Below are positions 1-64,000 of a DNA stretch of 64,000 nucleotides, piece by piece. Numbering within the stretch: position 1 is the stretch's first letter; every line of letters starts with the position of its first letter. Under the pieces are notes generated by a model. The model made no database searches, was not told the DNA's origin, and saw only the letters and a program-made list of their open reading frames with translations. The position numbers and the translations under genes are program-made. Location of the stretch: the IMG/VR virus record IMGVR_UViG_3300045988_126281; one strand, given 5' to 3'. The stretch comes from a virus.

Positions 1-36
<36 letters not shown>

Positions 37-91
37 CTGTTCTTAATGAAGTTTATGTTAGACTTAATGATGATTTTAATAGTGAGTGTAA

Positions 92-141
92 GTATGAAAA
101 TTATAAAAATTTTCAATTTTGAATCAAAATTAGGCTTTCTC
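92..141 (-). promoter_or_regulatory. Conserved late promoter-like element, copy A
   Basis: Minus-sense gagaAAGCCTAATTTTGATTCAAAATTGAAAATTTTTATAATTTTC. Lies downstream of the giant-ORF terminators and faces a gene left of the window. Confidence 0.45.
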
Positions 142-239
142 ACATAGACTTTATATAAACATTAGTAATCTATCATTTTCTTTATAAAAGTTATTCATAC
201 GTTGAAATAAAACGTTTTATTCAAATATTACAGTCGATT

Positions 240-274
240 GCCCTTGCTGCTTATGCAGTAAGGGCTTTTCTTTT
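240..274 (+). terminator. Plus-strand terminator-like hairpin (convergent with the minus-strand terminator)
   Basis: gcccttgctgc-ttat-gcagtaagggc (11-bp stem with one G.T pair) followed by TTTTCTTTT on the + strand. Confidence 0.45.
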
Positions 275-275
275 A

Positions 276-316
276 CAAGAAAAAACTCGTGTCCAGCATT
301 ACACTGAACACGAGCT
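276..316 (-). terminator. Rho-independent terminator after the 4708-aa gene
   Basis: Minus-sense stem ctcgtgt/acacgag (7 bp, 15-nt loop) followed by TTTTTTCTTG. Confidence 0.55.
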
Positions 317-327
317 TTATTATTAGG

Positions 328-3300
328 TTAATCTTTATTTCCAATAGATTTACCAATATTTTTAGCAGCTTTAGAAGCAAAAGCGTTAGAATTAATTCGA
401 TAATAATTATTATTTTTATCAATAGTAGAAATTCTTCTAATAACACGAATAGCAGGAATATTTCTAAGAACAGTAACTGCATATTTGTTTTGATTAGCAT
501 AAACACCTGAAGTATAAACAGGACTCCAATCTTCATCAGTAATATCATTAATAACAAATCCTATAAGTTTAATACAATCTTCCACAGTATTTGTCATAGC
601 AACAGGAGATGACATCATAGTTGATAATTCAGAACCAAGTCCAAAAGGAGTATACATTCGAGATTCAGAATATTCTCTATCAGCAAGATAAAGTAATGAA
701 TTTATAAATATATCTTCTTTAATATCATCATCGTCAGCCATAGCATAAATTCCCATAGTAAGAAGTAATGAAGCAGTTATGCCTACAACATCAGCTAAAG
801 CACGTTTAATATTTTGTTGTTGCCAAGTAGGAAGAAGTTCCCAATTAATTTTAAGGTTGTTTATACAATCTAAGGCACAAATAGCAGTTGTTTGAATTGA
901 TTCAAGAGCAGTTATATCGCTATCATTAAAAGAAATATCTCCAGTATTTTTTGTATGTAAAGCACGAGCTTTTTGTTTGTAATTATTAAAATCAGTAGTT
1001 AAATAATTCCAAAATGCAGCATAAGAACCATATTCACGAGTACCACGAATTTCATTATAATAACCTTTAGTTCTATAACGTTTCATGATACCAGGATAAA
1101 TATGCTTATGATATTGCATAACAAGAGAACCCCACCAATATCGTTCTATAACGGCAGCAGCATTTTTATCATAGAATCCATGAATCTTTTTATTAATTTC
1201 AATTGCTCTTGTACTAAGAAAACCACATATTTCATCAGTAAGAAGACTATCCGGTTTAATATTAATCATACCTGTTTTAGAATCATAATCAAGTTGATTC
1301 ATAATAGTAGGAGCTTTATCAAACTCTTCTTTAGCATTTTTACGAAATTCATCACGCATAGAAACATATTTTTTAGTAATTTCTTGTTGTTGCTCTTTAG
1401 TAGCAAGAGATTTAATAAATTCAGTAGGAAGGTCTCTTTGGAAATTATTATATTTCATAGCAATATTTTTATCTTGACGAATATATTTTTTAAAATCATT
1501 ATATCTGTCTATAAGAACTTGATTTCCATCAATAACTTTTCTTAAAGCAAGTTCGTCAAGATTTCTTGTATAATCAGCAATACTCATAGCTTCAACTTTT
1601 CCATCTGAATTAGTAATAAGTCTATGACTATTAAGAACTGCAAATAAAACAGTATTTTGCATAAAGTGTTCACCACCTGATTGCATAGAATAAAGAATGT
1701 TTTGAACTCTTTGAGCATTTTCACTTGCACTTGCAAAATCACCTCTACCAAACTCAAGCATTTCATCAATGTTTACAACATTAAAAAATCTTGCAAGAGC
1801 AGAAGCCATATTACTCGGTTTATCTGTATTAGAAAGAGCATCATTCATCATTCCTAAAGCATTAGCTGAATAAAATCCAGCAGCTTTTGCAAATTCAGAA
1901 GTTCCAAAATATTCTTTAGCAAATTGTTCTCCAAGAATATTAACTAAACCAGTTGCAACATTAGTAATACCTCCATAAATATTAAATATCATATATTTAG
2001 CAGAAGTAATATTTTGAAGAAAATCTGCATACTTTGTAAGAGGATTAAGCTTTTTATATTCTCCAAAAAGAACTCTCTTTATATAAGTTTCAAAAGCATC
2101 AATAGTTCCTTTTTGAGAAATTTCAAGATACTTAGTATCATCAGAAACATTAAAATTTTTATCTTTAACAAGATTGCCAAAAGGACTTACTTTAAGAGCA
2201 TTTCTATGTTTTAAATCTTCAAGTTGAAGATACATAAGATTTTTGACTTTAGCTCTAGCATCATATTGATTAGCATTAAAAATAAATTGTTTGAAAACAT
2301 TTTCCCAATCAGTATTTAGAACAGATTTTTCAAGTTCTTTGTTTTCTTTTCTAATTTCATTATTTTTAGAAGTAACATCATCAATATATTTTTTATATTC
2401 AGTATCAGTTTCTAAAGTTAACTTAGGACGAACTTTAATAAGTTGTTTATATCCTTTAGCTTTAAGCTCTTGAAGCATATCAAATTTAGGCTCAAAATTT
2501 TTTGCATAAGAAATATCTTCATGCCAAGTTCTATCAGAATAATTTCTAAATTTCAATCCAGCAGCTTGAGCAAGTTGAGAACCGTACCATTTAGCATCAA
2601 TTTTAGGATTATAAAGTCTAGGAGCATTACCTTCTTTAATAAATTTTTGACTTTGTTTATTAAGACTAAATTGAGTCATAATTCCACGAAGATAATTTCT
2701 CATTTCTTTTTCAGCATCATTTAAAGCAGGAACATTAGGATTGTTATAAGAACCTGTATCAGTTCTATAATTATATGAATTTTCTTTATAATTAGGATTT
2801 ATTTGTTTAGGAGTATGTTCAATATTATTTTCTCTTGGTTTCCATTCATATTGTCCTTTAAGACTACCATCTTCCTTATAAGAAAGTTTAGTCCAAATAG
2901 GAAGAGCTTCCCATTTTCTTTTATAAGGATTATAAGTATGATTAAGATTAAACCAATCATCATAATATTTATCAGCAGCTTCTTTTCCTTGAGATTTTTC
3001 TATTTCTTTAGCCTTATTAAGAACATTTTGAAGTTCAGTATAATAATGGTCAGTATTAGTAAATTCTACATTAGAATTAAGAAGTTCTCTTGCTTCAGTT
3101 GCTTCTTTATTAATATATTTTTTAACATTAGCAATTTCATCAGCATCAGCAACTTTAAATGGGTCTCCTTTCTTTTTAGTTAAAGAAAAATACCCATAAA
3201 TAAATTTATTAGGAATATAACCAGCAGTTTGTTTATTTTTAGATTTATCTTTAAGAACAAAACCATTTTGATTAGGCTCACAAAAAATCATTTTAAAAAC

Positions 3301-6300
3301 AGATAAAGCATTACCGCCAAGTCTAATGGCTTTAGCATAACTTTCCATAAACTTTTTATTATCAGTTTTAGCAAAAGTTTTAACAAGTTTCTCTGAATCA
3401 GATTCCTCTACGGGCAGGCTATCTTTATCTTCCGAATATAAATCTCTAAGTTCTTGATAATATTGAGCTAAATCTTGTATTTCAGCTTGACCTAAATTTT
3501 TATAAAGAATATCAAAATCTATTCTGCCAGTATCTTTATTTATACATTTATAAAGAATGTTATTGATTCGAGTATAAAGTTCTTGTTTTTTAATAATACC
3601 ATCAGTACCTTTAGGAATAAAATTTAAATCTCTATAAAACCTATAATTATAAATAGGCTGTTCATCAATATCTTTAATTAATCCAGCATCAGAATAAGCA
3701 AGTTCATTATCTGGTCTATTAAAACCTTTACTATTATCATAATTTCCATTTTCATCAATAGAACCAAATGGTTTATATTGTTCAAGTATTATATCTCTAA
3801 TCTGAGATTTTTCTTCATTAGTAAATTTAGTTCCATCAATAGTACCAAAAACATCATATAAATTAGTAGTTTTTTTATCTTTAATATCTTGAAGAAGTTT
3901 TTTAAGTTTTCTTCCATTAAGTTTATTACTATTTCTTTGAAGAACTTTAAAAGCTTTATTTATTTTATCAGAAGCTTCTTCATTAGGAATAAAAGTAGCA
4001 TTATCTCTTAACCATTCAACAGAAGCAGCATATTTAATATTTTGAAGTTTAACTTCTTCAGAATCATAAGGATGTTCTTTATTATAATTTTCAACAACAT
4101 CAAGATTATATTTAAGATTTTCTTTAAAATCTTCAGAAACAACATCTTCAAAATATTGTTTATTAAGAGCTTTCTTCTTATCAGTATATTCTTTAATAGC
4201 TAAAGCAATATTATATTGCTTCTTTTGTTCAGATTCGTTTTGAATAACAAATCCATCATCAGTAAATATCAAATCTGTATCTTCAGTATTATTATAAACT
4301 CTATTAGGATTTGAAAGATTAGCTACTTGACGTCTAAGATTAATAAGTTCTTCTTGTTGTTCTTTAGTAAGGTTTTTAGAATCATTATAAAGAGCATAAA
4401 GTTTTTGTCTTAACGTAAGATATTCTGCAAATTTATCACCAACTTTAGCAAGAACTTCTTCTCTTAATTGAATATCTTTTTTATAGTAATCATCTGGAAG
4501 TCTTTGATTAGTATTTTTAAGTTTCCATTTATCAAATTCAAGTTTTTTTCTTAAATATTCGATAGAAGTTTCTCCTTTAGTAGCACGAAGTTCATCAAGT
4601 TCTTTTTGATATTTAACTTTATCTTCTTTAAATTTATCAGTATAATCTTGAACAAATTTTCCATATTTATTAATTATTTTATTATAATCAACATTTCCTT
4701 TAGACTTAATTTCTTCAATTTTCTTTTTATATTCAGCAACCATTCTTTGTCCTTTAATTTCTTCTGTTTTAAGGACACGTTCAACCATTTTAGTAATAAC
4801 TTGAATTTGTTTATGATTAATATCGTGAATATCTCCAATCCAATGAGCACCAAACCCAGAATCTCCATAAACATCTGTAAGAGTAACAAGACCTAATTGA
4901 ACATTAGGATTAGTAGAATAATTATCTGCTAAAAATATATTAAAAACATTATCGTATGCTTTATTAATTTTAGCAATAATTTCACTATCTCCTTTTATTC
5001 TGTCAATAGTCTTAGAAAGTTTTATAAGAGCTTTTGCTGTATCAGCGTCATTACTAGTAAGATAAGCCCCAATATTAGAATAAATATTTTCTCCAAAAGT
5101 TCTAAGTTCAAGAAGAAGTTTTATAAGTCTATCAAAATCCCCTTTATTTTCTTCTTTATTAAGTTCTTTATAAAGATTAGGGTCTGATATAGAATAAGTA
5201 TTACCATCAGAAAGAGTAAAATTAGAAACATTTGCTAAAAGCTCATTAGCTTTTCTTTCATAATATCTATTAGCAATAGAATAAATATCTTTTTTATGTT
5301 CATTAACTTCTTTAATAGAATCAAGTCTAATTCCTTTACTTAAGAAAAGATTAGAATCATAAAGACCATTATAAGTATTTCCTCTATTAATAGAATATTT
5401 AATATCATTTGCTATAAGTAAAGGAAGTCTTTGCTCATCAGTAATTTCAGCAGTAGTTCCAGTTGGAATATCTATATCAAGGTCATCAAAAACAGAAGCT
5501 TCAAATTCAACTTTTTCTTCATTTCTTCTTCTAATTTCATCAGCTTCTTGTTTAACAATAGCTTCATCAGCAATAAATTCTATTTTATAAATAGACCTAT
5601 CTCTATTAGTATTGGTTTCAAAATATTTATTACCTTCTATTTCATTATCATAAAATATTTGTTCAGAAGTATCAAGAGGAGAATATTTACCTTTTTTATT
5701 AGTTTCTACATTCCATTTCTTATAAATTTTATTATTAATTCTAGTAACAGAATAAGGAGTAATTTTTATAGTAACTTTTTGGTCATTTATATAAATATCT
5801 TGAAAAATAGCACCATTTTCTTTAAGATTAAGTACACGATTAAGTTGTTCAGATGTATTATAAACAAGTCCATATTCTACATCAGCTCTTTTACCATAAT
5901 TAATATACCATTTAGTAACATCATTAACAAATTTAGAAGCAGCGTCATGTATAAGTTTTCCTTTAATAGAAGTATCAGTAAAATTATCAGCCATGACCTG
6001 CAAATAATCAGAATTAATATCTTGTTTTACATTTTTAAATTTATAAGTAGGAATTTTAGTAGTTTTATCAGATTCTGATTTTATAATTTGTTTAACATCA
6101 TCTAAAGTTAATTGAGAATTAATTTTATTAGTAACAATATCTTTATAATAGTCATAAGGTCTAAATCTATTATTTCCATTATTAATAGAATAATCAGAAG
6201 TTTCATTAGCCTCAAGTTCATTTAACGGAATAAGATAAATTCCTTGTAATTTATCGTTACGAACAATTTTATAAAGGTTATGGTTACGTTTCTTTCCAGT

Positions 6301-9300
6301 ATAATATTGAAGCTTAACATAACCTTCAGTAGAATCAGCAGTTAATCTAATTTGTTCAAGTAAATCTTGATATGACTCGGTTAAAGGAATATAAATAGAA
6401 TCATCGGAAAGAATACAATTATTAAGTTTATTTCCAAGATTCATTGTTTGTCCTTCAGTAGAATGTTTAGGAAATCTATAAGTTCTAACTAAAGCAGAAT
6501 GACTACGAACAAATTTGTCAACATAATTTTGTCTAAAATTATCATTATATTTAAGTAAATCTTTAAATCTATCATTAACAGACATAATAAGATTTTGTTT
6601 TTCATCAGTAATAGAACTCATTAATCCAAGTCCATTATTATTTATATCTGCTTTAAGAATAGAATTAGGAATTACTTTTGAAATACCATTATAAGTAAAA
6701 TTAAATCCTTCAACAATAAAAGCATATTTAACTAAATCAGCAGCAGCCATTCTTACAAAATAATTTTTATTAAAGAATGCTTCATTAAAAAGTTTAAATA
6801 TATCTTCAATATTATAATTATCAGTTTTAATAGTTATTCTATTTTTTGAATAACCTTTATTGTTAACTTCTGTTTGATTAAATTTTTGAACATTAACAAT
6901 TTCAAACAGTCCTGCATCATAATTAAACATTCGTTTTATAAATAGAACTTTTTGAGCAGGAGTAAGTCTATTATATCTATTAATAAAATCACTATGATTA
7001 GCAAGTAATTCCTTTACAGGGAGGTTTATGATTTCGTTACGATAAAGTTCTTTATCTTTACCTTCTGGAACTTCAATAGTATCTTCAATTCTATCATTTT
7101 CTTTTTCAATAAAACCATAAATTCTACCTTTTTCAGCATTCCAATATTCAAGACTTTCATTAACTTCATCAGCAATTCTTGTTCCATCTTGAACAAAAAA
7201 GCCATTTTTATTAATAGTTATTGGAGTACTTAAAACAGGAATATTGTTATATAACATAGAAACAAGATAACGTTTATAAGTATTATATTGTTCATCAGTA
7301 AATGAACGTCCAATTAATTGTTGAACATTTTTTGTAATATCATTAAAATCTTTACTTTCTGTAAGAAATAAATTTTGATTAACACTTACAGATGTAGCAG
7401 TAGAATATTTAAGAATATTAGCAAGATATTTATATTTAGATTTTTCTGTATTAATATTAATACCGTCTTCAGTATATTTATAATCAGGATAAAGAAGTTT
7501 TAAAATAGGAACTTCATTTCCGTTATCATCTATACCAAATAATTCATTAGTAGTAGGATTTTTATCATTATTTGTATAATTTTCAATATCTTCAAGAATA
7601 GCTCTTGTACTTCTTATAGTTTGTCTTGCACCATAAGAATCAGGTCTTGTACATTTAGCAATAGCATCAATACTTTGAGAAAGATAATAATAATTTCTAA
7701 ATGTTAACGCTATTCCTAAATCATAAACAAAATCTTCATAAGTATTATGTTCAGATTTAAGATTATTAACAAGAGATTCTCTTTCTATATTAGCTTTAAA
7801 TTCAAAAAGATTACTATTACCATTTTTATCAAAATTAATTTTAGTATCAAAAACTTTTTCAAAAGTTTTAATAAATTTAGAATCTTTAGATAAAGTATTA
7901 ATAATTGTAGTTAATGATTCCCCTCCATGTAAAGGAATTGCATTATATTTGGTAATAATAGATTTAATTCCTAAATCAATTGCATTACCATAATTTTTAA
8001 CAAATTGACTTAAAAGTTTATTATTTTCAACATTAATGGCAGTAATAGCAGGTTGCATTAAAAATGCAATAGCTGTTTTATAATCAATTCCTAAATCAAC
8101 AAGAGTTTTAAAAGTACTAAATGTAAACATACTTTCATTATAGATAGCACCTTCTTTAATAGCATCAAGAATATGAGCAGTTGTTTCAGAAGAATAAACT
8201 GTTACATATCTACCTATAATATTTCTATCATTTAAAGAATGCCCAAGTCTATTATGATAAACTCTTGCATAAGTAATTCCATTTTTTTCATAAACTTCTA
8301 CTTTATCACCATATGCTTCTTTAATAGTAGCTAAATCATAATCTTCTCCAAGTTTATAATCTACAATTATTCCGTGTTTAATTTGAGTTCTAAGAATATT
8401 ATTAACAGAATTAAATGTATCTCTATTAACAGAAGCTGCTTTAAGTTGTTTTCCATCAATAGCATTTTGCATAAATCTAAATTGGTCAAAAGGATTATAA
8501 GAAGAATAACTTTTTGCAGAAACTCCAATTATATCTTCAAGTTCAGATTTAGCTTCAGTAATATCATCAAAATTAGAACGAGCTTGATTTTCTTCATAAG
8601 AAGAAACATCTTGCATAATATTAACCATTTGGTCAAGAATATAATTATTTCTTTCAGCAGTAGTCATTCTTTCTTCAATAGGAAGATTTTGATATTCATT
8701 AAATGATGGAAGATGAATTTCTTTAGAAAGCTTATTAAATGCTTTTAATTGAACTAAAAGACTTGGTTTTCCTTTATCATTAATAAATGGCCCTTTAGCT
8801 GTTTCTTTAGCTTTAATAATATTTTTTTCATCAGATTTACTATTATTAAGAATATCTTTAATATAAGCAATATATCCTTTTGCCCATTCCGCTTCATTAG
8901 TTGGCTCTTTATATTCGATTTTATGGAGATTACCTTCTGAATCTTTATACATTTCATAAGAAATACCATAAATAGTATCAATATCAAAGTCAGAACCAGT
9001 TTGTCTAACCCATTCATCAGCTACTATTATAGTAGAGCCATAAGCAGAATCAACAAATCCTTTTACTTTAAGAACAGAAACTGATTGTTTACCTTCAGTT
9101 GGAATACGATAACCAATATGAATATCAAGACCTTCTGATTCCATTTTAGCAAGAAGACGTTTATCAAACTCTTCTTTAGAAAGTCCTTCTGCATTATCTT
9201 TAGTCCATTGAGGAATAAGTTTACTCCAACGTGGAAGATAAACTTCCATATAACCTGTTTCTTTAACGGTTCCATCTTCATTATAAATAGTAGGACGATA

Positions 9301-12300
9301 TTGAAGTTTATTTGAATAACCAACTCCAGTTACTTGAGCAGCATGCCAACCAGGAAGAGTTTGTCTAGTAATAGATTTATTAAACATTGCTTGAGCAATA
9401 CTTTCAAGTTTGCTTGCAACGTTATTCATAAAATTAGGCATATCTACAGAGCCATCTTCGTTTGGAGTAATATATTCAATAAAATTACTATCCATACCAA
9501 GACGTTCAGCTTCAACTCTTGCTCTACGATAAAAATCTTTAAAATTAATATTGTACTTATTAAATTCTATTTGAGAAGCAGTAAGTGGATTACCATTTTC
9601 ATCAGTAGTTTTATAGAATCTATTTTGAATTTTATTATCAACAAATTCAAGACCTATATTAAAAAGAAGTTGATTAAAACTATTTTTAATATTAGCAGAA
9701 AAAGCTGTTTGAAGATTATTTACAGATTTCTTAACAGATGGATTACCACTATTAAGATTATCTTGAATCTTCTTCATAATTTGAATACCAGCTTTATTTT
9801 CTTCATCAACCATATGGTCAATAACATCTTGTTGTTTATAAAGATTTCTATAATAATAATTTTCTACATTAGTATTATCTTTAATAGCTTCAGTAAAAGA
9901 ATCAAGTTGTAAATTTCCATTATTGTCCCATAATGTTAAAACATTTTTATTTGCAGCTTTTGATGTTTCTTTAGTATTTAATTGTGCTATATCATTATCA
10001 ACCATTAGACGATAAATATAATCTAAATCTGAACCTTTAGGAAGTAATTTTGGTATTATTACAAATTCGGCATTCTTTATCTGTCTTGGATAATAAACTT
10101 GATTAACAGAATCATAAGCAATATCATAATAAACATTCTTTTGAGGCTGAATGCGAGCATTAATTTCATTAAGCTCATCACCTGTTAACTCATAATTTTC
10201 ATCAATAAGCTTCCAAAGTAAATCTTTATAATCATTAAGAGTACCATCATAATATCTACGACGAATAAATTCATCAAGAGTAATAAAAGATTGAGCATCA
10301 TTTACTTTTGCAACAGCTTCATAACCTTTAGTGATATATTCAGCAGTGGCATTAGCCTCTTTTTCAATTTGAGATTTAGCAGCATTAATATATTTATTGT
10401 TGAGAGATTTATAATATTCATTAAATTCTTCAACAGACATTTTATAAATCTCTTCAGCAGTTTTATCTAAATGAAGTTCTTTAGCTATATTAGCAATACT
10501 TCTTCTAATTCTTTCACGATAAATTTGTTTTCTTTGTTCTTCAATTTTATCATAAGAATTAATAGTATTATAAATAGTAACAGCTCTAAATCCATTTTGG
10601 GCATAAGTTTTATCAACTTTAGTAAGACCATTAGGAGTCATAAGATTTCTACTAATAGAAACTTTTTCACCTTTATCATTAGTTAAAAGAATTTCTTCTT
10701 TATTTCCATTTCTATCAGTAACTTCTGTAATTTCGCCTCCAATTTCTTTTCCAAAATCAAATCCACTAAAAACTTTACCTCCCATTTGAGTCTCTTTAGC
10801 TCTCTTAAGAAAAGTTTGTGCATCTTTATAAAATTTATCAGAACCTTCAAATATATCATCAAATGACATATAATCAAGAGTCATATTATAAATAGCAGCT
10901 TTAATAGTGTCTTGATTTATATCAGAAGGAAGAATATCAATAAACTCTTGAGATTGAGTTTGAATATAATTATCATAGGCTTTTACCCATTCTTGTATAA
11001 TAGGATTAATAATTTCATTTACTTTTTGCTCATCAAATATTAAAGTTTTGTTATCTTTATTTGTTTGAACAAATTTAATCAATGAATGATTAGGATTGAT
11101 ATGAAGAGTTCCATTTTCTTCAATAAACAAAGGATTGTTTATGGTTTGATTATTAGCACCCTCCCTGTAAAGGGATAATGATTCTATAATCTTACGACCA
11201 TAATCAATTCCATTAATATTAAATAGTTTTCCAAAAGTAAATGCTCTACCAGCTAATTCAAGATGATTATTAACTTTTTTAATAAGTTTTCCGTCTTTTC
11301 CAAGATGATAAGTATCATAAAGATTTTTAGTATTTGTTTTAAGATTAAACTTATCATCGAAAACATTCATCACTTGAGTAATAAAATTTTGAAGTTCTCC
11401 AAGAACATTATTACGAAGTCCAATATGAACAGCTGAACTAAAATTATAACTTGTACGATTAGGAAATTCTGATTGTAAAAGAGTATAAGATTCTTGTTGT
11501 CTAATAAGATAATTAAGAATAATATCTAAAGGATTAACTTTATTGTCCGAAACTATAGAACTAATAGTAGCTTCTTTAAATATATTTCTTGTTTTTCCAG
11601 TAGTATCTCCAACTTTTTTTGCTTTAAGATAAATAACAACTCTATCTTGAGTTTCTCCAATATCAATTCCAAAAGGAAGATAATAATCTTTACCTTGTTT
11701 GATTGCTTTACTAAAAGGAAAATTAAATTCTTCTTTGATTCCATTATTTTTAATAATATTTAAAAATAGTTTAGCATTATCTTTAGTAAGCAATTCAGTT
11801 TTTGAAATTTTATTAAGAAGTTTATCTTTAATAAGTTCTTGATTAACTTTATCACTAAGATTAGCTAAATATTTATTAAAAATATCAGAATTAAGTCCTT
11901 CTTCATCAGTAATAAAAATATTATTTGTAGGAATAATAGGCATTTGAACTGTGAATATATTAGAAGCATCAGAAGGGATTCTCATAAATATATTAGTAAA
12001 ATTATTTTGTTTACTATTTGAATCTTTTAATACTTCTGAATTACTATTGTTTTTATAATTAATAGCTGCTTTAAAAGCATACATATTAGCAAGAAAATAA
12101 TCAGGCTTAGCCATTTGTTGATAAACAGTTCCATCTTGTTCAGCAACACTTCTAACGCCATCAAATAAAGCAATATCGAACGCATTAATAACATCTATAT
12201 TTGCTTTAATTCCAGCTCTATCTTTAGTAAATAAACCTTTGACTATTTGTTTACTTCCATCATTAATTCCAAATAAAATATTACTATAACGATAATATTT

Positions 12301-14454
12301 TGGATTACCGTTAGCATCAGCATCTTTAGTAATATATTGTTTTAAAAGTTCAATTCCTTTATTGCTAATATAACCGTTTTTATCTATTTCTGTATATCTA
12401 ATTTGTTCAATAAAATTAGTAAGCCAATTGTTTCTTAAAAGGTTACTACTTGAATTTCCTTTAGCGTTTTGAGCATTAAGATTAGCAGTAGTTGGAATTA
12501 AATCTTTAATAGCTTTTGTAATATCAAATAAGCCAGCCTCAGCAGCAGTAGTTGTTATATTACTATTATTATAAATTGGTTTTTCGATATGAATAGAAGA
12601 ATCTGCTAACTCCTCAATAAGTTTATTATATTTACTCATTTCAGAAGCAAATCTTGTATTTTCTTTTTGTTTACTTTCAAAAGTAGTAGTTACTCCTGCA
12701 TTAAATTTAGATATAGCATTAAGTATTTCATTAACTTTTTTAGCTCTATCTATTAATGACATATTATAAAGACTTCTTTTAATAGACTTAATATCTATTC
12801 CAGGAAAAAATTTAGTAAGATAATCAGTTATTGGAACAATAAATTTGTTATTACTCCAAATCTTTTCAAGAATAAGTTTAGGCTTATTAACCATTTCTTT
12901 AGCCAAAGCAGTAAGTTCTGTAATTTTATTTTCATCATAAGGATTGTATGAATCGATATAAGTAGAAAGAAAATTATTTCTTAAATTGAAATAAAGATTT
13001 ACAGAAGAATTATTATCTTTATTATTTTGGTCGAATCTATTTTGCTCTGCAATATAAGCAATACATTTATTAATGATAGGTTGTTTAAGTTCAGTAAAAA
13101 TAAGTCTTGCAAAAGTAATATCCTCTTTCATATTCTTAACCATTTGGCTAAGACCATAAAGACTTGGATTAGTTTGAGAAAGTCTTTCTACACTTTGAAT
13201 AAAATCATAAACAGAACCAAAACTTGCATGAGCCATTAATTGATTAATAACAACTTGATAAGGAATAGAAATTTTAGTACCAAGAGAAGTATTATAAGAA
13301 TACATAGGCTCTTGTCCGTCTTTAATTGGTTCTTCAAGTTGATAAAAAGAACCAAGATACATTTTTATTCCACTACTAAATTGTTTAGTCCAGCTACTTG
13401 GCTGAGAATGTTCCCATTCTTTAGCCATATTATCTATTGAATCTTCATCATCAAAATTTAATTCTGAATAAATATTATCAGATTCTGTAATAACTTGAGC
13501 ATCGGATTTAGCAAGTTGTCCAAATTCTTTATCAAATATTTGTTTAAGTTCATAGATACCAGAACTTAAAATAGAATCATTAAGCCAAGTAGTAGAATTA
13601 ATATTTTTAACTAAAGCAAGAAAATTATGTTGTTGTTCATTACCATATTCTAGAAGATTATAAAGAGAATCGAACCACTGTCCTCTTAAAGCTTTAACTT
13701 CAGCATCAATAGGAGCTATTTCTATTTTAAGTTCTTTAATTTGCTTTTTAAGACTATTAAGAGCATTATTAAATTTTATTTTAGTATTTTCATCTTTAAT
13801 AGAATTAAGTTTATCTTTATTATCGGTATATTTTTCTATAAGAGTATTAAGTTTTTCAATTTTAGGATTAAGCTCAGTTTTTCTTTCAGAATATAATTTT
13901 TCTAAATCTTTAGCTAATTTAATTCTTTTGGCTAAATCTTTATTTTCAACATTAGTTTGCTCATAAACAATTTTAGCTTGATTACGAGCTTCTTTTCTCA
14001 TTTCAGCAATAGCATCTTCATACGCTTCTTTAAGAGTTTGTTTTTTACCTTGTTTAGTAAGATTAGTAATATATTTTTCTTTTAAAACATCAGCTGTATG
14101 CTGAAGAGCTTCTTTTTTAGCAGTAGTAGTAAGAAAACCGTTTTTAGTATCAAGTTGAGTACTTGATGACATTCTACTTACACTTGGGTGTGTAATTTGA
14201 ATATAAGTTTTAAATTTACTTTTAAGACGATTTCCATCATATTTATCAGTAAAAATATTAAAGCCCGCCGCTAATGTTTCATCATTAGCAACGAGCCATT
14301 CAACAAACGCACCTGAAGTACCATCTTCATTAATACTTCCAGCAAGCACTTGTTTGTCTTTAACACTGAGACCTTCAGTGTTATTAATAAGTCTAGCAAT
14401 TCTACCAGACTTATCACCATTGATTGTGAATGAAAAAATTGAACAAGTTGGCAT
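328..14454 (-). CDS. Giant 4708-aa multidomain virion/ejection protein with RNA-polymerase-like catalytic motif (DFDID)
   Basis: Uninterrupted 14.1-kb ORF. The peptide GFVDSAYGSTIIVADEWVRQTGSDFDIDTIYG is encoded at ~8965-9060 (minus strand). Its DFDID resembles the DxDGD Mg-binding loop of the double-psi-beta-barrel virion RNAPs of crAss-like phages (phi14:2 gp66 family). The gene sits at the end of the tail/ejection block and is followed by a hairpin plus T-run terminator. Confidence 0.6.
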   Translation of the reverse strand: MPTCSIFSFTINGDKSGRIARLINNTEGLSVKDKQVLAGSINEDGTSGAFVEWLVANDETLAAGFNIFTDKYDGNRLKSKFKTYIQITHPSVSRMSSSTQLDTKNGFLTTTAKKEALQHTADVLKEKYITNLTKQGKKQTLKEAYEDAIAEMRKEARNQAKIVYEQTNVENKDLAKRIKLAKDLEKLYSERKTELNPKIEKLNTLIEKYTDNKDKLNSIKDENTKIKFNNALNSLKKQIKELKIEIAPIDAEVKALRGQWFDSLYNLLEYGNEQQHNFLALVKNINSTTWLNDSILSSGIYELKQIFDKEFGQLAKSDAQVITESDNIYSELNFDDEDSIDNMAKEWEHSQPSSWTKQFSSGIKMYLGSFYQLEEPIKDGQEPMYSYNTSLGTKISIPYQVVINQLMAHASFGSVYDFIQSVERLSQTNPSLYGLSQMVKNMKEDITFARLIFTELKQPIINKCIAYIAEQNRFDQNNKDNNSSVNLYFNLRNNFLSTYIDSYNPYDENKITELTALAKEMVNKPKLILEKIWSNNKFIVPITDYLTKFFPGIDIKSIKRSLYNMSLIDRAKKVNEILNAISKFNAGVTTTFESKQKENTRFASEMSKYNKLIEELADSSIHIEKPIYNNSNITTTAAEAGLFDITKAIKDLIPTTANLNAQNAKGNSSSNLLRNNWLTNFIEQIRYTEIDKNGYISNKGIELLKQYITKDADANGNPKYYRYSNILFGINDGSKQIVKGLFTKDRAGIKANIDVINAFDIALFDGVRSVAEQDGTVYQQMAKPDYFLANMYAFKAAINYKNNSNSEVLKDSNSKQNNFTNIFMRIPSDASNIFTVQMPIIPTNNIFITDEEGLNSDIFNKYLANLSDKVNQELIKDKLLNKISKTELLTKDNAKLFLNIIKNNGIKEEFNFPFSKAIKQGKDYYLPFGIDIGETQDRVVIYLKAKKVGDTTGKTRNIFKEATISSIVSDNKVNPLDIILNYLIRQQESYTLLQSEFPNRTSYNFSSAVHIGLRNNVLGELQNFITQVMNVFDDKFNLKTNTKNLYDTYHLGKDGKLIKKVNNHLELAGRAFTFGKLFNINGIDYGRKIIESLSLYREGANNQTINNPLFIEENGTLHINPNHSLIKFVQTNKDNKTLIFDEQKVNEIINPIIQEWVKAYDNYIQTQSQEFIDILPSDINQDTIKAAIYNMTLDYMSFDDIFEGSDKFYKDAQTFLKRAKETQMGGKVFSGFDFGKEIGGEITEVTDRNGNKEEILLTNDKGEKVSISRNLMTPNGLTKVDKTYAQNGFRAVTIYNTINSYDKIEEQRKQIYRERIRRSIANIAKELHLDKTAEEIYKMSVEEFNEYYKSLNNKYINAAKSQIEKEANATAEYITKGYEAVAKVNDAQSFITLDEFIRRRYYDGTLNDYKDLLWKLIDENYELTGDELNEINARIQPQKNVYYDIAYDSVNQVYYPRQIKNAEFVIIPKLLPKGSDLDYIYRLMVDNDIAQLNTKETSKAANKNVLTLWDNNGNLQLDSFTEAIKDNTNVENYYYRNLYKQQDVIDHMVDEENKAGIQIMKKIQDNLNSGNPSVKKSVNNLQTAFSANIKNSFNQLLFNIGLEFVDNKIQNRFYKTTDENGNPLTASQIEFNKYNINFKDFYRRARVEAERLGMDSNFIEYITPNEDGSVDMPNFMNNVASKLESIAQAMFNKSITRQTLPGWHAAQVTGVGYSNKLQYRPTIYNEDGTVKETGYMEVYLPRWSKLIPQWTKDNAEGLSKEEFDKRLLAKMESEGLDIHIGYRIPTEGKQSVSVLKVKGFVDSAYGSTIIVADEWVRQTGSDFDIDTIYGISYEMYKDSEGNLHKIEYKEPTNEAEWAKGYIAYIKDILNNSKSDEKNIIKAKETAKGPFINDKGKPSLLVQLKAFNKLSKEIHLPSFNEYQNLPIEERMTTAERNNYILDQMVNIMQDVSSYEENQARSNFDDITEAKSELEDIIGVSAKSYSSYNPFDQFRFMQNAIDGKQLKAASVNRDTFNSVNNILRTQIKHGIIVDYKLGEDYDLATIKEAYGDKVEVYEKNGITYARVYHNRLGHSLNDRNIIGRYVTVYSSETTAHILDAIKEGAIYNESMFTFSTFKTLVDLGIDYKTAIAFLMQPAITAINVENNKLLSQFVKNYGNAIDLGIKSIITKYNAIPLHGGESLTTIINTLSKDSKFIKTFEKVFDTKINFDKNGNSNLFEFKANIERESLVNNLKSEHNTYEDFVYDLGIALTFRNYYYLSQSIDAIAKCTRPDSYGARQTIRSTRAILEDIENYTNNDKNPTTNELFGIDDNGNEVPILKLLYPDYKYTEDGININTEKSKYKYLANILKYSTATSVSVNQNLFLTESKDFNDITKNVQQLIGRSFTDEQYNTYKRYLVSMLYNNIPVLSTPITINKNGFFVQDGTRIADEVNESLEYWNAEKGRIYGFIEKENDRIEDTIEVPEGKDKELYRNEIINLPVKELLANHSDFINRYNRLTPAQKVLFIKRMFNYDAGLFEIVNVQKFNQTEVNNKGYSKNRITIKTDNYNIEDIFKLFNEAFFNKNYFVRMAAADLVKYAFIVEGFNFTYNGISKVIPNSILKADINNNGLGLMSSITDEKQNLIMSVNDRFKDLLKYNDNFRQNYVDKFVRSHSALVRTYRFPKHSTEGQTMNLGNKLNNCILSDDSIYIPLTESYQDLLEQIRLTADSTEGYVKLQYYTGKKRNHNLYKIVRNDKLQGIYLIPLNELEANETSDYSINNGNNRFRPYDYYKDIVTNKINSQLTLDDVKQIIKSESDKTTKIPTYKFKNVKQDINSDYLQVMADNFTDTSIKGKLIHDAASKFVNDVTKWYINYGKRADVEYGLVYNTSEQLNRVLNLKENGAIFQDIYINDQKVTIKITPYSVTRINNKIYKKWNVETNKKGKYSPLDTSEQIFYDNEIEGNKYFETNTNRDRSIYKIEFIADEAIVKQEADEIRRRNEEKVEFEASVFDDLDIDIPTGTTAEITDEQRLPLLIANDIKYSINRGNTYNGLYDSNLFLSKGIRLDSIKEVNEHKKDIYSIANRYYERKANELLANVSNFTLSDGNTYSISDPNLYKELNKEENKGDFDRLIKLLLELRTFGENIYSNIGAYLTSNDADTAKALIKLSKTIDRIKGDSEIIAKINKAYDNVFNIFLADNYSTNPNVQLGLVTLTDVYGDSGFGAHWIGDIHDINHKQIQVITKMVERVLKTEEIKGQRMVAEYKKKIEEIKSKGNVDYNKIINKYGKFVQDYTDKFKEDKVKYQKELDELRATKGETSIEYLRKKLEFDKWKLKNTNQRLPDDYYKKDIQLREEVLAKVGDKFAEYLTLRQKLYALYNDSKNLTKEQQEELINLRRQVANLSNPNRVYNNTEDTDLIFTDDGFVIQNESEQKKQYNIALAIKEYTDKKKALNKQYFEDVVSEDFKENLKYNLDVVENYNKEHPYDSEEVKLQNIKYAASVEWLRDNATFIPNEEASDKINKAFKVLQRNSNKLNGRKLKKLLQDIKDKKTTNLYDVFGTIDGTKFTNEEKSQIRDIILEQYKPFGSIDENGNYDNSKGFNRPDNELAYSDAGLIKDIDEQPIYNYRFYRDLNFIPKGTDGIIKKQELYTRINNILYKCINKDTGRIDFDILYKNLGQAEIQDLAQYYQELRDLYSEDKDSLPVEESDSEKLVKTFAKTDNKKFMESYAKAIRLGGNALSVFKMIFCEPNQNGFVLKDKSKNKQTAGYIPNKFIYGYFSLTKKKGDPFKVADADEIANVKKYINKEATEARELLNSNVEFTNTDHYYTELQNVLNKAKEIEKSQGKEAADKYYDDWFNLNHTYNPYKRKWEALPIWTKLSYKEDGSLKGQYEWKPRENNIEHTPKQINPNYKENSYNYRTDTGSYNNPNVPALNDAEKEMRNYLRGIMTQFSLNKQSQKFIKEGNAPRLYNPKIDAKWYGSQLAQAAGLKFRNYSDRTWHEDISYAKNFEPKFDMLQELKAKGYKQLIKVRPKLTLETDTEYKKYIDDVTSKNNEIRKENKELEKSVLNTDWENVFKQFIFNANQYDARAKVKNLMYLQLEDLKHRNALKVSPFGNLVKDKNFNVSDDTKYLEISQKGTIDAFETYIKRVLFGEYKKLNPLTKYADFLQNITSAKYMIFNIYGGITNVATGLVNILGEQFAKEYFGTSEFAKAAGFYSANALGMMNDALSNTDKPSNMASALARFFNVVNIDEMLEFGRGDFASASENAQRVQNILYSMQSGGEHFMQNTVLFAVLNSHRLITNSDGKVEAMSIADYTRNLDELALRKVIDGNQVLIDRYNDFKKYIRQDKNIAMKYNNFQRDLPTEFIKSLATKEQQQEITKKYVSMRDEFRKNAKEEFDKAPTIMNQLDYDSKTGMINIKPDSLLTDEICGFLSTRAIEINKKIHGFYDKNAAAVIERYWWGSLVMQYHKHIYPGIMKRYRTKGYYNEIRGTREYGSYAAFWNYLTTDFNNYKQKARALHTKNTGDISFNDSDITALESIQTTAICALDCINNLKINWELLPTWQQQNIKRALADVVGITASLLLTMGIYAMADDDDIKEDIFINSLLYLADREYSESRMYTPFGLGSELSTMMSSPVAMTNTVEDCIKLIGFVINDITDEDWSPVYTSGVYANQNKYAVTVLRNIPAIRVIRRISTIDKNNNYYRINSNAFASKAAKNIGKSIGNKD
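3405..3417 (-). repeat. 17-nt motif copy (CTGCCCGTAGAGGAATC, minus-sense) inside the 4708-aa gene
   Basis: + strand cctctacgggcag. Encodes SLPVEES. Confidence 0.8.
11163..11175 (+). repeat. 17-nt motif variant (CTCCCTGTAAAGGGAT) inside the 4708-aa gene
   Basis: One mismatch (G3 to C) against the consensus. Encodes SLYRE on the coding strand. Confidence 0.5.
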
Positions 14455-14501
14455 AATAAATGAATTTTAAGTTTCACCAATAAAATCTCAATTAATATGG
14501 A

Positions 14502-14551
14502 CTTTGAAAATTAAAAAATATTGCAGATTTTGAACTAAAATAAGGCTCTCT
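14502..14551 (-). promoter_or_regulatory. Conserved late promoter-like element, copy B (upstream of the 4708-aa gene)
   Basis: Minus-sense AGAGAGCCTTATTTTAGTTCAAAATCTGCAATATTTTTTAATTTTCAAAG, 48-97 nt upstream of the ATG at 14454. Sits in the loop of the terminator hairpin. Confidence 0.5.
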
Positions 14552-14565
14552 ATCTGCAATATTTT
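14514..14565 (-). terminator. Terminator hairpin after the 2235-aa gene, overlapping promoter-like element B
   Basis: Perfect 13-14 bp inverted repeat aaatattgcagat/atctgcaatattt followed (minus-sense) by TTTTTTAATTTTC. Confidence 0.5.
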
Positions 14566-14580
14566 CTAAATATGAGTAAC

Positions 14581-17500
14581 TTATCGACAACGGAAATTTA
14601 ATTCATTAGAATCGATTTGTGATTGAATTAAGTGCCTATCAGCAACCTCGAATCTATTTACATAATCGCCCATTGTTGATATTCGAGAAATACCATTTAA
14701 GCTAACATTTGGATTTGCAGCATAAACTTCAGCAGCAATATCATTTGAATCAGTAAGTTCATCAAACATAGAAAAATCTTCATCATCTTTAATAGTAAAA
14801 GGATTATCTGTTATATCAGAATCATCTGTTTCATCAGTAGTTGATTCATCTTCAGAAGTTAATTCTTCATCAGTAAAACCAGAAAGAAAATCATCTATAT
14901 CAGATTGTTCTTCTTGTTGTTTTTCAGTATTATCTTGAATAGTATTAGATTCTTCTTTAATTTCATTATCTTCTCTTATGGTATCAGTTGATTCTTCTGC
15001 CAATTCCTCTACGGGCAGACTGCTAATATCTTCTTCTTGTTGAATACTACTTGTAAAGTCAAGAGTACTACCAGTATCATCACCAAGAATATTATATATT
15101 TCTGTAAATATAGTATTATTTTTTGATTTATCAATACCAAATATATCGAGTATTGCATCTATAATTTTTTGAAGAAGAGATTTATGCTCTTCTTTATATT
15201 CAATAGCAGTTTCTTTACCAACAGGAATAGTATTAAGATATTGCATAAGAACACTTTGACTAAATACTTCAGAAACCCATTCTTTAGCTATTTGAATATC
15301 AGTTGTATAAGTTTTATTAAAGTTATCTGCAAAATTTCTTAATATTTCAGCATAAGCTCCATCATATGTTTCAAGAGATTTTTTAAACTCATTAAATGTA
15401 TTAACTAAAGAAATAACTTTTCCTTTATCTTTAAAGAAATCAGTTTTATCAGTAACTCTATGCATTTGTTCATGAATAAGCTCACGAAGAAGATTTTTAG
15501 GTTTATTTTGAATTTGGTCTAATCCAAGTTTACCAATAAAAATTTTACCTTTTTCTTCTTTTTTACCTTTAGTAATATATCCTCCATAAACATTACTTCT
15601 TGGTTTAATAAGAACTTCATTTGGAATAAATCCACCATCAAAACGAGCATCAGCAAATTTTTGATTAAGTTTTTTAATTTTATCTAAATCAATTCCAATA
15701 GAATTAAGCTCATCTTTAAAAGTATCAAGAAGTTCATTAGAAGTAATTGATTTCTTTTGTTTAACTTCAACAATTTTTTCAGCAGTAGTTTTTGATTGTT
15801 GAAGATGGCTTTCATTAATTTTAGGAGGAGTAATTTTTTCAAGTTTTACAAACAAAGAATTAAAGTTATAAGGCTTAGCAACAGTACCTTGAGAACCTCT
15901 TCTCATATGACTTGTAGTAACAGCATTATTACTAACAAGAAAATCAGAATAAGATTCATAAAGATGATTAAATCCACCTATATTAACTTGAATGCTTCCA
16001 TTGGCATTTCTTGTTACATATTGACTAAGTTGCTTATTTGTACCAATATCTTTAAAAGCAAAATTAGCCATATTAAATTCAAGATTTTCAGCAATAATTT
16101 CTTCAACAATATTTAATCCTGTAGAAACAGATTCATTTTTATTACGAGCATTAATCTTTTTATTTTTACCATAAAATATAATTTGATTAGTATAATAATA
16201 AATTTCATCTTGTGGAAGAACTATTTTACCTTTAGAATTAACAAGTTCTTTCTTTTTGGCATCATAAGTTACATCAGCAAATTTTTTAAAAGTAATAATG
16301 CGTTCATATTTAACTATATCTTGTTTATTCTTATATTGTCTAAGTAAATGAACGCCTGTTGAATCTTTACTGATAATAATTCCTTTAAATATAGAATTAC
16401 TTCCATAACTAAAAATAGAACTTAATTGATTGTAAAGATTATCGAAATCAATAGATGATTTATTTTTCTTAGCAAAATAATCATTAATTATTTTTGTAAG
16501 TTCATTATAAACTCCTTTATAAAGTTCTTTTGATTGAGCGACTTTATTAGTGCCATTAAATAAAGCAACAATAGGACTTCCATTTTTATTTTCTAAAACC
16601 ATTCCATAACTACCTGGCATAAAAGTGGCAGGATTATTATAATGATTTCCATTTTCATCAACACCTTCAGTAATATTTGTAAACATAATAACAGGATGTC
16701 TAGTTTTACCATTTAAAGATTTTTCTCTAACAGCTTTACCTAAACCTAAATTTCCAATATCATTTTGTTTACTACTATCATAAAGCCATTCTAATTCAGA
16801 ACTATCAAGAGATTGAAGAGTGATTTCATAATCAACTTTACCATTATCTTCTAACTGAGTTTGTAAATCATAAGTTCTGTTATAATTGTTCCAAACAGAT
16901 TGAATATAATTGTAATAAGAAAGATATAATGATTCTTTATCTAAAGATACTTTGTTATTTTGGCTTCTATAATTATAAAAAATTATACCATTAAGAGGAG
17001 AAATAATGCGTTTTTTAACTTTATTAATTAATTCATTTTTTCCTTGAGGAGATTTATTTTTAGTATTAATATCAAGAACACCAAAAGTTCCATCTTCAAT
17101 AAAAGGTTTAATTATTGGACTATTTAAAAGTTCTAAACAATAATCATAAAGAGCATCTCCTTGTAAATAAGTATTAGGATTAGCAATAAAATCAAAAAGT
17201 TTTTGATAATCTTTATTGCTTCTTTGAATAAGTTCATAAATAAATCCATCGATATTACTTTCAATACCTTCTTTTGTTTTAGTTACTTCTGGTCTAAATC
17301 CATATTCTCCTTTTCTACGATAAGTATTGCCATCAGCACTTCTATTAACAGTATCTATAAATCCAATTTCATTACCTTCTTCATCAACAAAACTAAGAGA
17401 AGCTGGGTCTTTTTTAGCTCCAACCCAACGTTCAGTTTTTTTAACAAAAATTTTCTGTCCAATAGATTTTTTAATAGTAGTTGGACTTTTAGTAGCATTT

Positions 17501-20500
17501 TGCCCAACTTGAATATGCAAACTATTTTCAGAAATTTCAACTGAAGTTGCAGCATTATATAAATCATCAAGTATTTTAGAAGTAGAATTATTAAGATATT
17601 CTATATTTCTAAAAGAATATCCTAAAGATTCAGTATGAGCAAAACTAATTTTAGTTTTAACATTTTCCCCTATTGTAAATTGAAATCTTGCAATTTTTCT
17701 AAGACCTTCAAGAACAGTAAGAAAATCATCAAGAGTAATTTGTTTAGCAACATCAGTTTCATTTTTTCTCATCTGTTGATAAAAATAATTAATAACATCT
17801 TTCATATCAATTACAGTAAGTTCTTTACCGTTTTTGATAATATGATTTCTACCAACAGTGTTAAGATATTCTTTAAAAGTATCTTCAATTAATTTTTTAA
17901 TAGAATCTTCATCATTAATTTCATCGAATCTACTAAAATTTCTATTGCTTGTAACATCAAGATTACCTTGATGAATAATTGTTTCAAGGTTAGCAATTAT
18001 TTGTTTAAGAGCAGGAATTACTTTATTTGCAGCTTTAGAATTAACTGATTCAGCTCTTTGTTGAATGTAGTACATTGTTCTTGAAAGAGCAATAGGAGCT
18101 TCTATTTCTGCTTCAGCCTTATCATAGCCTTGACTAACTAAATCAGAAATGATAGCATCAATAAAACTTTGACGAGCTACATTATCGTTAGGATAATTTA
18201 AAAGATTTTCATAAAGTTCTTTATGCTTAATAAGAATATTAAAAGAACTTTGATAAGCAGCTTCTTTTATATCAAGTTTAGTATTGCCAAACATTTCAGC
18301 TTCTTCAGTAAGAACTTTTTCTTCTTCAGCAGTCGGCCTAGATTCAACTTCGTTTTCATCAATAACTGGCTCAGTAGCAATTTGATTTTCTTCAGAAACA
18401 TATTCAATACTTTCAGAAGTATTATCAATAACTTCATCTGATTGTTCTTCCTTTACAGGGGAACTTATAGGAGTTGTTTTCAGAACATTAACTTCTATTG
18501 GAGGAGTTTTAGTTTCTTCAGAAGTAGTTGAAACAGTAAGAACAGATTCATCTGTCCTGCCCGTAGAGGAATCAGTTTCTATTCCATCATTTTCCACTCT
18601 ATTTTCATTAGCTTCATTTTGTGCTTGTCTATCAAGTTTGGCTTGAATAGCCATATCAAATAAACTATTAATTGTTTCTCTATTATTAGCACCAATTTTA
18701 AGAGTAAGCATGTCATTATGAAGCCTACGAGAAATATTAGTGTCATTAAGTAAATCATTAATAGCTTTTTCAGTATCTTCTGCTCTATCAATATAATCAA
18801 TAACTCTATTTAACGAATCTCCATAACGAGATGCTGCATTAGTAACAACTTGGCTTTCTATATCTTCAAAATACTTTTGTAATTCTTTTTTACCTTTAGG
18901 AATCCAAGAAGAATATATAGCATCATCAACATAAAGATTAGCACGAGCAAAAGCTTTTCTTAATTGTTCGTTAGTATAAGTTCCTGCTTCAAAAACTTTA
19001 GGTTTATAAAGTTCTTCAAACTTAATTTGAATTTCGTCAATAGTTTCTTGATTAATTTTAATACCAGAATCTTTAATGTATGTTTGGAAATCGCCAATAG
19101 TGTTTTGAGCAGCAAGATTTAAAAGACCTTCTTTTGCTTCATTAAGTTCTTTAAGTCTTGATTGATAACCGGCTTCAGATAGCGCTCTTCCATTAGTATC
19201 AATTTTACCTCGTTTAGAATTTAAATCAGTAATTTGTCTATCAATAGCAATAAGATTTTCATTAATTATATCATCAAGACTTTGGTTTAATAATTCTGTT
19301 TCAGAAACAATATCTGAATCTATATCAAGTTGATTTTTTTCTTCTCTAATTCTATCAACTTTATTTTGAAGTCTTGTAAGACTTTTAGCAGCTATTCTTG
19401 CAATATCGTTATTTACTATGTCAGTGTTATCAATAAAATCAAAAAGATTTTGATTATATCTTTCAACAACTTTATCCATAGTGTTAATAAGACTTTGTTC
19501 AAGCTGAGAATCTATTTGAATACCTTCTTGTTCATAATATTTATTAAACTCTTTGCTTGAAACAAATTCTTTAAGCAAATCATAGTTACCGTTTTCAGCA
19601 GCATTAATTGCAATATCGGTAACAAAATTATCAGTAGCTTGTTTTCTAAGTCTATTTTCTTGTTCTTCACTAATTGTATCAGCAAGTTCGTTAGAACCTT
19701 CTTTAGTCTCAAAAGGATTTTTATGTTCAGCAATTTGTCTCATTTGCTCAACATAATTATTCATTAAATTAAAACGATTATTAATATCATTAACACGAGC
19801 AACATTTTCACCTAATTCAAGAGCATCATACTGTTCTTGAGTTATTTTACCAGCTTTCTTTTTATAATTATTTTCAAGACGATTATAAAATTTTCCAAGA
19901 CCTCCTCCAGCAATTTTAAATCCAATTCCGCCTATAACTCCCCAAAATGCTTGGTCCCAAATACTTCCATCAGTTAAATAATCAGCAGCAGTTTTAGCAG
20001 TATAATTAGGGTCTGTATAAATATTAACAAGTTCTTCTCCACGTTGTTGTTGAATACCTTGCCAACCTTCTTCTATACCTTCACCAAGTTCAAGGACTCT
20101 CCAAGAATTTAATGGATTTTTAATATCAGTAGCAAGTCCTTTTAAAAATTTATTTTTAAGACTTTTCTCAACAGCTTTTTCATCAATAACTGCACCAGTC
20201 TTTTTTGCAAGATTAATAATAGATTCTGCTTGAGCTTTTCTAACAGCACCTGTAAGAGCTTTATTTTCTATACCTTTCCAAATATTAGAAATAGCTTTAA
20301 ATTGAGGAATATCCATAGCGAGTAAATACATATCATTAACATACGTATTATGACCTGCTTCAGAAGCAATTTTTTTAGCAATTTCTTCTTTAGAAAGTTC
20401 TGCAAATTGAGGATTATTTTCAATAAAAGTTTTATAATCGTTATCTGACATATTAGATAGTTCATTATTCATACTATCTAATACAGAGGTATAAACATCA

Positions 20501-21288
20501 CGAGCTTCAATATAATTTTCACCAATTCTGCTTATAAGAGCCATAGAACCGACTTTAGCACCTTGTTTAATCTTAGTAGCAGTTCTAGCAACTTTATCTG
20601 TTACACCAACTGCTTTAAGTCCTTTAGCTGCTCCAATTGCAACTTTATTTCCGACTTTATTAAGTTTAGTAAGTTTTCCTAACCAAGAAGCTCCTTTAGC
20701 AATACTACCAGAAGGTATAAGCAAACTAAGAGTTGAACCCATAGACACAAGTCCGTTCATATACCAACCAAAATCATTAAAAGCAAAATTTTTATCAGGT
20801 TCTTTTCTATAAATTTCCCAATCTTCTCTAACAGCATCTTGAGCATTAGCAAGAGCCTCAGACAATGGATTTGTAAAATCATTATCTTTACTAAATCCAG
20901 CCAAATTAACGGCAGAATCAAATAAATCACTAAAGCCTCTAAAAGTACCTAAAAGAACTTCAGATATAACAAGTTGACCAGCAAATCTACCAAATTGTTC
21001 AAGAGCACTTTGATTTTTTGCACGTTCTTTATTTAAATCTTCTTCTGTAACTCCAATACCTGGAATAGCTCCATATTCAGTATATTTATCATAATCTTTT
21101 TCAGACATTCTAAAATCAGCATTAGTTTCAGCAGCAGAACCAGAAACTTTAGGAGCAGTAGTTATATGACTTATTTCTTCATTATTAGTAGCAGTTAAAG
21201 GAGAAGCTAAAAGCTCCTCCTTATCAATACCGTTAATTGTATCTTTACTACTACTATTATTTTTTAATCTTTCGAGAAGTGTAGGCAT
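14581..21288 (-). CDS. Large (2235 aa) virion/ejection protein; acidic Ser/Thr/Glu-rich N-terminal third
   Basis: Long ORF in the same operon as the giant RNAP-like gene. Size and position match the ejected cargo/RNAP-associated proteins of crAss-like phages. No specific motif recognised. Confidence 0.5.
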   Translation of the reverse strand: MPTLLERLKNNSSSKDTINGIDKEELLASPLTATNNEEISHITTAPKVSGSAAETNADFRMSEKDYDKYTEYGAIPGIGVTEEDLNKERAKNQSALEQFGRFAGQLVISEVLLGTFRGFSDLFDSAVNLAGFSKDNDFTNPLSEALANAQDAVREDWEIYRKEPDKNFAFNDFGWYMNGLVSMGSTLSLLIPSGSIAKGASWLGKLTKLNKVGNKVAIGAAKGLKAVGVTDKVARTATKIKQGAKVGSMALISRIGENYIEARDVYTSVLDSMNNELSNMSDNDYKTFIENNPQFAELSKEEIAKKIASEAGHNTYVNDMYLLAMDIPQFKAISNIWKGIENKALTGAVRKAQAESIINLAKKTGAVIDEKAVEKSLKNKFLKGLATDIKNPLNSWRVLELGEGIEEGWQGIQQQRGEELVNIYTDPNYTAKTAADYLTDGSIWDQAFWGVIGGIGFKIAGGGLGKFYNRLENNYKKKAGKITQEQYDALELGENVARVNDINNRFNLMNNYVEQMRQIAEHKNPFETKEGSNELADTISEEQENRLRKQATDNFVTDIAINAAENGNYDLLKEFVSSKEFNKYYEQEGIQIDSQLEQSLINTMDKVVERYNQNLFDFIDNTDIVNNDIARIAAKSLTRLQNKVDRIREEKNQLDIDSDIVSETELLNQSLDDIINENLIAIDRQITDLNSKRGKIDTNGRALSEAGYQSRLKELNEAKEGLLNLAAQNTIGDFQTYIKDSGIKINQETIDEIQIKFEELYKPKVFEAGTYTNEQLRKAFARANLYVDDAIYSSWIPKGKKELQKYFEDIESQVVTNAASRYGDSLNRVIDYIDRAEDTEKAINDLLNDTNISRRLHNDMLTLKIGANNRETINSLFDMAIQAKLDRQAQNEANENRVENDGIETDSSTGRTDESVLTVSTTSEETKTPPIEVNVLKTTPISSPVKEEQSDEVIDNTSESIEYVSEENQIATEPVIDENEVESRPTAEEEKVLTEEAEMFGNTKLDIKEAAYQSSFNILIKHKELYENLLNYPNDNVARQSFIDAIISDLVSQGYDKAEAEIEAPIALSRTMYYIQQRAESVNSKAANKVIPALKQIIANLETIIHQGNLDVTSNRNFSRFDEINDEDSIKKLIEDTFKEYLNTVGRNHIIKNGKELTVIDMKDVINYFYQQMRKNETDVAKQITLDDFLTVLEGLRKIARFQFTIGENVKTKISFAHTESLGYSFRNIEYLNNSTSKILDDLYNAATSVEISENSLHIQVGQNATKSPTTIKKSIGQKIFVKKTERWVGAKKDPASLSFVDEEGNEIGFIDTVNRSADGNTYRRKGEYGFRPEVTKTKEGIESNIDGFIYELIQRSNKDYQKLFDFIANPNTYLQGDALYDYCLELLNSPIIKPFIEDGTFGVLDINTKNKSPQGKNELINKVKKRIISPLNGIIFYNYRSQNNKVSLDKESLYLSYYNYIQSVWNNYNRTYDLQTQLEDNGKVDYEITLQSLDSSELEWLYDSSKQNDIGNLGLGKAVREKSLNGKTRHPVIMFTNITEGVDENGNHYNNPATFMPGSYGMVLENKNGSPIVALFNGTNKVAQSKELYKGVYNELTKIINDYFAKKNKSSIDFDNLYNQLSSIFSYGSNSIFKGIIISKDSTGVHLLRQYKNKQDIVKYERIITFKKFADVTYDAKKKELVNSKGKIVLPQDEIYYYTNQIIFYGKNKKINARNKNESVSTGLNIVEEIIAENLEFNMANFAFKDIGTNKQLSQYVTRNANGSIQVNIGGFNHLYESYSDFLVSNNAVTTSHMRRGSQGTVAKPYNFNSLFVKLEKITPPKINESHLQQSKTTAEKIVEVKQKKSITSNELLDTFKDELNSIGIDLDKIKKLNQKFADARFDGGFIPNEVLIKPRSNVYGGYITKGKKEEKGKIFIGKLGLDQIQNKPKNLLRELIHEQMHRVTDKTDFFKDKGKVISLVNTFNEFKKSLETYDGAYAEILRNFADNFNKTYTTDIQIAKEWVSEVFSQSVLMQYLNTIPVGKETAIEYKEEHKSLLQKIIDAILDIFGIDKSKNNTIFTEIYNILGDDTGSTLDFTSSIQQEEDISSLPVEELAEESTDTIREDNEIKEESNTIQDNTEKQQEEQSDIDDFLSGFTDEELTSEDESTTDETDDSDITDNPFTIKDDEDFSMFDELTDSNDIAAEVYAANPNVSLNGISRISTMGDYVNRFEVADRHLIQSQIDSNELNFRCR
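15006..15018 (-). repeat. 17-nt motif copy (CTGCCCGTAGAGGAATT, minus-sense) in the 2235-aa gene
   Basis: + strand cctctacgggcag. Encodes SLPVEEL. Confidence 0.8.
18557..18569 (+). repeat. 17-nt motif copy (CTGCCCGTAGAGGAATC) in the 2235-aa gene
   Basis: Encodes DSSTGRT on the coding strand. Confidence 0.8.
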
Positions 21289-21291
21289 AAT

Positions 21292-24009
21292 TTATTTAAT
21301 ACCAAATAATTGTTTATATCCATTGACTTCTTCTTCGGTAGGAATTTCTCCATTAATAGAAATTGCTTCTGCAATAATATCATCAATATTTTTAATTCCA
21401 CCAAAGATAATTATATTTTTAGCAATATAATCTTGTATAGCTCCTAATCTAATAGAATCAGAACTATTTCTAGAATCTTTAAGTTGACTATAAGTAGCTC
21501 TTAAAGCAATAGCATTCTCCATACTTACATCACCATATTTTTGATTATTTTTGTCTATAATAGAAAAAGTATTATTTTGATTAGGAATAAGCATAAAATT
21601 TTGGTCTCCACTATTATCATAATCAAACATATAACCGATACTTAAAGCCTTTTCCCCATTATTATTAGCCATAATAAGTTCATTTTCTGCAATAGAACTA
21701 TAACTATTATTAAGAGCTTTATAAACAGGGTCATCTTCTCCGCCTCTAATAGTAAAACGATAAGATGTAACTTTATCTTTATTTTTCTCAGTTATTGTAT
21801 AAAGATGATTATATTTCCCAGCAGCAAATTGAGTATTAGCTTCAAATGTCTTATTAGAATCATTGCCGTTATATGTCTGAATAAAATCTTGAATTTCTTT
21901 AAGTTTTTTACGAGAAGGTTTAACAAATTTATTTTGTTCAGAATCAAATATCTCAACATTAGTATTAGTTAGACCAATATCTCTTAAAGCACCAAAAATT
22001 CTTTCATCTTCCGATTTTATAACTTTATTTGCAAAAGTAAGAGCATTTGTATCTCCTGCATCAATAGCAGCTCTTTCAGTAGCATATCCACTAACTTGAA
22101 AACTTGTGCCGCCTTTGATATTTTTAGTAGGATAAATAAAGTTATCTTTTTGAACATAAGGAGCAATTTTCTTTTCAGCAGAATTTAAGTTAGTATCTTT
22201 AGCTATATCTTGAGGACTAATACTTATGAAATTACCATTAACAGGGTCTCTTTGTCCGGCAAGTTCATAATTTCCATCATCATTCCAATATACATTATGC
22301 TTTTTAGAAATGTCAAATAAATTTCCAAACCAATTACTTCCTTGAACTTGTTTAACAGCACTAAATAGTTCTCTTGCTTTATATTTTTTATCAGCAGGAA
22401 TATTTATATATTTTCTTCCATTATTGTCAACAGTAATTTCATAACCTTGCCTTTCAAGAGCTTTTTCTCCTTCTCCATTACTAAGAATATTTACGACAGC
22501 ATTAAATTCAGCTTCTTTTTTAGTTCCAAATGCAAGATTTTTATGATTGCCGAAAGCATTGGCATAAATTGCATTTTGTTTATCAGCAATAGCTTTAGCT
22601 TTTTCATTATCTCCATATACAGATTCATCTAAAGGTAAATTATTTTTAATAGCATCATAAACTCTAAGTATTGCTTCAGTATCTTCATTATCAATATTAG
22701 CAGAAATAATTTCTTGAGTTTTCATTACATCAGCAAAATCCATTTTTGCTTGATTGAGTCTACCGATAGCACGATTTCTTTCTTTAGATTCTGGTCGACT
22801 TTGAAGATATTTAAGAGCTTCATCTATATTTTTACCATTATATTTTCCATCTGCAAAAGAAGCATCTCCGGTAGCTTCAGTAAGAGCATCTTTAACAATA
22901 GCATCTAACTGAGAACTACGAACTATATTATCAGGACGAGAAGTATCTTTAAGAACAATATTCCCTCCTTGATAATCAGGGGCATTTTGAACATCTTGAA
23001 TCAAACTTATAATTTCATTTCCTCCACCAGAAGCAATAGCTTTTTGTTTTTCAATATTAGAAGCCATTATTTTATTAAGAATAGTATCATTATAATTATT
23101 TTTTGAAACTGTTTTATTATAAGCAGCCGCTCTAGCAAAAGGAGCTATTTTATCTTCAAGATATTGAGTAAAAGTTTTTTGACTTCCGTCTTGATTAAGA
23201 TAACCAGAAGTAGCTTCTTTATTATCATATTTCCATTTTTCAACATCATAATCTTGATGAAGACTAGCAGCAATTGCAGGATTAGCGTTCATAACAGTTG
23301 TAACAGCAGTTTTAATCTTATCTTCAGAAAGTTTTTCCCAAGATTGAGTAAGAGTATTATATCTTGCTACTGAACCTCCAGGAGTATATTTAGAAGTAAC
23401 ATTACCATTGGCATCAACAAACTGAGTTCTTTCATAACTACCTTGGTCTGGTTTGATATATTGTAAAGCTCTTGTAAATATATCATTTAAATCATAAGAT
23501 TTAACTGGACTAAATGTAGGTTTCCATTCAGTTCCTCCAATAACATTTCCTTTATCATCAAGTTTATCTTGATAATAATATGGATTCATAGCTTTACTAT
23601 ATCTTTTAACATCATCAGAAATATCATTACGAGCATCAACTTTAGCATTATAAGTAGAATATTCTTGTTGAGCTTTAATTCTTCCAAGAACTCCTGGATT
23701 AGAACTTATATCTCCAGATTGTTTAACTATATCGTCAAGAGCTGCATATGAATTACCATATAAAGTATTATCTTCAATAGTTTTATTTATACTATTAAGA
23801 AGTGCTTGCTTATAACCATCTTCCGCAGCATTCATTGGAAGATTAGCAATAGCAGTTTTAAGTTTACTTGCAGTATCAATAGCTTGCTGATGACCTTGTT
23901 CCATAGTTGAATACCCTTTTGCCATAACATCAAGAGTATAACTTGGCTGAATAGGTCTGTTTTGAAGTTTATATGTAAGCATATTATTTATTCTTTCTAA
24001 ATCTACCAA
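21292..24009 (-). CDS. Large (905 aa) structural/tail-associated protein
   Basis: Long ORF translationally coupled to its neighbours (4-nt gap downstream, 26-nt overlap upstream). Function not recognisable. Confidence 0.45.
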   Translation of the reverse strand: MVDLERINNMLTYKLQNRPIQPSYTLDVMAKGYSTMEQGHQQAIDTASKLKTAIANLPMNAAEDGYKQALLNSINKTIEDNTLYGNSYAALDDIVKQSGDISSNPGVLGRIKAQQEYSTYNAKVDARNDISDDVKRYSKAMNPYYYQDKLDDKGNVIGGTEWKPTFSPVKSYDLNDIFTRALQYIKPDQGSYERTQFVDANGNVTSKYTPGGSVARYNTLTQSWEKLSEDKIKTAVTTVMNANPAIAASLHQDYDVEKWKYDNKEATSGYLNQDGSQKTFTQYLEDKIAPFARAAAYNKTVSKNNYNDTILNKIMASNIEKQKAIASGGGNEIISLIQDVQNAPDYQGGNIVLKDTSRPDNIVRSSQLDAIVKDALTEATGDASFADGKYNGKNIDEALKYLQSRPESKERNRAIGRLNQAKMDFADVMKTQEIISANIDNEDTEAILRVYDAIKNNLPLDESVYGDNEKAKAIADKQNAIYANAFGNHKNLAFGTKKEAEFNAVVNILSNGEGEKALERQGYEITVDNNGRKYINIPADKKYKARELFSAVKQVQGSNWFGNLFDISKKHNVYWNDDGNYELAGQRDPVNGNFISISPQDIAKDTNLNSAEKKIAPYVQKDNFIYPTKNIKGGTSFQVSGYATERAAIDAGDTNALTFANKVIKSEDERIFGALRDIGLTNTNVEIFDSEQNKFVKPSRKKLKEIQDFIQTYNGNDSNKTFEANTQFAAGKYNHLYTITEKNKDKVTSYRFTIRGGEDDPVYKALNNSYSSIAENELIMANNNGEKALSIGYMFDYDNSGDQNFMLIPNQNNTFSIIDKNNQKYGDVSMENAIALRATYSQLKDSRNSSDSIRLGAIQDYIAKNIIIFGGIKNIDDIIAEAISINGEIPTEEEVNGYKQLFGIK

Positions 24010-27000
24010 AATTAAAACTTAAAGGACGATAACCAAACTGTCTTGCAAGTTTAGGAAGTTCATTATCCATATAGGAAATTGCATTAGGATTAGAAGCAGC
24101 AATCACTGCTCTATCAAGAGCTTCTCTATTTCTTGTTTCTCGTCTATCAAAATAATCTCCAACAACTCCAGCAACATTTTGCGCAAGACTAACTTTGTTT
24201 TCAGCATTAAGCTCTGCAAGTTTATTATCCATTTCGGCTTTCCGTCTAAGATAATCATTAACAAGCTGAGTATTTTGTTGAGAAGTTCTTTGAGCATTAA
24301 GAATATCTTGATTAATTAATTGAGTTTCAATATTCTCTTTTTGCCCATAAAGTTCATTAGTATTTCTTATACCAATATTTCTATATTGTTGCCTTCTTGC
24401 TAAATCAGTTCGAGAACTTGCAGTATTATGTTTACTTTCGTCAATCATAGCATTAACTTGCTCACGAGTAGAATCAAGTTGAGGATTAATGTTATAATTA
24501 GTTTTAAGTTTATATCTTTGATAAGGAACATAATTATTAACTTTCATTCTATCAATCATATCTTTATTAATCTTATAAGAAGCAATAGAACCAACTAAAT
24601 CAGCAGTACCTCTAATTAAATCAGAACCAATACTAAAACCAGAAGCAGCTTTAGGTTGCCTGCCCGTAGAGGAATTGATAGTTCCTATTGCATTTTGTTT
24701 TGTAACATCTTCTGCAATATTAGTAGGAATACTATTATTTTTATAAATAATATTTCCTGGTTGAATTTGCATAAATCCAATAGGAAATTTAGGTAAAACT
24801 GCAATTTTATCTTCAGTACCTAATCTAGCTTGTTTTACTTTTCCATAATAATCATATTTTGCTTTAGAAGTATCTCCCCAAGCATAACTTTTATTTGGAA
24901 GTTGTCTTATATCAGCACTGTCTACAACAATATTATATGAAGATTTAGCAAGTTTTCCAGCTGAACTAGGAAGTGCTTTTCCGATTATATTAGAAATTAA
25001 ATTTATATCTTGTTGATTAGCATAAGATTTATTATTTTTATCTTTATCAATTGTATATTTTGTATAAATTGGCTGTGGAATTTCAGAACTTTTATTAATA
25101 ATAATTGGTTTTACAACTGTTTCTTTAGAAATAGGTTTTACAGGATTATTAATTATATTTTCAATTTCTGCTTTTCTATAAGAAGCATAATCTTTATATT
25201 CATCTGATTTAGGAGTATTTTGTTTACTTTTTCTAAAAGTTTCTTGAATTTTACGTTTATTATCTGAAGTTTTTAATTCAGGAACATTAATAATAGAAGG
25301 AGCTAAATCCATTTGAATATCAGGAACTGAAATACTAGAATCTTCTATTTTAAGATTATTAATATATTTATCGTTTATTTTAGAAATTCTATTTAAAGTT
25401 CTTTGTAAAGATTTGCTTATAGGAATTTCTTTTTTAGTATAGGTAATACCTTGTTTAAAAGTAGTATTAGGATTTTCTATTTTATTAACTTTATGAATAA
25501 GTTTTGTTCCTCTAAGTTTTCTAGGAATAAATTCTTCATCAAGAGTATTATACATTCTACCAAACCAACCATTTGGTGTAGAAATATATTTTATATTTCC
25601 TTTATCGTCAACAGCAAGTGGCCCATATTCACCGGTAATAGGAGCTTTAGTAGAACCTCCAATTTGATTAGTATAGCCTTGAATAAGTTGTTCTTGATTA
25701 TTTCTAAGATAATCTTCAAAATCTAAATTAGATTCTTTAATATCATTATCAATTTGTTTAGAATTTTCTTCTAAAAGTTTAGAAATATAATCATTAATAT
25801 TAAAAGTATTGTTTCCACCAAGAGCATTTCTTCTAAATTTAGCGATTTTAGGACTTTTATTGTTAATCATAATAGGAGTTTGTCTAATAACTTTTTTTCT
25901 ATTTTCTTCTTTTCTATTCTCTTTAATATCTTTCATAAGATTAGCTGTATAATTCATTGCAGCAATGGTACTAGGTGATAAAGCAGTTACAATAGATGGT
26001 TGAAGATTAAGGCTTTCAATTTGCATATCCTCAACTTTAGTACCAAGATTAGCTTTTTTAAGACTTGGATATTTAGCATAAACTTTAGTTTTAACATCAT
26101 TTCTTCCATGAAGTTCTGCAAGTCTTAAAGCATCAATAGCATCAGCTTTTGTAGGAATAGGATAACTTCTATTTCCTCCAGCAAAATAAGAAGAATTTAC
26201 ATTAGGATAAGGTTTTCTTTTAGAACCATAATCTTGTTTTCTACTTAAGCCTCCAATACGTTTAATATTATATTTTTTACCATTTTCTTGAATCCATTTT
26301 TGAACATCAGGACTAGATATAGCTTTATTACCAGCGGCTCTGACATCATTAGAATGATTTTTATCATCAGGATTATAAAGACCTCTTTTATACATAGTAA
26401 AACCGTGTTGAAGAGGAGATTCAATATTGATTAAATCATTGTTTTTACTTCCCTTATAACCTTTATTATGATATTCATAATCATTAATAAGATATTCAGC
26501 AGGAATACCACCATAATTTCTTGCATAAGACATATTAAAATGAGCTCTAACTTTATCTTTATCCATACCAGCAGGAACAGCAATAGTAGGCATAGCTCCA
26601 CCATGAGTTTCTTGAACAGCAAGCCCTAATGCTTCATTAAAAGGAATTTTAGCTTTATTTGCATTTACAGCAATAGAATCAAGCATATTAGAAGACATTC
26701 TTCCAGCACCGCGAACTTTTATTTCTTTATCATAAAGATATGGTATATAATATTTTTTACTATTAGAAGTAGACCCGTGCTTACTTATAGTTTTATTTAC
26801 ATAATCTTCATATCCACCACTAACTTCTTTAGTAGGACTATCATTTTGTTTAACTCTACTAAAACGTCCAAGTCTAGCACTAGTTCCGTCATCTTTAAGA
26901 TGATTTTTATCTTTAAATTTTTCTTGAGCATTAAAAACATCTTCAGGATTAATTCCTTTAATAACTAATTCAGCAGGACTATTTCCATTAAGAATAGGTT

Positions 27001-27202
27001 TAGCACTAAACACTTTAACAGACTTTTTATTAGTTTTAAGAACTTCACCGTTTTCTACTTCAAGACCTCTTTTAGTATTACCAATATCAATGCCTCCTTG
27101 TTCGTGAGTTCTACCAATCATTAAATACATATTATTTCCTAATGGAGTGGCTATACCGCCAGCTACAACATTAGGTATATTTGTTCTTTTAGATTTAGAC
27201 AT
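23984..27202 (-). CDS. Large (1072 aa) structural/tail protein
   Basis: Long ORF with the conserved promoter-like element E immediately upstream. Function unknown. Confidence 0.45.
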   Translation of the reverse strand: MSKSKRTNIPNVVAGGIATPLGNNMYLMIGRTHEQGGIDIGNTKRGLEVENGEVLKTNKKSVKVFSAKPILNGNSPAELVIKGINPEDVFNAQEKFKDKNHLKDDGTSARLGRFSRVKQNDSPTKEVSGGYEDYVNKTISKHGSTSNSKKYYIPYLYDKEIKVRGAGRMSSNMLDSIAVNANKAKIPFNEALGLAVQETHGGAMPTIAVPAGMDKDKVRAHFNMSYARNYGGIPAEYLINDYEYHNKGYKGSKNNDLINIESPLQHGFTMYKRGLYNPDDKNHSNDVRAAGNKAISSPDVQKWIQENGKKYNIKRIGGLSRKQDYGSKRKPYPNVNSSYFAGGNRSYPIPTKADAIDALRLAELHGRNDVKTKVYAKYPSLKKANLGTKVEDMQIESLNLQPSIVTALSPSTIAAMNYTANLMKDIKENRKEENRKKVIRQTPIMINNKSPKIAKFRRNALGGNNTFNINDYISKLLEENSKQIDNDIKESNLDFEDYLRNNQEQLIQGYTNQIGGSTKAPITGEYGPLAVDDKGNIKYISTPNGWFGRMYNTLDEEFIPRKLRGTKLIHKVNKIENPNTTFKQGITYTKKEIPISKSLQRTLNRISKINDKYINNLKIEDSSISVPDIQMDLAPSIINVPELKTSDNKRKIQETFRKSKQNTPKSDEYKDYASYRKAEIENIINNPVKPISKETVVKPIIINKSSEIPQPIYTKYTIDKDKNNKSYANQQDINLISNIIGKALPSSAGKLAKSSYNIVVDSADIRQLPNKSYAWGDTSKAKYDYYGKVKQARLGTEDKIAVLPKFPIGFMQIQPGNIIYKNNSIPTNIAEDVTKQNAIGTINSSTGRQPKAASGFSIGSDLIRGTADLVGSIASYKINKDMIDRMKVNNYVPYQRYKLKTNYNINPQLDSTREQVNAMIDESKHNTASSRTDLARRQQYRNIGIRNTNELYGQKENIETQLINQDILNAQRTSQQNTQLVNDYLRRKAEMDNKLAELNAENKVSLAQNVAGVVGDYFDRRETRNREALDRAVIAASNPNAISYMDNELPKLARQFGYRPLSFNFGRFRKNK
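24660..24672 (+). repeat. 17-nt motif copy (CTGCCCGTAGAGGAATT) in the 1072-aa gene
   Basis: Encodes NSSTGRQ on the coding strand. Confidence 0.8.
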
Positions 27203-27249
27203 TAAAATTAAAAATTTTTATATATTTTACTCGATTTTTAGGCTCTGTG
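27203..27249 (-). promoter_or_regulatory. Conserved late promoter-like element, copy E (upstream of the 1072-aa gene)
   Basis: Minus-sense CACAGAGCCTAAAAATCGAGTAAAATATATAAAAATTTTTAATTTTA directly abutting the ATG. The 5' half is conserved and the 3' half diverged. Part of a 10-bp inverted repeat ttaggctctg/cagagcctaa. Confidence 0.4.
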
Positions 27250-27335
27250 AGCTTAATTTGTATTGTGTATGAGTAATCTATCATAATCAAACTAAAACTT
27301 AATCAGAGCCTAAACAAATAGCCAACAAACCGAAA

Positions 27336-27710
27336 TTAACGCATTAAATAGCCGCCAAGTTTATACATTTGGATTCGGTCAAAATATTCTTTATTAGCAT
27401 CTCTTTTAGCATTAATACCACCAAGAACTTTTCTTTTACCTCCACATCTCATTTGAGAAGTATTTTGAGTAGGAATAATAATTTTATTTTGATAGTTAGC
27501 AATATAATCACGATTGCTAAGATTGGCTTGAATATTTTGTTGTTGCTGAATAGCATTTTGCTGATTTTGAGCTTCATTTTGATTTGCTATTTGGCGTTCA
27601 GCATTTTTCTTATTAGAATAAATGCTAACACCTGTTCCAATAGCAGAAGCTAAAGCACTAATAATACTACCAATTGCAAGTGCTCCTAAAGCACACTTTT
27701 TTCTTTTCAT
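27336..27710 (-). CDS. Small membrane-anchored Gln/Asn-rich protein (124 aa)
   Basis: N-terminal hydrophobic helix (ALGALAIGSIISALASAIGTGV) followed by a Q/N-rich tract. Overlaps the upstream gene by 4 nt. Confidence 0.4.
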   Translation of the reverse strand: MKRKKCALGALAIGSIISALASAIGTGVSIYSNKKNAERQIANQNEAQNQQNAIQQQQNIQANLSNRDYIANYQNKIIIPTQNTSQMRCGGKRKVLGGINAKRDANKEYFDRIQMYKLGGYLMR

Positions 27711-30700
27711 AATTTTTTATCTTTAGTTACGTTATATTTTAAATCTTCAAACTCAACACGTCTTTCAGAATCACTAAAAGTAAATGAAGCAATAAAATAA
27801 TTTCCATAAAGTCGAGACATTATATCTCCATAAATTTGTTTCCCATTGTGTTGAGAACCTTTATTCCTAAGATAACTAAAATTCCAATTATCTAAATCCC
27901 AATAAGGTTTTTTATAATTATCAAAAGCATTTTTAGCTTTTTCAGTATCAATCTTTATATCAATAACGCCAGTATCAACGTTATGATTAAATACTCTTAA
28001 TGTATCACCAGAATAAGGAAGTTTCAATCCCTCTACGGGCAGTTGAATATAATCTTCATTAGACTTATCTATTTTATAAAGTTTGTATGTAAGATATTCA
28101 AGATATTTAACTGTGTCATAAATAGTAAAACTACCTTTATCTGTAATATAAGCTCCTAATATAAGTATATCGATTTGAGAATTGTTAATTAATTGTTTAG
28201 TATAATTTTCAAAATTATTATAAGAAGTATTAGTAAGATTAAAATAATCAATATTAAAAATAGATTTAAGTTGATTGTCTTTCCTGCCTGTAAAGAAATA
28301 TAGTTTGTTTTTAGTATTAATACCTTCTTCAAATATATAATCATGGAAAGAAATATAATTACCAAGTTTATAATTAAAGCTTATAATTTTATTATCTTGC
28401 TTAGTAATATCTTGATAATCAAATCTAATAAGAAGTCTATTACTTATTTTATCATTAGCAAATCTAACTCTATTGGGTTTATATTTATTAAGCCATTGAA
28501 TAATATCATTATCAAGATTATTAATTTTTCCTTGACCAAATTGATATAATCTATGAGCATCATTATCATAAAAAATATAACCAAAATCATCAGCAATCCA
28601 AGCTCTATCATCTTGTAATCCACAAATACCCAAAGTAGAAGTAAATACTTCTTTATAGTCAATATCAAATATATCAGGCATTGCAAGTTGAACATCTTTA
28701 TCTTGTGTTTTCATAGTATTGTCTCTATTAAACATAAACAAAGAATGTTCAGTATGAACAAGAAGAGTAGTACCCATTGCAAGAAGATTAGTAATATTTC
28801 CTTTATTTTCTGTAATATCTTTATATCCTTCTAAAGGAAAAATTCTCCAAGCATTTTCATTGCTTTCATCTTGAATAACATTGCTCCTATAAATACGTTT
28901 ATTATAAACATTAAGATAAGAAATATTTTTATCATAATTAGTATAAGTTTTAGGATTACTTATATCTTGATTATAATATTTTTCTTTAAATAAATCAACA
29001 GTATCAGAAGGTTCTACAATACACCCATTTCCAAAAATAAAAGTTTGATTTTCTTCAGTTTCACTTGCTTCACTAAGTTGTGTAACACAAACTTTAGGAG
29101 GATTTTTAAAAGATTTAGCTTCAAGCATTTTATCTTTATAAACAGCAAGTTGAAGATAAGCAGCAGGGTGAGAATATTTAAAAAGATTATCATCTAATTG
29201 AAAATTACTTCCAAAAGCCCAAGTAGGATAATAAGCATTATATGAATAGTTAAGAATAACATTTTTGCCAGAATCAAATATAAATTTATTCCAATTATAA
29301 ATTAAAAAATCATTATATGTTGAATGCCCATTAAGACCTTCTTTAAATTCTTTAACTTTACCTTCAGTAAAATATTCAATATTAGTAAATTTAATAAGAT
29401 TCTTATTTTCATTAACATAAAGTTCAGTAGTATCATTAAGAAGACTTGCTTTATATATAATATATTCTCCATTAGGAAAAAGTTCTTTGATTGTAGAAGT
29501 TGGTAAAGTAATTTCAAGACAAGTCCCTAAACCGTTTTGACCTTCGGTGGCATCTCCTGCAACTTTAATATTATATTTACTAATAGGAATTTCAATATTA
29601 ACAGAAGTTCCGCCTTTTTCAGGAATATTAAGATTATAAGCAAATTTAGCATTAACTACAGCTGGGTTAATAATAAAAATATCTGTTACTCCAACGTCAA
29701 TATCTCCATAAACCCAATCTTGAACATCAAAACAATTTTTCTTTTCAAGTCTAAGTTTGTTATATTTAAGTTCAAGATTATCAGTAATATCAAATTCACT
29801 ACTATAAAATTTAACAGTAGTTAAATTATCAGAATCAATAGCATTATAATTTTCATTTCTAACAATAGTTTTATTAGTATAAACAGTTGAAGCAACTTTA
29901 GTAGCTTTTTGTTCTTTATTATAAAAATCAAATTTAGTAAGAACTCCAGTAGTTTTACAAGTGCTTTCAAATTGTTCATATGTAAGAAAATATCCTACAT
30001 ATTCATTAGGAATATAAGTATTTCCAAAATCAATTTGAAGAGTAAGTCTATGTTTAATAATATTATCTTTAAAATTACTTAATTCAATATAAGGAACTTT
30101 AAATAAAGCATCTCCATTTTTATTAATGACTAAATTAAAATTACCTTGACCATTATTAGGCAATTTATATCCTCTTGAAACTTCTCCATATTTATTTACA
30201 AAATGAATATAAAAAGCATAGGTCTCACCAGGAATAAGAGTAGTTTCTTTTTTACGTCTATTATAAGAATTATTTGTATTAATAAAATCAAATGAAGTTA
30301 AAGAAGAAACATCTGGAGATATTTCTCCATTTTCTTTAAAATTATTAATACTAACAGTTAATTGAACTTCACTTGGAACATTAAGAGCTGTTAAACCACG
30401 GGCATGCCAATATTGAACTCCATTATAAATTCCATCAATATCGTATTGCATATATCCACCGCCTTGACTTCCATATCCATTTCTAGTCCAATTTAAAGTA
30501 ATGTTTCCAATAAGTTCATTATTACTATTATAAAGATGAGCAGTTTCAGTTTCAGTACTTCCTTGATTAAACAAACTTGTTTTAAAAATTAAAGTAGTAG
30601 CATTTAAATTAATTTTACCAAAATGGTCTGATTTAATATAACTAGGTTTAGTATTTGTGTCAACTGTATTACTTCTTTTAATTATTCTATTAGTATTATT

Positions 30701-31903
30701 TTGTTTTGTTTTAACTTTTGTTTCTATATCAGTACAACCTTTTTCATCAGCAAAATAAATGCTATGCTTATAATAATCATCATAAACAACATTTTCTTGT
30801 TTCCATCTAAGAATTATATTAGATAAATCTATATTAGGAATATTTTCTTCATTATAATTAGCAATATAAAGCCTATTTTGATAATTAATAATATTCTTTA
30901 CGTTATAAAAATTATAATTATCTGTAATAAGATTAGTAACAGAATAAGTAACACAATTATTTATTTCAAGTTTATAATTTGTTACATTAATTTTTATATC
31001 ATTAGTTTTAAATGCTTTTTGAGAATCTTTTGTGGCACAAATAAAACCTATTTGATAATATTTATATCCGAGTTGTTCTGATTTATTAAGTCCATTAATA
31101 TCAAATGTAATAGTTTCATTAGCAATTTCTATATCATCTGAAATATAATCAGAACAACCAGTCATAAAATAAAGTTTCCATTTACCAGAACTATCAGGAA
31201 GGTCATTAATCCAACCTGAATAATAATATTTAATTATATCTCGTTCAATAAGGTCAGAAACAAATATAGGATAACCTAAATGAAACCAAGAAGTATAATC
31301 AACTTTATTAATTTTAAATCTAATAAAGAAATTATACCAACCTTTATAAGCGTTTCCAATGGTATATTCTTGGTTAATAAGTTTTGGAATATAAACTTCT
31401 GGAGCATTACTAAGTAATCCATTTTTAAGATTAACATCAGTATCATCTCCATTTATACCAAATTTACCAATATTAATGGTTCGTAAAGGAATATTAAACT
31501 TAGTATTATATTCAGCAATAGAAAGTATAAGATTACTTTGTACATTATAAGTAAATGTACCTTTTATTTCTCCTCCGTGATATTCAAATTTGTTATATGA
31601 AATCTCACAAGAATTTTTATCTTCATTATATCTAACTATTGAAGCATTTGTTGGAAAAGAATCACCTTTATAAACTATTAAAATTAATTCTACATTACAA
31701 GGAATAACTCCAGCAATATTCCAATCATTACCAAAATTATTATTAATAAAACTTTCAATGACTCTATTATGGAAAATACTATTTTCACTTTGTAAACAAC
31801 TAAAATCATTAGAAACTTTTACATTCCTTGCATTAACAAGAATTAAATCTTCACAATCTTTCGGGTGTTTATTAAGAACAAGTTTTTTATTTATATTTGG
31901 CAT
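27707..31903 (-). CDS. Large (1398 aa) tail structural protein
   Basis: Long ORF with promoter-like element C 1-43 nt upstream of its ATG. Asn/Tyr-rich beta-type composition typical of tail or muzzle proteins. Confidence 0.45.
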   Translation of the reverse strand: MPNINKKLVLNKHPKDCEDLILVNARNVKVSNDFSCLQSENSIFHNRVIESFINNNFGNDWNIAGVIPCNVELILIVYKGDSFPTNASIVRYNEDKNSCEISYNKFEYHGGEIKGTFTYNVQSNLILSIAEYNTKFNIPLRTINIGKFGINGDDTDVNLKNGLLSNAPEVYIPKLINQEYTIGNAYKGWYNFFIRFKINKVDYTSWFHLGYPIFVSDLIERDIIKYYYSGWINDLPDSSGKWKLYFMTGCSDYISDDIEIANETITFDINGLNKSEQLGYKYYQIGFICATKDSQKAFKTNDIKINVTNYKLEINNCVTYSVTNLITDNYNFYNVKNIINYQNRLYIANYNEENIPNIDLSNIILRWKQENVVYDDYYKHSIYFADEKGCTDIETKVKTKQNNTNRIIKRSNTVDTNTKPSYIKSDHFGKINLNATTLIFKTSLFNQGSTETETAHLYNSNNELIGNITLNWTRNGYGSQGGGYMQYDIDGIYNGVQYWHARGLTALNVPSEVQLTVSINNFKENGEISPDVSSLTSFDFINTNNSYNRRKKETTLIPGETYAFYIHFVNKYGEVSRGYKLPNNGQGNFNLVINKNGDALFKVPYIELSNFKDNIIKHRLTLQIDFGNTYIPNEYVGYFLTYEQFESTCKTTGVLTKFDFYNKEQKATKVASTVYTNKTIVRNENYNAIDSDNLTTVKFYSSEFDITDNLELKYNKLRLEKKNCFDVQDWVYGDIDVGVTDIFIINPAVVNAKFAYNLNIPEKGGTSVNIEIPISKYNIKVAGDATEGQNGLGTCLEITLPTSTIKELFPNGEYIIYKASLLNDTTELYVNENKNLIKFTNIEYFTEGKVKEFKEGLNGHSTYNDFLIYNWNKFIFDSGKNVILNYSYNAYYPTWAFGSNFQLDDNLFKYSHPAAYLQLAVYKDKMLEAKSFKNPPKVCVTQLSEASETEENQTFIFGNGCIVEPSDTVDLFKEKYYNQDISNPKTYTNYDKNISYLNVYNKRIYRSNVIQDESNENAWRIFPLEGYKDITENKGNITNLLAMGTTLLVHTEHSLFMFNRDNTMKTQDKDVQLAMPDIFDIDYKEVFTSTLGICGLQDDRAWIADDFGYIFYDNDAHRLYQFGQGKINNLDNDIIQWLNKYKPNRVRFANDKISNRLLIRFDYQDITKQDNKIISFNYKLGNYISFHDYIFEEGINTKNKLYFFTGRKDNQLKSIFNIDYFNLTNTSYNNFENYTKQLINNSQIDILILGAYITDKGSFTIYDTVKYLEYLTYKLYKIDKSNEDYIQLPVEGLKLPYSGDTLRVFNHNVDTGVIDIKIDTEKAKNAFDNYKKPYWDLDNWNFSYLRNKGSQHNGKQIYGDIMSRLYGNYFIASFTFSDSERRVEFEDLKYNVTKDKKL
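28030..28042 (-). repeat. 17-nt motif copy (CTGCCCGTAGAGGGATT, minus-sense) in the 1398-aa gene
   Basis: + strand cctctacgggcag. Encodes QLPVEGL. Confidence 0.75.
28284..28296 (+). repeat. 17-nt motif variant (CTGCCTGTAAAGAAAT) in the 1398-aa gene
   Basis: T/A variant with one further mismatch. Encodes FFTGRK. Lies 254 nt from the inverted copy at 28030. Confidence 0.55.
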
Positions 31904-31946
31904 AAATAAAAATTATTGTAGATTTTGAATCAATTTTAGGCTCTGT
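31904..31946 (-). promoter_or_regulatory. Conserved late promoter-like element, copy C (upstream of the 1398-aa gene)
   Basis: Minus-sense ACAGAGCCTAAAATTGATTCAAAATCTACAATAATTTTTATTT directly followed by the ATG. Confidence 0.5.
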
Positions 31947-32027
31947 AATGAATGTTTGTCTTAAATATGATAAGTTATATATTTTTAATAAAATCATTCA
32001 TTACAAGTCAAGCAAAGTACCAAAGAA

Positions 32028-32873
32028 TCAATTTCGTGGGTCAAATGTATCTATAAACAATGTGCTTCTAAATAATTTAGAAGCATTGCTAGCATCTACA
32101 TTATCACCAATAATACTTGCTTTAGCTTTATCTTTAAGAATACTCCATTGATAATAAGGATTAGTACCGTATTGAGAAGCAGCAAGATTGAATACAGGAT
32201 GCTTATAACCTCTACAAAGCATTTTATAAATACAATAATATCCAAGTGCTTCTATAAGTAAACCGTTATTAGGAATAAAAGGAAGTTCAGTATTATAATT
32301 ATTGCTTTCATAAGTTTTAATAGCATCATATTCAACAACAATATAATTAGCATCATAATCAAGTTCAATAGTTTTACAATCTACTAAAATATAATGTTTA
32401 GCACAATTATAATTTCCAACAATATCAGCGACATTATATCTAGCAGGATAATCTTTGCTATTAACTCTTACAGCAATACTTCCAATAGATTCATCTTGAT
32501 TAGGAACTAAATGGTTGTCAAGAGTACTTGGGGTAACACTGGAATCAAGGTGTCCATCAGCAGATTCATCTTCCCTGCCTGTAAAGGAATTGCCACATCG
32601 ACTTTGTTGACCGCCCGATATAACATCAACTTCACAACCATTTTCATCAAATACTTTAAGATTAGTACATTCTAAATCACAATCACTTTTAGCAAATCTA
32701 TTCCTAACAGTAAGTTTACGTCTTTTTCTTACAGTAGGAGTAACTTTAAGTTGCTCCATAGCATCAATACACCAAGCAGCAACTCGTGGTATCCAATCAC
32801 TATCTCCAGGATTAAAGTCATTATCAATTTTAGCGATAATCCTTTCAATGGTGGTATATCTTTTGTTTTCCAT
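32028..32873 (-). CDS. Hypothetical structural protein (281 aa)
   Basis: ORF in the tail block. Contains an in-frame copy of the 17-nt motif (peptide NSFTGRE). Confidence 0.4.
   Translation of the reverse strand: MENKRYTTIERIIAKIDNDFNPGDSDWIPRVAAWCIDAMEQLKVTPTVRKRRKLTVRNRFAKSDCDLECTNLKVFDENGCEVDVISGGQQSRCGNSFTGREDESADGHLDSSVTPSTLDNHLVPNQDESIGSIAVRVNSKDYPARYNVADIVGNYNCAKHYILVDCKTIELDYDANYIVVEYDAIKTYESNNYNTELPFIPNNGLLIEALGYYCIYKMLCRGYKHPVFNLAASQYGTNPYYQWSILKDKAKASIIGDNVDASNASKLFRSTLFIDTFDPRN
32575..32587 (+). repeat. 17-nt motif copy (CTGCCTGTAAAGGAATT) in the 281-aa gene
   Basis: Encodes NSFTGRE. Confidence 0.8.
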
Positions 32874-33774
32874 GTCTAATAAAATTAATACTTCTATCTG
32901 GATATTTCATAAGATAAATTCTAATTTTATATCTAAGTCCGCAAGGAAGAGTAAAAATTTCATTTTCAGTTTTACACATAGCAGCAATTTGTTCAAAAGT
33001 TAAACCTCTATATTTAGAACTAATTGTATCAGCAAAATCAAAAGAATAATATTTTCTATTTCTCCAAAACTTAGATTTAACAAAATTAAGACGAAACCAA
33101 TAATTACTTTCTTTAAAAACTCTATAATCAGCACCATTATATTCAAGACCAAGTTTTTTAGCTATTTTAGCTTTAGCATCATCATAAAGCTCAATACCTG
33201 CTTCAGTAAGCTCTTTTTTGCGTTTATTAGTTTCATTAAAATCAATAGTTTTTCTTTTAAAAGGAACAACTTTCTTTTCTAAATACATTGTTCCAACCGA
33301 ATTAGCAATAGTATAAGCATCACCTTTTATAAGAAGTTCATGAATTTTATTATAATAATTAAATAACATTTCTCTATATTCAGAGAACTTAAGATTAGCT
33401 TCTCTATTAAGAGCATTTTTAGCAATATTAAGTTTATATCCTTCAGTAAGAATATTGAGATAAGCAAGAAGTTTTATAATTTCATTACGTTTGCCAGCAG
33501 GAGCTTTATTATAAGCAATACTTGCTTTAACTTTAAAATCTTTAGTGCCCGAACAATATTCTCCATCAATCATTTCTCTTGGATAATTATTAAGGTCTAT
33601 ATTGTGGGTATCAAGCAATACTTCTTTACAGGTAGTTAGCCAAGAACGATATTTAACTGCTTTGGCAATATTTTCTCCAATTTTATCTTCAATTTCTTTA
33701 ACTTGTTTATTAACCTTTTGTTTAAAATCTAAATAAAAGGTTTTCATATCATAATCAGCAGCCCTTTTTTTCAT
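32845..33774 (-). CDS. Hypothetical protein (309 aa)
   Basis: ORF overlapping the downstream gene by 29 nt. No recognisable motif. Confidence 0.4.
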   Translation of the reverse strand: MKKRAADYDMKTFYLDFKQKVNKQVKEIEDKIGENIAKAVKYRSWLTTCKEVLLDTHNIDLNNYPREMIDGEYCSGTKDFKVKASIAYNKAPAGKRNEIIKLLAYLNILTEGYKLNIAKNALNREANLKFSEYREMLFNYYNKIHELLIKGDAYTIANSVGTMYLEKKVVPFKRKTIDFNETNKRKKELTEAGIELYDDAKAKIAKKLGLEYNGADYRVFKESNYWFRLNFVKSKFWRNRKYYSFDFADTISSKYRGLTFEQIAAMCKTENEIFTLPCGLRYKIRIYLMKYPDRSINFIRHGKQKIYHH

Positions 33775-33777
33775 AAT

Positions 33778-34452
33778 TTATTTCATAAGATTAAGAGTAG
33801 GAATTTCATTAGTTTGTCTTACAATATTAGGATTAAATGTTTCAAGAACAAGTTTTTTAATATCACCAATCATATCTTCAGAAATCATAAATTCATCATC
33901 GTCAGAATAATTATATTCTTTATTGAAATGCTCTTCTGGAATTTCAAATGGATTTTCAAAAGCAGCTTCAACTATAATTTGATTTGTAAGAAGCAATCTA
34001 TCTGAATTACGAAGATTAATATAAAGATATTGATTAATATAGTCATAAGATTCGAGACAAGCCATTCCAGGAAGACAAGTATAAAACTTAGCAGAAGGTT
34101 CTTTAATAAAAGGAATTTCAATAGGATTATCAAATCCAGTAGTTCTTATAGAAATAAAAGGATGCCCATTATCAATACGAACAGGCCCTGGAACTCTATT
34201 AAGGCTACGTTTGACTTTTTTAAGGTTTAAATCAAAAGTGTCGCTAATATCACCATCAGGACAATCAATTAAAGTAATTTTAAATCTTTGCTGAAGAACT
34301 TTATCAACATATCCATGAGAACTATAAGTATTACGAATTAGTCTATTACGAGCATGAATAATACCAAGTCTAATAGCATTTCTTACAGGAACACTATCTG
34401 CTTGTTGAACACTATGAGCAATCTCAGAAATTAATTGATTAATAGATGCCAT
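33778..34452 (-). CDS. Hypothetical protein (224 aa)
   Basis: ORF preceded by a hairpin plus T-run terminator (34515-34559), so probably the first gene of a transcription unit. Confidence 0.4.
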   Translation of the reverse strand: MASINQLISEIAHSVQQADSVPVRNAIRLGIIHARNRLIRNTYSSHGYVDKVLQQRFKITLIDCPDGDISDTFDLNLKKVKRSLNRVPGPVRIDNGHPFISIRTTGFDNPIEIPFIKEPSAKFYTCLPGMACLESYDYINQYLYINLRNSDRLLLTNQIIVEAAFENPFEIPEEHFNKEYNYSDDDEFMISEDMIGDIKKLVLETFNPNIVRQTNEIPTLNLMK

Positions 34453-34514
34453 AATACTTTTATTAATTATTAATACAAAAATAAACTTTATTTTTAGAAA
34501 TGAAAATTTATAAT

Positions 34515-34559
34515 AATTAAAAAGTTCTCCTATAAGTTCATTAGAACAAATAGGAGAAC
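34515..34559 (-). terminator. Rho-independent terminator after the 98-aa membrane-protein gene
   Basis: gttctcctat/ataggagaac 10-bp stem followed by CTTTTTAATT (minus-sense). Confidence 0.5.
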
Positions 34560-34569
34560 AATTAATACA

Positions 34570-34866
34570 TTATTCTATATTAGATTTATAATCTAATTTA
34601 AGTTTATTTAAAATAGGTTTAAAAACCCAACTCCAAGCAACTGGAGCAGCAATAGCAGAATTAATAAGAATAATATAATTAGTATATCCAGCAAAATAAT
34701 AAATTGCTGTAATAAGTAGCATGACAACTATAAATACAATTCTTTTTGGCCAAGTACCAAATTTAACAATAGGAGTATATTTATTAATAAAATATGTTAG
34801 AATATTAATAACTAACATATAAGCGAAATCAAAATTATTAATGAGATTATAAGTTATTTGTTCCAT
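34570..34866 (-). CDS. Small integral membrane protein (98 aa, ~3 TM helices), holin-like topology
   Basis: Three hydrophobic segments in 98 aa. Followed by a terminator hairpin. Located away from the lysozyme gene, so the holin role is only a guess. Confidence 0.3.
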   Translation of the reverse strand: MEQITYNLINNFDFAYMLVINILTYFINKYTPIVKFGTWPKRIVFIVVMLLITAIYYFAGYTNYIILINSAIAAPVAWSWVFKPILNKLKLDYKSNIE

Positions 34867-34909
34867 TAAAAATTATATTAATAATAGTTTTGGTGTAAAT
34901 ATTTGTTTA

Positions 34910-35731
34910 TTAAACATTATGAACTTCAACATAAATATTAATTAAATCATTAAGTGAGTTATAAAGTGGAATAACACTATCTCTTATACATTTATATATA
35001 GTATTATTTTGAGAATAATATTTATTAGCATAAAGAATCATATTTCCATTATATGGAATAGGGTCTTCAACAGTACCTTTATTTTGTTCATTAATTTCAG
35101 TATAAACAGTAGCAGCATCAGTCGGAAGCCAATTTGATTGAACAGTATGTTTAAGTAGCGCTTTAAACAATCTATCGTTATATATAAGTTTAGTATTAAC
35201 ATCTATCTCTTTACCAATTAGTTCTTCCCATTTAGGATATATAGATTTAATATTTACAGATTCTTCATCAGATAAATTAAATTTATTAGAAACTATTTTA
35301 ATAAAAGATTCAATATCTGAATTTTTTATTAAATTATGTTTAGTAAAATCTTTTTTCTGAATATTAAAATCATTTCGCACTTTATCTTTTATAATACTAA
35401 CAGTTTCAAGATATTCTTTATATTCAGAAAACTCTTCGTCAGAAATAAGCATATCAAGTTGCATTTTAGAAGCTACATTTATAAACTTAAATTCTTCTTC
35501 TAAAGTATAATAATTTCTAATAATAGCTTTAGCGCAATCAGAATAATTAGGAAGTCCAGAAAGTTTAACCCAAGTACAAAGCCAATAAGGTTTGTTTTCT
35601 GTTTTTCCATCAATATCAACTACATCTTCATTACCAGTTTCAATAACATAAGTATAGATATAATTGTTATTACCAAGCCTATTAATAATTATAGGCTGTT
35701 CATTTGTCTTAAATAATTGTTTGATTTCCAT
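34910..35731 (-). CDS. Hypothetical protein (273 aa) downstream of the DGR reverse transcriptase
   Basis: ORF overlapping the RT 3' end by 43 nt. Not Avd-like (too large, not basic). Confidence 0.4.
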   Translation of the reverse strand: MEIKQLFKTNEQPIIINRLGNNNYIYTYVIETGNEDVVDIDGKTENKPYWLCTWVKLSGLPNYSDCAKAIIRNYYTLEEEFKFINVASKMQLDMLISDEEFSEYKEYLETVSIIKDKVRNDFNIQKKDFTKHNLIKNSDIESFIKIVSNKFNLSDEESVNIKSIYPKWEELIGKEIDVNTKLIYNDRLFKALLKHTVQSNWLPTDAATVYTEINEQNKGTVEDPIPYNGNMILYANKYYSQNNTIYKCIRDSVIPLYNSLNDLINIYVEVHNV

Positions 35732-36906
35732 ATTTTAATAGTAGTTGGAAGTATTTTGTTTATTATAGTTTTATAAAGTATTTTATTAGTAGAAACAGTA
35801 TAATAAGAATGACCCTTATAAATAAAATTAATTTTAAAATACTTATTATGAACATCTATATCAATAACATTTATAACCTTATCATAAAGATTAGAAATTT
35901 TAATATAAGGAGCTACCCAATTAGTATATTTAATTCCTGTAAGTTTTTGAATTTTATAAAGAAGATTTTTAGAATTACAATATTTACACCAACCAAAATA
36001 AGAACGAAAATGAATTTCAAAATATTTTTTATCTATGGTTCTGTTAACATAAGAATATACAAGTTTCATAATATTCTTTTTAATACTTTTTCTTAAAAGT
36101 ATATAATTATGATAAAACTTATATCCAATAAAATCAATACCTCTTTTGTCAACTTCAAATATTTGATAATTTTCTTTAAGTTCTAATTTAAGAACTTGAT
36201 GTAAATACATTTTTATAAGTATTAAAATCTTTCTAAGTTCTTCTTTAGTTTTTCCTAAAATAACAATATCATCTGCATATCTAAAATAAAATTTACATTT
36301 AACTTCTTCTTTTAGCCAATGGTCAAAATAGGTTAAATATAAATTAGCAAAGAATTGAGAAAGATAATTTCCAATAGGAACTCCATCAGAAGATTCAATA
36401 ATATCTTTAAGTAAAATTAAAAGTTTGTTATCTTTAACTTTTCTTTTTATAATTTCAAAAAGAATTTCATGGTTAATAGAAGGATAAAATTTCTTTATAT
36501 CTAGTTTAAGACAATATTTAGTGTTTTCAATATTATTTTCAAGACACTTTTTTAAATCTCTGTTAAGTTTAGTAATTCCTCTTTCTTTAACACAAGAATA
36601 AGTATGAGAAATAAAAATATTAACCCAGATAGGTTCCATAATATTCATAATAGCATGATGAGTAATTCTATCGGGATAATATGGAAGTTTAAAAATTAAT
36701 CTTTCTTTAGGTTCATAAATTTTAAAAGTAGTATAAGTAGAAGTATGATAGTTAAGATTTATTAAATCATTAAGAAGTTTTTCATTTTCTTCTTTTCTAT
36801 GTTCATTATGTTTTATAATATCTTTTCTAAGTTTTTTATCATTACTTGCTTTGTCATCAGCATATTCAATATTATCTTTAGTACAAATTTTTTTCAAAAA
36901 GACCAT
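35689..36906 (-). CDS. Reverse transcriptase of a diversity-generating retroelement (405 aa)
   Basis: RT motifs present: PKERLIFKLPYYPDRITHHAI (motifs 1-2), LKLDIKKFYPSINHEIL (motif A Asp), GVPIGNYLSQFFANLYL (the IGxxxSQ variant of motif B typical of DGR RTs), RYADDIVILG (YADD catalytic motif C) and GIDFIGYKF (primer grip). The template repeat lies immediately upstream. Confidence 0.85.
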   Translation of the reverse strand: MVFLKKICTKDNIEYADDKASNDKKLRKDIIKHNEHRKEENEKLLNDLINLNYHTSTYTTFKIYEPKERLIFKLPYYPDRITHHAIMNIMEPIWVNIFISHTYSCVKERGITKLNRDLKKCLENNIENTKYCLKLDIKKFYPSINHEILFEIIKRKVKDNKLLILLKDIIESSDGVPIGNYLSQFFANLYLTYFDHWLKEEVKCKFYFRYADDIVILGKTKEELRKILILIKMYLHQVLKLELKENYQIFEVDKRGIDFIGYKFYHNYILLRKSIKKNIMKLVYSYVNRTIDKKYFEIHFRSYFGWCKYCNSKNLLYKIQKLTGIKYTNWVAPYIKISNLYDKVINVIDIDVHNKYFKINFIYKGHSYYTVSTNKILYKTIINKILPTTIKIWKSNNYLRQMNSL

Positions 36907-37040
36907 TTATTCTTTTCATAATTATATTTCTATTTATAGAGCGTTCAATATTATATTTACTAACACTATGTTCGATTGCTACGTTATTTTTTACCAAGAG
37001 GTAAGGTTTAATATTTTGTTCATTAAAAAATTTGAAATAT

Positions 37041-37142
37041 AAAAGAAACTACGATTGGCATTAGCATTACTAACACTATTATTAGAATTAGAATAACTAA
37101 AACTAGCATTACTGCTATCATTAGCATTACTACTAGTTAACA
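37041..37142 (-). repeat. DGR template repeat (TR), ~102 nt, intergenic
   Basis: Homologous to 37220-37321. Rich in AAT/AGT codons in the coding sense. All ~25 mismatches against the VR fall where the TR has A on the coding strand (T on the + strand). Confidence 0.85.
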
Positions 37143-37149
37143 ATTTAAC

Positions 37150-37181
37150 TAATAACAATCAATATTAAACCTATGTTATTA
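37150..37181 (-). other. AT-rich hairpin between VR and TR (8-bp stem taataaca/tgttatta, 16-nt loop)
   Basis: Inverted repeat ~38 nt downstream of the VR end. DGRs often carry a hairpin/cruciform downstream of the VR. The stem is weak and AT-only. Confidence 0.3.
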
Positions 37182-37203
37182 ATAAACTTATGATTATAAA
37201 AAA

Positions 37204-39582
37204 TTATATTCTAATGCAAGAAAAGAAACCACGATTGGCAGTAGCAAAACCAACACCAGCACTAGAAAGAGAACAACCAAAACCAGCAGAACCGCCATCA
37301 TGAGCACGACCACCAGCGAACAGCGTTTTTTTATCAGCATTATTATTCGTGTAATGATAATCACTTTTATAAGTAACCGATGTTGCTCCAATTGTAGCAG
37401 GAATTATCTCAGCTTTGTCACCAAACACAAATGTTTTAATATAACCGTAATCCTTTGATTCAGTTCCTCTTATTTCTTTATTTAAAATATCATCATCAAA
37501 TTTTGTGTTATCAGAAGTAGCATAAATAGTATTAGCAGAATTAGCATCTGGTTTTTGTAAGATAATTCCTTCAAGATTTTTACAATAATCACCAAATAAG
37601 TTTTCAAGCCCTCTATATTTACAAGGTGTTAATGTAATAGCATTAATAGCATAAGAACCATCAATAACAATTGTTGGTATAGAAAAATCTTTTACTCCGC
37701 TAAAATTACCAATATCATTAAGATAACCACAAGGAGTAATAGGATTATAATTATTAAATTTTACCCAAGCATTTGATTGAGAAAAAGTGGTTAATCCATT
37801 ACCAAGACCTCCTTGATGATAACCATCACTTGTTAATTCTGCATTAAATGGGAGTTGACAATTAAAATTAGCATATTCTACATAATAACACCAACAAAGA
37901 GCCTTATAAAAATCATAACAAAGAATCTCTTGATTATTAGCAGCATTAGCTATATATGTTCTCATAGTAATACGAGAAACATTTGTAACCGGTTTACCAA
38001 GATTACTTCTATAAGGTAGTGTGTCTAAATAACTGTCTAAAGAAGAATCATTGCTTCCACCTCTATAAGCAGTAGAAGTATTCATAACAACACAAGCCTT
38101 AGGTGTATCAGCAATAGTTCTATCAAGTGTAATTCCCCAAGCACTAATAAGCAATCTTGGGACTTCAGTCCAAGTATTATCAACTTTTGTTAATGACATT
38201 CTAAACTGACGTTTATTACCGTTTTCAAATCCTTTATAATACCATACGTTTCCAGTATCAACACGTACATCTCCATCAGTTCCATCAAGTACAGAAGCAG
38301 AGCCATCAGCCTTTTTAGACCAATCGTTAGGGTCAAGATAATATTGAACTTTATTTCCTTTAGCAACGCAGCCCTTAAATGCAGATTGAATAGGAAGAGT
38401 ACGATGCATCGACATATTACCTATACGAGCACAGGCTGAATCAGCTACTGTAATATCCCATTCAATACCATAACTTATTTGGTCAAGAAAATTAACAGAA
38501 ATAGTACCATCAGCATCAACATCAATTCCTGAGCCTATCTTTACAACACCTAACTTATCCTGTGCAGCTTTTGGCAAATCATCAAAAATAAGATTTCCAT
38601 CAGCTCCTTTTTTAAGATATTGTCCGGCACTACCGCCTTCAGGCAAGATTACATTCTCACCCTCTTTAATTTTTGTTACGGTACCATCAGTAGCAATATT
38701 ATATTTTACTACATGTCCATTAGCAGTATTAATATTAGCCACTCCTCCATCAGTACTGTTCCATGTAGCTACACCATAACCATAATCAATAGATACAAGT
38801 TGAGTTCCTGTATGTAATTGTTCTATATTAAATGCCTTTATCTCAGCAGAATCTCCAATCTCTAGATGAGTATATTCTTCAAGTTTATCAATATCAACAG
38901 AAGCAAAACTTGAAGTTTCTCCTGTTTCAAATGAAACATCTTCTATTTTAAGAGCACCATTAACTACAAAAGTAACTGTACCGTTAAAATAATTACCAAT
39001 ACATTTAAGTCCGTTGTTATTTGTAACAATAACTGGAATCGATTGATTAGTAGAATATTTAGCAGTAACTTCAAGATTCTTTGCCTTAGATTCATCAGAA
39101 TTATCGAGATATATTGTTTCATCTGCTCCACTTCCACCACCTTTATTTCCAATAGCTCTTGCGTACCATTCTGTAAATTCTCCTTCACGAGAAAAATAAT
39201 CCCATCTATATGGAGAATAATTATCATTAACTTCAGTAGTAGTTAAAGTAACATTAAAAATAGGAATACCTCCAATACCTTCAATAACTTGAATAGTAAC
39301 TTCAGCATTTGCTATATTATTAGGTAAGTCAGACATATTAACTTGACCTTGGAACATATCATTAAGAGAAATAGTTCCTGCATAATAAGCATCATTAAGA
39401 GATTTAAAGAACTCTTCAGAAGTACCATTAACTTTAACATTATTTGGAATATCTCCTATAATTCCATCAGACTTACCTCTCATGGATTTAAGATATTTCC
39501 AAAGAAATATTCTATCTTTTTTATCAAGTTGAGTTATTTTCTCAATTGTATCAAAAAGTTGTCTATCTTTTGCGTTATTCAT
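37204..39582 (-). CDS. DGR target protein: tail-fibre/receptor-binding protein (792 aa) with C-terminal variable region
   Basis: The last ~34 codons (...LFAGGRAHDGGSAGFGCSLSSAGVGFATANRGFF...) form the variable repeat. It is homologous to the intergenic template repeat and differs only at template adenines. The Cys/Trp/Tyr-rich C-terminal ~250 aa are compatible with a C-type-lectin-like fold. Confidence 0.8.
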   Translation of the reverse strand: MNNAKDRQLFDTIEKITQLDKKDRIFLWKYLKSMRGKSDGIIGDIPNNVKVNGTSEEFFKSLNDAYYAGTISLNDMFQGQVNMSDLPNNIANAEVTIQVIEGIGGIPIFNVTLTTTEVNDNYSPYRWDYFSREGEFTEWYARAIGNKGGGSGADETIYLDNSDESKAKNLEVTAKYSTNQSIPVIVTNNNGLKCIGNYFNGTVTFVVNGALKIEDVSFETGETSSFASVDIDKLEEYTHLEIGDSAEIKAFNIEQLHTGTQLVSIDYGYGVATWNSTDGGVANINTANGHVVKYNIATDGTVTKIKEGENVILPEGGSAGQYLKKGADGNLIFDDLPKAAQDKLGVVKIGSGIDVDADGTISVNFLDQISYGIEWDITVADSACARIGNMSMHRTLPIQSAFKGCVAKGNKVQYYLDPNDWSKKADGSASVLDGTDGDVRVDTGNVWYYKGFENGNKRQFRMSLTKVDNTWTEVPRLLISAWGITLDRTIADTPKACVVMNTSTAYRGGSNDSSLDSYLDTLPYRSNLGKPVTNVSRITMRTYIANAANNQEILCYDFYKALCWCYYVEYANFNCQLPFNAELTSDGYHQGGLGNGLTTFSQSNAWVKFNNYNPITPCGYLNDIGNFSGVKDFSIPTIVIDGSYAINAITLTPCKYRGLENLFGDYCKNLEGIILQKPDANSANTIYATSDNTKFDDDILNKEIRGTESKDYGYIKTFVFGDKAEIIPATIGATSVTYKSDYHYTNNNADKKTLFAGGRAHDGGSAGFGCSLSSAGVGFATANRGFFSCIRI
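37220..37321 (-). repeat. DGR variable repeat (VR) at the 3' end of the target gene
   Basis: Lies in the last ~34 codons of 37204-39582. The 3'-terminal ~19 nt (gccaatcgtggtttctttt) are near-identical to the TR and may act as an IMH-like element. Confidence 0.85.
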
Positions 39583-39585
39583 TGT

Positions 39586-39646
39586 TATATAAAATTAAAT
39601 AAAGGTAGCACTACCAAAATAAATATTTACTTTAATAGTACTACCT
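39586..39646 (-). terminator. Terminator-like hairpin between fibre gene and DGR target gene
   Basis: aaggtagcact/agtactacctt 11-bp stem (one mismatch), then TTTATTTAATTTT. Preceded by the 16-mer AACAATACGGATTAAG. Confidence 0.4.
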
Positions 39647-39659
39647 TAATCCGTATTGT
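39644..39659 (-). repeat. Post-stop 16-mer AACAATACGGATTAAG (minus-sense), copy 1
   Basis: Identical 16-mer 3 nt after the stop of 39664-40632. Followed by a hairpin, a T-run and the next ATG. Confidence 0.5.
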
Positions 39660-39663
39660 TTAT

Positions 39664-40632
39664 TTATTTAGCAGTCCAAGAATCTGTAGAATCAACTATA
39701 ACGTTTTGTGGTGTTGTACTACCAGATTCAAATGTAAGCATAGCAGGAGTAATATTAATTGCAGGTTCAATACCAGCTTGAATAAATATAAGAACAATAT
39801 AGGTACGATTATCTCCAATACCATATTCCATACTAACTTCGATAGCACTAATACTATCAGTAGTATTATTTGCAGGATAAGTTACAATTCCTGTATCAGA
39901 ATCTAATGACCAACCTGTATAAGATTTAACAATAGATAATGATGCATTATCGGTTGCATTAGCAGTAGAACCTGATGAATAAGTAATTTTAACATTTACT
40001 AATTTATCAATGTTATAAGAAGTACTATCAGCTGTAACATTAATACGTTTAGCTAATCCACTATATCCAGCATGCCAACTAATAAATTCTTTTTTAGTTA
40101 TAATATTTTTATCTTGTTTCCAAGGAATATTTTGTCGAGTTGTAGATTTTCCATTATAAGTAATAGAAAGATTAATGCTGAATTTAGTAGTTTCTTCTGA
40201 AACGTTAGTTCCTTTACTTCCAACAGTTGCTTCACATTTTTTCTTATCTAATGTTACATCAGATGGTAGTGCATTAGTATTTTCCATATGTTTATTAAAT
40301 CCATCAGCAACAGTATCTTGAGTAAACTCTAATCTTCCAACTTCATCACCATCAGAAGTTTCGCGATATATTTGATAACCTTTAAATTGAAGTTTCTTAG
40401 TTCCACCACCAGCAGAAAAATTAGGAGTAGTAACTTCGGTAATTACAGGATTATCATAAATATATTCGCCAGTTCCTTTAAACAAACAAGTTAGTTTAGC
40501 AGTAGTTCCTTTAGCGTTAGTAAAAACAACTTCTTTAGTTGCATCATTTTTTCCTATATAAGCTTCAGGAGTAACTTGAACAACAGTTTCCCCAGAAGAA
40601 CCGCTTGTTTTATCTAATATTACATTAGGCAT
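39664..40632 (-). CDS. Fibre-like protein (322 aa) with N-terminal BACON-like second-half module and C-terminal first-half module
   Basis: N-terminus MPNVILDKTSGSSGETVVQVTPEAYIGKNDATKEVVFTNAKGTTAKLTCLFKGTG. C-terminus INITPAMLTFESGSTTPQNVIVDSTDSWTAK. Both modules are shared with neighbouring genes. Confidence 0.5.
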   Translation of the reverse strand: MPNVILDKTSGSSGETVVQVTPEAYIGKNDATKEVVFTNAKGTTAKLTCLFKGTGEYIYDNPVITEVTTPNFSAGGGTKKLQFKGYQIYRETSDGDEVGRLEFTQDTVADGFNKHMENTNALPSDVTLDKKKCEATVGSKGTNVSEETTKFSINLSITYNGKSTTRQNIPWKQDKNIITKKEFISWHAGYSGLAKRINVTADSTSYNIDKLVNVKITYSSGSTANATDNASLSIVKSYTGWSLDSDTGIVTYPANNTTDSISAIEVSMEYGIGDNRTYIVLIFIQAGIEPAINITPAMLTFESGSTTPQNVIVDSTDSWTAK

Positions 40633-40652
40633 TATTTTTTTTAATAATTAAT

Positions 40653-42200
40653 TTATTCAGGCTTAGTACTAACTATTTCAATATAAATATCAGGAGTAGC
40701 TTGGTCTTTACTATAAAGTTTAATATTTTCTTCAGCACAAATAATTTCTGGATAATGAGCAATAAATTTAAGAATCTTATCTTCAGATGGCATATAATCA
40801 GGGTCTAATGTGCCTCCATCAACTGTTGCATAAACATTAGAATTAACTGCGCCACCAGTATTTCCTTCCCAATTAGCAGTTAAAAATCCAGCACTATGAT
40901 AATAAAGCGTTGTAGGAAGAAGTTGTCCACTACCAATAGATTGGTTTAAATCACTAATCCTATCATTCATTCCAAGAATAAGAAGGCCTAAACCAACAAA
41001 ATATTGTTGATACTGATAGCCAGTATCAAATGGGTCTAATGAAAGATTTATAGCTCCAGGAATTTTAACATATTGCTCTTTATTCATTGTAGGAGCAATA
41101 GCGCCAACACATTCAAGTTTCTTAATAGAATGAGTAAGTATAGGATGCTCTCTATTTATATCTGAATCTTCAAATCCAGCAATAAAATAATGCAAATAAA
41201 TATCAAGATTTGACAAATTAACATCAGTATTATTTTTAATATAAAGATTGGCCATTTCAGTAGGATTCTGAATTATTTGCCAACTATCAAATGAATCGAC
41301 TTCAATGGTTTTAGCTTCAACAGAACTATTTTTAAATACAAGTTCAGTAGGTCTAACTGTCATATAAGACTCCTTACCTGCAATAGCAAAAGTAATAATC
41401 AATTGACTAATACTATCTGCAAGTTTAACTTGCATACCTTCTCTTGTATCAGTTGATAGATTTTCTTGCCAAGAAACTGTATTTTGAGAAAGATTAATAA
41501 ATGAACCTGGTTTATGGACTGTCGTAGTACCATCAACTGTTATTTCATTAGAAGCGCCAGAAGTATAAATTTGTGCATATTGAATACCTGTATTAATTTC
41601 ATAACTACCAGCTTTAGGGCCAACTGTTTTATTAATAGCAGTACTCTTATCTCCAGTTTCAATAAATTTAATAAGAGTTTTAGATTTTATTTCATTAGCT
41701 TCTTGATAAACTTGAACAGAATCAGAAGTTACAGAAGCCTCATTAAGATTTATTGAAGCATAAACAGTAGCTTTTACTTTACGAGAAGCAAGAGTTGTTC
41801 CAAGATTATCTCCAGAAACACTGCCCGTAGAAGGGTCTGTTGCCCCATTAAAATTAACATTTCCTAAAGATCTAATAGAAGTATAATCGAAAGTTAAACG
41901 ACCTGCTTCAGCACCTCCAACAGTTTCTCTATAAATTTGATAACCTTCTATAGTAGGTAAAACATTTCCACCAGCTGCTGAAATATCATTAGGATATTCA
42001 AATCTAGTTATAATTGGTGTATCATAAACAAATCTACCAGAACCTTTAAATATACATTGAAGCACGGCAGTTTTTCCTTTAGTAGTAGTAAAAGTTACAG
42101 TTTCTTGAACATCATTTTTACCATTATAACCATTTGGAGTTATATTAACATTAGTAACTCCAGATGTTCCACTTGTTTTATTTAAAACAGCATTTTCCAT
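40653..42200 (-). CDS. Fibre-like protein (515 aa) with N-terminal BACON-like module
   Basis: N-terminus MENAVLNKTSGTSGVTNVNITPNGYNGKNDVQETVTFTTTKGKTAVLQCIFKGSG. An internal first-half-like segment is TVRPTELVFKNSSVEAKTIEVDSFDSWQII. Confidence 0.5.
   Translation of the reverse strand: MENAVLNKTSGTSGVTNVNITPNGYNGKNDVQETVTFTTTKGKTAVLQCIFKGSGRFVYDTPIITRFEYPNDISAAGGNVLPTIEGYQIYRETVGGAEAGRLTFDYTSIRSLGNVNFNGATDPSTGSVSGDNLGTTLASRKVKATVYASINLNEASVTSDSVQVYQEANEIKSKTLIKFIETGDKSTAINKTVGPKAGSYEINTGIQYAQIYTSGASNEITVDGTTTVHKPGSFINLSQNTVSWQENLSTDTREGMQVKLADSISQLIITFAIAGKESYMTVRPTELVFKNSSVEAKTIEVDSFDSWQIIQNPTEMANLYIKNNTDVNLSNLDIYLHYFIAGFEDSDINREHPILTHSIKKLECVGAIAPTMNKEQYVKIPGAINLSLDPFDTGYQYQQYFVGLGLLILGMNDRISDLNQSIGSGQLLPTTLYYHSAGFLTANWEGNTGGAVNSNVYATVDGGTLDPDYMPSEDKILKFIAHYPEIICAEENIKLYSKDQATPDIYIEIVSTKPE
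41821..41833 (+). repeat. 17-nt motif partial variant (CTGCCCGTAGAAGGG) in the 515-aa fibre gene
   Basis: The first 11 nt match and the 3' part diverges. Encodes DPSTGS. Confidence 0.4.
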
Positions 42201-42203
42201 ATA

Positions 42204-43733
42204 TTAACTATTAAGAAAGCCTTCATTTGTAGTTTCAACATTAATGTCATTTCCATTATATCTAGTAGGAGCCATATTAGAAAGATAAGAACTTTGAAGA
42301 GTAAGATTACCTTCTTTTATATTTTCAATTGGGATAGCTTGTGAATAAGGAAGAACATCAATAGTTGTAGTTTCACCAGTAAAGTTTACATTAGCTTCTT
42401 TATCAATTTGTTTATAACCTTGAGTTCCAGTAGGAGTATAACTTACGCTAAGTTTTTCAATTCCGGTAATTGCTCTTTCTGGAAGATTTGAAGCAGAATA
42501 AAGTTCTCCATATTGGTCTTTAAGGAAATATTCAACATATACGTATTTACCAATTACAGTTTCAGGGTCGTCACCATATCCTTTAAGTTTATCGACACAT
42601 TTAACATTTCTATAAAGGGTTAGCATTGTAGTTTGACGTTCTTGAGTAACTTCAAATTCCCAAAAATCTGTACAAACAATTTTACCAGTTCTGTTATCAG
42701 TAGAATTATTTCTAGCAACAGAATAACTAATTTCATAATCTGTATTAATAGAAGATACTGTAGTAGGAGTAAGCCAAAAACTATCAGAACTAAATACAGT
42801 GACAGTATTAGTATAACATTTAAACGAATTAATAGTAGCTTCCCAACTAACTCTATTTCTTTCTGGAATAATAAACGACCAAGGTTCTGCAAGAGTGGAA
42901 GTAAAAATTACATCACCACTTATTATATCAATAGTTTGTTTAACAGTCGATGATAAGTTAGAACCCCAATCAGCTTGATATTGAGGAGAAGAAGTGTGTC
43001 CAGCTTGTATTGTAACATCTTCAGGTTCTCCATATTTATAAAAAGCAGGAACTGAATTTCCAGTATAAGTTATATTAATAGAAGATGTTTCATTTTTAGT
43101 TACTGTAAATTCAATATATTTAGTTCCACTAATATCAGTTTTAAGAATACCAGATGCTTGATATTTTAAAAGACCATCTTTATCAGAAAGTCCAAGAATA
43201 TATTCTTTTGGTTTAGCAACAGTACCTTCTGTAATATAAACTTGATATATAGCATCAGCTACATAATCCATATTAGAGCTTAAATAATTTCCTTTACCCT
43301 CTATTTCAAGAGCATTTATTTCTTTATAGTCATAAAATCTAAAAGTATTTAAAGTTAAATCAATATCTGTAAATATATTAGAATTAAAACAAGCAGCAGT
43401 CGCTCCAGTTTCAGTAGTACTATGTTGTGGAACATAAGTTTTAGAATTAGATGCTTGAACCGAAAAAGATATATCTTTATCGGTTGTATTAGGAATTGTA
43501 AACCAATAAACGTAACCTGTTCTATCTGTCCTTTTATAATGAGGAGTAACAATATATGTTTGTTTTACTTTAGGAGTACAAGTAACCAAGCATCGAGCAA
43601 TTTTTCCTTTTGTATTTCTAAATACTAAAGTTTGCTGTTTTTCGCTTGTATATGCATCAGGAACAATAGTAATTGTTGTTGGAATTGTATTTCCTGATAC
43701 AGGATTAACATTTAAAAACCCTATTTTACTCAT
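42204..43733 (-). CDS. Fibre-like protein (509 aa) with N-terminal BACON-like module
   Basis: N-terminus MSKIGFLNVNPVSGNTIPTTITIVPDAYTSEKQQTLVFRNTKGKIARCLVTC follows the same pattern as the two genes downstream. Confidence 0.5.
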   Translation of the reverse strand: MSKIGFLNVNPVSGNTIPTTITIVPDAYTSEKQQTLVFRNTKGKIARCLVTCTPKVKQTYIVTPHYKRTDRTGYVYWFTIPNTTDKDISFSVQASNSKTYVPQHSTTETGATAACFNSNIFTDIDLTLNTFRFYDYKEINALEIEGKGNYLSSNMDYVADAIYQVYITEGTVAKPKEYILGLSDKDGLLKYQASGILKTDISGTKYIEFTVTKNETSSINITYTGNSVPAFYKYGEPEDVTIQAGHTSSPQYQADWGSNLSSTVKQTIDIISGDVIFTSTLAEPWSFIIPERNRVSWEATINSFKCYTNTVTVFSSDSFWLTPTTVSSINTDYEISYSVARNNSTDNRTGKIVCTDFWEFEVTQERQTTMLTLYRNVKCVDKLKGYGDDPETVIGKYVYVEYFLKDQYGELYSASNLPERAITGIEKLSVSYTPTGTQGYKQIDKEANVNFTGETTTIDVLPYSQAIPIENIKEGNLTLQSSYLSNMAPTRYNGNDINVETTNEGFLNS

Positions 43734-43742
43734 ATCTTAATT

Positions 43743-45092
43743 TTATTTAGCAGTCCAAGAATCACTACTATCAATAATTACATTTTGAGGAGTAGTAGAT
43801 GTTGAATCAAAAATAAGAATAGTTGGAGTTATATTAATATAATTACTTTCAAGAGATATTTCAACAGTAGTTTCCTTAACTCCTCCATAAGTAATTGTAT
43901 ATTCTTGGCTTACTGTGTCGTATCCATCTTTACTTACTTCAATAGTTCCTTTTATAGTATTATTAGAAGTATTTAAGAAATCAAAAGATTTACTTGATTG
44001 AATAACTCCATCAATTTTAATAATGGCATCTGAAGGATTTGCTCTGACTATAAGTTTATAAGTATCTACAATAAGTTGAATATTTTCAACTGTTTCTTTT
44101 GTTATAGTTCTAGCAAAAGTTTGAGTAATATATCCTCTTTTGGAAACTTTAACGTTAATAGAAGTTCCAGCAGCAACAGTTATTTGTTTTTGCTTAATTC
44201 CATTTATTTCAACTGTTGCATCGCTAGGTGTAGGATTAACTCTATAAGTAAATTTATCAGGAACAATTTCTTCAAGAACTACATCAATTGTTCTATCTTC
44301 GTCAAGAACTAAATTATCTGATTTTGTTATATATCCGTCTTTAAGAACACTCCAATTAATAGTTGTTCCTTTAGGATAATTTTTACTTACAGAACCAATA
44401 GAAGAAACATTATTAATAATAACAGTAGAATCAGATGGAGTAGGATTAATTGTAAGTGTGTTATAAACAACTACAATTCCTTCAAGAACAATATCAATAT
44501 GTCTATCGGAAGTTATAGTAATATTGTTTGTATAAGGTTTATATCCAGAAGCCTTAGCTTCAACTTTAACGACAGTTCCTCTAGTAACTGTAAGTTGTTT
44601 TGTTACAGTTCCATTAAGTTTAACAACTGCATCAGAAGGAGTAACTGTATCAACATATAAAGTAAATGTTTCAACAGCTTCTCTTTCAAGAGTAACTCTT
44701 AAAGTTTCATCATGAGTTAAAGTTTTAGAAGCAGTATAAGTTTCATATCCATCTTTTGAAACTTCAATATTAACAACTGTACCAGCTCTATCAGTTATTT
44801 CTTTTTGAGCAACTCCATTAATTAAAACAGTTGCATCACTAGGAATTGTAATTACTCTAAGAGTATAATATTGGCTTGGTGTAGGACTACCTCCACCATA
44901 GCAAATTGGTTGCCAATATTCTCTATCATAAATATCAGTTCCTGCAGGAACTGGTTTTCTTGAAATAAAAGAGCGTAAAGTAGAATCATCTTCTACATAA
45001 ACGCAACAAAGTTCTTCATAACTAATTGTAGGGTCAAATTCCCCATTCATAGTTAGACAAACTTTACCTAAATCTTGTTTATAAAGTTCCAT
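43743..45092 (-). CDS. Fibre/decoration protein (449 aa) with five PEGA-like beta-sandwich repeats and C-terminal BACON-like first-half module
   Basis: Five ~60-aa repeats of the pattern PSDATV.INGV...G..V.I.VSKDGY.T.T..L....T..V.L. C-terminus INITPTILIFDSTSTTPQNVIIDSSDSWTAK is nearly identical to the C-terminus of 39664-40632. Confidence 0.5.
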   Translation of the reverse strand: MELYKQDLGKVCLTMNGEFDPTISYEELCCVYVEDDSTLRSFISRKPVPAGTDIYDREYWQPICYGGGSPTPSQYYTLRVITIPSDATVLINGVAQKEITDRAGTVVNIEVSKDGYETYTASKTLTHDETLRVTLEREAVETFTLYVDTVTPSDAVVKLNGTVTKQLTVTRGTVVKVEAKASGYKPYTNNITITSDRHIDIVLEGIVVVYNTLTINPTPSDSTVIINNVSSIGSVSKNYPKGTTINWSVLKDGYITKSDNLVLDEDRTIDVVLEEIVPDKFTYRVNPTPSDATVEINGIKQKQITVAAGTSINVKVSKRGYITQTFARTITKETVENIQLIVDTYKLIVRANPSDAIIKIDGVIQSSKSFDFLNTSNNTIKGTIEVSKDGYDTVSQEYTITYGGVKETTVEISLESNYINITPTILIFDSTSTTPQNVIIDSSDSWTAK

Positions 45093-45093
45093 A

Positions 45094-45600
45094 TTAATTA
45101 TTATTGTTTTGAGTAATCAAATGAGCTTTATCGATTTCGCATTTACTTTTTTTAGAATTTTTATCTAAAAAATATTGATAAAGTTTACCACTTTCAGTAA
45201 CTCTAAATCGAGTATTAGTAACACAACTAACATCTCCATAAACATGTCCGTTTTCATCAATACGATAAAGTTTTCCTCCTAAATAAATATTATTTTCAGT
45301 ACCAGCATAAATAAGTTCAAGTTGAGCTTCAATATATTTTATTAAAGTTTCAGCTTCCTTATCTTTGCTAAGTTCTTTAGCTGCGATAGCTGCTTGGAAC
45401 ATATTCCAACATTGAATAATACTTTTATTAGTTCCTTTACAAGTAGAATTACAATCTCTCAAAGCATCAAGACCAAAATCAGCTAATAATGTAAGAAGTT
45501 TATGATAAATACAAACATATTCAGAAGGTATTTTAAGATACAAATATTGAGACTTTTCAAATTGTATCTCTTCTTTATTGGCATCTTTAATTTCAGGCAT
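45094..45600 (-). CDS. Hypothetical protein (168 aa)
   Basis: ORF abutting the downstream gene by 1 nt. Confidence 0.35.
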   Translation of the reverse strand: MPEIKDANKEEIQFEKSQYLYLKIPSEYVCIYHKLLTLLADFGLDALRDCNSTCKGTNKSIIQCWNMFQAAIAAKELSKDKEAETLIKYIEAQLELIYAGTENNIYLGGKLYRIDENGHVYGDVSCVTNTRFRVTESGKLYQYFLDKNSKKSKCEIDKAHLITQNNNN

Positions 45601-45823
45601 AACTTAATGCACTAATAAGGTGTTCAAGATTAGCACAACGCGATTTATTAAAAATATTATAATTTTCAACAGCATGTAAAGCAATATTACTAAGCATATT
45701 ATTAATATAATTACAATCAGAATTTATAAAACCTTTTTCTTGTTTTTTTCCAGAAATAATATTACCATTAATTACTATATCAGCGTAATTATTAATAAGA
45801 AGCGATTTAACATTATTTTCCAT
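45593..45823 (-). CDS. Small hypothetical protein (76 aa)
   Basis: Short ORF with 8- and 11-nt overlaps to the flanking genes, suggesting translational coupling. Confidence 0.3.
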   Translation of the reverse strand: MENNVKSLLINNYADIVINGNIISGKKQEKGFINSDCNYINNMLSNIALHAVENYNIFNKSRCANLEHLISALSYA

Positions 45824-46400
45824 CTTTAAGATACTTACTAGTCACTTCATTAATAAAATCAGTAGTACGAATTGTTATTTTATTATGTATATTATATATT
45901 CTTTGTTCTTTAGTAGCAGATTCATCAAATATAATATTAGTAATATCTTCAATTATATTGTTTTTCCAATCAGAATTAATATAATCAACAACATGTTTAT
46001 TATTATTAGAATAAAGTATTAATTCATTATAAAGAGAAGCAAATTCTCCATAGACAGTATGCTTTATATTATCAATTATATTACTTCTATTGCGATTAAC
46101 ATTATTTGATATAATAGTAAAAGTACTAAATTTAACTATTGAATATGCCATGCCTTTAAAGGCAGTTCTAATAGATGAAACACAACGGTCATCTTCTTTT
46201 TCTATAATGCCCTTAGTAATATAAGTTAAAAAAGAATTAAGTTTATTAGCCGCATCAAGAAGTTCAGCATTAACTTTTATTGTCTTTCTGTTTGATTCTC
46301 GTTCTTTTTTATTATCGAGAATTTTAGTAATAACTAAATAACTAAATATAACTAAAGTTGGAAGCCAACCGTATTCAAAACCTTTAAAAAGCCATTCCAT
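45813..46400 (-). CDS. Membrane-anchored hypothetical protein (195 aa)
   Basis: N-terminal TM helix (WLPTLVIFSYLVITKIL). Preceded by the post-stop 16-mer plus a terminator-like hairpin. Confidence 0.35.
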   Translation of the reverse strand: MEWLFKGFEYGWLPTLVIFSYLVITKILDNKKERESNRKTIKVNAELLDAANKLNSFLTYITKGIIEKEDDRCVSSIRTAFKGMAYSIVKFSTFTIISNNVNRNRSNIIDNIKHTVYGEFASLYNELILYSNNNKHVVDYINSDWKNNIIEDITNIIFDESATKEQRIYNIHNKITIRTTDFINEVTSKYLKDGK

Positions 46401-46404
46401 ATAA

Positions 46405-46461
46405 CAATAAAAAAGACTGATAATGCCATTAATAGTATAACTATTTTTGACAGTATCAGTC
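46405..46461 (-). terminator. Terminator-like hairpin after 46481-47356
   Basis: gactgata/tatcagtc 8-bp stem with long loop, then TTTTTT (minus-sense). Preceded by the same 16-mer. Confidence 0.4.
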
Positions 46462-46466
46462 CTTTA

Positions 46467-46482
46467 CTTAATCCGTATTGTT
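46467..46482 (-). repeat. Post-stop 16-mer AACAATACGGATTAAG (minus-sense), copy 2
   Basis: Identical 16-mer overlapping the stop of 46481-47356. Followed by a hairpin, a T-run and the next ATG. Confidence 0.5.
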
Positions 46483-47356
46483 AGTCAACGAGAGCTTTAC
46501 AAACAGTCTCAAACGTTTCAATAGAAGCAGAACCAGTCGGAAAAGCAACCTGAATAATTTGATTAACAACATCATCAACAGTTTTTACTTCACGAGGTTC
46601 GCTAAATTTAAGAGTAAAGATTGTATAACCAACATCAGTAGCTTTAGGCTGAGCAAGAGGGTCAAGAGGATAATTAGGATACATATAATGAACGTCGTCC
46701 ATAAGTGTATACTCAAATCCAGCATCTGCGGCAGCTTTATTAGCAAGGTCGGTTACATAATCAGTATCCCCATAAGCCTTTTTGAAAGCAGTTGTATTTG
46801 CAATATCTGCATCAATAAGATAATCAGCAGGAACTACTGTAAAATCACAATCTTTTGTGTTAGCTGTGAAAGTAAGAACTTCATCAGAATAAGCAACAGT
46901 AACATCTGTTCCGATTACATTATCTTTAAAATACTTAAGGAGAGCGGCTCCAATAGTATCTTTAGTATCAGAAGATTTAGAATGAACAGTGGCAGACCAT
47001 TTATTCCTTTCATTAAATTTAACACCTTTCTTAACAAGAATAATAGTGTAATCCTGATTAGGAATAATATCTTCTGGAAGAGTTACAGTGTAAACAGGCT
47101 TTGCGGCAGCTTGATAAACACCTTTTACATAAGAGAAATGATGCTTATAAATAGGAAGAACAACATTTCCTGCAGCACCTTGACGAAGAAGAACAAGAAC
47201 TCCTTTCTTGTTAATCTCATTGCCAGTAGCAGTAAAAGCAGTCTTACCATTAGCATCGAGATATGCAAATCCTACTTTACCAGCATCAGAAGCAATAGCG
47301 GCATCAACTGTTTTTGTAGGATACGCAGCATTTGCACCAAGAATAAATTGTCTCAT
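46481..47356 (-). CDS. Abundant virion protein candidate (291 aa; capsid decoration/auxiliary?)
   Basis: Markedly higher GC and an Ala/Gly/Thr/Val/Asp-rich composition compared with its neighbours, typical of a highly expressed structural protein. Lies in the head module. Confidence 0.4.
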   Translation of the reverse strand: MRQFILGANAAYPTKTVDAAIASDAGKVGFAYLDANGKTAFTATGNEINKKGVLVLLRQGAAGNVVLPIYKHHFSYVKGVYQAAAKPVYTVTLPEDIIPNQDYTIILVKKGVKFNERNKWSATVHSKSSDTKDTIGAALLKYFKDNVIGTDVTVAYSDEVLTFTANTKDCDFTVVPADYLIDADIANTTAFKKAYGDTDYVTDLANKAAADAGFEYTLMDDVHYMYPNYPLDPLAQPKATDVGYTIFTLKFSEPREVKTVDDVVNQIIQVAFPTGSASIETFETVCKALVD

Positions 47357-47373
47357 ATTCTATTATTTATTTG

Positions 47374-48042
47374 TTAACTTTGTATACTTTGAGAAGTAGA
47401 ACCAACAGAAGAAAAATACTTTTGAACAGCAGTTTCAACTATTTCATGATGAAGATAATCAGGAAGATTACAATTGACACATAAATTTTCATTATCGTCT
47501 AAATGAACAATAGCAGGATTTTCTATGTATCTAATTAAGAGAACTTGTGGAAATTTATCGGTTGTTCCATTTTGTATCTCAATAATCATTCCGTCATCAT
47601 CAAACATTGTAACAATCGGATAAGCAACAGATGCACGATTGCAATAATCAGCATTAGTATCTTCAACTTTATCTGGTTCAACAAATCTACACTTAATATA
47701 TCGTCCATCACCATAAGAAAGTGCAAAGGAACAGAAATACATTACATTTGTCAAATTTGCTATACTAAGATGAATAGGAAGTTTATCTTCAAATGACAAA
47801 TCAATTTCATTTCTTTTATATAAAGTTCTTATAGCATTTATTGGACTAATAGTATCATTCTGAATCGTAACTTTATCTTGAAATTGCATTGTGCTATTAC
47901 TCAAAACAATTTTACGAACAGTATCAACAATAGCATCATTAAGATAAGTATCAATAGACTCAGGAAGAATAGCTCTGACCAATTGCAAACCCATTGCTTG
48001 ACCTAAAGTCCTAAACAATACGTGCATCTCTTGTATCGTCAT
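47374..48042 (-). CDS. Hypothetical head-module protein (222 aa)
   Basis: ORF placed between the decoration candidate and the 383-aa gene. Confidence 0.35.
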   Translation of the reverse strand: MTIQEMHVLFRTLGQAMGLQLVRAILPESIDTYLNDAIVDTVRKIVLSNSTMQFQDKVTIQNDTISPINAIRTLYKRNEIDLSFEDKLPIHLSIANLTNVMYFCSFALSYGDGRYIKCRFVEPDKVEDTNADYCNRASVAYPIVTMFDDDGMIIEIQNGTTDKFPQVLLIRYIENPAIVHLDDNENLCVNCNLPDYLHHEIVETAVQKYFSSVGSTSQSIQS

Positions 48043-48043
48043 A

Positions 48044-49195
48044 TTAATAGTTTTTAAGTTTATTACTTAAAGCAGAAACTACTGAAGCATTATCTGGGTT
48101 CTTAAACCAAATTACAGCCTCCTTAATATTACTTCCAATAAATTCTCCACTAGGAAGAACTATATTTTGATTATTAGGAAGTCTTGTAAGTTCTCCATGA
48201 GAAATAAGTTTTTCAATTATAGCAACAAGTCTAATGTCTTTATCGCCACAAATCTTATTAAACTTAACAGGCTCAGTAGCACTAAATTTATCAAGATTGT
48301 TTTCTTTTACAATAGTAGATTCAGCCAAAGAAGAAATAATAGGCAGACCATAGAAATTACAATACTGAATATAAACAGCATCGAAAAGTTCTTTATCTTG
48401 AACACAGTTAAGATAATTAGACTTAGCTCTATTAACTTCTGTCCTAAACTTAGCCAGTTTTTCGGCTTCTTTTTGGTCATCTTTAAAATAAAATCGAACA
48501 TTAGGGTCTGAATTAATAAAAGCAATATCTTTCGCAACATCGTTATAAAACAAGCAATGTCTATAAATAAGATACTCTTCTACATTATCAGGATACCCAT
48601 ATTGATATTTAGTGCTTTCAAGAGCATTAAGTTTGACAATTTTGTTTTTAAGAGCTTCTTTAAGTTTATTGAGGTCTTGGCGTGGAAAAGCATCATATTC
48701 CTCATTAATCTTATTTTCTTGTTCTTTAATGGCAAAAAAGTCTCTCTTTTTATAATAATGAAAACTGATATTAAGAGTCTTTCCAATCTCATCAACTTTA
48801 ACTTGGAAGTTATTAAGATATTGTTTTACTCTTGTAATAAAATTTTCATTATTAGGAGCTAAACCTATAATATTAGGAAAATAAGTTTCAACCTCAGCTT
48901 TATTAGCAGAAAGAGTACGAGAAGAAGAAATTGAACTTCCAATATAATCACTACGTTTGCCAATAATTTTATCATTAGCTTTACGATAAAGTGAATAATT
49001 TTTTACAAGAGAAATACTAACACTTCTTCTGTCAAAATATTCTCTATCAAGAGATTCATTTTCTTCACGTTGAACACCTAAATCTACTTTAACTTCTCCT
49101 GCACCAGGTTGAAGAGCTTCAGTAGGAACTTTCTGTTCATTACTATCATTGGGAACAGCACCCATTGCGAATTTAATTGTACCAGAATTAGCCAT
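48044..49195 (-). CDS. Hypothetical head-module protein (383 aa)
   Basis: ORF 26 nt downstream of the major-capsid candidate. Confidence 0.35.
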   Translation of the reverse strand: MANSGTIKFAMGAVPNDSNEQKVPTEALQPGAGEVKVDLGVQREENESLDREYFDRRSVSISLVKNYSLYRKANDKIIGKRSDYIGSSISSSRTLSANKAEVETYFPNIIGLAPNNENFITRVKQYLNNFQVKVDEIGKTLNISFHYYKKRDFFAIKEQENKINEEYDAFPRQDLNKLKEALKNKIVKLNALESTKYQYGYPDNVEEYLIYRHCLFYNDVAKDIAFINSDPNVRFYFKDDQKEAEKLAKFRTEVNRAKSNYLNCVQDKELFDAVYIQYCNFYGLPIISSLAESTIVKENNLDKFSATEPVKFNKICGDKDIRLVAIIEKLISHGELTRLPNNQNIVLPSGEFIGSNIKEAVIWFKNPDNASVVSALSNKLKNY

Positions 49196-49221
49196 AACTT
49201 AGTTGTTTATATTTTTATTTA

Positions 49222-50694
49222 TTAGAGCGAACACTTCAGTAAGAACATCTTTGTAGAGTTGTTCACCTGAAGTCCAATAGAAGATTTAACCTCATAACGA
49301 GCCATATCAACTTCTGTAGCTGCATGATTGGTATTAGGTAGACCCCAGCAAGCTGGAATATCAGTCATACCCTCGATAACCTTAGCTTTGTAAATCTGAC
49401 CTTTCTGACGAACAAGACGAACATTACGTTCTCCCTCATAAGTAGAAAAATCAATAAATGCAGCTTGATGAGAAGTAAGAGGATAGCCTGTACGAGGGTG
49501 AATCATACCATTTTGTTTTGCAGCTTCGGCAATAGTTCCTTTATCAAAGAAAGAACAATGCTTAGCTGTAATTGTATGACCTTCTACAGTCTTATACTTA
49601 CGGAAATAAGCACCATACTCAAGACCATCACCGGAACCTTGAATTTCTTTTTCACCAAGAGGAGTAAGGAAACCATTTTCTTTAGCATCAAGCTTCATAG
49701 CCTCATCAAAGTCCTCAAGGAAACCTTTACCGCCCATGAGTACAATATCCATTGTACCAGTATCAGTATCTCTTTCAAGAACATCACCAACAGTTCTCTT
49801 AATCTTAGAAAGAGTAAGATACTCTCCATAGGTATCATAATTAGATTCACGGCAAATTTCAAGCATACCAGCAGTATGAGGAATTGGTTTACTGTTATCT
49901 CTATCTTTAAGACCAATTTCACCATTTACGTTACGGTTATATTCGGCAAGCCAAAGTCTTTCCTCATTCATAACACGCATTGTAAGGTTAAATTGACGCA
50001 TTTCCTCGTTAATCCAAAGTTTAGAAGAACCGCCTTGAGCATTCTTAAACTCATATTGAGTAATTACGTTAGCAAGATTACCTGCAATTTCTTTAGAATA
50101 TCTATGGAACTCAAGCTGAGAAGTCATCTTACCATAAGACATAGAATTGCTTCTATTACCTTTAGAGTAAGATTCACTAATAGTAGGAGCACTCATAGAC
50201 CAATACATTCCTTGCTTAAGGAAATCTGGATTTACATAAGCTTCTGGATTAGGAGTTGTAAGTTTAAGAATATAGGCATATCCATAAGGACTTTCACCTA
50301 AATCTTTTTGAATACGAACTTGGGTCATTCCATCAGGAGCAATAAGACCATATTGCTCAATAAACCAATGAGTAGCAAAATGAACCTCAAATTCAACACC
50401 ACCTTTACCAGGAGTAGTATTATCAGGATTGAAATAAGTAACCATATCAGTAAACTTCATTCTACCCATAACAGGCCAAGTCCACTGAACAGTATCAATA
50501 TCAACAACTCCTGCTTTACCTTGACCCTCAGTCATAAATGTAAGAGGGAATCTATCATCGTCCATACCATAATTATAAGTAAGGAACGAATTAATTTCTA
50601 CTGGCTTTTGAAGTTGAAGATATGCAATGCTTTCTTCATTAGAATATCCTCTGTCCTCATAACGACCAGAAGAAATTTTACGCATTTTATACAT
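49222..50694 (-). CDS. Major capsid protein candidate (490 aa)
   Basis: Its size and its position after the terminase, portal and scaffold-like genes follow the canonical head-module order. GC is elevated. Homology not verified. Confidence 0.55.
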   Translation of the reverse strand: MYKMRKISSGRYEDRGYSNEESIAYLQLQKPVEINSFLTYNYGMDDDRFPLTFMTEGQGKAGVVDIDTVQWTWPVMGRMKFTDMVTYFNPDNTTPGKGGVEFEVHFATHWFIEQYGLIAPDGMTQVRIQKDLGESPYGYAYILKLTTPNPEAYVNPDFLKQGMYWSMSAPTISESYSKGNRSNSMSYGKMTSQLEFHRYSKEIAGNLANVITQYEFKNAQGGSSKLWINEEMRQFNLTMRVMNEERLWLAEYNRNVNGEIGLKDRDNSKPIPHTAGMLEICRESNYDTYGEYLTLSKIKRTVGDVLERDTDTGTMDIVLMGGKGFLEDFDEAMKLDAKENGFLTPLGEKEIQGSGDGLEYGAYFRKYKTVEGHTITAKHCSFFDKGTIAEAAKQNGMIHPRTGYPLTSHQAAFIDFSTYEGERNVRLVRQKGQIYKAKVIEGMTDIPACWGLPNTNHAATEVDMARYEVKSSIGLQVNNSTKMFLLKCSL

Positions 50695-50736
50695 ACGACT
50701 TAAACTTTTAAATTAAACATAAACAACAAGAAAAGA

Positions 50737-52023
50737 TTAATAACCAAGGTCAATATCTTTTCCATTCTTTGCATCGTTAGTAGTAGGTTTAGTAATCTTT
50801 AAAGTAGATTTATTATTTTGTTTGGCTTTAAGTCTAATAGATTTAACTTCTTTTTCATTAATAGCCATATCTACAAGATTAGAATAATTACCACCAACAA
50901 ATGTTAGATAAGCACGAAGAATTTCATCATCTCTACGAGCATTTTGGTCTTGGGCTGCCAAATCTCTCTGATATTGAGAAAAACCTTCTTTATCAACTCT
51001 ATAAAGATAATTGAAGAAATCATTAGGCGTAACAGTAAGTTTTTGTCCATTTCTATTAATAATAATAGATTCAGGAATTTGATAATTAGCAATTTTTCTA
51101 CTATCTATAACTTCTTTAACGCCATTCCAATAATCTTGGTAATAACGTATTTCTTCGTCTTGTGCTTTCTTTGCTTCTTCTGCAAGTTTAGCTTTTCGGT
51201 CAGCATCATATTGTTTAAGATTATTAAGTTCATCTTCTGCAATAGTAGCAAGACTACCACTAGATTTAAGATAATCTATATAACCTTCAACATCGCCTTT
51301 AGCACCTCTTTCTTTCCAAGCAGTACGAATAATTTCTTTTTGCTGTTCCTCGTTATCTTTGTCTAAAGTGACATCACTTCTATCAACAACTTCATTAAAT
51401 CCTTCAAGACTATTTCCATTAGCTTTATAATAGTTAATGGCATCTTTAATAAAAGGATATTGAGTAAACAAAGTATTAAGAGCAGCTTCAGCTACATCAT
51501 TTTTCGATACTTCAACAACGGCATCAATGTAACTTTTTATACCATTAGCGGTATTTTCAAATTGTATAGGTTTTTCGTCATCATCGACAATTTCAGTGCC
51601 AACAGCTTTTATAATGTTGTCAATAGTAATATCATTTTCATTTGTATCATCTACATTGAAATTTTTAATCCAATCAGCAACATCTTTAGCTTCCTTAAAA
51701 ATAGCACCTTTATCATCAATGACATTTCCGTTTTCATCAACTGTATAAGTTTTATCATCAAGTTCAAATTTAGTACCAGAAGAATATTTAGATTTATTTT
51801 CTTCAGAACCTTCATCTTTTTTATCTTCTTTAGGCTCTTCTTTTTCTTCATTAGTAGTACAATTTCCTAAATCAGTAGTACCATTAGAAGTTTCTACTTT
51901 ACCAGTAGAAATATTAGTTTTTTCGTCCGTTGGAGGAATAGGTTCATTTCCTTTTCCACCATCAGTAGGAGGAGTAACATCTGTACTTGTCTCACCTCCA
52001 AAACCAAAATCAAAATCAGGCAT
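50737..52023 (-). CDS. Acidic Lys/Glu/Asp-rich protein (428 aa), scaffold-like
   Basis: Low-complexity acidic N-terminal half and coiled-coil-like composition. Sits between the portal and the capsid candidate. Promoter-like element D and a terminator hairpin lie upstream. Confidence 0.35.
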   Translation of the reverse strand: MPDFDFGFGGETSTDVTPPTDGGKGNEPIPPTDEKTNISTGKVETSNGTTDLGNCTTNEEKEEPKEDKKDEGSEENKSKYSSGTKFELDDKTYTVDENGNVIDDKGAIFKEAKDVADWIKNFNVDDTNENDITIDNIIKAVGTEIVDDDEKPIQFENTANGIKSYIDAVVEVSKNDVAEAALNTLFTQYPFIKDAINYYKANGNSLEGFNEVVDRSDVTLDKDNEEQQKEIIRTAWKERGAKGDVEGYIDYLKSSGSLATIAEDELNNLKQYDADRKAKLAEEAKKAQDEEIRYYQDYWNGVKEVIDSRKIANYQIPESIIINRNGQKLTVTPNDFFNYLYRVDKEGFSQYQRDLAAQDQNARRDDEILRAYLTFVGGNYSNLVDMAINEKEVKSIRLKAKQNNKSTLKITKPTTNDAKNGKDIDLGY

Positions 52024-52140
52024 ATCTTTATCAGTTTTAAGAAGTTTACTTTATGCAATTATACAAATTTCATTAATAAGTTCAACAATAAAATCATTAA
52101 TAACTTTATTAAAAACCAATTTAATAAATAATACTGTGAA

Positions 52141-52191
52141 ATATAAAACTAAAATATTTTATAAATTTCAATCAATTTTAAGCCGCTCTGA
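52141..52191 (-). promoter_or_regulatory. Conserved late promoter-like element, copy D (upstream of the scaffold-like and capsid genes)
   Basis: Minus-sense TCAGAGCGGCTTAAAATTGATTGAAATTTATAAAATATTTTAGTTTTATAT, ~120 nt upstream of the ATG at 52023. Confidence 0.45.
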
Positions 52192-52283
52192 TGCAAAATA
52201 GTCTATATCTGATTAGTACCACATTCAATACTATAAAAGTGCATTAGAGCGCAAAGAAAGTGCTAATAAGGCAAAATTAAACT

Positions 52284-52323
52284 GCCTGTAAAGGAGTATT
52301 CAGTCGATTCCTTTACAGGCAGT
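52284..52323. terminator. Perfect 13-bp hairpin made of two inverted copies of the 17-nt motif (bidirectional terminator-like)
   Basis: ctgcctgtaaagg-(14 nt)-cctttacaggcag. T-rich tracts on both sides (TTTAATTTT minus-sense, TTTGCTATT plus-sense). Lies between the portal and scaffold-like genes. Confidence 0.5.
52311..52323 (-). repeat. 17-nt motif copy (minus-sense), 3' arm of the intergenic hairpin
   Basis: Pairs perfectly with the copy at 52284-52296. Confidence 0.8.
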
Positions 52324-52354
52324 TTGCTATTAAATCATCATTTCCAATATCATC

Positions 52355-54772
52355 TTATTTTTTACTTCCAGATTTAGTATCATATTTATTCTTATTTTCT
52401 TTAGCAATTTTAAGTTTAGTATCAATATCCTTTTCTTTAACTTGTCTATCTCGTTCTGCATTAAAGAAATCAATAGCCATCTTTTGACGTTCAATACTAT
52501 TTTTATCTTGCTGGATAGCATTACGTTGAGCTTCAAGTCTATCAATACCTTCTTGTTTTTCAGTATCAGAAACATTTCCAGGATAAGAAACCATATTAGC
52601 ATCAGCACGAATAAGTTCAATTTGTTTATCAATTTCACCTTCAAGAAGTTTAGTCTTTCTATCTTCTTCTCCTTTCATCTGTATCTTTTGCAACTCAAAT
52701 TCTTGCTTCATTTGTTCTAATTGTTGGTCGAGTTGCTTAAGTTCATTTTCATGAGCTATCTTTTCATCATTAAATCTATTAATAAGTTTAACGATAGCAG
52801 CAACATTATCTCCTTGAATTGCAGCAACAGCAGAAGTAAGGTCACCATTTTGAGCAGCACTAAAAGCAAATTGTTTAAGTTGGTCAAGTTTTTCTTGTTC
52901 TTTAATAGAATTTTTAGCTTTAATTACGTAATCAGCATAAATGTGCTTATCAATATCAACAGAAACATATTTAAGATTATTTTCATCATCACGATAAGAA
53001 GTATCAAGTCCATCAATCCACGCAAATTTAGAATAATCCATATCACGAGCATAATCTCTTTCACGCATTAAATCCATCATATATTCTATAATAACAGAAC
53101 CCATACTGCCTCTGACAATGGCTTCTTGAGTAGTTCCTTTACCAGCAGAATTAGCAATATCCCCATATCTTTGAGGAGTCATATCAACTTGCATCTTAGC
53201 TGTATTTTCAATATCAGCTAAAAGATTAGTAAGTTGAGTAAGATAATCTCCAATATTATTTTGAAGAAATCTTACTTGTTGAGCACGAAGCATTCCTTGG
53301 TCTTCACTATCATCAATATAAAGAACTCCATCAGCAATCATTTTATAAATTGTATCTTCTGGGACTTTACCAAGAAGAGATTTAGCTATCATAAGGACAT
53401 TAAGTTTATTTTTGGCAAGAACCATTTCTCTATGATAAGCAACAATATTATAAAATACTTGGAATGGAGTAACAATATCAAGAATACTAAACTTACCAAA
53501 ACCAGGAAATAATTCATTCATTCCATTATAAGGAAGTTTACCATTTCTATTATAAGCAATGGCACGAGCTTTATATGGATAAATAGCATATTGTCTACAA
53601 CCTATCCTTGTAGATTCATATACTTGTGGAACATAAATATATTCCATAGAAATATCTCCAATATCAAAATTTAATTCATAATCATCTTCTTCCATTCTAG
53701 TAGAAATAAATCCTGCTTGATTTTGATAAGTAACAATACATCTTCTAATTTCACCTCTCCAAACTACATGCCAAACATCGTAAAGATTACTATTTAAATC
53801 TCTAATCATGCTAGGCTCTTTACTAAAGAAAGCTCTATCTTCTTTATTAAATCTACTACAAATATCTGGATAAAACCTTTCATAAGTAGCAAAATCAAGA
53901 GGAGTTGTAGGATGCCCGTTTAAAGCATAATAATCTTCAAGAAATTTTCTATCTACATCAGTAAGATATTCATCAAATTCATCAATTATCTGTTGATATG
54001 TAAGTTTACGTCTTTCAGCAAACATATCATAATCTTCAGCAAACATATTATCATTAGGAATAGGAAAAGCATCTCTTAAAGAAACAACTCGTTTAATAAT
54101 TTTTTCTCCAATAACATCGGTATAAGTGTAACATTCACCAAATGTTACCCATTCAAAATATGCTCTTGAATAAATAAGTTTATCTTCTGTAATATCACGA
54201 ATTACATTAAGAATTTCTTGTCCTTGAGCAGATATATCATCAATATATTTTTCATTAAAATCTGCAATAAATTCTTCAATATTAAATTGTTCTTGAGGAT
54301 TAAATTGTTGAGGGTCATTACCTTGATTAACCCAATTAGCATAACTTTCTTGAATTTTTGCAGCTATTTGTTCTTGAACAATAAAAGCAAGTTCTTGACG
54401 AAGTTTTGAATTTCTTGCAAGAATTACTTCTGGATTATTAGCACCAACAATAAAATCATGAGGATTTTTGATATATTCAGAAACATATCTTCTAATAACA
54501 CCTTTCATAATATCGTAATTCCTCATTGTAGCAGGAAAACGAGTATATTTTTCATTAGTAGCATTATAAGGATTTAGAATCTTTTTATAAAATTCAGAAG
54601 GAATATCACCTTTAAGAACTCTATATTTTTTTTCTAAATCAGAACTATTTCTAATATTCTGACCTTGTGCTATAATCCAATCACAACAGCCAGCATACCA
54701 TTCAGGTTTATTTTTCTCGGCATTACTAACTCGCTGACGAGGAAAATCATATTCTCTTGGAAGTTCAACCAT
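52355..54772 (-). CDS. Portal protein candidate (805 aa)
   Basis: Immediately downstream of the terminase candidate. Has a long C-terminal coiled-coil/charged tail (KQLDQQLEQMKQEFELQKIQMK...), as in crAss-like portals. Confidence 0.5.
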   Translation of the reverse strand: MVELPREYDFPRQRVSNAEKNKPEWYAGCCDWIIAQGQNIRNSSDLEKKYRVLKGDIPSEFYKKILNPYNATNEKYTRFPATMRNYDIMKGVIRRYVSEYIKNPHDFIVGANNPEVILARNSKLRQELAFIVQEQIAAKIQESYANWVNQGNDPQQFNPQEQFNIEEFIADFNEKYIDDISAQGQEILNVIRDITEDKLIYSRAYFEWVTFGECYTYTDVIGEKIIKRVVSLRDAFPIPNDNMFAEDYDMFAERRKLTYQQIIDEFDEYLTDVDRKFLEDYYALNGHPTTPLDFATYERFYPDICSRFNKEDRAFFSKEPSMIRDLNSNLYDVWHVVWRGEIRRCIVTYQNQAGFISTRMEEDDYELNFDIGDISMEYIYVPQVYESTRIGCRQYAIYPYKARAIAYNRNGKLPYNGMNELFPGFGKFSILDIVTPFQVFYNIVAYHREMVLAKNKLNVLMIAKSLLGKVPEDTIYKMIADGVLYIDDSEDQGMLRAQQVRFLQNNIGDYLTQLTNLLADIENTAKMQVDMTPQRYGDIANSAGKGTTQEAIVRGSMGSVIIEYMMDLMRERDYARDMDYSKFAWIDGLDTSYRDDENNLKYVSVDIDKHIYADYVIKAKNSIKEQEKLDQLKQFAFSAAQNGDLTSAVAAIQGDNVAAIVKLINRFNDEKIAHENELKQLDQQLEQMKQEFELQKIQMKGEEDRKTKLLEGEIDKQIELIRADANMVSYPGNVSDTEKQEGIDRLEAQRNAIQQDKNSIERQKMAIDFFNAERDRQVKEKDIDTKLKIAKENKNKYDTKSGSKK

Positions 54773-54784
54773 CTCAATTAAATT

Positions 54785-57022
54785 TTAAAACCAATCTCTA
54801 TTTAAAATATCAACTTGTTCAAGATTTTCCTCATCAAGAGGTTTTCTACTTGTAAGTTCAGATTCAGCTCTGAGTTGCATAGCTTTCCATTCTATGCCAC
54901 GAAGTATCATTTCAGATACTCTATCAAAATTACCTTTACTATTCCATTTCTTAAGTTCAAGAATAGTTTGATAATCATAAATAGTATGAAAATTTCTTAT
55001 AGGATTTCCAAATTCATCTTTACCAATTTCTTCATAAAGAAATTCTTTAAGAAGTCTAATACCATCAAGTTTTCTTGTAGCAGAACCCATATTATAACCA
55101 TAAGTTGAACTTGTTTTACCTTTTAATGTAGAATCCCAAACATATAAAGGCTCAAATGAAAGATAACGAAGTGCATTCCACTTTCTAAAATTAGAAACAG
55201 TTTCACCTCTATTAACCTCAACATTTGTAGTTCCAATGCAATTATAATATTTAGCTAAAAGATAACAAATATGGTCAGCTTCTTCAAGTTTATCAGTACG
55301 ACCATAATAAGAAGCAACAAGTTTTTGTTTATATCCATTAACAGCACAAGGATTCATCCAAACTTTAATACTGTTATGAGAATGACGATTAGTAATTTCA
55401 TTTTTATCTTTATCGATACCAACGGGGTCATAAGTTATACTATAACGACCATTAGGTATTTCTTTCTTCGTTTGATAAGCATTTGAAATAATATCATATT
55501 CGGGAAAGAAAAAAATTCTAACACACCCATGAGGGTTTTCATTACTTCTACGAGGAACACCTTGAATATAATCAAATACTTGTTTTCCTTGTTCTCTCAA
55601 TAATTTATTTGAAGTAAATTTAACACCTCCAGCAACTTCTTCTAATGCTCCGTCAATATAAAATTTTAAATCTTCATCAATACGAAGTCTATTTTCCCAA
55701 GCAGTAAGTTCTTCAGAACTAAATATATTTTCAGTAGCACTACTAAAAGATTCAGCAGGAAAATTAGCATATTGTCCAAGATAATTGATATAATCTGCAT
55801 AAGTTTTAGCACTTTCTTTTTTCTTAATACGTTCTCTTTTTGCTATTTCAAGACCTACAAGTATATTACTATTTCCATTTTCATCAACTCCTTTAACACC
55901 AGAAATTTCTCCTTGAAGTCCCCAACAATAAGGCTTAAAAAAACCACAAACTTCATTACGAGAATCTCTATCCCAAACATTTTCAAAAGGCATAAAATTA
56001 AAAGTTTTAGGATTATAAAAATTCTGTTCAAAAGTTTGCATATTACCAGAAGTAGCAGTTCCCCAAGCACAAAGAAAACCAGTTGTATAAGCACCTGTTC
56101 TCATAGCAGGTTCAGTAACATTCATAAATTCATCAAAATTTTCCATAGTAGAAACTTCTTCTACTTTGACTTTAATAGCATCTTTACCAATTGCACAATC
56201 AGGATTGTTCATAGCAGAAACAGAAATTAAAGAACTACCCCAAGATTTATCTGCTTCTGTACCATTAGGTAACTTATAACCAAGACGAAAATCAGTTTTC
56301 ATTGTACTAAGAATACCTCTAACAAAAGGAGTATTTTGTTCATAAAAACGAATATCTTGTATAGCAAAATCTGTAAGACCTCCTTTTTGAGTAAGATATT
56401 TTGAATCAGCAGCTATATGAATAACTACTTTACGAGATTGAAGATTTACAGTATTTGCAGAATCAGAAGCCATAATATAAGAAAATCCTCCACGACGAGT
56501 TTTATCTATAAGAAAATGAAAACCATTATTTTGTGCAAATTCCATAGCATGAAACGTCCAAAATTGAGCATCAATAAATTTAGGAAAATTATAATATTTT
56601 TCAGCAGTATTTATATTACCAACTTTAACAGTACTTTCTTTTAATTGCTCGATACGTGTATAATTAAGAAAATTATAATGAGAACCTGTAATTCTAACAT
56701 TATGAATACTGCCATCAGGATATAAAAGGCAAGGTGCAGTAAAACCATTTTTACGTCTATATTGTTCTCTTTTTCTTACTTGACGATGAGGAATACTATC
56801 AACTTTATAATTAGTAAACACTTTATTTCTATTAAAATAATCAGCCATTTCAACAAAGAGTTCAGTATTAATAAATCTAACACCTGGCTGAATATTCATA
56901 AGAAAACCTCCACTATCGCCTATAAGAAATAAATCATCTGGGTCTTTATATCCACAATCTTTAGCATGTTTATAATGTGATTTATCCTCATTAATGAACG
57001 ATAAAAAAGGATAATTATCCAT
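54785..57022 (-). CDS. Terminase large subunit candidate (745 aa)
   Basis: Size and position directly upstream of the portal candidate. I could not pin down a Walker A motif, so this is a synteny-based call. Confidence 0.45.
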   Translation of the reverse strand: MDNYPFLSFINEDKSHYKHAKDCGYKDPDDLFLIGDSGGFLMNIQPGVRFINTELFVEMADYFNRNKVFTNYKVDSIPHRQVRKREQYRRKNGFTAPCLLYPDGSIHNVRITGSHYNFLNYTRIEQLKESTVKVGNINTAEKYYNFPKFIDAQFWTFHAMEFAQNNGFHFLIDKTRRGGFSYIMASDSANTVNLQSRKVVIHIAADSKYLTQKGGLTDFAIQDIRFYEQNTPFVRGILSTMKTDFRLGYKLPNGTEADKSWGSSLISVSAMNNPDCAIGKDAIKVKVEEVSTMENFDEFMNVTEPAMRTGAYTTGFLCAWGTATSGNMQTFEQNFYNPKTFNFMPFENVWDRDSRNEVCGFFKPYCWGLQGEISGVKGVDENGNSNILVGLEIAKRERIKKKESAKTYADYINYLGQYANFPAESFSSATENIFSSEELTAWENRLRIDEDLKFYIDGALEEVAGGVKFTSNKLLREQGKQVFDYIQGVPRRSNENPHGCVRIFFFPEYDIISNAYQTKKEIPNGRYSITYDPVGIDKDKNEITNRHSHNSIKVWMNPCAVNGYKQKLVASYYGRTDKLEEADHICYLLAKYYNCIGTTNVEVNRGETVSNFRKWNALRYLSFEPLYVWDSTLKGKTSSTYGYNMGSATRKLDGIRLLKEFLYEEIGKDEFGNPIRNFHTIYDYQTILELKKWNSKGNFDRVSEMILRGIEWKAMQLRAESELTSRKPLDEENLEQVDILNRDWF

Positions 57023-57355
57023 TTATTTTAAAATTAAACCAATTAAAAGACCTATAATACAGCCACTACTTATAATAGTAACTGTTTTATAAGTCTTTAT
57101 ATTTTTAGAAAGTTTTTCGTTAAGAACTGTTGCATTAGCAACAGTTTTTCGACATTCTCCAATAACAATATTTTGTTCTATAATATATTTATCTTTTTGG
57201 ATTATAAGAGAATCTTTTAAAATATTAAGGTCTTTATAATATTCTCGTTCAATAAGTTTAGCATTAATTTGTTTAATTTGTTCAAGATTAAGAGTAATAC
57301 TAGTATCAGCTTTTTGGTAAACTCCCTGTAAAGGAATGTGTTTATTACTTGCCAT
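57023..57355 (-). CDS. Small tail-anchored membrane protein (~111 aa; start moved to internal Met MASNK)
   Basis: The ORF-track version (to 57478) overlaps the upstream gene by 134 nt in another frame. ATG at 57353-57355 removes the overlap. Has a C-terminal TM helix (TVTIISSGCIIGLLIGLILK). Confidence 0.35.
   Translation of the reverse strand: MASNKHIPLQGVYQKADTSITLNLEQIKQINAKLIEREYYKDLNILKDSLIIQKDKYIIEQNIVIGECRKTVANATVLNEKLSKNIKTYKTVTIISSGCIIGLLIGLILK
57322..57334 (+). repeat. 17-nt motif variant (CTCCCTGTAAAGGAATG) at the start of the 111-aa membrane-protein gene
   Basis: One mismatch (G3 to C). Encodes HIPLQGV. Confidence 0.5.
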
Positions 57356-57650
57356 CAACAAGTTCCCAAAAGTATTTAATACTACCAGAATCATTAAGAT
57401 TCTTAATATATTCAAGTTGCATTTCATAATAATTATTTGTAAAATTAATTCTATTATTAATATTGTTAATATTAGCATTAATAGAATCTCTTTGATTCTT
57501 TCGATAAGTAGTATCTATTTTGGCATTCATATATTTATCTAAATCAGATTTAAGAACTTTAATTGTCCAACCTTGATAAAAACAAAATCCAGCTAAAAAG
57601 AAAACTACTATGGTTAAAAGTATTAATAAGAAATTCATTTTAATTTTCAT
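57345..57650 (-). CDS. Small type-II membrane protein (101 aa), holin/spanin-like
   Basis: N-terminal TM helix (FLLILLTIVVFFLAGFCFY). Immediately downstream of the lysozyme gene. Confidence 0.4.
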   Translation of the reverse strand: MKIKMNFLLILLTIVVFFLAGFCFYQGWTIKVLKSDLDKYMNAKIDTTYRKNQRDSINANINNINNRINFTNNYYEMQLEYIKNLNDSGSIKYFWELVDGK

Positions 57651-57651
57651 A

Positions 57652-58068
57652 TTAAAGATGTTTAAGATTATAAAGAAGAGCTTCAGTAATTTTATTTGTA
57701 GGTGTCATACCAAGACTTGCAGAAATAGCTATTGCAGCAGCTGAACAGCCTCTATTAACACAATCATCAAAAATTTCATTAGCAATTTTTTGAACTCGAA
57801 CAGAATCTAATTCAAATTTGTCCCAATATTCTTCTTTATAAATATCTTTGATACAAGCGGTAAGCCAATTATTAGCCTTAAGTCTTTTATTAATCCCAAT
57901 AAGACCATTAGTTCTTTTATCTTCATCTATAACTTTCCAAATTCTTGATTTAGGGTGTGCTCTTCGACTAATACCCATATATGTTTCTCCACCAGCATCA
58001 TTAGGGTCATTCACATATCCTCCTTCATGAAAGATAGTTCTTTGAAAGGCAATGTCAAAATTAGCCAT
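57652..58068 (-). CDS. GH108-family lysozyme (endolysin catalytic domain), 138 aa
   Basis: N-terminus MANFDIAFQRTIFHEGGYVNDPNDAGGETYMGI matches the GH108 signature (EGGYVNDPxDxGGxTxxGI). Confidence 0.7.
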   Translation of the reverse strand: MANFDIAFQRTIFHEGGYVNDPNDAGGETYMGISRRAHPKSRIWKVIDEDKRTNGLIGINKRLKANNWLTACIKDIYKEEYWDKFELDSVRVQKIANEIFDDCVNRGCSAAAIAISASLGMTPTNKITEALLYNLKHL

Positions 58069-58074
58069 AACTCA

Positions 58075-58356
58075 TTAACAAATAAACCAATCATTTGCAA
58101 GAATATCACTATTAGAAGGATTCCAATGCTCTACACAAGGAACATTATCTTCATTAATCCAACAAGAAGAAATAATAGCATTTCCTTTAACGCTACCGTA
58201 ATGCTCAGCAATCTTTTTAAGATTAGGGTCAAAACATTTATCAGAAGTAATTAAAAATTCTGGTTTAATCCAAAGAAATTTACCAGTTCCGTTCCAAGCT
58301 TTCCTAGAAACTTGTTCTCCAGCTTTAAGCTTATAAAGTGCTTCACTAAAATCCAT
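58075..58356 (-). CDS. DUF2829-like small phage protein (93 aa)
   Basis: N-terminus MDFSEALYKLKAGEQVSRKAWNG fits the ALxxLKxGxKVxRxxWNG pattern of DUF2829. Function unknown. Confidence 0.35.
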   Translation of the reverse strand: MDFSEALYKLKAGEQVSRKAWNGTGKFLWIKPEFLITSDKCFDPNLKKIAEHYGSVKGNAIISSCWINEDNVPCVEHWNPSNSDILANDWFIC

Positions 58357-58365
58357 AATTTTATT

Positions 58366-58734
58366 TTAATTGTTTAATGTACGTTTAATCCAACCTTTAT
58401 AATATTTCATTTGAGAAGGTTTCTTATCAACAATATCAGTATATTTTCTGATACGTTCAAGTTTATATTTATAATAAAAAGTATTAGCTTTAGCATCTTT
58501 AATTGAATCTATATAAAGTTTTATTTTTTCATCTCTTTTAGCAAGTTCAACTTCATATAAATCTATACAATCTTGTTTAATACTTAACTGCCTGTAAAGG
58601 GAATCAATAACTTTTGTAGTACTATCTTGATAATTTCTATTAACTTTATCAGCATCAATTACAATAGTTTCAATTCTTCTTCCACAACTTATAAGAAGAA
58701 AACTGAAAATTAATAAAATTTGTAATTTTTTCAT
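58366..58734 (-). CDS. Lipoprotein (122 aa), o-spanin-like
   Basis: Signal peptide with lipobox (MKKLQILLIFSFLLISC). Adjacent to the lysis genes. Confidence 0.45.
   Translation of the reverse strand: MKKLQILLIFSFLLISCGRRIETIVIDADKVNRNYQDSTTKVIDSLYRQLSIKQDCIDLYEVELAKRDEKIKLYIDSIKDAKANTFYYKYKLERIRKYTDIVDKKPSQMKYYKGWIKRTLNN
58588..58600 (+). repeat. 17-nt motif copy (CTGCCTGTAAAGGGAATC) in the lipoprotein gene
   Basis: Encodes DSLYRQL. Confidence 0.75.
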
Positions 58735-58736
58735 AT

Positions 58737-59735
58737 TTAATCAAAAAGACTTTTAGAAGAAACACGAGTAGCTTGAACTTCTTTATAACGGTCAAGAAGT
58801 ATTCTTTTAACTTCATTATTAAGATAATTCATTTTATAAAATGTAGTTTTAGGAACAGGATTATTTTTAATATGATAAAGTCCATCAGGAAATCTTTTAG
58901 GCATATTATATTTATTAAGAACAAAATCAGAATCAATATGACAAAGCCATAAGCCTTTACAAGGTATTCCAAGAATAAATTCAACCATATAAGCATACAT
59001 ACTTAATTGAAGATTATAAACGCTTCCATTACAATCTGGAAGATTATTTACAGGAGCAAGAAGAGTATCGTTTTTTCTAACCCATTCGTTTGTTTCTTGA
59101 GCAGGTTTAGTACTTTTATCTTTTTTATAGTACCCAGATTCAAATTTAAGCCCTCCCCTATTTGTTTTCCAATCTCCAATAACAAAACCATCATCTCTTA
59201 TACAAAGAATATCAATAGTTCCTGAAATAAGATAATCAATAAGAAAAGCACCTATTTCTGAATAAATTTTATATCCTTTAGAAATATAAAAATCAAATAC
59301 ATTATAAATTTGAGGATATTGATTATTAGTAATAAATTTAAATTCTTCAATATCGAGTTCTTTAACTTTTATATCAATATTAGGAAGGTCTGCAACAGTT
59401 ATCATTTGACCATTAGGAAGCCTCATATATTTGATTGCTTCTCTAAACATTGAACTGCCCTTAACCCCATCTTCAAGTCCATTATGAGTTTTAGTACCAC
59501 GAGCACAAGCTTCATCTTTAATAGCATCCCATTGAGCCTCAATTCTTTTTTCAGACATACCAAGTTCTTTAGCTTTACGTTTAAGCCAATAATCTTTATC
59601 AAACTTGTTATGATAACTACCTAAAAGTGTAGTAACAGATTTATAATCATTTCCTAAAGTATCATTATATTTATGCGGCCCTTCATCAAAAACAAGTCTA
59701 ACATCTTGGTATCGAGTATCTCTAAGAGTTAACAT
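58737..59735 (-). CDS. PD-(D/E)xK nuclease, YqaJ/lambda-exonuclease-like (332 aa)
   Basis: Contains ...HKY...SVTTLLG, ...ARGTKTHNGLEDG... and ...GTIDILCIRDDGFVIGDWKT... (D...D.K catalytic arrangement). Confidence 0.5.
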   Translation of the reverse strand: MLTLRDTRYQDVRLVFDEGPHKYNDTLGNDYKSVTTLLGSYHNKFDKDYWLKRKAKELGMSEKRIEAQWDAIKDEACARGTKTHNGLEDGVKGSSMFREAIKYMRLPNGQMITVADLPNIDIKVKELDIEEFKFITNNQYPQIYNVFDFYISKGYKIYSEIGAFLIDYLISGTIDILCIRDDGFVIGDWKTNRGGLKFESGYYKKDKSTKPAQETNEWVRKNDTLLAPVNNLPDCNGSVYNLQLSMYAYMVEFILGIPCKGLWLCHIDSDFVLNKYNMPKRFPDGLYHIKNNPVPKTTFYKMNYLNNEVKRILLDRYKEVQATRVSSKSLFD

Positions 59736-59747
59736 TGTAACTTTATG

Positions 59748-60374
59748 TTAAATTTCCTCATCAGCATCCATTGAAGAAGTAATAGATTTACCACCTCTTG
59801 CAATCTGTTCTTCTTCTTCATTACGAAGATTTTCATAAGCTTCTTTAATAGCTTTAGTAAGATTAGGAATTTCTACAATCCTTTTATTAACAGCATCAAT
59901 AAGATTAAGTATAGTAATGATGTCTTCTGTTGTTATAGCCCCATTAAGTTTTTTGTTAAGTTCTTCATTAATTCTATTAGCAGCAATAGAAGAAATATGT
60001 ACAGATTTTTGAAGAGTTTCAAGAGCAACACCAGCTTCAGTTATATTTTGTTTATAATACTTATCGATAAGTTTTAAAACAAGACTGTCAGGTGTATAAT
60101 TTTCTTCAAGATTAAAATTTTCTATTGCTTCTTTAAGGCATTCATTATCACTACACCCTTTTTGTCTACAAGGACTTTTTGGGTCTCCAAGATAATAAAT
60201 AACTCCGCATTCAGCAATATATCTTTTTTTATCTTGAGTTTTATCTCTGCTATAAAGAGCTAAAACATCTTTATCAAGTAGTTGTCGTGGATTAGGAGCA
60301 CAAGGCATTCCTGATTCATCAACACTAATAATTTTATCAATATTTACTTTAAACTTCATAATAATCTTCGTCAC
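59748..60374 (-). CDS. Hypothetical protein (208 aa)
   Basis: ORF upstream of the nuclease. A partner recombinase role is possible but unsupported. Confidence 0.3.
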   Translation of the reverse strand: MTKIIMKFKVNIDKIISVDESGMPCAPNPRQLLDKDVLALYSRDKTQDKKRYIAECGVIYYLGDPKSPCRQKGCSDNECLKEAIENFNLEENYTPDSLVLKLIDKYYKQNITEAGVALETLQKSVHISSIAANRINEELNKKLNGAITTEDIITILNLIDAVNKRIVEIPNLTKAIKEAYENLRNEEEEQIARGGKSITSSMDADEEI

Positions 60375-60903
60375 TTAATGCTTGATAAGCATCTTCAACA
60401 TCTTGCTCGAAAGGAACATAATCTAACATAGACCAAGCAAATAACCAAGTTTCAGCATAAACTTTACCAAATCTTGTAAGTAACTTTTCATATTTAGATT
60501 TTTGTTCAATTCTAACTTTACGCATATAAGTAAGATATTGTCGTTTAATTCTAACTCGTTCAGCACATTCTTCTTTAAGTTCTCGATAGAATTGTTTAAA
60601 ATCTTCACGAGTCATATGATGACGACTAAGAGCAATAAGTTTTCTTTCCGATTTAAGTTCAACAGCAACTTCATTCTTTCCAAGCATACCTATGTATGGA
60701 ATTGCAACAACTTTATTATTTTTAATTCCATCATAGATGCACTCTTCAAGATTTTTAATAATATCTGACATAATTTTATTATCTTCTTCAGTAGGAAGAT
60801 TAAGAGCAAGAACTACATCTTTATAATTCCATTTTTTAATTAAGCCAGAATCTATATCTTCATATGAATCAGAAATATCTTGATTAATTAAAGGCTCTTC
60901 CAT
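60349..60903 (-). CDS. Hypothetical protein (184 aa)
   Basis: ORF with no recognisable motif. Confidence 0.3.
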   Translation of the reverse strand: MEEPLINQDISDSYEDIDSGLIKKWNYKDVVLALNLPTEEDNKIMSDIIKNLEECIYDGIKNNKVVAIPYIGMLGKNEVAVELKSERKLIALSRHHMTREDFKQFYRELKEECAERVRIKRQYLTYMRKVRIEQKSKYEKLLTRFGKVYAETWLFAWSMLDYVPFEQDVEDAYQALSDEDYYEV

Positions 60904-61405
60904 TTAATTGAACTTTAAAAGGGTCTTCAAGTTGGTATCCAATTTTAAAAGCTCCTTTAATAGCACTTTCAGGAATAATTTTAAATTCAAGTCCAATAGC
61001 ATCAAAAGAAATTTCACGAGTAGCACATTTTTTTGCTAATTCTGAATCAGAATTAATAAAATCAATTATACGACTAACATTAGCTTTAGTATTAATTGGA
61101 CAATGAGTTGCAAGTTCAATATCACTTTTATTAATAACAAGACCATCTCCTACTTTAAATTCTTCTTTAAAAGTTTCAGTGTACTTTGCAAGAATAGGAA
61201 TAACTTTAATAGTTTGTGGTTTAGAATTTTTACCTAAAAAAGCAAGGTCAAAAGAAGTTGTTTGATATGCTAATGCAACAATACAATAATACTTTGGAAG
61301 TTTAATATCTTTTGTAAGATTCTCAAGAACTTTTGGAGTAATCTCATCAAGACTTTCAGGTACAGCTATTGCAAAATTAGCTTTGTTATTTACAAGATTG
61401 TACAT
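60884..61405 (-). CDS. Hypothetical protein (173 aa)
   Basis: ORF with no recognisable motif. Confidence 0.3.
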   Translation of the reverse strand: MYNLVNNKANFAIAVPESLDEITPKVLENLTKDIKLPKYYCIVALAYQTTSFDLAFLGKNSKPQTIKVIPILAKYTETFKEEFKVGDGLVINKSDIELATHCPINTKANVSRIIDFINSDSELAKKCATREISFDAIGLEFKIIPESAIKGAFKIGYQLEDPFKVQLNGRAFN

Positions 61406-61480
61406 AATATTTTAATGTTTTGGTTTAATCATTTTTCTTGGGTCTACAATAGAACCACCTTCTTTAAGTGTTTTCATAAT

Positions 61481-61957
61481 TTAAATATTAATTCCAGCAG
61501 AAGTAATTTCTGGATTAAGTTCTATAACAACAAATTTAGCATCTGCTAAACTAACGTTAGAAATAAAATTATATTTATCAATAACTTTAATAGTTCCATT
61601 AGGAATACATCTTATTATATGTCTATCTAATAAACAATTAATAGCTCTATAATAAGTTGTTTTAGATTTACCATAAAAGTTTACAGCAGCTTTAACAATC
61701 TCATCTTGAACCATTTGTTTATTATTATAAACACACCAATAAATAGCAGTAAGGCATTCTCTTTCAGCTTTAGGAAGTTCAAGGGTACAAGTGAATATTT
61801 TACAAAGATTAAGAAATTTAATATCTATATCACTATTCCCTTTAGATTTAGTATTATCACAAACAAACTTAACTATTTCTTCATCTTGAACAAAATGTGA
61901 AGATTCAAAATCAGTATAAGTTTTATGACCAGTTCTATCATCAACATTAAGATTCAT
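61481..61957 (-). CDS. Hypothetical protein (158 aa), first gene of the minus-strand block
   Basis: ORF whose start faces the divergent intergenic region at 61958-62093. Confidence 0.3.
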   Translation of the reverse strand: MNLNVDDRTGHKTYTDFESSHFVQDEEIVKFVCDNTKSKGNSDIDIKFLNLCKIFTCTLELPKAERECLTAIYWCVYNNKQMVQDEIVKAAVNFYGKSKTTYYRAINCLLDRHIIRCIPNGTIKVIDKYNFISNVSLADAKFVVIELNPEITSAGINI

Positions 61958-62042
61958 TATATCATAACTTTTACAATTTCTGCAACTAATATACGCATTT
62001 TTTGTAAAAATTCAAATAATGTTTATATTAGTCTTAGTAATC

Positions 62043-62055
62043 CTGCCTGTAAAGG
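62043..62055 (+). repeat. 17-nt motif copy (CTGCCTGTAAAGGAATT) in the divergent intergenic region
   Basis: Non-coding. Lies between the minus-strand block start (61957) and the plus-strand gene start (~62094). Confidence 0.8.
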
Positions 62056-62093
62056 AATTGTTATATTTAATGATATTATTATACCTTATGATA

Positions 62094-62740
62094 TGATTAA
62101 TAAAACTGAAATAAAATTTACTGCCTTTAGTATTACTTCTGTTCGTGCTGAACAAAAATCAGAAGATAATAATGCAACTCCTAAATTTAGAATTAATACT
62201 GATAAAAAAGGACAAATGTATTTTAGAGTTAAGCAAGAAGAATTTAATCGTCTTGAAAGACTTAGACAAAGTATTGCTTGTACTCCTTTTGAAGTTAAAG
62301 ATAAATATCCAAGTTCAATGCCTGTTGATACTGTTATTAATGATGGAATTTATTGTTTAATTGAGCCTTATAAATTATTTGAAATAGCTGACAGACTTCC
62401 AAAGAATTGTTTTAAATATTTTCTTATTCTTTGTAAAGAACTTCTTCCTGATACAAATATTATTACTTTAGTTGGAACAGAAGTTGCTAAAAAATATGGT
62501 TTTGATGTTAGTCATATTCAAAACTATAATGCTATTCTTTGTGATTTGCAAATTATAGTTAGAACTGATGTTCAAAGTACTTTTGTAATTAATCATAATA
62601 TTATTTATAAAGGTGACCTTAATAAATTTTCTAAAAACTATAAAGAAATTTATAATGATTCTGTTCCAGAACGTATTAATTATACAAAGATAAAACTTAG
62701 TAATAAAAAAGCTTATGTTAACAAGAATAAAACGGATTAA
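62094..62740 (+). CDS. Hypothetical plus-strand protein (~215 aa; start trimmed to MINKTEIKF)
   Basis: The ORF-track start at 61925 would run through the divergent promoter region and overlap 61481-61957. The internal ATG at 62094 is more plausible. Confidence 0.35.
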
Positions 62741-62975
62741 ATTTGCCGATGAAGAACAATATGTTATTGAATATTGCATCGATGCTAATGAATGGAATTT
62801 TATCATTAATGAAGATAATGATTTTCCTAAATATTTTAATAATGTTGAAATAGCTGAAGATTATGCACAACAGTTTGAACAATATCATTTTCTTACTAGT
62901 TATGTTAATAATACAGGTAGATATAATGCTAATATTGAAGAAGAAATTAAAATGATTGAACAAGTAAAATTATGA
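62715..62975 (+). CDS. Small hypothetical protein (86 aa)
   Basis: Plus-strand ORF with a small overlap to the previous gene. Confidence 0.3.
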   Translation: MLTRIKRIKFADEEQYVIEYCIDANEWNFIINEDNDFPKYFNNVEIAEDYAQQFEQYHFLTSYVNNTGRYNANIEEEIKMIEQVKL

Positions 62976-63214
62976 AAGAATTTTATAAGCATTCAAAAAA
63001 TTATCGTTGGAGTATCAGTCATATTCATACAAAATGTGCTAATTATAAAGACGATTATAAAAAAGTTTTATTTAAACCTGGTTTTCGTTGTCATAAATTT
63101 ATTTTAGATAAAAGTATTGCTTTTTATTTTAATATCCATTATAAAAATTATATTAGTAGTTATATATTAACTGTGCCATATATAATAAAAAGAATTAATT
63201 CTAACTGTGCTTAA
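62972..63214 (+). CDS. Small hypothetical protein (80 aa), Cys/His-containing
   Basis: Plus-strand ORF overlapping the previous stop by 4 nt. Confidence 0.3.
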   Translation: MKEFYKHSKNYRWSISHIHTKCANYKDDYKKVLFKPGFRCHKFILDKSIAFYFNIHYKNYISSYILTVPYIIKRINSNCA

Positions 63215-63460
63215 CCTCATAATTGTAATAAATATACTATAACACATTCAAGTCGTCTTAGTCGTGATGATTAAGGCGGCTTTTATTATGCTTATGAATA
63301 TATAAAAATAAAATTATTAAAATTATAAAATTTAGTTTATAATAGTCTTAATGAAGATTATAACAAACTTCTGATTATCTTTCATTAGAAAAGATTAATC
63401 TTGTTATAGATGGTTCTGATTAGTGCGCTTGCCCTTGTTCAGTAGCAGATTATTACAACC

Positions 63461-63473
63461 CTGCCCGTAGAGG
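63461..63473 (+). repeat. 17-nt motif copy (CTGCCCGTAGAGGAATG), 5' arm of a long-range inverted pair
   Basis: Non-coding. Pairs with 63569-63581 across 88 nt. Confidence 0.8.
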
Positions 63474-63568
63474 AATGAGCTATTGCAATTCCAATTGTTG
63501 CTTATGGTAAGATTCATAATGATATTTGTTGTAATCATTATCTTATTAGTGGGCAAGATGATGCCATT

Positions 63569-63581
63569 CCTTTACAGGCAG
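63569..63581 (-). repeat. 17-nt motif copy (minus-sense CTGCCTGTAAAGGAATG), 3' arm of the long-range inverted pair
   Basis: Pairs with the C/G variant at 63461 in 15 of 17 positions, with one G.U wobble and one C.A mismatch. Confidence 0.8.
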
Positions 63582-63768
63582 TTGAATCCAATGATACTTA
63601 GTGTGCCTTTGAACCTAATGTTATTAAATATGTTAATGATTTTGTTTGATATAATACTGGTATATCTATAAGATATAATACTGTCATATAGTTAAGTGAT
63701 TGATTATTAATATATTAGAAAATCATAACTATGAGCTGGAGTTCACAATTATGAATTTTTTAGTGTCG

Positions 63769-63803
63769 TTGTGTGAACTATATCCGACAAATTACTATTT
63801 TTG
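63769..63803 (+). promoter_or_regulatory. Bacteroidota sigma-A-type promoter candidate (-7 box TATTTTTG) with overlapping operator-like inverted repeat
   Basis: TATTTTTG at 63796-63803 matches TAnnTTTG, 32 nt before the ATG at 63836. TTG lies ~24 nt upstream. Inverted repeat agttcaca (63740-63747) / tgtgaact (63772-63779) flanks the -33 region. Confidence 0.4.
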
Positions 63804-63835
63804 TGAAGTATGATTCATTCTTTAATAATTTAATT

Positions 63836-64000
63836 ATGGAGTTTAAGTTTAATAAAAGAGTACTTAAAGGTTATGGTATTAAAGTTAGTGCTAAAGCGGT
63901 TAAAGAAGCATCTAAAATAATGCCTACAACTTTTAATTTAGATTATGATTCTGCTACTAAATCTTGTTTTGATGAAGTTGTTAATGGCTATATGATTAGT
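63836..64000 (+). CDS. Hypothetical protein, 5' part only (runs off the window)
   Basis: ATG at 63836 preceded by a TAnnTTTG-type -7 box. Translation MEFKFNKRVLKGYGIKVSAKAVKEASK... is open to the window end. Confidence 0.4.
   Translation, partial: MEFKFNKRVLKGYGIKVSAKAVKEASKIMPTTFNLDYDSATKSCFDEVVNGYMIS

What the first reader, a model, noticed from the sequence alone, without database searches (positions are those of the whole stretch)
92..52191. Conserved ~45-nt element upstream of five minus-strand transcription units: candidate phage-specific late promoter
Seen: in the coding sense the sequence AGAGCC(T/G)TAAAATTGATTCAAAATCT(A/G)CAATAATTTTT(A)TTT recurs five times, with the 5' 25 nt most conserved. 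Copy C (31904-31946) ends at the ATG of the 1398-aa gene. Copy B (14502-14551) sits 48-97 nt upstream of the 4708-aa gene. Copy E (27203-27249) abuts the ATG of the 1072-aa gene. Copy D (52141-52191) lies upstream of the scaffold-like and capsid genes. Copy A (92-141) lies past the giant-ORF terminators and faces a gene off the window. Copies B and C share 34 of 37 positions. Copy B sits in the loop of the terminator hairpin of the preceding gene, so terminator and promoter overlap. None shows a clear TAnnTTTG -7 box. That box does occur before the plus-strand gene at 63836. Established: crAss-like phages and their relatives (phi14:2, N4-like) use distinct polymerases for different temporal classes, with class-specific promoter motifs. 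Inference: this element is a late promoter read by a phage-encoded or phage-modified polymerase. It may alternatively be a regulator binding site.
Basis: partly seen in the sequence, partly recalled or inferred. Interest (0 to 1): 0.6.

Follow-up and report, generated by a model that had tools for sequence, protein, structure and literature searches.

The report
Repeated promoter-like element, crAss-like phage
A roughly 90-base DNA element recurs between genes of a crAss-like gut phage, and one copy sits at the same place in the prototype crAssphage; it most likely marks transcription start regions for the virion-polymerase and capsid gene blocks, yet it does not match the host's usual promoter consensus.

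Summary
The repeat is real. A profile search finds exactly five copies in the window, all on the minus strand and all intergenic (E 1e-11 to 1e-16; next hit E 0.36).

- The element is about 90 nt, not 45. A TTACTCA-type block ends 24 nt before a (G/A)AGCC box, followed by an AT-rich stretch.
- Copies B and C share 30 of 37 positions, not 34.
- In a sister genome, copy A faces the end of a convergent gene block, not a gene.
- The sister genome has two further copies (F, G) in the opposite-strand module, so the element is not specific to late genes.

No shared RNA structure exists; only copy B forms a hairpin. The copy upstream of the 1072-aa gene has collinear counterparts upstream of the orthologous gene in the prototype crAssphage, cr11_1, cr3_1 and ctbg_1.

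The experimentally mapped phi14:2 middle promoters occupy equivalent positions but show the host TTG/TAnnTTTG consensus, which this element lacks.

Best reading (0.55): a promoter cassette conserved across several Crudevirinae genera, used by host RNA polymerase, possibly with a phage factor. A regulator-binding site is the main rival. No transcription start data were available.

The parts
86..180 (-). Copy A. Block 1 GATAGATTACTAATG at 160-174; AAGCC box at 133-137; TTGATT-16-TATAAT at 127-100. In the sister genome it faces the 3' end of a convergent gene block.
   Evidence: (E 1.4e-11)
14499..14592 (-). Copy B. GAGCC box at 14544-14548. It ends 47 nt upstream of the ATG of the 4708-aa gene, which carries DFDID at residue 1822 (virion RNA polymerase). 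Block 1 overlaps the stop codon of the 2235-aa gene.
   Evidence: (E 1.5e-16)
14511..14569 (-). Hairpin specific to copy B. An 18-bp stem encloses the central block. The 3' arm is the T-rich block and a T-run follows, so it may terminate the upstream 2235-aa gene.
   Evidence: z -4.86. The terminator scan did not call it because the loop is 27 nt.
27203..27288 (-). Copy E. GAGCC box at 27241-27245. It abuts the ATG of the 1072-aa gene. This is the copy conserved in other genera.
   Evidence: (E 2.3e-14)
27305..27316 (+). Inverted partial copy of the box (GAGCCTAAACA on the plus strand), about 60 nt upstream of copy E. It is kept in the sister strain although the sequence between has diverged. 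The prototype crAssphage has an equivalent inverted GCTCTCTG.
   Evidence: (E 0.36 hit at 27263-27313 +)
31904..31980 (-). Copy C. GAGCC box at 31939-31943. It abuts the ATG of the 1398-aa gene, the homologue of crAssphage gp49/gp48. This intergenic gap does not exist in crAssphage or cr3_1, so the copy was probably gained in this lineage.
   Evidence: (E 7e-13)
52134..52227 (-). Copy D, the most divergent. GCGGC at 52182-52186. It lies 117 nt upstream of the 428-aa gene that precedes the major capsid gene.
   Evidence: (E 1.3e-14)
52056..52071 (-). Host-type-like box GAAATTTGTATAATTG between copy D and the ATG. The same position carries TATAATTGTA in relatives that lack copy D. It is a candidate ordinary promoter in tandem with D.
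   Evidence: compare phi14:2 P092
52282..52322 (.). Inverted pair of the separate 15-mer TTCCTTTACAGGCAG. It forms the hairpin after the portal gene, just upstream of copy D.
240..318 (.). Back-to-back terminators between the giant gene and copy A: minus-strand 318-282 and plus-strand 240-265. Copy A therefore lies in the 3' untranslated stretch of the convergent plus-strand unit.

Best explanation
The element is a composite promoter cassette of about 90 bp. It starts, or re-starts, transcription of gene blocks in this phage.

ARCHITECTURE (shown). An upstream block (consensus ATGATAGATTACTCATA) ends 24 bp before a (G/A)AG(C/G)C box. About 17 bp of conserved spacer follow (TAAAATTGATTCAAAAT type), then a TAnAA(T/A) hexamer and a T-rich stretch.

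MECHANISM (inferred). Host RNA polymerase initiates within or just after the T-rich stretch, giving very short or absent leaders where the element abuts the ATG (C, E, G and the copies in other genera). The GC-rich box and the upstream block replace the host -33 TTTG and -7 TAnnTTTG signals. They are probably contacted by a phage-specified activator or specificity factor, so that firing is tied to the infection programme.

HISTORY (inferred from comparison). The copy upstream of the gp47 orthologue, which heads the cargo and virion-polymerase operon, is ancestral in Crudevirinae. The window's lineage then spread the cassette to further junctions (B, C, D, A).
For: - All 5 window copies are intergenic although only 4.5% of the window is.
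- 6 of the 7 copies in the species point at the next gene.
- Where the element abuts a gene, the distance from the box to the ATG is 33-47 nt in seven of the eight copies read that way: window C and E, sister G, crAssphage, cr11_1, cr3_1 and ctbg_1.
- The block-to-box spacing of 24 nt holds in A, B, E, F, G, crAssphage and ctbg_1.
- GAGCC occurs in three heterologous E-equivalent gaps, with shuffle probabilities of 0.014, 0.032 and 0.010. The crAssphage copy is the top profile hit in 44.5 kb (E 0.0015).
- There is no consensus RNA structure: 0 pairs, and four of five copies fold no better than shuffles. The signal is therefore in the DNA.
- Between strains the GCC-to-T-rich part is nearly invariant, while the spacer upstream of it diverges.
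- Position matches the primer-extension-mapped phi14:2 promoters upstream of the RNAP/cargo block and of the gene between portal and capsid. Those promoters also abut start codons.
- Copies A, B and D follow hairpins or terminators, as expected for a terminator-promoter junction.
- GAGCCT-N17-TAnAA(T/A) holds in A-F by my reading, and one search lists B, C, E and F.
Against: - No transcription start data exist for this phage or any Crudevirinae, so the start site is not located.
- Three different -10/-7 readings fit the AT-rich sequence about equally well.
- The sigma-70-type scan finds no more sites than in shuffles.
- The bipartite pattern is not enriched in the gene-ward orientation among distant relatives (12 co-oriented against 14 not). 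Its spacing drifts to 15-16 nt in crAssphage and cr3_1.
- Copy A points at no gene.
- At D and F a canonical-looking host box lies between the element and the ATG. There the element could be an upstream regulatory site rather than the promoter itself.
- No phage sigma-like or activator gene was identified.
Confidence: 0.55

Rival explanations
1. The element is an operator: a binding site for a phage DNA-binding regulator or architectural protein that modulates neighbouring promoters or terminators but does not itself initiate transcription.
For: - At D and F a host-type box lies downstream of the element (TATCTTTGTA 5 nt before the ATG at F; GAAATTTGTATAATTG at D).
- An inverted partial box lies upstream of E and is kept in the sister strain and in crAssphage.
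- The centre of copy A is a perfect 8+1+8 palindrome, AATTTTGA-T-TCAAAATT, and B is near-palindromic.
- Copy A sits at a convergent junction with no gene to drive.
- Relatives carry phased AGCT/GGCT boxes at the D position.
Against: - C, E and G, and the copies in four other genera, abut the ATG and leave no room for a separate promoter downstream.
- The element is strongly directional and its two blocks are unlike each other, which is unusual for a dimeric operator.
- The palindrome is absent in D, E and F.
Confidence: 0.22
2. The element is a transcribed leader acting at the RNA level, in translation initiation, stability or processing. The promoters would lie elsewhere.
For: The 3' part abuts the start codon in many copies and is A/T-rich and unstructured. 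Copy C folds worse than shuffles (z +1.3). From general knowledge, this suits Bacteroidetes translation initiation, which does not use Shine-Dalgarno pairing.
Against: - There is no conserved structure or covariation.
- Copies B, D and F lie 94, 163 and 73 nt (box to ATG) from the ATG, and A has no ORF.
- The most distinctive conserved parts, the GC box and the upstream block at fixed 24-nt spacing, lie farthest from the start codon.
Confidence: 0.1
3. The element is a promoter for a phage-encoded RNA polymerase (the virion enzyme or an unknown one).
For: The motif is unlike the host consensus. The giant gene downstream of B encodes the DFDID polymerase.
Against: - In phi14:2 the virion polymerase transcribes early genes with no common motif, while middle and late genes need rifampicin-sensitive host polymerase.
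- The genes downstream of B, C, D and E are virion components, not early genes.
- No second polymerase gene was seen.
Confidence: 0.06
4. The copies are duplicated intergenic sequence spread by recombination, with no present function.
For: - C occupies a gap that does not exist in crAssphage or cr3_1.
- B and C are the most alike of the window copies.
- Relatives with 86% capsid identity lack copy D.
Against: - The E copy is kept across genera whose neighbouring proteins are only about 35% identical.
- The core is nearly invariant between strains while its flanks diverge.
- Orientation and spacing are maintained.
Confidence: 0.05

Closest known systems
Middle/late promoters of crAss-like phage phi14:2 and beta-crassvirinae genus VI (Drobysheva et al., bioRxiv 10.1101/2020.03.07.982082)
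   Same: - Multi-block motif repeated in sense orientation in intergenic regions.
- Same positions: upstream of the RNAP/cargo block and of the gene between portal and capsid.
- Often abuts the start codon.
   Different: The phi14:2 motif is an A-tract, then TTG, about 19 nt, then TAnnTTTGTA. That is the host sigma-A consensus, and plain holoenzyme transcribes it. The window element has a GC-rich (G/A)AGCC box and an upstream TTACTCA block, and no consistent TAnnTTTG.
Bacteroidetes primary-sigma promoters (-33 TTTG, -7 TAnnTTTG; general knowledge)
   Same: AT-rich. Copy A contains TAATTTTG, and C and D contain TAAAATTG.
   Different: The box is absent in E and F and degenerate in B. No TTTG lies 19-21 nt upstream of it. 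True consensus boxes occur elsewhere in the window, at 34476-34483 and 63796-63803.
Phage T4 middle promoters (MotA box plus -10, with AsiA sigma appropriation; general knowledge)
   Same: What it may work like: a phage-specific box replaces the host -35 while a -10-like hexamer is kept, which makes the host polymerase depend on a phage factor.
   Different: There is no sequence similarity. No MotA/AsiA-like genes were found. The factor is hypothetical here.
Promoter-stem-loop cassettes (PeSL) of T4-type phages (general knowledge)
   Same: Short repeated promoter-plus-hairpin cassettes at gene junctions, gained and lost between relatives. Compare copy C, gained in a new gap, and copy B, fused to a hairpin.
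   Different: PeSLs carry ordinary early sigma-70 promoters. Here the motif is non-consensus, and only B has the hairpin.

Membership tests
phi14:2-type / Bacteroidetes sigma-A consensus promoter | -7 box TAnnTTTG a few nt upstream of the start site | tested here: not met
   Only copy A has an exact match (125-132), and it lies in the central block. No copy has one in the T-rich block next to the ATG. The phi14:2 promoters all have it.
phi14:2-type / Bacteroidetes sigma-A consensus promoter | -33 TTTG or TTG 19-21 nt upstream of the -7 box | tested here: not met
   My reading. With the T-rich block as the -7 box, the TTG lies 15 nt upstream. With the central block as the -7 box, no TTTG lies at 19-21 nt.
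phi14:2-type / Bacteroidetes sigma-A consensus promoter | Sense orientation upstream of the RNAP/cargo genes and of the portal-capsid intervening gene | tested here: met
Promoter in general | Primary transcript 5' ends at a fixed distance downstream | not testable with these tools
   No transcript data were available.
Intrinsic terminator | GC-rich hairpin followed by a T-run, shared by all copies | tested here: not met
   Only B folds (z -4.9). A, C, D and E have z between -0.6 and +1.3. The scans call no terminator inside the elements.
Structured RNA element (riboswitch, leader, small RNA; Rfam) | Conserved secondary structure with covariation, or a match to an Rfam model | tested here: not met
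   0 consensus pairs across 12 copies. No Rfam family reaches its gathering score in the window.
tRNA-linked promoter, as in 12 of 14 genus VI phages | tRNA gene downstream of a copy | tested here: not met
   No tRNA in the window or in L001, L081 or L082. By my reading of the sequence, the sister's copy G lies downstream of tRNA-like sequences, not upstream of them.
Sigma-70-type promoter (TTGACA-17-TATAAT) | Both hexamers at 16-18 nt, above chance | tested here: inconclusive
   Only copy A scores (TTGATT-16-TATAAT). Site counts equal the shuffle expectation in this AT-rich DNA.

The most novel reading that the evidence does not exclude
The (G/A)AGCC box and its upstream partner block are the recognition site of a so-far unidentified phage-encoded specificity factor, either sigma-like or a MotA-like activator. 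This factor would redirect Bacteroidales RNA polymerase to the cargo/virion-polymerase operon across Crudevirinae, including the prototype crAssphage. The window's lineage would then have extended this regulon to the capsid block, the giant polymerase gene, two opposite-strand genes and an antisense transcript at the convergent junction.
Probability: 0.25. Interest if true: 0.7.

Novelty: new variant of a known kind. Interest (0 to 1): 0.45.

Why it matters
Very little is known about how the most abundant human gut phages time their gene expression. The only mapped promoters come from a marine relative and look like ordinary host promoters.

A non-consensus element kept upstream of the same operon in at least five Crudevirinae lineages, crAssphage among them, gives a concrete sequence to test. 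It could be used for 5' end mapping, for reporter constructs in Bacteroides or Phocaeicola, and as bait to fish out the protein that reads it.

If it depends on a phage factor, it would reveal a new layer of host-polymerase takeover in Bacteroidales. It would also offer an infection-inducible promoter part. If it is simply a variant host promoter, the result is ordinary.

Tried and rejected
- PHROGs and Pfam on the downstream proteins gave almost nothing beyond capsid, tail, ring proteins and lysis enzymes. No sigma or helix-turn-helix candidate emerged.
- The protein downstream of copy F has no match in the phage collection.
- Rfam found nothing and no tRNAs were found.
- An exact 23-mer search of IMG/VR found nothing.
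- Profile iteration over 2.7 Mb of related loci converged on the same species only.
- A strict regular expression for the central block recovered only this species plus one relative.
- A loose bipartite regular expression showed no orientation bias among distant relatives, so I do not claim a family-wide promoter grammar.
- Weak hits in L072-L079 are coding sequence.
- The L102-L106 hits after the giant gene overlap the end of a convergent ORF and have different spacing, so I did not count them.
- Sigma-70 scans are uninformative at 28% GC.
- Searches with the fast-evolving 1072-aa and 1398-aa proteins retrieved only the sister contig.
- An IHF-site reading of the central block did not fit the WATCAANNNNTTR consensus (by eye).
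- Literature searches found no description of a promoter motif in Intestiviridae. The phi14:2 preprint has no supplements held.
- One script call returned nothing and was repeated.
Full report
WHAT THE WINDOW IS

The window is part of a crAss-like phage genome. Terminase and portal are 73-75% identical at the DNA level to cr3_1 and to the prototype crAssphage. Its homologues lie mostly in Intestiviridae, and the closest annotated ones are in subfamily Crudevirinae.

Nearly all genes are on the minus strand. Reading the minus strand from high to low coordinates, the order is:
- terminase;
- portal;
- a 428-aa gene;
- major capsid;
- tail genes;
- ring proteins;
- a 1398-aa homologue of crAssphage gp49/gp48;
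- a 124-aa gene;
- a 1072-aa gene;
- a 905-aa gene;
- a 2235-aa homologue of the 'RNAP-associated zincin fusion' gp45;
- a 4708-aa gene with the polymerase motif DFDID at residue 1822.

THE OBSERVATION

All five copies are present at the stated coordinates. A profile of the five finds them at E 5e-19 to 6e-14 and nothing else better than E 0.36. The 23-mer consensus is expected zero times in shuffles. All five are on the minus strand and in intergenic DNA, which makes up only 4.5% of the window.

The alignment shows the element is longer than reported. It has three parts:
- an upstream block (GATAGATTACTCATA in E, with variants in the others);
- a central block beginning with (G/A)AG(C/G)C;
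- a T-rich block.

The 7-mer core of the upstream block ends exactly 24 nt before the box in A, B and E, and 23 nt before it in D.

- B and C share 30 of 37 positions, or 34 of 45.
- The two halves are about equally conserved among copies.
- Copy A contains an exact TAnnTTTG.

RELATED STRAINS

IMG/VR holds a sister genome, contig IMGVR_UViG_3300045988_095934 of 91,455 bp. Its capsid protein is 99% identical, and its other proteins are 83-93% identical. I retrieved it in pieces (L001, L081, L082, L152, L180, L183), which together cover nearly all of it.

It has the same five copies plus a sixth, F. Copy F lies in the opposite-strand module, upstream of a 235-aa ORF. A degenerate seventh copy, G, abuts the ATG of an 89-aa ORF downstream of tRNA-like sequences (my reading of the sequence). 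G aligns without gaps to F. No further copies were found.

After copy A the sister genome has no same-strand ORF. Convergent genes begin about 80 nt away. In the window, copy A lies between the last convergent gene (off the window) and a plus-strand terminator at 240-265. It therefore points antisense into the other module.

Comparing the window with the sister, the stretch from GCC to the end of the T-rich block is almost invariant. The spacer and upstream block change much more in A, C and E.

DNA OR RNA

A consensus fold of 12 copies has no base pairs. Folded singly, only copy B is structured. A, C, D and E fold no better than shuffles. Rfam finds nothing. The signal is therefore read in the DNA.

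WIDER CONSERVATION

Relatives with 76-86% capsid identity lack copy D. Iterated profile searches stay within the species.

The position of copy E is different. It lies upstream of the orthologue of crAssphage gp47, the first gene of the block that ends with the virion polymerase. That position holds a collinear element in other genera:
- crAssphage...TATTAATCGA-N-CAGAGAGCCTTAAAATCAATCAAATTACAAT...ATG. This is the top profile hit in 44.5 kb (E 0.0015).
- cr11_1: AATGATTAATCCATCA...GACGAGCCTTAAAATAACTAAAT...ATG.
- cr3_1: ACAGAGAGCCGGAAATAC...ATG.
- ctbg_1: TTAATCATA, then 24 nt, then AAGCTAGAATTTAATTAC...ATG.
- crAss002, from a different subfamily, has no gap there.

GAGCC alone has a shuffle probability of 0.010-0.032 in each of the three gaps that contain it. 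The distance from the box to the ATG is 33-47 nt in seven of the eight abutting copies.

CrAssphage also has a co-oriented GAGCCTTAAAAT between gp25 and gp26, which corresponds to copy F by position, and another upstream of gp56. The relative L159 has two copies.

The short box by itself is not over-represented genome-wide (5 observed against 4.35 expected). A loose bipartite pattern shows no orientation bias in distant relatives. The claim therefore rests on synteny and collinearity, not on motif counts.

Copy C sits in a gap that does not exist in crAssphage or cr3_1. The element has therefore spread within the window's lineage.

COMPARISON WITH WHAT IS KNOWN

In phi14:2, early genes are transcribed by the virion polymerase and show no common motif. 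Middle and late genes are rifampicin-sensitive. A tripartite motif upstream of middle genes is transcribed by sigma-70 holoenzyme in vitro. Similar motifs lie upstream of homologues of the RNAP, of cargo genes and of the gene next to portal.

I read those promoters from the genome. They consist of an A-tract, TTG, about 19 nt, and TAnnTTTGTA, often 4-8 nt from the ATG. This is the Bacteroidetes primary-sigma consensus (general knowledge).

The window element occupies the same positions but lacks that grammar. Canonical boxes do occur elsewhere in the window, at 34476-34483 and 63796-63803. They also occur between the element and the ATG at F, and in degenerate form at D.

MECHANISM

Shown:
- a directional, intergenic, DNA-level composite element with fixed internal spacing;
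- a bounded distance to start codons;
- conservation at one orthologous junction across several Crudevirinae genera.

Inferred:
- It is a promoter.
- Within this lineage GAGCCT-N17-TAnAA(T/A) fits every copy, by my reading. That would place the start site in the T-rich block and give near-leaderless mRNAs, as in phi14:2.
- Two other readings cannot be excluded.
- The missing host signals suggest dependence on a phage factor, but none was identified.

I put 0.55 on 'promoter'. Within that, roughly half goes to 'needs a phage-specified factor'.

The main rival (0.22) is a regulator-binding site. The evidence for it is the tandem host-type boxes at D and F, the inverted half-site upstream of E that is kept in the sister strain and in crAssphage, the palindromic centre of copy A, and the orphan position of A.

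An RNA-level leader, a promoter for a phage-encoded polymerase and functionless duplication are each less likely, for the reasons given with the rival explanations.

VERDICT

The repeat is real and functional-looking. It is best called a promoter-like cassette, and it is not specifically 'late'. It is a new sequence variant of a known kind of thing, a phage class promoter.

Its one surprising feature is that it departs from the host consensus yet is conserved upstream of the cargo/polymerase operon as far as the prototype crAssphage. I found no published description of it, but the search covered only the held library.

Noticed in passing
window 3403, 7009, 7923, 11161, 15004, 18557, 24660, 28028, 28284, 32575, 52282, 52308, 57322, 58588, 62043, 63461, 63567 (15-mers): A separate 15-mer, TTCCTYTACRGGSAG, occurs 17 times against 0.01 expected. 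It is on both strands, mostly inside genes, and in several reading frames. With positions 6 and 10 left free, all 12 exact copies are complementary there (C..G 5 times, T..A 7 times). This suggests a 6-bp hairpin with a 3-nt TAC loop. It also occurs in crAssphage (ATCCTCTACGGGGAG, 5-6 copies), cr3_1, cr11_1 and the sister genome. In relatives it sits where copy D's central block lies in the window. Its function is unknown, and it may be more unusual than the assigned finding.
   Followed up: partly
L152:14274-14365 (+) and L180:5165-5262 (+), sister genome, off the window: Two further copies of the element (F and G) lie in the opposite-strand module. F is followed by a canonical TATCTTTGTA box 5 nt before the ATG. 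G abuts the ATG of an 89-aa ORF downstream of tRNA-like sequences, which I read from the sequence and did not scan with the tRNA tool.
   Followed up: yes
window 14470-14487 (-); L176:30920-30940: The leader TATTGGTGAAACTTA(A/T)AA just upstream of the giant polymerase gene is conserved between the window and cr3_1, although the rest of the gap is not.
   Followed up: no
window 39583-39663 and 46401-46480 (-): The 16-mer AACAATACGGATTAAG recurs right after two stop codons, each time followed by a hairpin. A similar AAACGGATTAAAT lies near 62730 on the plus strand.
   Followed up: no
window 1-30: The window starts with (AT)15, exactly where the sister genome's sequence diverges. It may be a microsatellite or an assembly edge.
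   Followed up: no
L003-L047, about 8380-8700 (relatives); window 27300-27325: Relatives carry AGCT/GGCT boxes phased about 10-11 nt apart (for example ATAGCTGTTAATAGCTC), followed by a strongly conserved GCAGTATATATAAT, between portal and the next gene. The window has GGCTATTTGTTTAGGCTC upstream of copy E.
   Followed up: no
window 210-222 and 52299-52308 (-); L177:25345-25357: AATCGACTG(A/T) recurs near copies A and D, and near the crAssphage gp47-upstream element.
   Followed up: no

Follow-up and report, generated by a model that had tools for sequence, protein, structure and literature searches.

What might be the role of a short G+C-rich sequence that recurs on both strands of an A+T-rich phage chromosome, mostly inside genes? 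The question is raised by the window, a stretch of 64,000 nucleotides of viral DNA, in which an asymmetric motif of 13-17 bases is repeated. This motif is the window's local version of a DNA signal conserved among crAss-like phages of the gut. CTGCCYGTARAGG has 12 exact matches in the window and none in 100 dinucleotide shuffles, a control that the sequence-only reading had proposed. With up to one mismatch allowed, 18 matches are found against 0.06 expected, and a weight-matrix scan detects 20 copies against 0.1 in shuffles, so the motif is genuine and sequence-specific, as had been claimed. Similarity between copies ends at ~17 nt. The 16 copies listed earlier stand, most of them at the right coordinates. 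Three were off by 1-2 nt (corrected starts 11161, 52282 and 52310) and four others had been overlooked: 7011(-), 46153(-), 7923(+) and 18450(-). The copies outside the inverted pairs at 52282..52322 and 63461..63581 are as follows.

3405..3417, minus strand: CTGCCCGTAGAGG(AATC), sense in the 4708-aa ORF 328-14454, peptide DSLPVEESDSE
7011..7023, minus strand: CTCCCTGTAAAGG(AATT), one mismatch, sense in ORF 328-14454, previously overlooked
7923..7935, plus strand: degenerate CTCCATGTAAAGG(AATTG), antisense in ORF 328-14454, previously overlooked
11161..11173, plus strand: CTCCCTGTAAAGG(GAT), antisense in ORF 328-14454
15006..15018, minus strand: CTGCCCGTAGAGG(AATT), sense in the 2235-aa ORF 14581-21288, peptide SSLPVEELAEE
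18450..18462, minus strand: degenerate TCCCCTGTAAAGG(AAG), sense, found by weight matrix, previously overlooked
18557..18569, plus strand: CTGCCCGTAGAGG(AATC), antisense in ORF 14581-21288, peptide TDSSTGRTDES
24660..24672, plus strand: CTGCCCGTAGAGG(AATT), antisense in ORF 23984-27202
28030..28042, minus strand: CTGCCCGTAGAGG(GATT), sense in the 1398-aa ORF 27707-31903
28284..28296, plus strand: CTGCCTGTAAAGA, one mismatch, antisense
32575..32587, plus strand: CTGCCTGTAAAGG(AATT), antisense in ORF 32028-32873
41821..41833, plus strand: CTGCCCGTAGAAG, one mismatch, antisense in ORF 40653-42200
46153..46165, minus strand: degenerate, palindromic-looking CTGCCTTTAAAGG in ORF 45813-46400 of the head-gene region, previously overlooked
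57322..57334, plus strand: CTCCCTGTAAAGG(AATG), antisense in ORF 57023-57478, a small one directly upstream of the large terminase gene
58588..58600, plus strand: CTGCCTGTAAAGG(GAAT), antisense in ORF 58366-58734
62043..62055, plus strand: CTGCCTGTAAAGG(AATT), close to the 5' end of ORF 61925-62740, the first one on the plus strand, whose C-terminal part is similar to crAssphage RepL proteins

ORF 328-14454 encodes a protein homologous to the virion RNA polymerase protein of crAssphage, and its degenerate copy at 7923 has a weight-matrix score of 26.4, a level with ~0 matches in shuffles. The recount places 15 or 16 of the 20 copies within genes, rather than 11. The four sense copies in large genes all share one frame, L-P-V-E/K-E/G, and a stop (TAG or TAA) is present in one of the other sense frames. 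Among antisense copies all three frames occur, mostly reading S-[SF]-T-G-R. Copies lie in either orientation, in several frames and also between genes, so conservation acts on the nucleic acid and not on the peptide, in line with the initial view.

The motif is present in relatives and conserved at homologous positions, the comparison by which the sequence-only reading was to be judged. The signal evidently ranges over the family Intestiviridae, subfamily Crudevirinae, including the prototype crAssphage. Its core is the top over-represented oligomer in related Intestiviridae, with 32 copies in crAssphage, 32 in cr3_1, 27 in the cultured Rudgehvirus jaberico and 5-8 per 22 kb in IMG/VR relatives. 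Across these phages the core CC-Y-GT-R-R-AGG is invariant and the flanks are lineage-specific. In a 90%-identical relative, 14 of the 14 testable window copies are orthologous and free of indels, and the core differs at one of 126 positions (core positions 1-11 minus the two variable ones) against a flank divergence of 12.6%; the copy at 3405 has its orthologue there despite flanks of just 77% identity. In cr3_1, with a portal protein 66% identical, three of seven mappable window copies occupy exactly orthologous positions: 28030 maps 1 nt from cr3_1 site 19027, 32575 corresponds to site 14364 and 57322 lies 1 nt from site 81697. crAssphage and the 66-73% relatives also carry a copy at about the same portal-gene offset as 57322. 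The copies are evidently old and under selection. They are not explained by any known mobile element or by an assembly artefact, and the suggestion that the motif has no obvious known counterpart agrees with our searches: Rfam contains no family matching it, and in the library searched by full text no paper names both the motif sequences and crAss phages. A genome-collection scan gave single matches only and 72 kb of Bacteroidales DNA contained no extra copies; Rudgehvirus (host Bacteroides cellulosilyticus) and crAss001 (host B. intestinalis) carry differing motifs. This suggests that the motif is phage-private and not enriched in the bacterial DNA sampled.

The C..G / T..A covariation described earlier is strict in the window (20/20 copies) but absent in cr3_1, Rudgehvirus and crAssphage. 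Even in the 90% relative, 4 of 17 copies are discordant at these positions, among them the orthologue of 11161, which reads CTCCCCGTAAAGG; the orthologues of 15006 and 24660 are CTGCCTGTAGAGG and CTGCCCGTAAAGG. C..A is found in 11 of 32 cr3_1 copies, all four combinations are present in Rudgehvirus, and among crAssphage strains the variable positions change independently of each other within a single site. Given the discordant copies in relatives, contact between the two positions, or their symmetrical reading, is not supported as a general feature. Two propagating sub-families are not supported either: orthologous copies change state through single transitions, without insertions.

The motif recurs about every 3 kb along the entire chromosome, in either orientation. 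Genes contain 70-80% of the copies, roughly half of them sense and half antisense, and the motif is 3-4 fold enriched in intergenic DNA. Coding constraint is weakest where the copies lie, either between genes or in protein segments of low conservation; 3 of 20 copies could be mapped, compared with 50% of random positions. Single copies between genes lie 8-20 nt past the stop codon of the upstream gene, to which most are antisense (~12 versus 1-2). Spacing is more even than chance in crAssphage and cr3_1 (P 0.001-0.01), and for copies on the same strand its CV is 0.31-0.56, with P down to <2e-4; the plus-strand copies of Rudgehvirus are unevenly spaced (CV 0.87). Of 107 neighbouring pairs of copies, 72 are inverted (P=2e-4); at distances up to 500 bp, 20 pairs are inverted and none direct (P=1e-6), and inverted pairs 80-120 bp apart recur. 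The 9-nt motif of crAss001 shows similar alternation and even plus-strand spacing. In the window alone, alternation is not significant (10/19) and evenness is marginal (CV 0.45, P=0.03, close pairs merged). Two divergent inverted pairs, 18450(-) with 18557(+) and 28030(-) with 28284(+), are ~107 and 254 nt apart. The clustering near tail and lysis genes noted before does not hold, as relatives have a uniform genome-wide density with replication modules included. The head genes (42-52 kb), previously thought to lack the motif, contain the degenerate copy at 46153, which is conserved in both relatives.

The other two inverted pairs are as follows.

52282..52322, both strands: tight inverted pair of copies 52282(+) and 52310(-), starting 8 nt past the stop codon of the portal gene (52355-54772, minus strand)
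63461..63581, both strands: inverted pair of copies 63461(+) and 63569(-), at the base of a ~130-nt palindrome

Both had been described as hairpins, and folding confirms this (z=-4.8 for the first and about -3 for the second: -3.35 and -2.97 as RNA, -2.8 as DNA). On the mRNA strand the first pair gives a 16-17 bp stem followed by UUUAAUUUU and is terminator-like; its 13-nt loop kept it from being called in a simple terminator scan. One arm is altered in a 96% relative, where by eye the mRNA strand retains a G-U pair. The second pair is ~200 nt upstream of another RepL-like gene, which starts near the window end (L044:5543-6151) and whose product is 30% identical to crAssphage gp43; gp43 and gp88 of crAssphage both have Pfam RepL matches. 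Altogether, pairs fold strongly at four of five loci tested (z ~-3 to -11), the exception being a cr3_1 pair (z=-1.3).

We tentatively favour, with a probability of roughly 40%, a cis-acting DNA signal that would be kept by selection across crAss-like phages and read by a phage factor. Reading would probably be orientation-dependent, because each strand separately bears a regularly spaced set of copies. The phage-encoded factor would act on DNA and co-evolve with the motif, and could be an enzyme tracking along DNA from either direction. The motif might then be a phage-private analogue of Chi, or of a primosome or priming site, serving the replication-recombination enzymes that the phage itself encodes (PD-(D/E)XK exonuclease, RecT-like annealase, helicase-primase). 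Secondary uses are possible for tight inverted pairs: the post-portal pair may be a terminator-like hairpin in RNA, and the pair beside the RepL-like gene a palindrome, A+T-rich at its centre, that resembles an origin or operator. We infer the tracking enzyme purely from copy geometry, and several points speak against it. Selection to avoid deletions between direct repeats of 17-27 bp could instead produce the alternation and the lack of close direct copies; an annealase and an exonuclease are among the phage's gene products. The motif, conserved over 17-24 nt without interruption, is also longer than one would expect of a Chi-like or primase signal. Finally, the antisense post-stop position of intergenic singles points to a transcription- or RNA-related constraint that the tracking model leaves unexplained.

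In a possible but rather doubtful alternative, the copies would be orientation-independent architectural or regulatory sites, each bound by a DNA-bending or nucleoid-type protein of the phage so as to fold, compact, insulate or regulate its chromosome. Inverted neighbours would be a by-product of selection against direct-repeat deletions, a view that the 20 inverted and 0 direct close pairs fit. It counts against this view that the 9-nt motif of crAss001 alternates likewise, since nine bases are too short for repeat recombination. Candidate binders are two adjacent IHF/HU-like proteins of the structural module, annotated in crAssphage, cr3_1, Rudgehvirus and crAss001. An IHF-type footprint covers ~17-27 bp, the size of this asymmetric site, but known IHF sites are A+T-rich. 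In favour of the alternative are the uniform density across the genome and the recurrent inverted pairs, whose distance of 80-120 bp would be expected of a wrapped or looped complex. A further point against it is that the IHF-like gene of phi14:2 is a middle gene of unknown role (10.1101/2020.03.07.982082).

Programmed single-strand nicks, made here on both strands by a phage nickase, are an improbable explanation suggested by analogy. Phages such as T5, the phiKMV-like phages and tf are nicked at a consensus sequence, and the present motif is likewise a dispersed asymmetric consensus of similar length, strictly conserved on both strands. Several metagenomic contigs of relatives (L217, L207, L223 and L026) begin 0-50 nt from a copy, yet assembly-graph breaks at a 24-27 nt repeat would be equally expected to end contigs there. 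T5 nicks are confined to one strand, unevenly spaced and dispensable, a poor fit with family-wide conservation.

It is also improbable that the motif acts in RNA, whether through transcript hairpins, 3'-end stabilisers or terminators, or through alternating sense and antisense copies pairing as long-range duplexes for RNA processing. The post-stop antisense singles would suit such a role, and in cr3_1 and crAssphage a short stem containing G-U pairs, with a UAC(G) loop, is possible in the antisense RNA. A third of the cr3_1 copies and many of those in Rudgehvirus, however, lack an intact putative closing pair. Tight pairs make strong hairpins, the post-portal one with a U-rich tail, and copies lie within strong terminator-like hairpins at cr3_1 10878 (z=-5.6) and crAssphage 63695 (z=-5.5), but single long copies with flanks fold no better than shuffles (z ~-0.5 to +0.7), so that the RNA-structure option raised initially has little support. 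The even split of genic copies between sense and antisense and the lack of an Rfam match also disagree with it, and long duplexes in essential coding regions would do harm.

Very improbable is a selfish or passive repeat devoid of phage function (a miniature mobile element, a gene-conversion family or uptake-sequence-like molecular drive), for which one could cite the two sub-family-like variants of the window, the CGCT-rich upstream extension of some crAssphage copies and features typical of DNA uptake sequences (both orientations, restricted genic frames, inverted pairs as terminators), but none of the 14 orthologous sites has an insertion or deletion polymorphism, similarity stops at the motif, interiors of the inspected pairs are unrelated by eye, variants interconvert through point transitions at fixed sites, certain sites keep exactly the same position across genera, random insertion would not give even spacing and the annotations examined include no transposase-like gene.

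Among known systems, REP/BIME elements of enterobacteria and pseudomonads are similar in being short G+C-rich repeats past stop codons, with inverted neighbours acting as mRNA-stabilising or terminating hairpins, and REPs share the GT(A/G)G tetranucleotide with the crAssphage motif. They are strictly extragenic imperfect palindromes tied to a RAYT transposase, whereas our motif is mostly genic, its single copy forms no stable hairpin and no RAYT-type transposase is annotated. DnaA boxes and other initiator sites resemble it in their asymmetry, in inverted copies within an A+T-rich palindromic region beside an initiator-like (RepL) gene and in single copies scattered around the chromosome. The phage motif differs in having no many-copy cluster marking a single origin; RepL is absent from the motif-bearing cr3_1 and Rudgehvirus.

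Nick-site consensi of T5, phiKMV-like phages and tf are also dispersed, ~10-20 nt long and free of coding meaning. These sites are few (4-14), mostly on one strand and unevenly spaced, and they are defined by physical nicks, while the phage motif is known here from sequence alone. Stoperators of the Cluster A mycobacteriophages L5 and Bxb1 are asymmetric 13-14 bp sites with 20-35 copies per genome, bound by one phage protein. They are mostly intergenic, oriented with transcription and serve the immunity repressor of a temperate phage; in contrast, 70-80% of our copies are genic with orientation balanced within genes, and the annotations include neither a repressor nor an integrase. DNA uptake sequences (Neisseria DUS, Haemophilus USS) have a 10-12 nt core in both orientations, many genic copies in few tolerated frames and post-gene inverted pairs that double as terminators. 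They are found in bacteria with natural competence, where an uptake receptor drives them; our motif, by contrast, is evenly spaced per strand in a lytic-type phage that has no uptake step.

Chi sites of RecBCD/AddAB are likewise an over-represented asymmetric oligomer found over the whole chromosome at ~1 per 3-5 kb, in genes and between them, read directionally by an enzyme moving along DNA, so that each strand needs its own copies. Chi is 5-8 nt long, host-owned, abundant in the host chromosome and skewed with replication direction, whereas the phage motif has 10-24 conserved nt, is strand-balanced, alternating and unenriched in the sampled bacterial DNA, and differs between a B. cellulosilyticus phage and a B. 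intestinalis phage.

The dispersed G+C-rich word is strongly over-represented in the window. CTGCCYGTARAGG has 12 exact matches there and none in 100 shuffles that preserve dinucleotides. If one mismatch is tolerated, 18 matches are found against 0.06 expected, and a weight matrix trained on the copies detects 20 sites against 0.1 in shuffled sequence, so the enrichment claimed in the sequence-only reading is real. The list of 16 copies offered there was incomplete (those at 7011, 7923, 18450 and 46153 had been overlooked), and three of its coordinates were wrong by 1-2 nt. Aligned window copies have about 17 nt in common, c/a-CTGCCYGTARAGGAAT-y, and the flanks beyond are unrelated.

Since the minus strand carries every long ORF up to position 61,957, 15-16 of the window copies are genic. 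The four sense copies located in large genes use a single frame (L-P-V-E/K-E/G), and one alternative sense frame of the motif holds TAG or TAA. Antisense copies are found in three frames, S-[SF]-T-G-R being the commonest product. The peptides encoded at the copies are acidic and serine-rich, e.g., DSLPVEESDSE and TDSSTGRTDES. As the copies occur in both orientations, in several frames and also between genes, conservation at the peptide level is ruled out and must operate at the level of nucleotides, as had been proposed.

The window includes virion RNA polymerase genes, tail, head and packaging genes and a switch into a plus-strand block. No tRNA or tmRNA fragments were found in a search across the window, and ten small ORFs near the switch of strand had no Pfam matches. 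The portal protein shares 56% identity with its counterpart in Carjivirus communis (prototype crAssphage), 66% with that in cr3_1 (Diorhovirus) and 44% with that in Rudgehvirus jaberico, and these three phages all belong to Crudevirinae (Crassvirales, Intestiviridae). Among deposited phages, megablast with the head region returned just one short unannotated record and no close annotated relative. IMG/VR contains a relative of 91 kb that is about 90% identical, and two contigs reach about 96%.

The motif is shared by this group. In IMG/VR relatives with 66-73% identity, CCCGTAGAGG is the top G+C-rich 10-mer, with 5-8 copies per 22 kb. The corresponding words are (t)AgACYCCCCGTRGAGGATGGA in prototype crAssphage (32 copies), gyTCCCCCGTA[G/A]AGGAA in cr3_1 (32 copies) and CCCCTGTA[A/G]AGGAG in Rudgehvirus (27 copies), their over-representation under a third-order Markov model having P values of 1e-15 to 1e-37. 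The core CC-Y-GT-R-R-AGG is invariant among these phages while the flanks vary by lineage, giving 10-24 conserved positions. The copies are spread through the whole genomes of the relatives, replication modules included. The CC-Y-GT-R-R-AGG motif is absent from crAss001, a phage of another family (Steigviridae).

Two of these genomes have additions to the motif. Most copies of Rudgehvirus jaberico (NC_091965) have GTAA about 8 nt upstream of the core, e.g., GTAATCACCCCTGTAAAGGAG, so the footprint extends to about 22-24 nt and includes a short GTAA direct repeat. About 7 of the 32 copies of crAssphage (BK010471), namely those at 6014, 28069, 28165, 44945, 58719, 93659 and 95857, are lengthened on their upstream side by 25-35 nt of (N)CGCT pentamer repeats, in many cases around a small hairpin. 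The stems of this hairpin vary by copy (AGTGC/GCACT, GGCAC/GTGCC, GAGC/GCTC, GGAC/GTCC), and the overall folding of the extended copies is no stronger than that of shuffles.

The 90% relative covers 14 window copies, and each has an ortholog in it. Alignments are free of gaps at the motif, the one short indel being in a flank, and several copies are embedded in flanks of just 77-88% identity. Motif positions 1-11 without the two variable ones have 1 mismatch in 126 compared with 12.6% flank divergence; with all eleven non-variable positions taken together, 6 of 154 are mismatched, while random windows give about 14 (P=0.02). Seven window copies could be mapped onto cr3_1, and three of these are within 1-2 nt of a cr3_1 copy. 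Thus the motif is present at homologous positions in relatives, which speaks against the chance duplication considered in the sequence-only reading. Upstream of the terminase gene, crAssphage strains have a copy whose distance from the portal gene is close to that in the window. Many of the remaining sites are lineage-specific, and therefore turnover accompanies conservation. A degenerate copy in the head region, 46153-46165 (GCCTTTAAAGGC), differs from all the others in being a perfect 12-bp palindrome, and both relatives retain it.

The copies favour weakly constrained sequence: 3 of 20 fall within tblastx homology to crAssphage compared with 50% of random positions. Two giant minus-strand ORFs, 328-14454 (4708 aa) and 14581-21288 (2235 aa), match the crAssphage virion RNA polymerase proteins gp44/gp45 by position; tblastx detects no homology to crAssphage or cr3_1 for parts of both, and these parts hold six of the eight motif copies of the two ORFs. 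Intergenic DNA is enriched 3-4 fold in copies and accounts for only 20-30% of them, the other 70-80% being genic.

Strict covariation of two positions was claimed for the window, and there it holds: all 20 copies are concordant (C..G or T..A). Elsewhere it breaks down. In the 90% relative, 4 of 17 copies are discordant while their window orthologs are concordant, so state changes are single transitions. In cr3_1 the first position stays C and the second is G or A, C..A occurring in 11 of 32 copies by our own reading of the listed copies. Rudgehvirus copies show all four combinations, and among about 25 crAssphage strains the two positions flip independently at one site. A closing pair of a GTA triloop, broken as it is in four relatives, is no family rule. 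Both positions are best described as transition-tolerant, and the preference for concordance is confined to the lineage of the window.

The arrangement of the copies is regular. Spacing of all copies is more even than random in crAssphage (CV 0.67, P=0.01; 0.42, P=0.001 with pairs merged) and cr3_1 (CV 0.61, P=0.001) and marginally so in the window (CV 0.45 after merging pairs, P=0.03). The largest gap is about 7 kb compared with about 12 kb expected. The regularity resides in copies on one and the same strand:

Same-strand spacing of motif copies
crAssphage, plus strand: CV 0.31, P <2e-4
crAssphage, minus strand: CV 0.50, P 0.004
cr3_1, plus strand: CV 0.41, P 2e-4
cr3_1, minus strand: CV 0.44, P 6e-4
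Rudgehvirus, minus strand: CV 0.42, P 6e-4
Rudgehvirus, plus strand: CV 0.87, not significant
Window, plus strand: CV 0.56, P 0.04

Strand counts are balanced (12:8, 18:14, 16:16 and 13:14) and orientations alternate: 72 of 107 neighbours are inverted (P=2e-4), with 23/31 in cr3_1, 21/31 in crAssphage, 18/26 in Rudgehvirus and 10/19 in the window. Pairs less than 500 bp apart comprise 20 inverted and no direct ones (P=1e-6), and a centre-to-centre distance of 80-120 bp recurs.

crAss001 (MH675552, 1-100000) has a 9-mer of its own, CTCCAGAAG, with 27 copies against 1.7 expected (P=5e-23). It occurs on both strands, 25 of the 27 copies being genic and divided about equally between sense and antisense; of 26 neighbouring pairs, 19 are inverted (P=0.015), and the plus-strand copies lie at even intervals (CV 0.46, P=0.002). 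A literature search for CTCCAGAAG together with crAss phages found no paper. The case of crAss001 suggests that the phenomenon is possibly general in Crassvirales.

Overall, the motif is a phage-private DNA-level signal which is maintained by selection and evenly covers both chromosome strands. We infer that it is read by a phage-encoded factor. Reading is probably directional, since each strand has its own regular set of copies. An enzyme that tracks along DNA in replication or recombination is one candidate for the reader; the role of the motif would then be Chi-like or priming-site-like, but phage-owned. In its general form, this reading says that Crassvirales genomes are punctuated by a private, lineage-specific, asymmetric DNA word, regular on each strand and alternating, for a phage-encoded machine that would read it while moving along DNA in either direction. 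We hold it tentatively, at a probability of roughly 0.3.

The main rival is an architectural protein, e.g., an IHF/HU-like pair, which would bind the motif without regard to its orientation. The excess of inverted neighbours would then be a mere result of selection against deletions between direct repeats; regular sets on each strand are what points to a directional reader instead. It is also possible that the copies are nick sites. Like the punctuation reading, such DNA-only models leave one feature unexplained: intergenic single copies, located mostly 8-20 nt past the upstream stop codon, are antisense to the upstream gene in about 12 cases and sense in 1-2. Action at the RNA level is possible as well. 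Strong hairpins incorporating a copy are found at 10878 in cr3_1 (z=-5.6) and 63695 in crAssphage (z=-5.5). The cr3_1 case (10878-10935) is a very strong terminator hairpin of the canonical type with a U-run behind it; its 5' arm overlaps an intergenic copy, whose G-run contributes to the stem. For single copies, a structured RNA is not supported: there are no Rfam matches at the gathering threshold, seven long crAssphage copies folded with their flanks do not differ from shuffles (z between -0.5 and +0.7), and the one pair that covaries in the window does not do so in cr3_1, Rudgehvirus or the 90% relative.

Inverted pairs of the window are a separate matter. The relevant features are as follows:

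52282-52322: inverted pair 52282/52310, beginning 8 nt past the portal stop codon (z=-4.8)
63461/63569: inverted pair forming the basal arms of a palindrome some 130 nt long; a RepL-like gene follows about 200 nt downstream
61925-62740, start of the plus-strand block: RepL-like ORF; a second one, preceded by the palindrome just named, belongs to 63461-64000 (continued in another contig, L044:5543-6151)

On the mRNA strand, the pair 52282/52310 forms a 16-17 bp stem with the U-rich tail UUUAAUUUU. This stable G+C-containing hairpin placed after a stop codon and followed by a U-run is a predicted intrinsic terminator; a simple terminator scan did not call it because the loop limit of the scan was 8 nt.

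As in the window, the crAssphage genes gp43 and gp88, both assigned to Pfam RepL, are preceded by motif-pair palindromes, whose centres are A+T-rich and whose folding reaches z=-7 and z=-11. Inverted copies within an A+T-rich palindrome adjoining an initiator (RepL) gene are arranged as origin repeats are, and the motif-flanked palindromes upstream of RepL-like genes are candidate replication origins or operators. The pairing with RepL is suggestive but not general, because tblastn down to E=5 found no RepL in cr3_1 and Rudgehvirus and Pfam RepL was absent among seven cr3_1 candidates. Since both phages carry the motif without a detectable RepL, this protein was rejected as the general reader.

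Promoters of the virion RNA polymerase are an unlikely function, as early transcripts of phi14:2 have no common upstream motif, its middle and late promoters are sigma-70-like (10.1101/2020.03.07.982082), and half of the window copies are antisense inside genes. A host-derived motif of the Chi or uptake type was rejected on scans of bacterial and other genomes standing in for the true host chromosomes, which showed no enrichment: a 16-mer scan of 185,579 genomes gave only single, chance-level matches among the first 120 listed, and 72 kb of Bacteroidales DNA held no copy besides the seeding one. The mobile mini-element allowed for by the sequence-only reading does not agree with 14 of 14 sites being gap-free at the motif without presence/absence polymorphism, with unrelated flanks and with inspected pair interiors which look unrelated. 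Recombination or module boundaries are dismissed since identity to the 90% relative is unchanged across the sites.

crAss-like phages are the most abundant human gut viruses and, to our knowledge, little is known about their replication, recombination and DNA organisation. A conserved word of 13-24 nt is present about 30 times per genome, is evenly distributed over both strands and is kept even within hypervariable genes, and so signals a process whose importance is such that it constrains the chromosome as a whole. If the punctuation reading is true, the motif would be a virus-owned counterpart of Chi or primosome sites and would belong to a previously undescribed class of viral chromosome-architecture signal, of which the unrelated-looking crAss001 9-mer (27 copies of like geometry) would be a second instance; the phenomenon would then extend to the whole order and could be tested in cultured phages. 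Two such systems exist, namely Rudgehvirus jaberico, grown on Bacteroides cellulosilyticus, and crAss001, grown on B. intestinalis. The motif provides a pull-down bait, targets for mutation and positions for nick, end-mapping or ChIP data, and it is a compact marker of its phage family. It may also account for metagenomic contigs of these phages breaking at fixed places. Several independent metagenomic contigs of relatives start 0-50 nt from a copy: L217 (at its start), L207 (nt 18), L223 (nt 50) and L026/L188 (nt 39). These starts could be assembly-graph breaks at a 24-27 nt repeat or true physical ends or nicks.

Neither a keyword literature search for such a motif nor a full-text search with core sequences and crAss terms found a relevant paper. 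The motif resembles in part Chi, DNA uptake sequences, stoperators, phage nick-site consensi, REP elements and DnaA boxes. Chi sites are abundant in the host chromosome because they are read by host RecBCD/AddAB, whereas the motif gave only single matches among the first 120 listed from the genome collection and no enrichment in the 72 kb of Bacteroidales DNA sampled; Chi is also shorter (5-8 nt) and skewed with replication direction, while the motif has 10-24 conserved positions, is strand-balanced and alternates. DNA uptake sequences share with it both orientations, few genic frames and inverted pairs acting as terminators (predicted for the motif), but require a competent bacterium with a sequence-specific uptake receptor, the motif being found in phage genomes only and showing no enrichment in the bacterial DNA sampled. 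Stoperators of Cluster A mycobacteriophages are likewise dispersed asymmetric sites of 13-14 bp within one phage genome. They are bound by the phage immunity repressor, are mainly intergenic and follow transcription in their orientation, while genic copies of the motif are about half sense and half antisense; annotations of the relatives include no repressor or integrase.

The nick-site consensi of T5, phiKMV and tf correspond to a physical single-strand break in virion DNA, while the motif is known from sequence alone. MITE-like elements show indel polymorphism or target duplications and whole-element similarity, which the motif does not, nor are there identity change-points at its sites. The REP/BIME-RAYT unit is an extragenic imperfect palindrome, in contrast to a motif that is predominantly genic and whose single copies fold like shuffles. 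Initiator sites need an initiator gene wherever they occur, and the motif occurs without a detectable RepL in cr3_1 and Rudgehvirus. Wherever a comparison could be tested, the motif lacks a defining feature of the known system. It is one more of the known genome-wide over-represented cis signals, with a real chance of being a class of its own.

Follow-up and report, generated by a model that had tools for sequence, protein, structure and literature searches.

The sequence analysed here is a window of 64,000 nucleotides (the whole stretch of viral DNA that was available), and it contains on the minus strand a compact cassette of: i) a 792-codon gene encoding a tail-like protein, the 3' end of which holds a variable repeat (VR); ii) an intergenic template repeat (TR); iii) a conserved structured RNA; and iv) a gene encoding a reverse transcriptase (RT). 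The positions of these features and of the smaller elements around them are collected in Table 1.

Table 1. Features of the cassette and their positions in the 64,000-nucleotide window
Feature	Position	Strand	Details
Target gene, 792 aa, tail or tail-collar-fibre-like protein	37204-39582	minus	ORF; PHROG 5302
VR	37221-37322	minus	codons 754-787 of the 792-codon target gene
Conserved VR 3' end, IMH-like	37221-37239	minus	matches the TR 3' end except for one A>G
VR-TR spacer	37143-37220	minus	last 5 target codons, stop (37204-37206) and a non-coding stretch
AT inverted repeat, 8 bp	arms 37174-37181 and 37150-37157	minus	in the VR-TR spacer
TR	37041-37142	minus	non-coding, intergenic, 134 nt upstream of the RT ORF
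Conserved structured RNA	36929-37007	minus	TR-RT spacer; sub-threshold Rfam matches and covariation
Canonical RT start codon; A7 run	36917-36919; 36888-36894	minus	start out of frame
RT ORF, DGR type, 405 aa as it stands	35689-36906	minus	Pfam RVT_1, E 1e-18
RT C-terminal extension, residues 326-405	35692-35931	minus	small beta-rich domain

The two repeats align best at an offset of exactly 180 nt; the position that a preliminary description of the locus had given for the VR (37220-37321) is one base off, and the repeats fail to match in that register. The same description had counted about 25 substitutions, all facing a template adenine, and this was confirmed in full: 25 of the 102 aligned positions differ, 25/25 mismatches lie at TR adenines, and all 71 non-A positions of the TR are identical in the VR (P = 1.7e-18 for all 25 mismatches on the 31 adenines, if mismatch placement were random). 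Six of the 31 TR adenines are unchanged. A 26th difference (A/C) falls at 37040/37220, immediately past the end of the homology, and was placed outside it since all 117 homologues have Ser788; the 103-nt comparison comprises 14 A>G, 8 A>C and 4 A>T changes. Read in the frame of the VR, 22 codons of the TR contain an A (9 AAT, 9 AGY, TTA, ACT, GAT and TAT), as compared to the about 18 diversifiable codons estimated earlier. The VR is followed by five more target codons and the stop, and no second VR was found within the 64-kb window. The A-only mismatches, the location of the VR inside a coding gene and the presence of a non-coding TR beside an RT gene together identify the locus as a diversity-generating retroelement (DGR).

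The target had been described as the C-terminal tip of a tail gene, in agreement with the location of the VR and with the match of residues 361-790 to PHROG 5302 'tail protein' (E 3e-78). The C-terminal domain is 30% identical to the tail-collar fibre protein of crAssphage LMMB and to gp54 of p-crAssphage, and residues from about 345 to 792 constitute a widespread C-terminal module of the receptor-binding type, which was recovered in 1635 clusters at 50% identity with N-terminal parts of differing length. The relatives end in the motif GGxAxxGxxAGLGxxxSxxGVxxAxxxxGFR. For the C-type lectin (FGE-like) fold, the candidate fold on which the VR would be displayed, the domain profile had no match in PDB sequences or Pfam, the full-length AF2 model was unusable (pLDDT 38.5), and an hhalign comparison with Mtd gave a weak alignment (probability 0.8%) that paired VR with VR alone (GG...G(F/A)R). 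The LMMB homologue was put in CLec3 by its authors, who called the similarity not high (PMC7290462).

The RT motifs that had been listed for the locus are all present in the 405-aa ORF, among them IGNYLSQ and YADD, which correspond to the motif 4 consensus [LIV]GxxxSQ and the YxDD catalytic site by which RTs of the DGR clade are recognized. The best PDB match is Bordetella bRT (8ub7, E 8.6e-40), as against values of about 1e-14 to 1e-16 (none better than 5e-16) for the group II and retron-type RTs in the PDB, and the nearest relatives among phage genomes are the RTs of crAss-like phages (52-58% identical; LMMB 52%). On these sequence criteria the RT would be placed in the DGR clade. With the closest solved relative being bRT, and with the group II and retron models below their cut-offs, the earlier expectation that the enzyme is of neither of these types was upheld. 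The candidate types that were tried and rejected are the group II intron type (TIGR04416, 114 bits against a cut-off of 300), the retron type (St85 model, 65 against 235) and the defence type (Drt3a, 61 against 200), and a search of the region with Rfam found no intron or retron RNA family. The C-terminal extension of the RT is possibly OB-fold-like; about 20% of DGR RTs reportedly carry uncharacterised C-terminal extensions (PMC5758913).

The preliminary description had called the DGR complete. TR, VR and RT are indeed all present, but the conserved RT start (36919) is out of frame because the A7 run contains one additional A. Six aligned related loci (L019-L024, with three distinct intergenic sequences) and locus L107 have A6 at the same site, and L025 has AAAAGA. 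The RT of L019-L025 and L107 has 409 aa and begins MKRINGLFEK; that of the present genome begins MVFLKK, from the ATG at 36906. The additional A may impair the RT of the present genome, or it may have arisen as an error of sequencing. The cassette could accordingly be a fossil in this particular genome, with a VR that was diversified earlier and an RT now disabled by its 5' frameshift, and the displaced start together with the N-terminal MKRxGxL motif, which is conserved throughout the RT family, would fit such a state. We nevertheless consider it unlikely: the in-frame ATG keeps 400 of the 409 residues with all catalytic motifs included, the alignment of bRT to the RT ORF begins only at residue 6, the TR is fully intact with its 31 adenines, and one surplus A in a homopolymer is an error that sequencing or assembly often produces.

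Protein variation was analysed in a set of 117 sequences (the target protein of the present genome and 116 homologues). The nine AAT-templated codons coincide with the nine highest-entropy columns of all 792, and 99% of the residues found there are NNT-encodable. The 117 proteins have 112 unique VR peptides, as compared to 21-36 unique peptides in four conserved control windows of 34 residues and 84 in one window adjacent to the VR. At the DNA level, three near-isogenic assemblies of a single SRA series (loci L109, L110 and L111-L113) differ from one another at 14-18 positions in 2685 nt, and all of these positions are within the VR; they have a single identical TR of their own, and each VR/TR mismatch lies at a TR adenine. 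L019-L022 and L107 have a TR nearly identical to the present one and a different VR. The hypervariability that had been anticipated for related genomes is thus confined to A-templated codons, and the DGR is active in nature, as seen in these relatives. A separate observation concerns several relatives in which the TR itself was overwritten through A-to-N changes.

Phage fibres often have hypervariable receptor-binding tips, and entropy is raised also outside the VR (residues 595-627 and 727-753), as could be expected if positive selection and recombination, rather than RT mutagenesis, had diversified the tip in the homologues. This origin is nonetheless very improbable, as the variable columns match the TR adenines codon for codon, the amino-acid spectrum is limited to NNT-encodable residues, and the DNA of the near-isogenic genomes differs only at TR-adenine positions. 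An origin of TR and VR by plain duplication and divergence, or by recombination, beside an RT of group II intron, retron or defence origin, is already refuted and has practically no probability left: the NCBIfam and PADLOC matches of the RT do include group II, retron and DRT models, but far under the curated cut-offs given above, the region has no intron or retron RNA family, the A-only pattern has a P of about 2e-18, and near-isogenic genomes differ in the VR alone. The adenine-specific transfer from TR to VR that had been proposed at the outset is therefore sustained by the A-only mismatches, the DGR-type RT and the A-templated hypervariability in relatives alike.

The interval between target and RT had been described as entirely non-coding, and it contains no ORF, but it is not featureless: the TR-RT spacer holds the conserved structured RNA. 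This RNA has a P1 hairpin (36991-37004), followed by an A-rich linker, AAAAAUAACGUAG, and by the helices P2/P3 (36937-36968) that surround a UAGUA...GAA internal loop. The layout is like that of the Rfam families RT-17 and RT-18 (5' hairpin, A-rich linker, helix around UAGUA...GAA internal loops; Weinberg et al. 2017, PMC5737381), which likewise lie just upstream of the RT gene. The models are matched over their full length but the scores fall below the gathering thresholds (RT-17, RF03020: 31.5 bits against 40.4; RT-18, RF03021: 29.4 bits against 41.3), and none of 18 related loci matches RT-17 or RT-18 at the gathering threshold. In 18 diverse spacers the pairing holds in 95.8% of cells, as against 37-57% in slid controls, compensatory changes occur among the relatives in 8 of the 12 pairs, and, of 96 sources, 91 have a single match to a covariance model of our own, immediately upstream of the RT. 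The spacer RNA is presumably the counterpart of the spacer (Sp) RNA of BPP-1.

The preliminary description had noted that an avd-like ORF is missing, and the searches agree: there is no ORF for Avd between target and RT, 10 small ORFs gave no relevant Pfam match, and BPP-1 Avd as a query retrieved nothing (phmmer, tblastn) from the six-frame translated 64-kb window, with about 25 kb of the genome lying outside it. This absence had been considered atypical. It is, however, typical of the lineage, since Wu et al. found 29% of DGRs to be without an accessory gene and avd to be missing from lineage 3 (PMC5758913), and since the same target-VR-TR-RT cassette without avd was reported from crAssphage LMMB in 2020 and placed in lineage 3 (Morozova et al., PMC7290462). 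The terminase of the present phage is 74% identical to that of cr3_1 (Diorhovirus, Intestiviridae) and 62% to that of LMMB. With LMMB and other genus I AlphacrAssvirinae the cassette shares the order target-VR(IMH)-TR(IMH*)-RT and the lack of avd; in LMMB, IMH and IMH* are reported to be identical and the VR comprises ~35 codons at the C-terminus of the tail-collar fibre protein, also in a crAss-like tail module (PMC7290462). LMMB differs in that it belongs to another phage lineage and that its target has 486 aa, as opposed to 792 here, with an unrelated N-terminal part; the RT start, in contrast, is frameshifted in the present genome. Lineage 3/architecture A of Wu et al. 2018 has no accessory gene, a TR directly upstream of the RT, Bacteroides-related hosts and a VR of the CLec3 type (PMC5758913). 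The present locus has the features of architecture A1 (order target-VR-TR-RT, no accessory gene, crAss-like phage context), and the similarity of its RT to LMMB-type RTs suggests that it belongs to lineage 3.

The conserved 19-nt 3' end that had been pointed out (gccaatcgtRgtttctttt) is present in both repeats (37041-37059 and 37221-37239) and is AT-rich; the repeat ends have no GC-rich IMH and no non-A difference between the VR and TR copies. The sequence of the VR-TR spacer is conserved in part across L019-L025. The AT hairpin that had been placed 38 nt past the VR exists as an 8-bp repeat with a 16-nt loop, but it begins at 39 nt and is not above chance (DNA fold z-score -0.94; 16% of shuffled sequences have an inverted repeat of 8 bp or more with no mismatch). 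It is unlike the canonical DGR hairpin/cruciform, which has a GC-rich stem of 7-10 bp and a 4-nt GRNA loop and lies 4-34 bp downstream of the VR (PMC3240598); such a GC-rich cruciform is absent downstream of the VR, the AT stem being the only candidate. The DGR of BPP-1 (mtd-avd-TR-brt) has in common with the present one the adenine-specific TR-to-VR transfer, a C-terminal VR in a tail receptor-binding protein, a homologous RT and a structured RNA (RT-10/Sp) between TR and RT. The present DGR differs in lacking Avd, a GC-rich IMH, an IMH* that differs at non-A positions and a GC-rich cruciform with a GRNA loop, and also in its spacer RNA motif (our covariance model gives no match in BPP-1) and in the 80-residue C-terminal domain of the RT, which bRT does not have. 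An Avd-dependent DGR of the BPP-1 type was rejected as a candidate (no avd, no GC-rich IMH/IMH* pair, no canonical cruciform). As there is no IMH/IMH* distinction and no GC-rich cruciform, target recognition of the BPP-1 type cannot be assumed.

The cassette is thus very probably an accessory-gene-free DGR of the Bacteroidales-phage lineage (Wu lineage 3), situated in the tail module of a gut crAss-like phage. In this DGR the RT would bind a transcript that takes in the TR as well as the structured spacer RNA downstream of it, and would make a TR cDNA with misincorporation opposite the template adenines, an outcome that is visible in the location of all 25 VR/TR differences at TR adenines. The cDNA would then take the place of its 102-nt homologue at the 3' end of the gene for the tail protein; the result of this step is seen in relatives, as near-isogenic genomes with identical TRs differ solely in the VR. 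Mainly the nine AAT-templated codons would be randomised, with NNT encoding 15 amino acids at each. At the nine AGY-templated codons almost nothing but Gly is recovered, which points to selection for scaffold glycines. Because Avd is absent, priming and RNA handling would have to rest on the RT itself and on the conserved spacer RNA, perhaps with the help of the beta-rich C-terminal domain of the RT. DGRs of this type, which function in the absence of the usual helper protein, have been described before, and the element itself is therefore an ordinary one; by analogy to the BPP-1 Mtd paradigm it would provide the phage population with very many receptor-binding tips.

The element is a genuine diversity-generating retroelement (DGR) whose target is the C-terminal tip of a tail protein, as had been interpreted from the sequence. 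An offset scan placed the template repeat (TR) and the variable repeat (VR) 180 nt apart, so that the VR lies one base from where the preliminary description had put it, in a register that gives 84 mismatches. In the correct register 25 of the 102 nt mismatch, all where the TR has an adenine, and the 71 non-A positions are identical throughout (71/71), which bears out the proposed adenine-specific substitution; the probability that 25 random mismatches would all hit one of the 31 adenines in 102 nt is 1.7e-18. Over 103 nt TR adenines are replaced in the VR by G at 14 positions, by C at 8 and by T at 4, and six of them are unaltered, and the 26th difference (A/C, 37040/37220) is the first base past the homology, because the matching Ser788 does not vary in any homologue. 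In the reading frame of the VR, the template holds nine AAT codons, nine AGY codons and four others that contain A. No further VR-like copy was recovered within the 64-kb window, also when only the non-A positions were scored; an exact pattern scan of IMG/VR with the TR (adenines as N) gave no match, and megablast against GenBank phages returned nothing beyond one 53-nt match. The species is rare in IMG/VR, where a single relative (locus L025) was reached via its reverse transcriptase (RT).

Coordinates of the features of the cassette and its surroundings
Feature	Position	Strand	Basis or remark
TR	37041-37142	minus	offset scan, sharp optimum at 180 nt
VR	37221-37322	minus	offset scan, best offset 180 nt; codons 754-787 of ORF 37204-39582 (792 codons)
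Spacer RNA	36929-37007	minus	own covariance model, 84.6 bits
A7 run	36888-36894	minus	window; A6 in loci L019-L024 and L107
CrAss_Ring_2 protein	33778-34452		evidence for a crAss-like phage
Overwritten TR regions, loci L023 (4216-4520) and L024	equivalent to window 36900-37206		ENA ERZ28659022 scaffold_192; ERZ27299766 k119_97221

All the RT motifs that had been quoted were found in ORF 35689-36906, which carries a Pfam RVT_1 domain (E 1e-18). Among solved structures it comes closest to bRT, the DGR enzyme of Bordetella phage (8ub7; E 8.6e-40, residues 6-325 aligned), versus 1e-14 to 5e-16 for the structures of group II intron and retron-type RTs; the group II, retron and defence RT models of NCBIfam and PADLOC all scored far under their cut-offs, and Rfam gave no intron or retron RNA in the region. 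The nearest RTs among GenBank phages (52-58% identity) are those of the crAss-like phages cr7_1, cr55_1 and cr52_1, crAssphage LMMB and infant-gut crAssphages, and by its sequence the enzyme would belong to Wu lineage 3. An exact-sequence look-up of the RT returned no record, and that of a 98-aa neighbour protein returned short contigs alone.

The start of the RT gene differs from that of its relatives. Alignment of the site in six related loci (L019-L024, with three distinct intergenic sequences) showed that the relatives, and likewise L107, start at the ATG equivalent to 36919 (MKRINGLFEK..., 409 aa) and carry a run of six adenines; L025 has the same start with AAAAGA in place of the run. 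In the window the conserved start is out of frame and terminates after 13 codons because the run has seven adenines, and the ORF picks up again at the ATG at 36906 with a different N-terminus (MVFLKK). The additional adenine may be a sequencing error in the homopolymer; otherwise it is a real lesion, one that perhaps impairs this copy. Separately, the RT frames of four IMG/VR loci (L037, L081, L086 and L090; ~52-179 kb) contain in-frame stops under translation table 11, possibly due to stop-codon recoding in those phages or to the approximate start offsets that were used.

We then considered the natural variation of the target, using 116 full-length homologues (79-93% identity) together with the window protein. 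The predicted hypervariability of the VR at template adenines is borne out: the nine columns of highest entropy among the 792 are exactly the nine AAT-templated codons (759, 761, 765, 772, 774, 775, 779, 781 and 783), at which 99% of the residues in the 117 sequences are NNT-encodable. The 117 proteins have 112 distinct VR peptides, versus 21-36 for four conserved control windows of equal length and 84 for a fifth that adjoins the VR. The most direct evidence comes from three homologues (P0027, P0029 and P0031) whose contigs stem from one SRA series: the proteins are identical across all 753 residues outside the VR and differ at 10-12 residues within it, and the DNA is identical over 2685 nt save for 14-18 differences, all within the VR. 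The three share one and the same TR, and wherever VR and TR differ the TR has an adenine. Differences confined to the VR in this way are the population signature that defines DGR activity, which holds for the lineage and not for the window genome itself; near-isogenic genomes differing in the VR alone make this unusually clean evidence of natural activity. Two loci of the near-isogenic group (L110 and L113; Logan SRR20632249 and SRR20632244) are contigs of 2.7-2.9 kb with the target gene alone, consistent with an assembly that broke at a heterogeneous VR and TR, that is, with VR microdiversity in the samples.

The AGY-templated codons behave differently from the AAT-templated ones in that they are nearly always Gly in the VR (e.g. 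117/117, 115/117 and 114/117), which we read as purifying selection for scaffold glycines after mutagenesis; such selection would also account for the surplus of A>G changes in the window. All nine AGY (Ser) codons of the TR stand against GGY (Gly) almost throughout the 117 sequences (VR 37230-37314). The TR as written would thus probably encode a non-functional tip, and each productive event must turn many such adenines into G; this implies that selection is strong, that conversion is stepwise or partial, or that the RT has a context bias.

The window is part of a crAss-like phage, with a GC content of 27.9%, giant ORFs, and a terminase that is 74% identical to that of cr3_1 (Diorhovirus, Intestiviridae/Crudevirinae). 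The giant ORFs (328-14454, 4708 aa, and 14581-21288, 2235 aa; minus strand) lie downstream of the tail module and share their strand with the other long ORFs of the window. Elsewhere, 58075-58356 (minus strand) encodes a protein of 93 aa whose domain is Tad2-like (Thoeris anti-defence 2; Pfam E 1.3e-17); its neighbours are a GH108 lysin (57652-58068) and a peptidoglycan-binding-domain protein (58366-58734). Residues 361-790 of the target match PHROG 5302 "tail protein", and its C-terminal domain shares 30% identity with p-crAssphage gp54 and with the tail-collar fibre protein of crAssphage LMMB, itself a DGR target. As a module this domain (~430 residues) is widespread, with 1635 clusters at 50% identity; it is C-terminal in every case, behind N-terminal parts of very different length, and ends in most relatives with GGxAxxGxxAGLGxxxSxxGVxxAxxxxGFR; a third homologue search with a diverse profile recovered chiefly one 681-aa subfamily. 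As to the fold, an AF2 model of the full-length target with 57 close homologues (pLDDT 38.5) was too poor for a fold search, the profile of the domain found no match among PDB sequences or in Pfam, and in an hhalign comparison with Mtd the two VRs alone align, in register (GG...G(F/A)R), at a probability of 0.8%. Membership of the C-type lectins would follow by analogy from the literature assignment of the LMMB homologue, whose similarity was termed "not high" by its authors (PMC7290462).

The lack of an accessory Avd gene that had been reported was confirmed for the 64 kb of the window, out of a genome about 25 kb longer, since the small ORFs have no relevant Pfam match, and neither phmmer nor tblastn matched BPP-1 Avd (from NC_005357) to the window. 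Its description as atypical did not stand, as absence is the norm for the lineage: the first crAss-like DGR has the order TG-VR(IMH)-TR(IMH*)-RT with IMH = IMH* (the 3' ends of VR and TR), it lacks avd, its RT was placed in Wu lineage 3, and 16% of the genomes of genus I carry the same cassette (Morozova et al. 2020; PMC7290462), while 29% of DGRs were found to be without an accessory gene (Wu et al. 2018; PMC5758913). The window element is an avd-less DGR, probably of lineage 3, of crAss-like/Bacteroidales phages, of a kind already published, as is the avd-less cassette on the homologous tail-collar fibre of crAss-like phages (2020; PMC7290462). It adds another lineage of ~90-kb genomes to the catalogue, with Diorhovirus as nearest named relative. 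DGRs are common in gut Bacteroidales phages.

The cassette also differs from that of BPP-1 in its target site. BPP-1 has a GC-rich IMH and an IMH* with non-A differences, whereas the window has neither, and the canonical GC-rich stem with GRNA loop is likewise absent. The 8-bp AT hairpin that had been seen past the VR is present (arms 37174-37181 and 37150-37157, 16-nt loop), but it does not rise above chance as a cruciform target signal: the fold has a z of -0.94 relative to shuffled sequences, 16% of which contain an inverted repeat of equal quality. Scans of the cassette gave weak consensus matches to promoters and no terminator; crAss-like phages transcribe with RNA polymerases of their own.

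The spacer between TR and RT has structure. It gave full-length sub-threshold Rfam matches at 36922-37008, to RT-17 (31.5 bits; gathering threshold 40.4) and RT-18 (29.4 bits). Motifs of this type were discovered near RT genes, and a further one, RT-10, is the TR-RT spacer of BPP-1; that other RT motifs also serve DGRs was a speculation of the same authors (PMC5737381). Because Rfam at gathering threshold found no RT-motif in 18 related loci, we built a model of our own from 18 diverse spacers (of loci with RTs 51-92% identical). In the consensus a hairpin (P1) is followed by the A-rich linker AAAAAUAACGUAG and then by P2/P3, which enclose a UAGUA...GAA loop. Compensatory changes occur in 8 of the 12 pairs, pairing holds in 95.8% of cells versus 37-57% when the partners are slid, and the covariation score is 0.60 versus at most 0.21 in the slid controls. 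The covariance model gave a single match per locus in 91 of the 96 sources, among them loci obtained with the target protein, always on the RT strand and directly upstream of the RT; BPP-1 gave no match, and a metagenome scan with the spacer recovered one locus alone, a duplicate of the L019 strain.

The RT itself has an additional C-terminal domain (residues 326-405) that is predicted with confidence to be folded; uncharacterised C-terminal extensions are carried by ~20% of DGR RTs (Wu et al. 2018; PMC5758913). Four viral contigs of 21-51 kb (L084, L092, L096 and L101) encode RTs of 341-343 aa without this domain, and three of them (L092, L096 and L101) still have the RNA motif, which weakens the idea of the domain as an obligatory substitute for Avd.

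In several relatives the template itself has been overwritten. In two independent assemblies (L023 and L024; RT intact and 98% identical) the 308-nt intergenic region differs from that of the related locus L019 at 31 sites, of which 30 have an adenine replaced (by G in 19, by T in 7 and by C in 4). Of these 30, 28 fall within the TR, leaving 3 of 31 adenines, and the other two, both A>G, are found upstream of it, 7 and 16 nt from its boundary, in a stretch without homology to the VR. The overwritten template does not reproduce the VR of its own genome. When the IMG/VR loci were compared in pairs over the 330 nt before the RT start, three further independent cases of partial overwriting emerged: L089 versus L086/L087 (24 A>N across the 3' 85 nt of the TR), L077 versus L066 (6 A>N in the final 30 nt) and L044 versus more than 12 near-identical loci, L046 among them (7 A>N at the 5' end and in the upstream A-run). 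The 3' part of the L025 TR shows AAT>TAT/TCT/TAT. Assembly chimeras are an unlikely source of the overwritten TRs, since TR and VR have no common exact run longer than ~10 nt, the L023 changes reach unique sequence upstream of the TR, and two independent assemblies concur. The simplest reading is that mutagenised cDNA now and then homes into the TR itself, and in L023/L024 it looks as though the homed cDNA destroyed the template. This fits the indistinguishable 3' ends of TR and VR (IMH = IMH*), owing to which the TR would not be fully shielded from its own cDNA; the directionality of BPP-1 is reportedly due to IMH/IMH* differences (in the work of Doulatov in 2004 and of Guo in 2008). A full-text literature search for DGR self-homing found no paper.

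Wu et al. (2018; PMC5758913) acknowledge as an open question how Avd-independent DGRs prime and target their cDNA. We tentatively propose, as a possibility that we rate somewhat below an even chance, that the lineage-specific RT-17/18-like RNA between TR and RT would take over the role that Avd and the Sp RNA have in BPP-1, that in the crAss/large-phage subclade the RT may assist through the possibly OB-like domain fused to its C-terminus, and that self-retrohoming would be an inherent path to the erosion and death of such DGRs. In itself the element holds modest interest and is outweighed by these side observations: the covarying RNA motif, the folded extra RT domain and the A-to-N overwritten TRs offer testable handles on Avd-independence, and the spacer RNA, the extra domain and the apparent TR self-mutagenesis bear on how Avd-independent DGRs work and decay.
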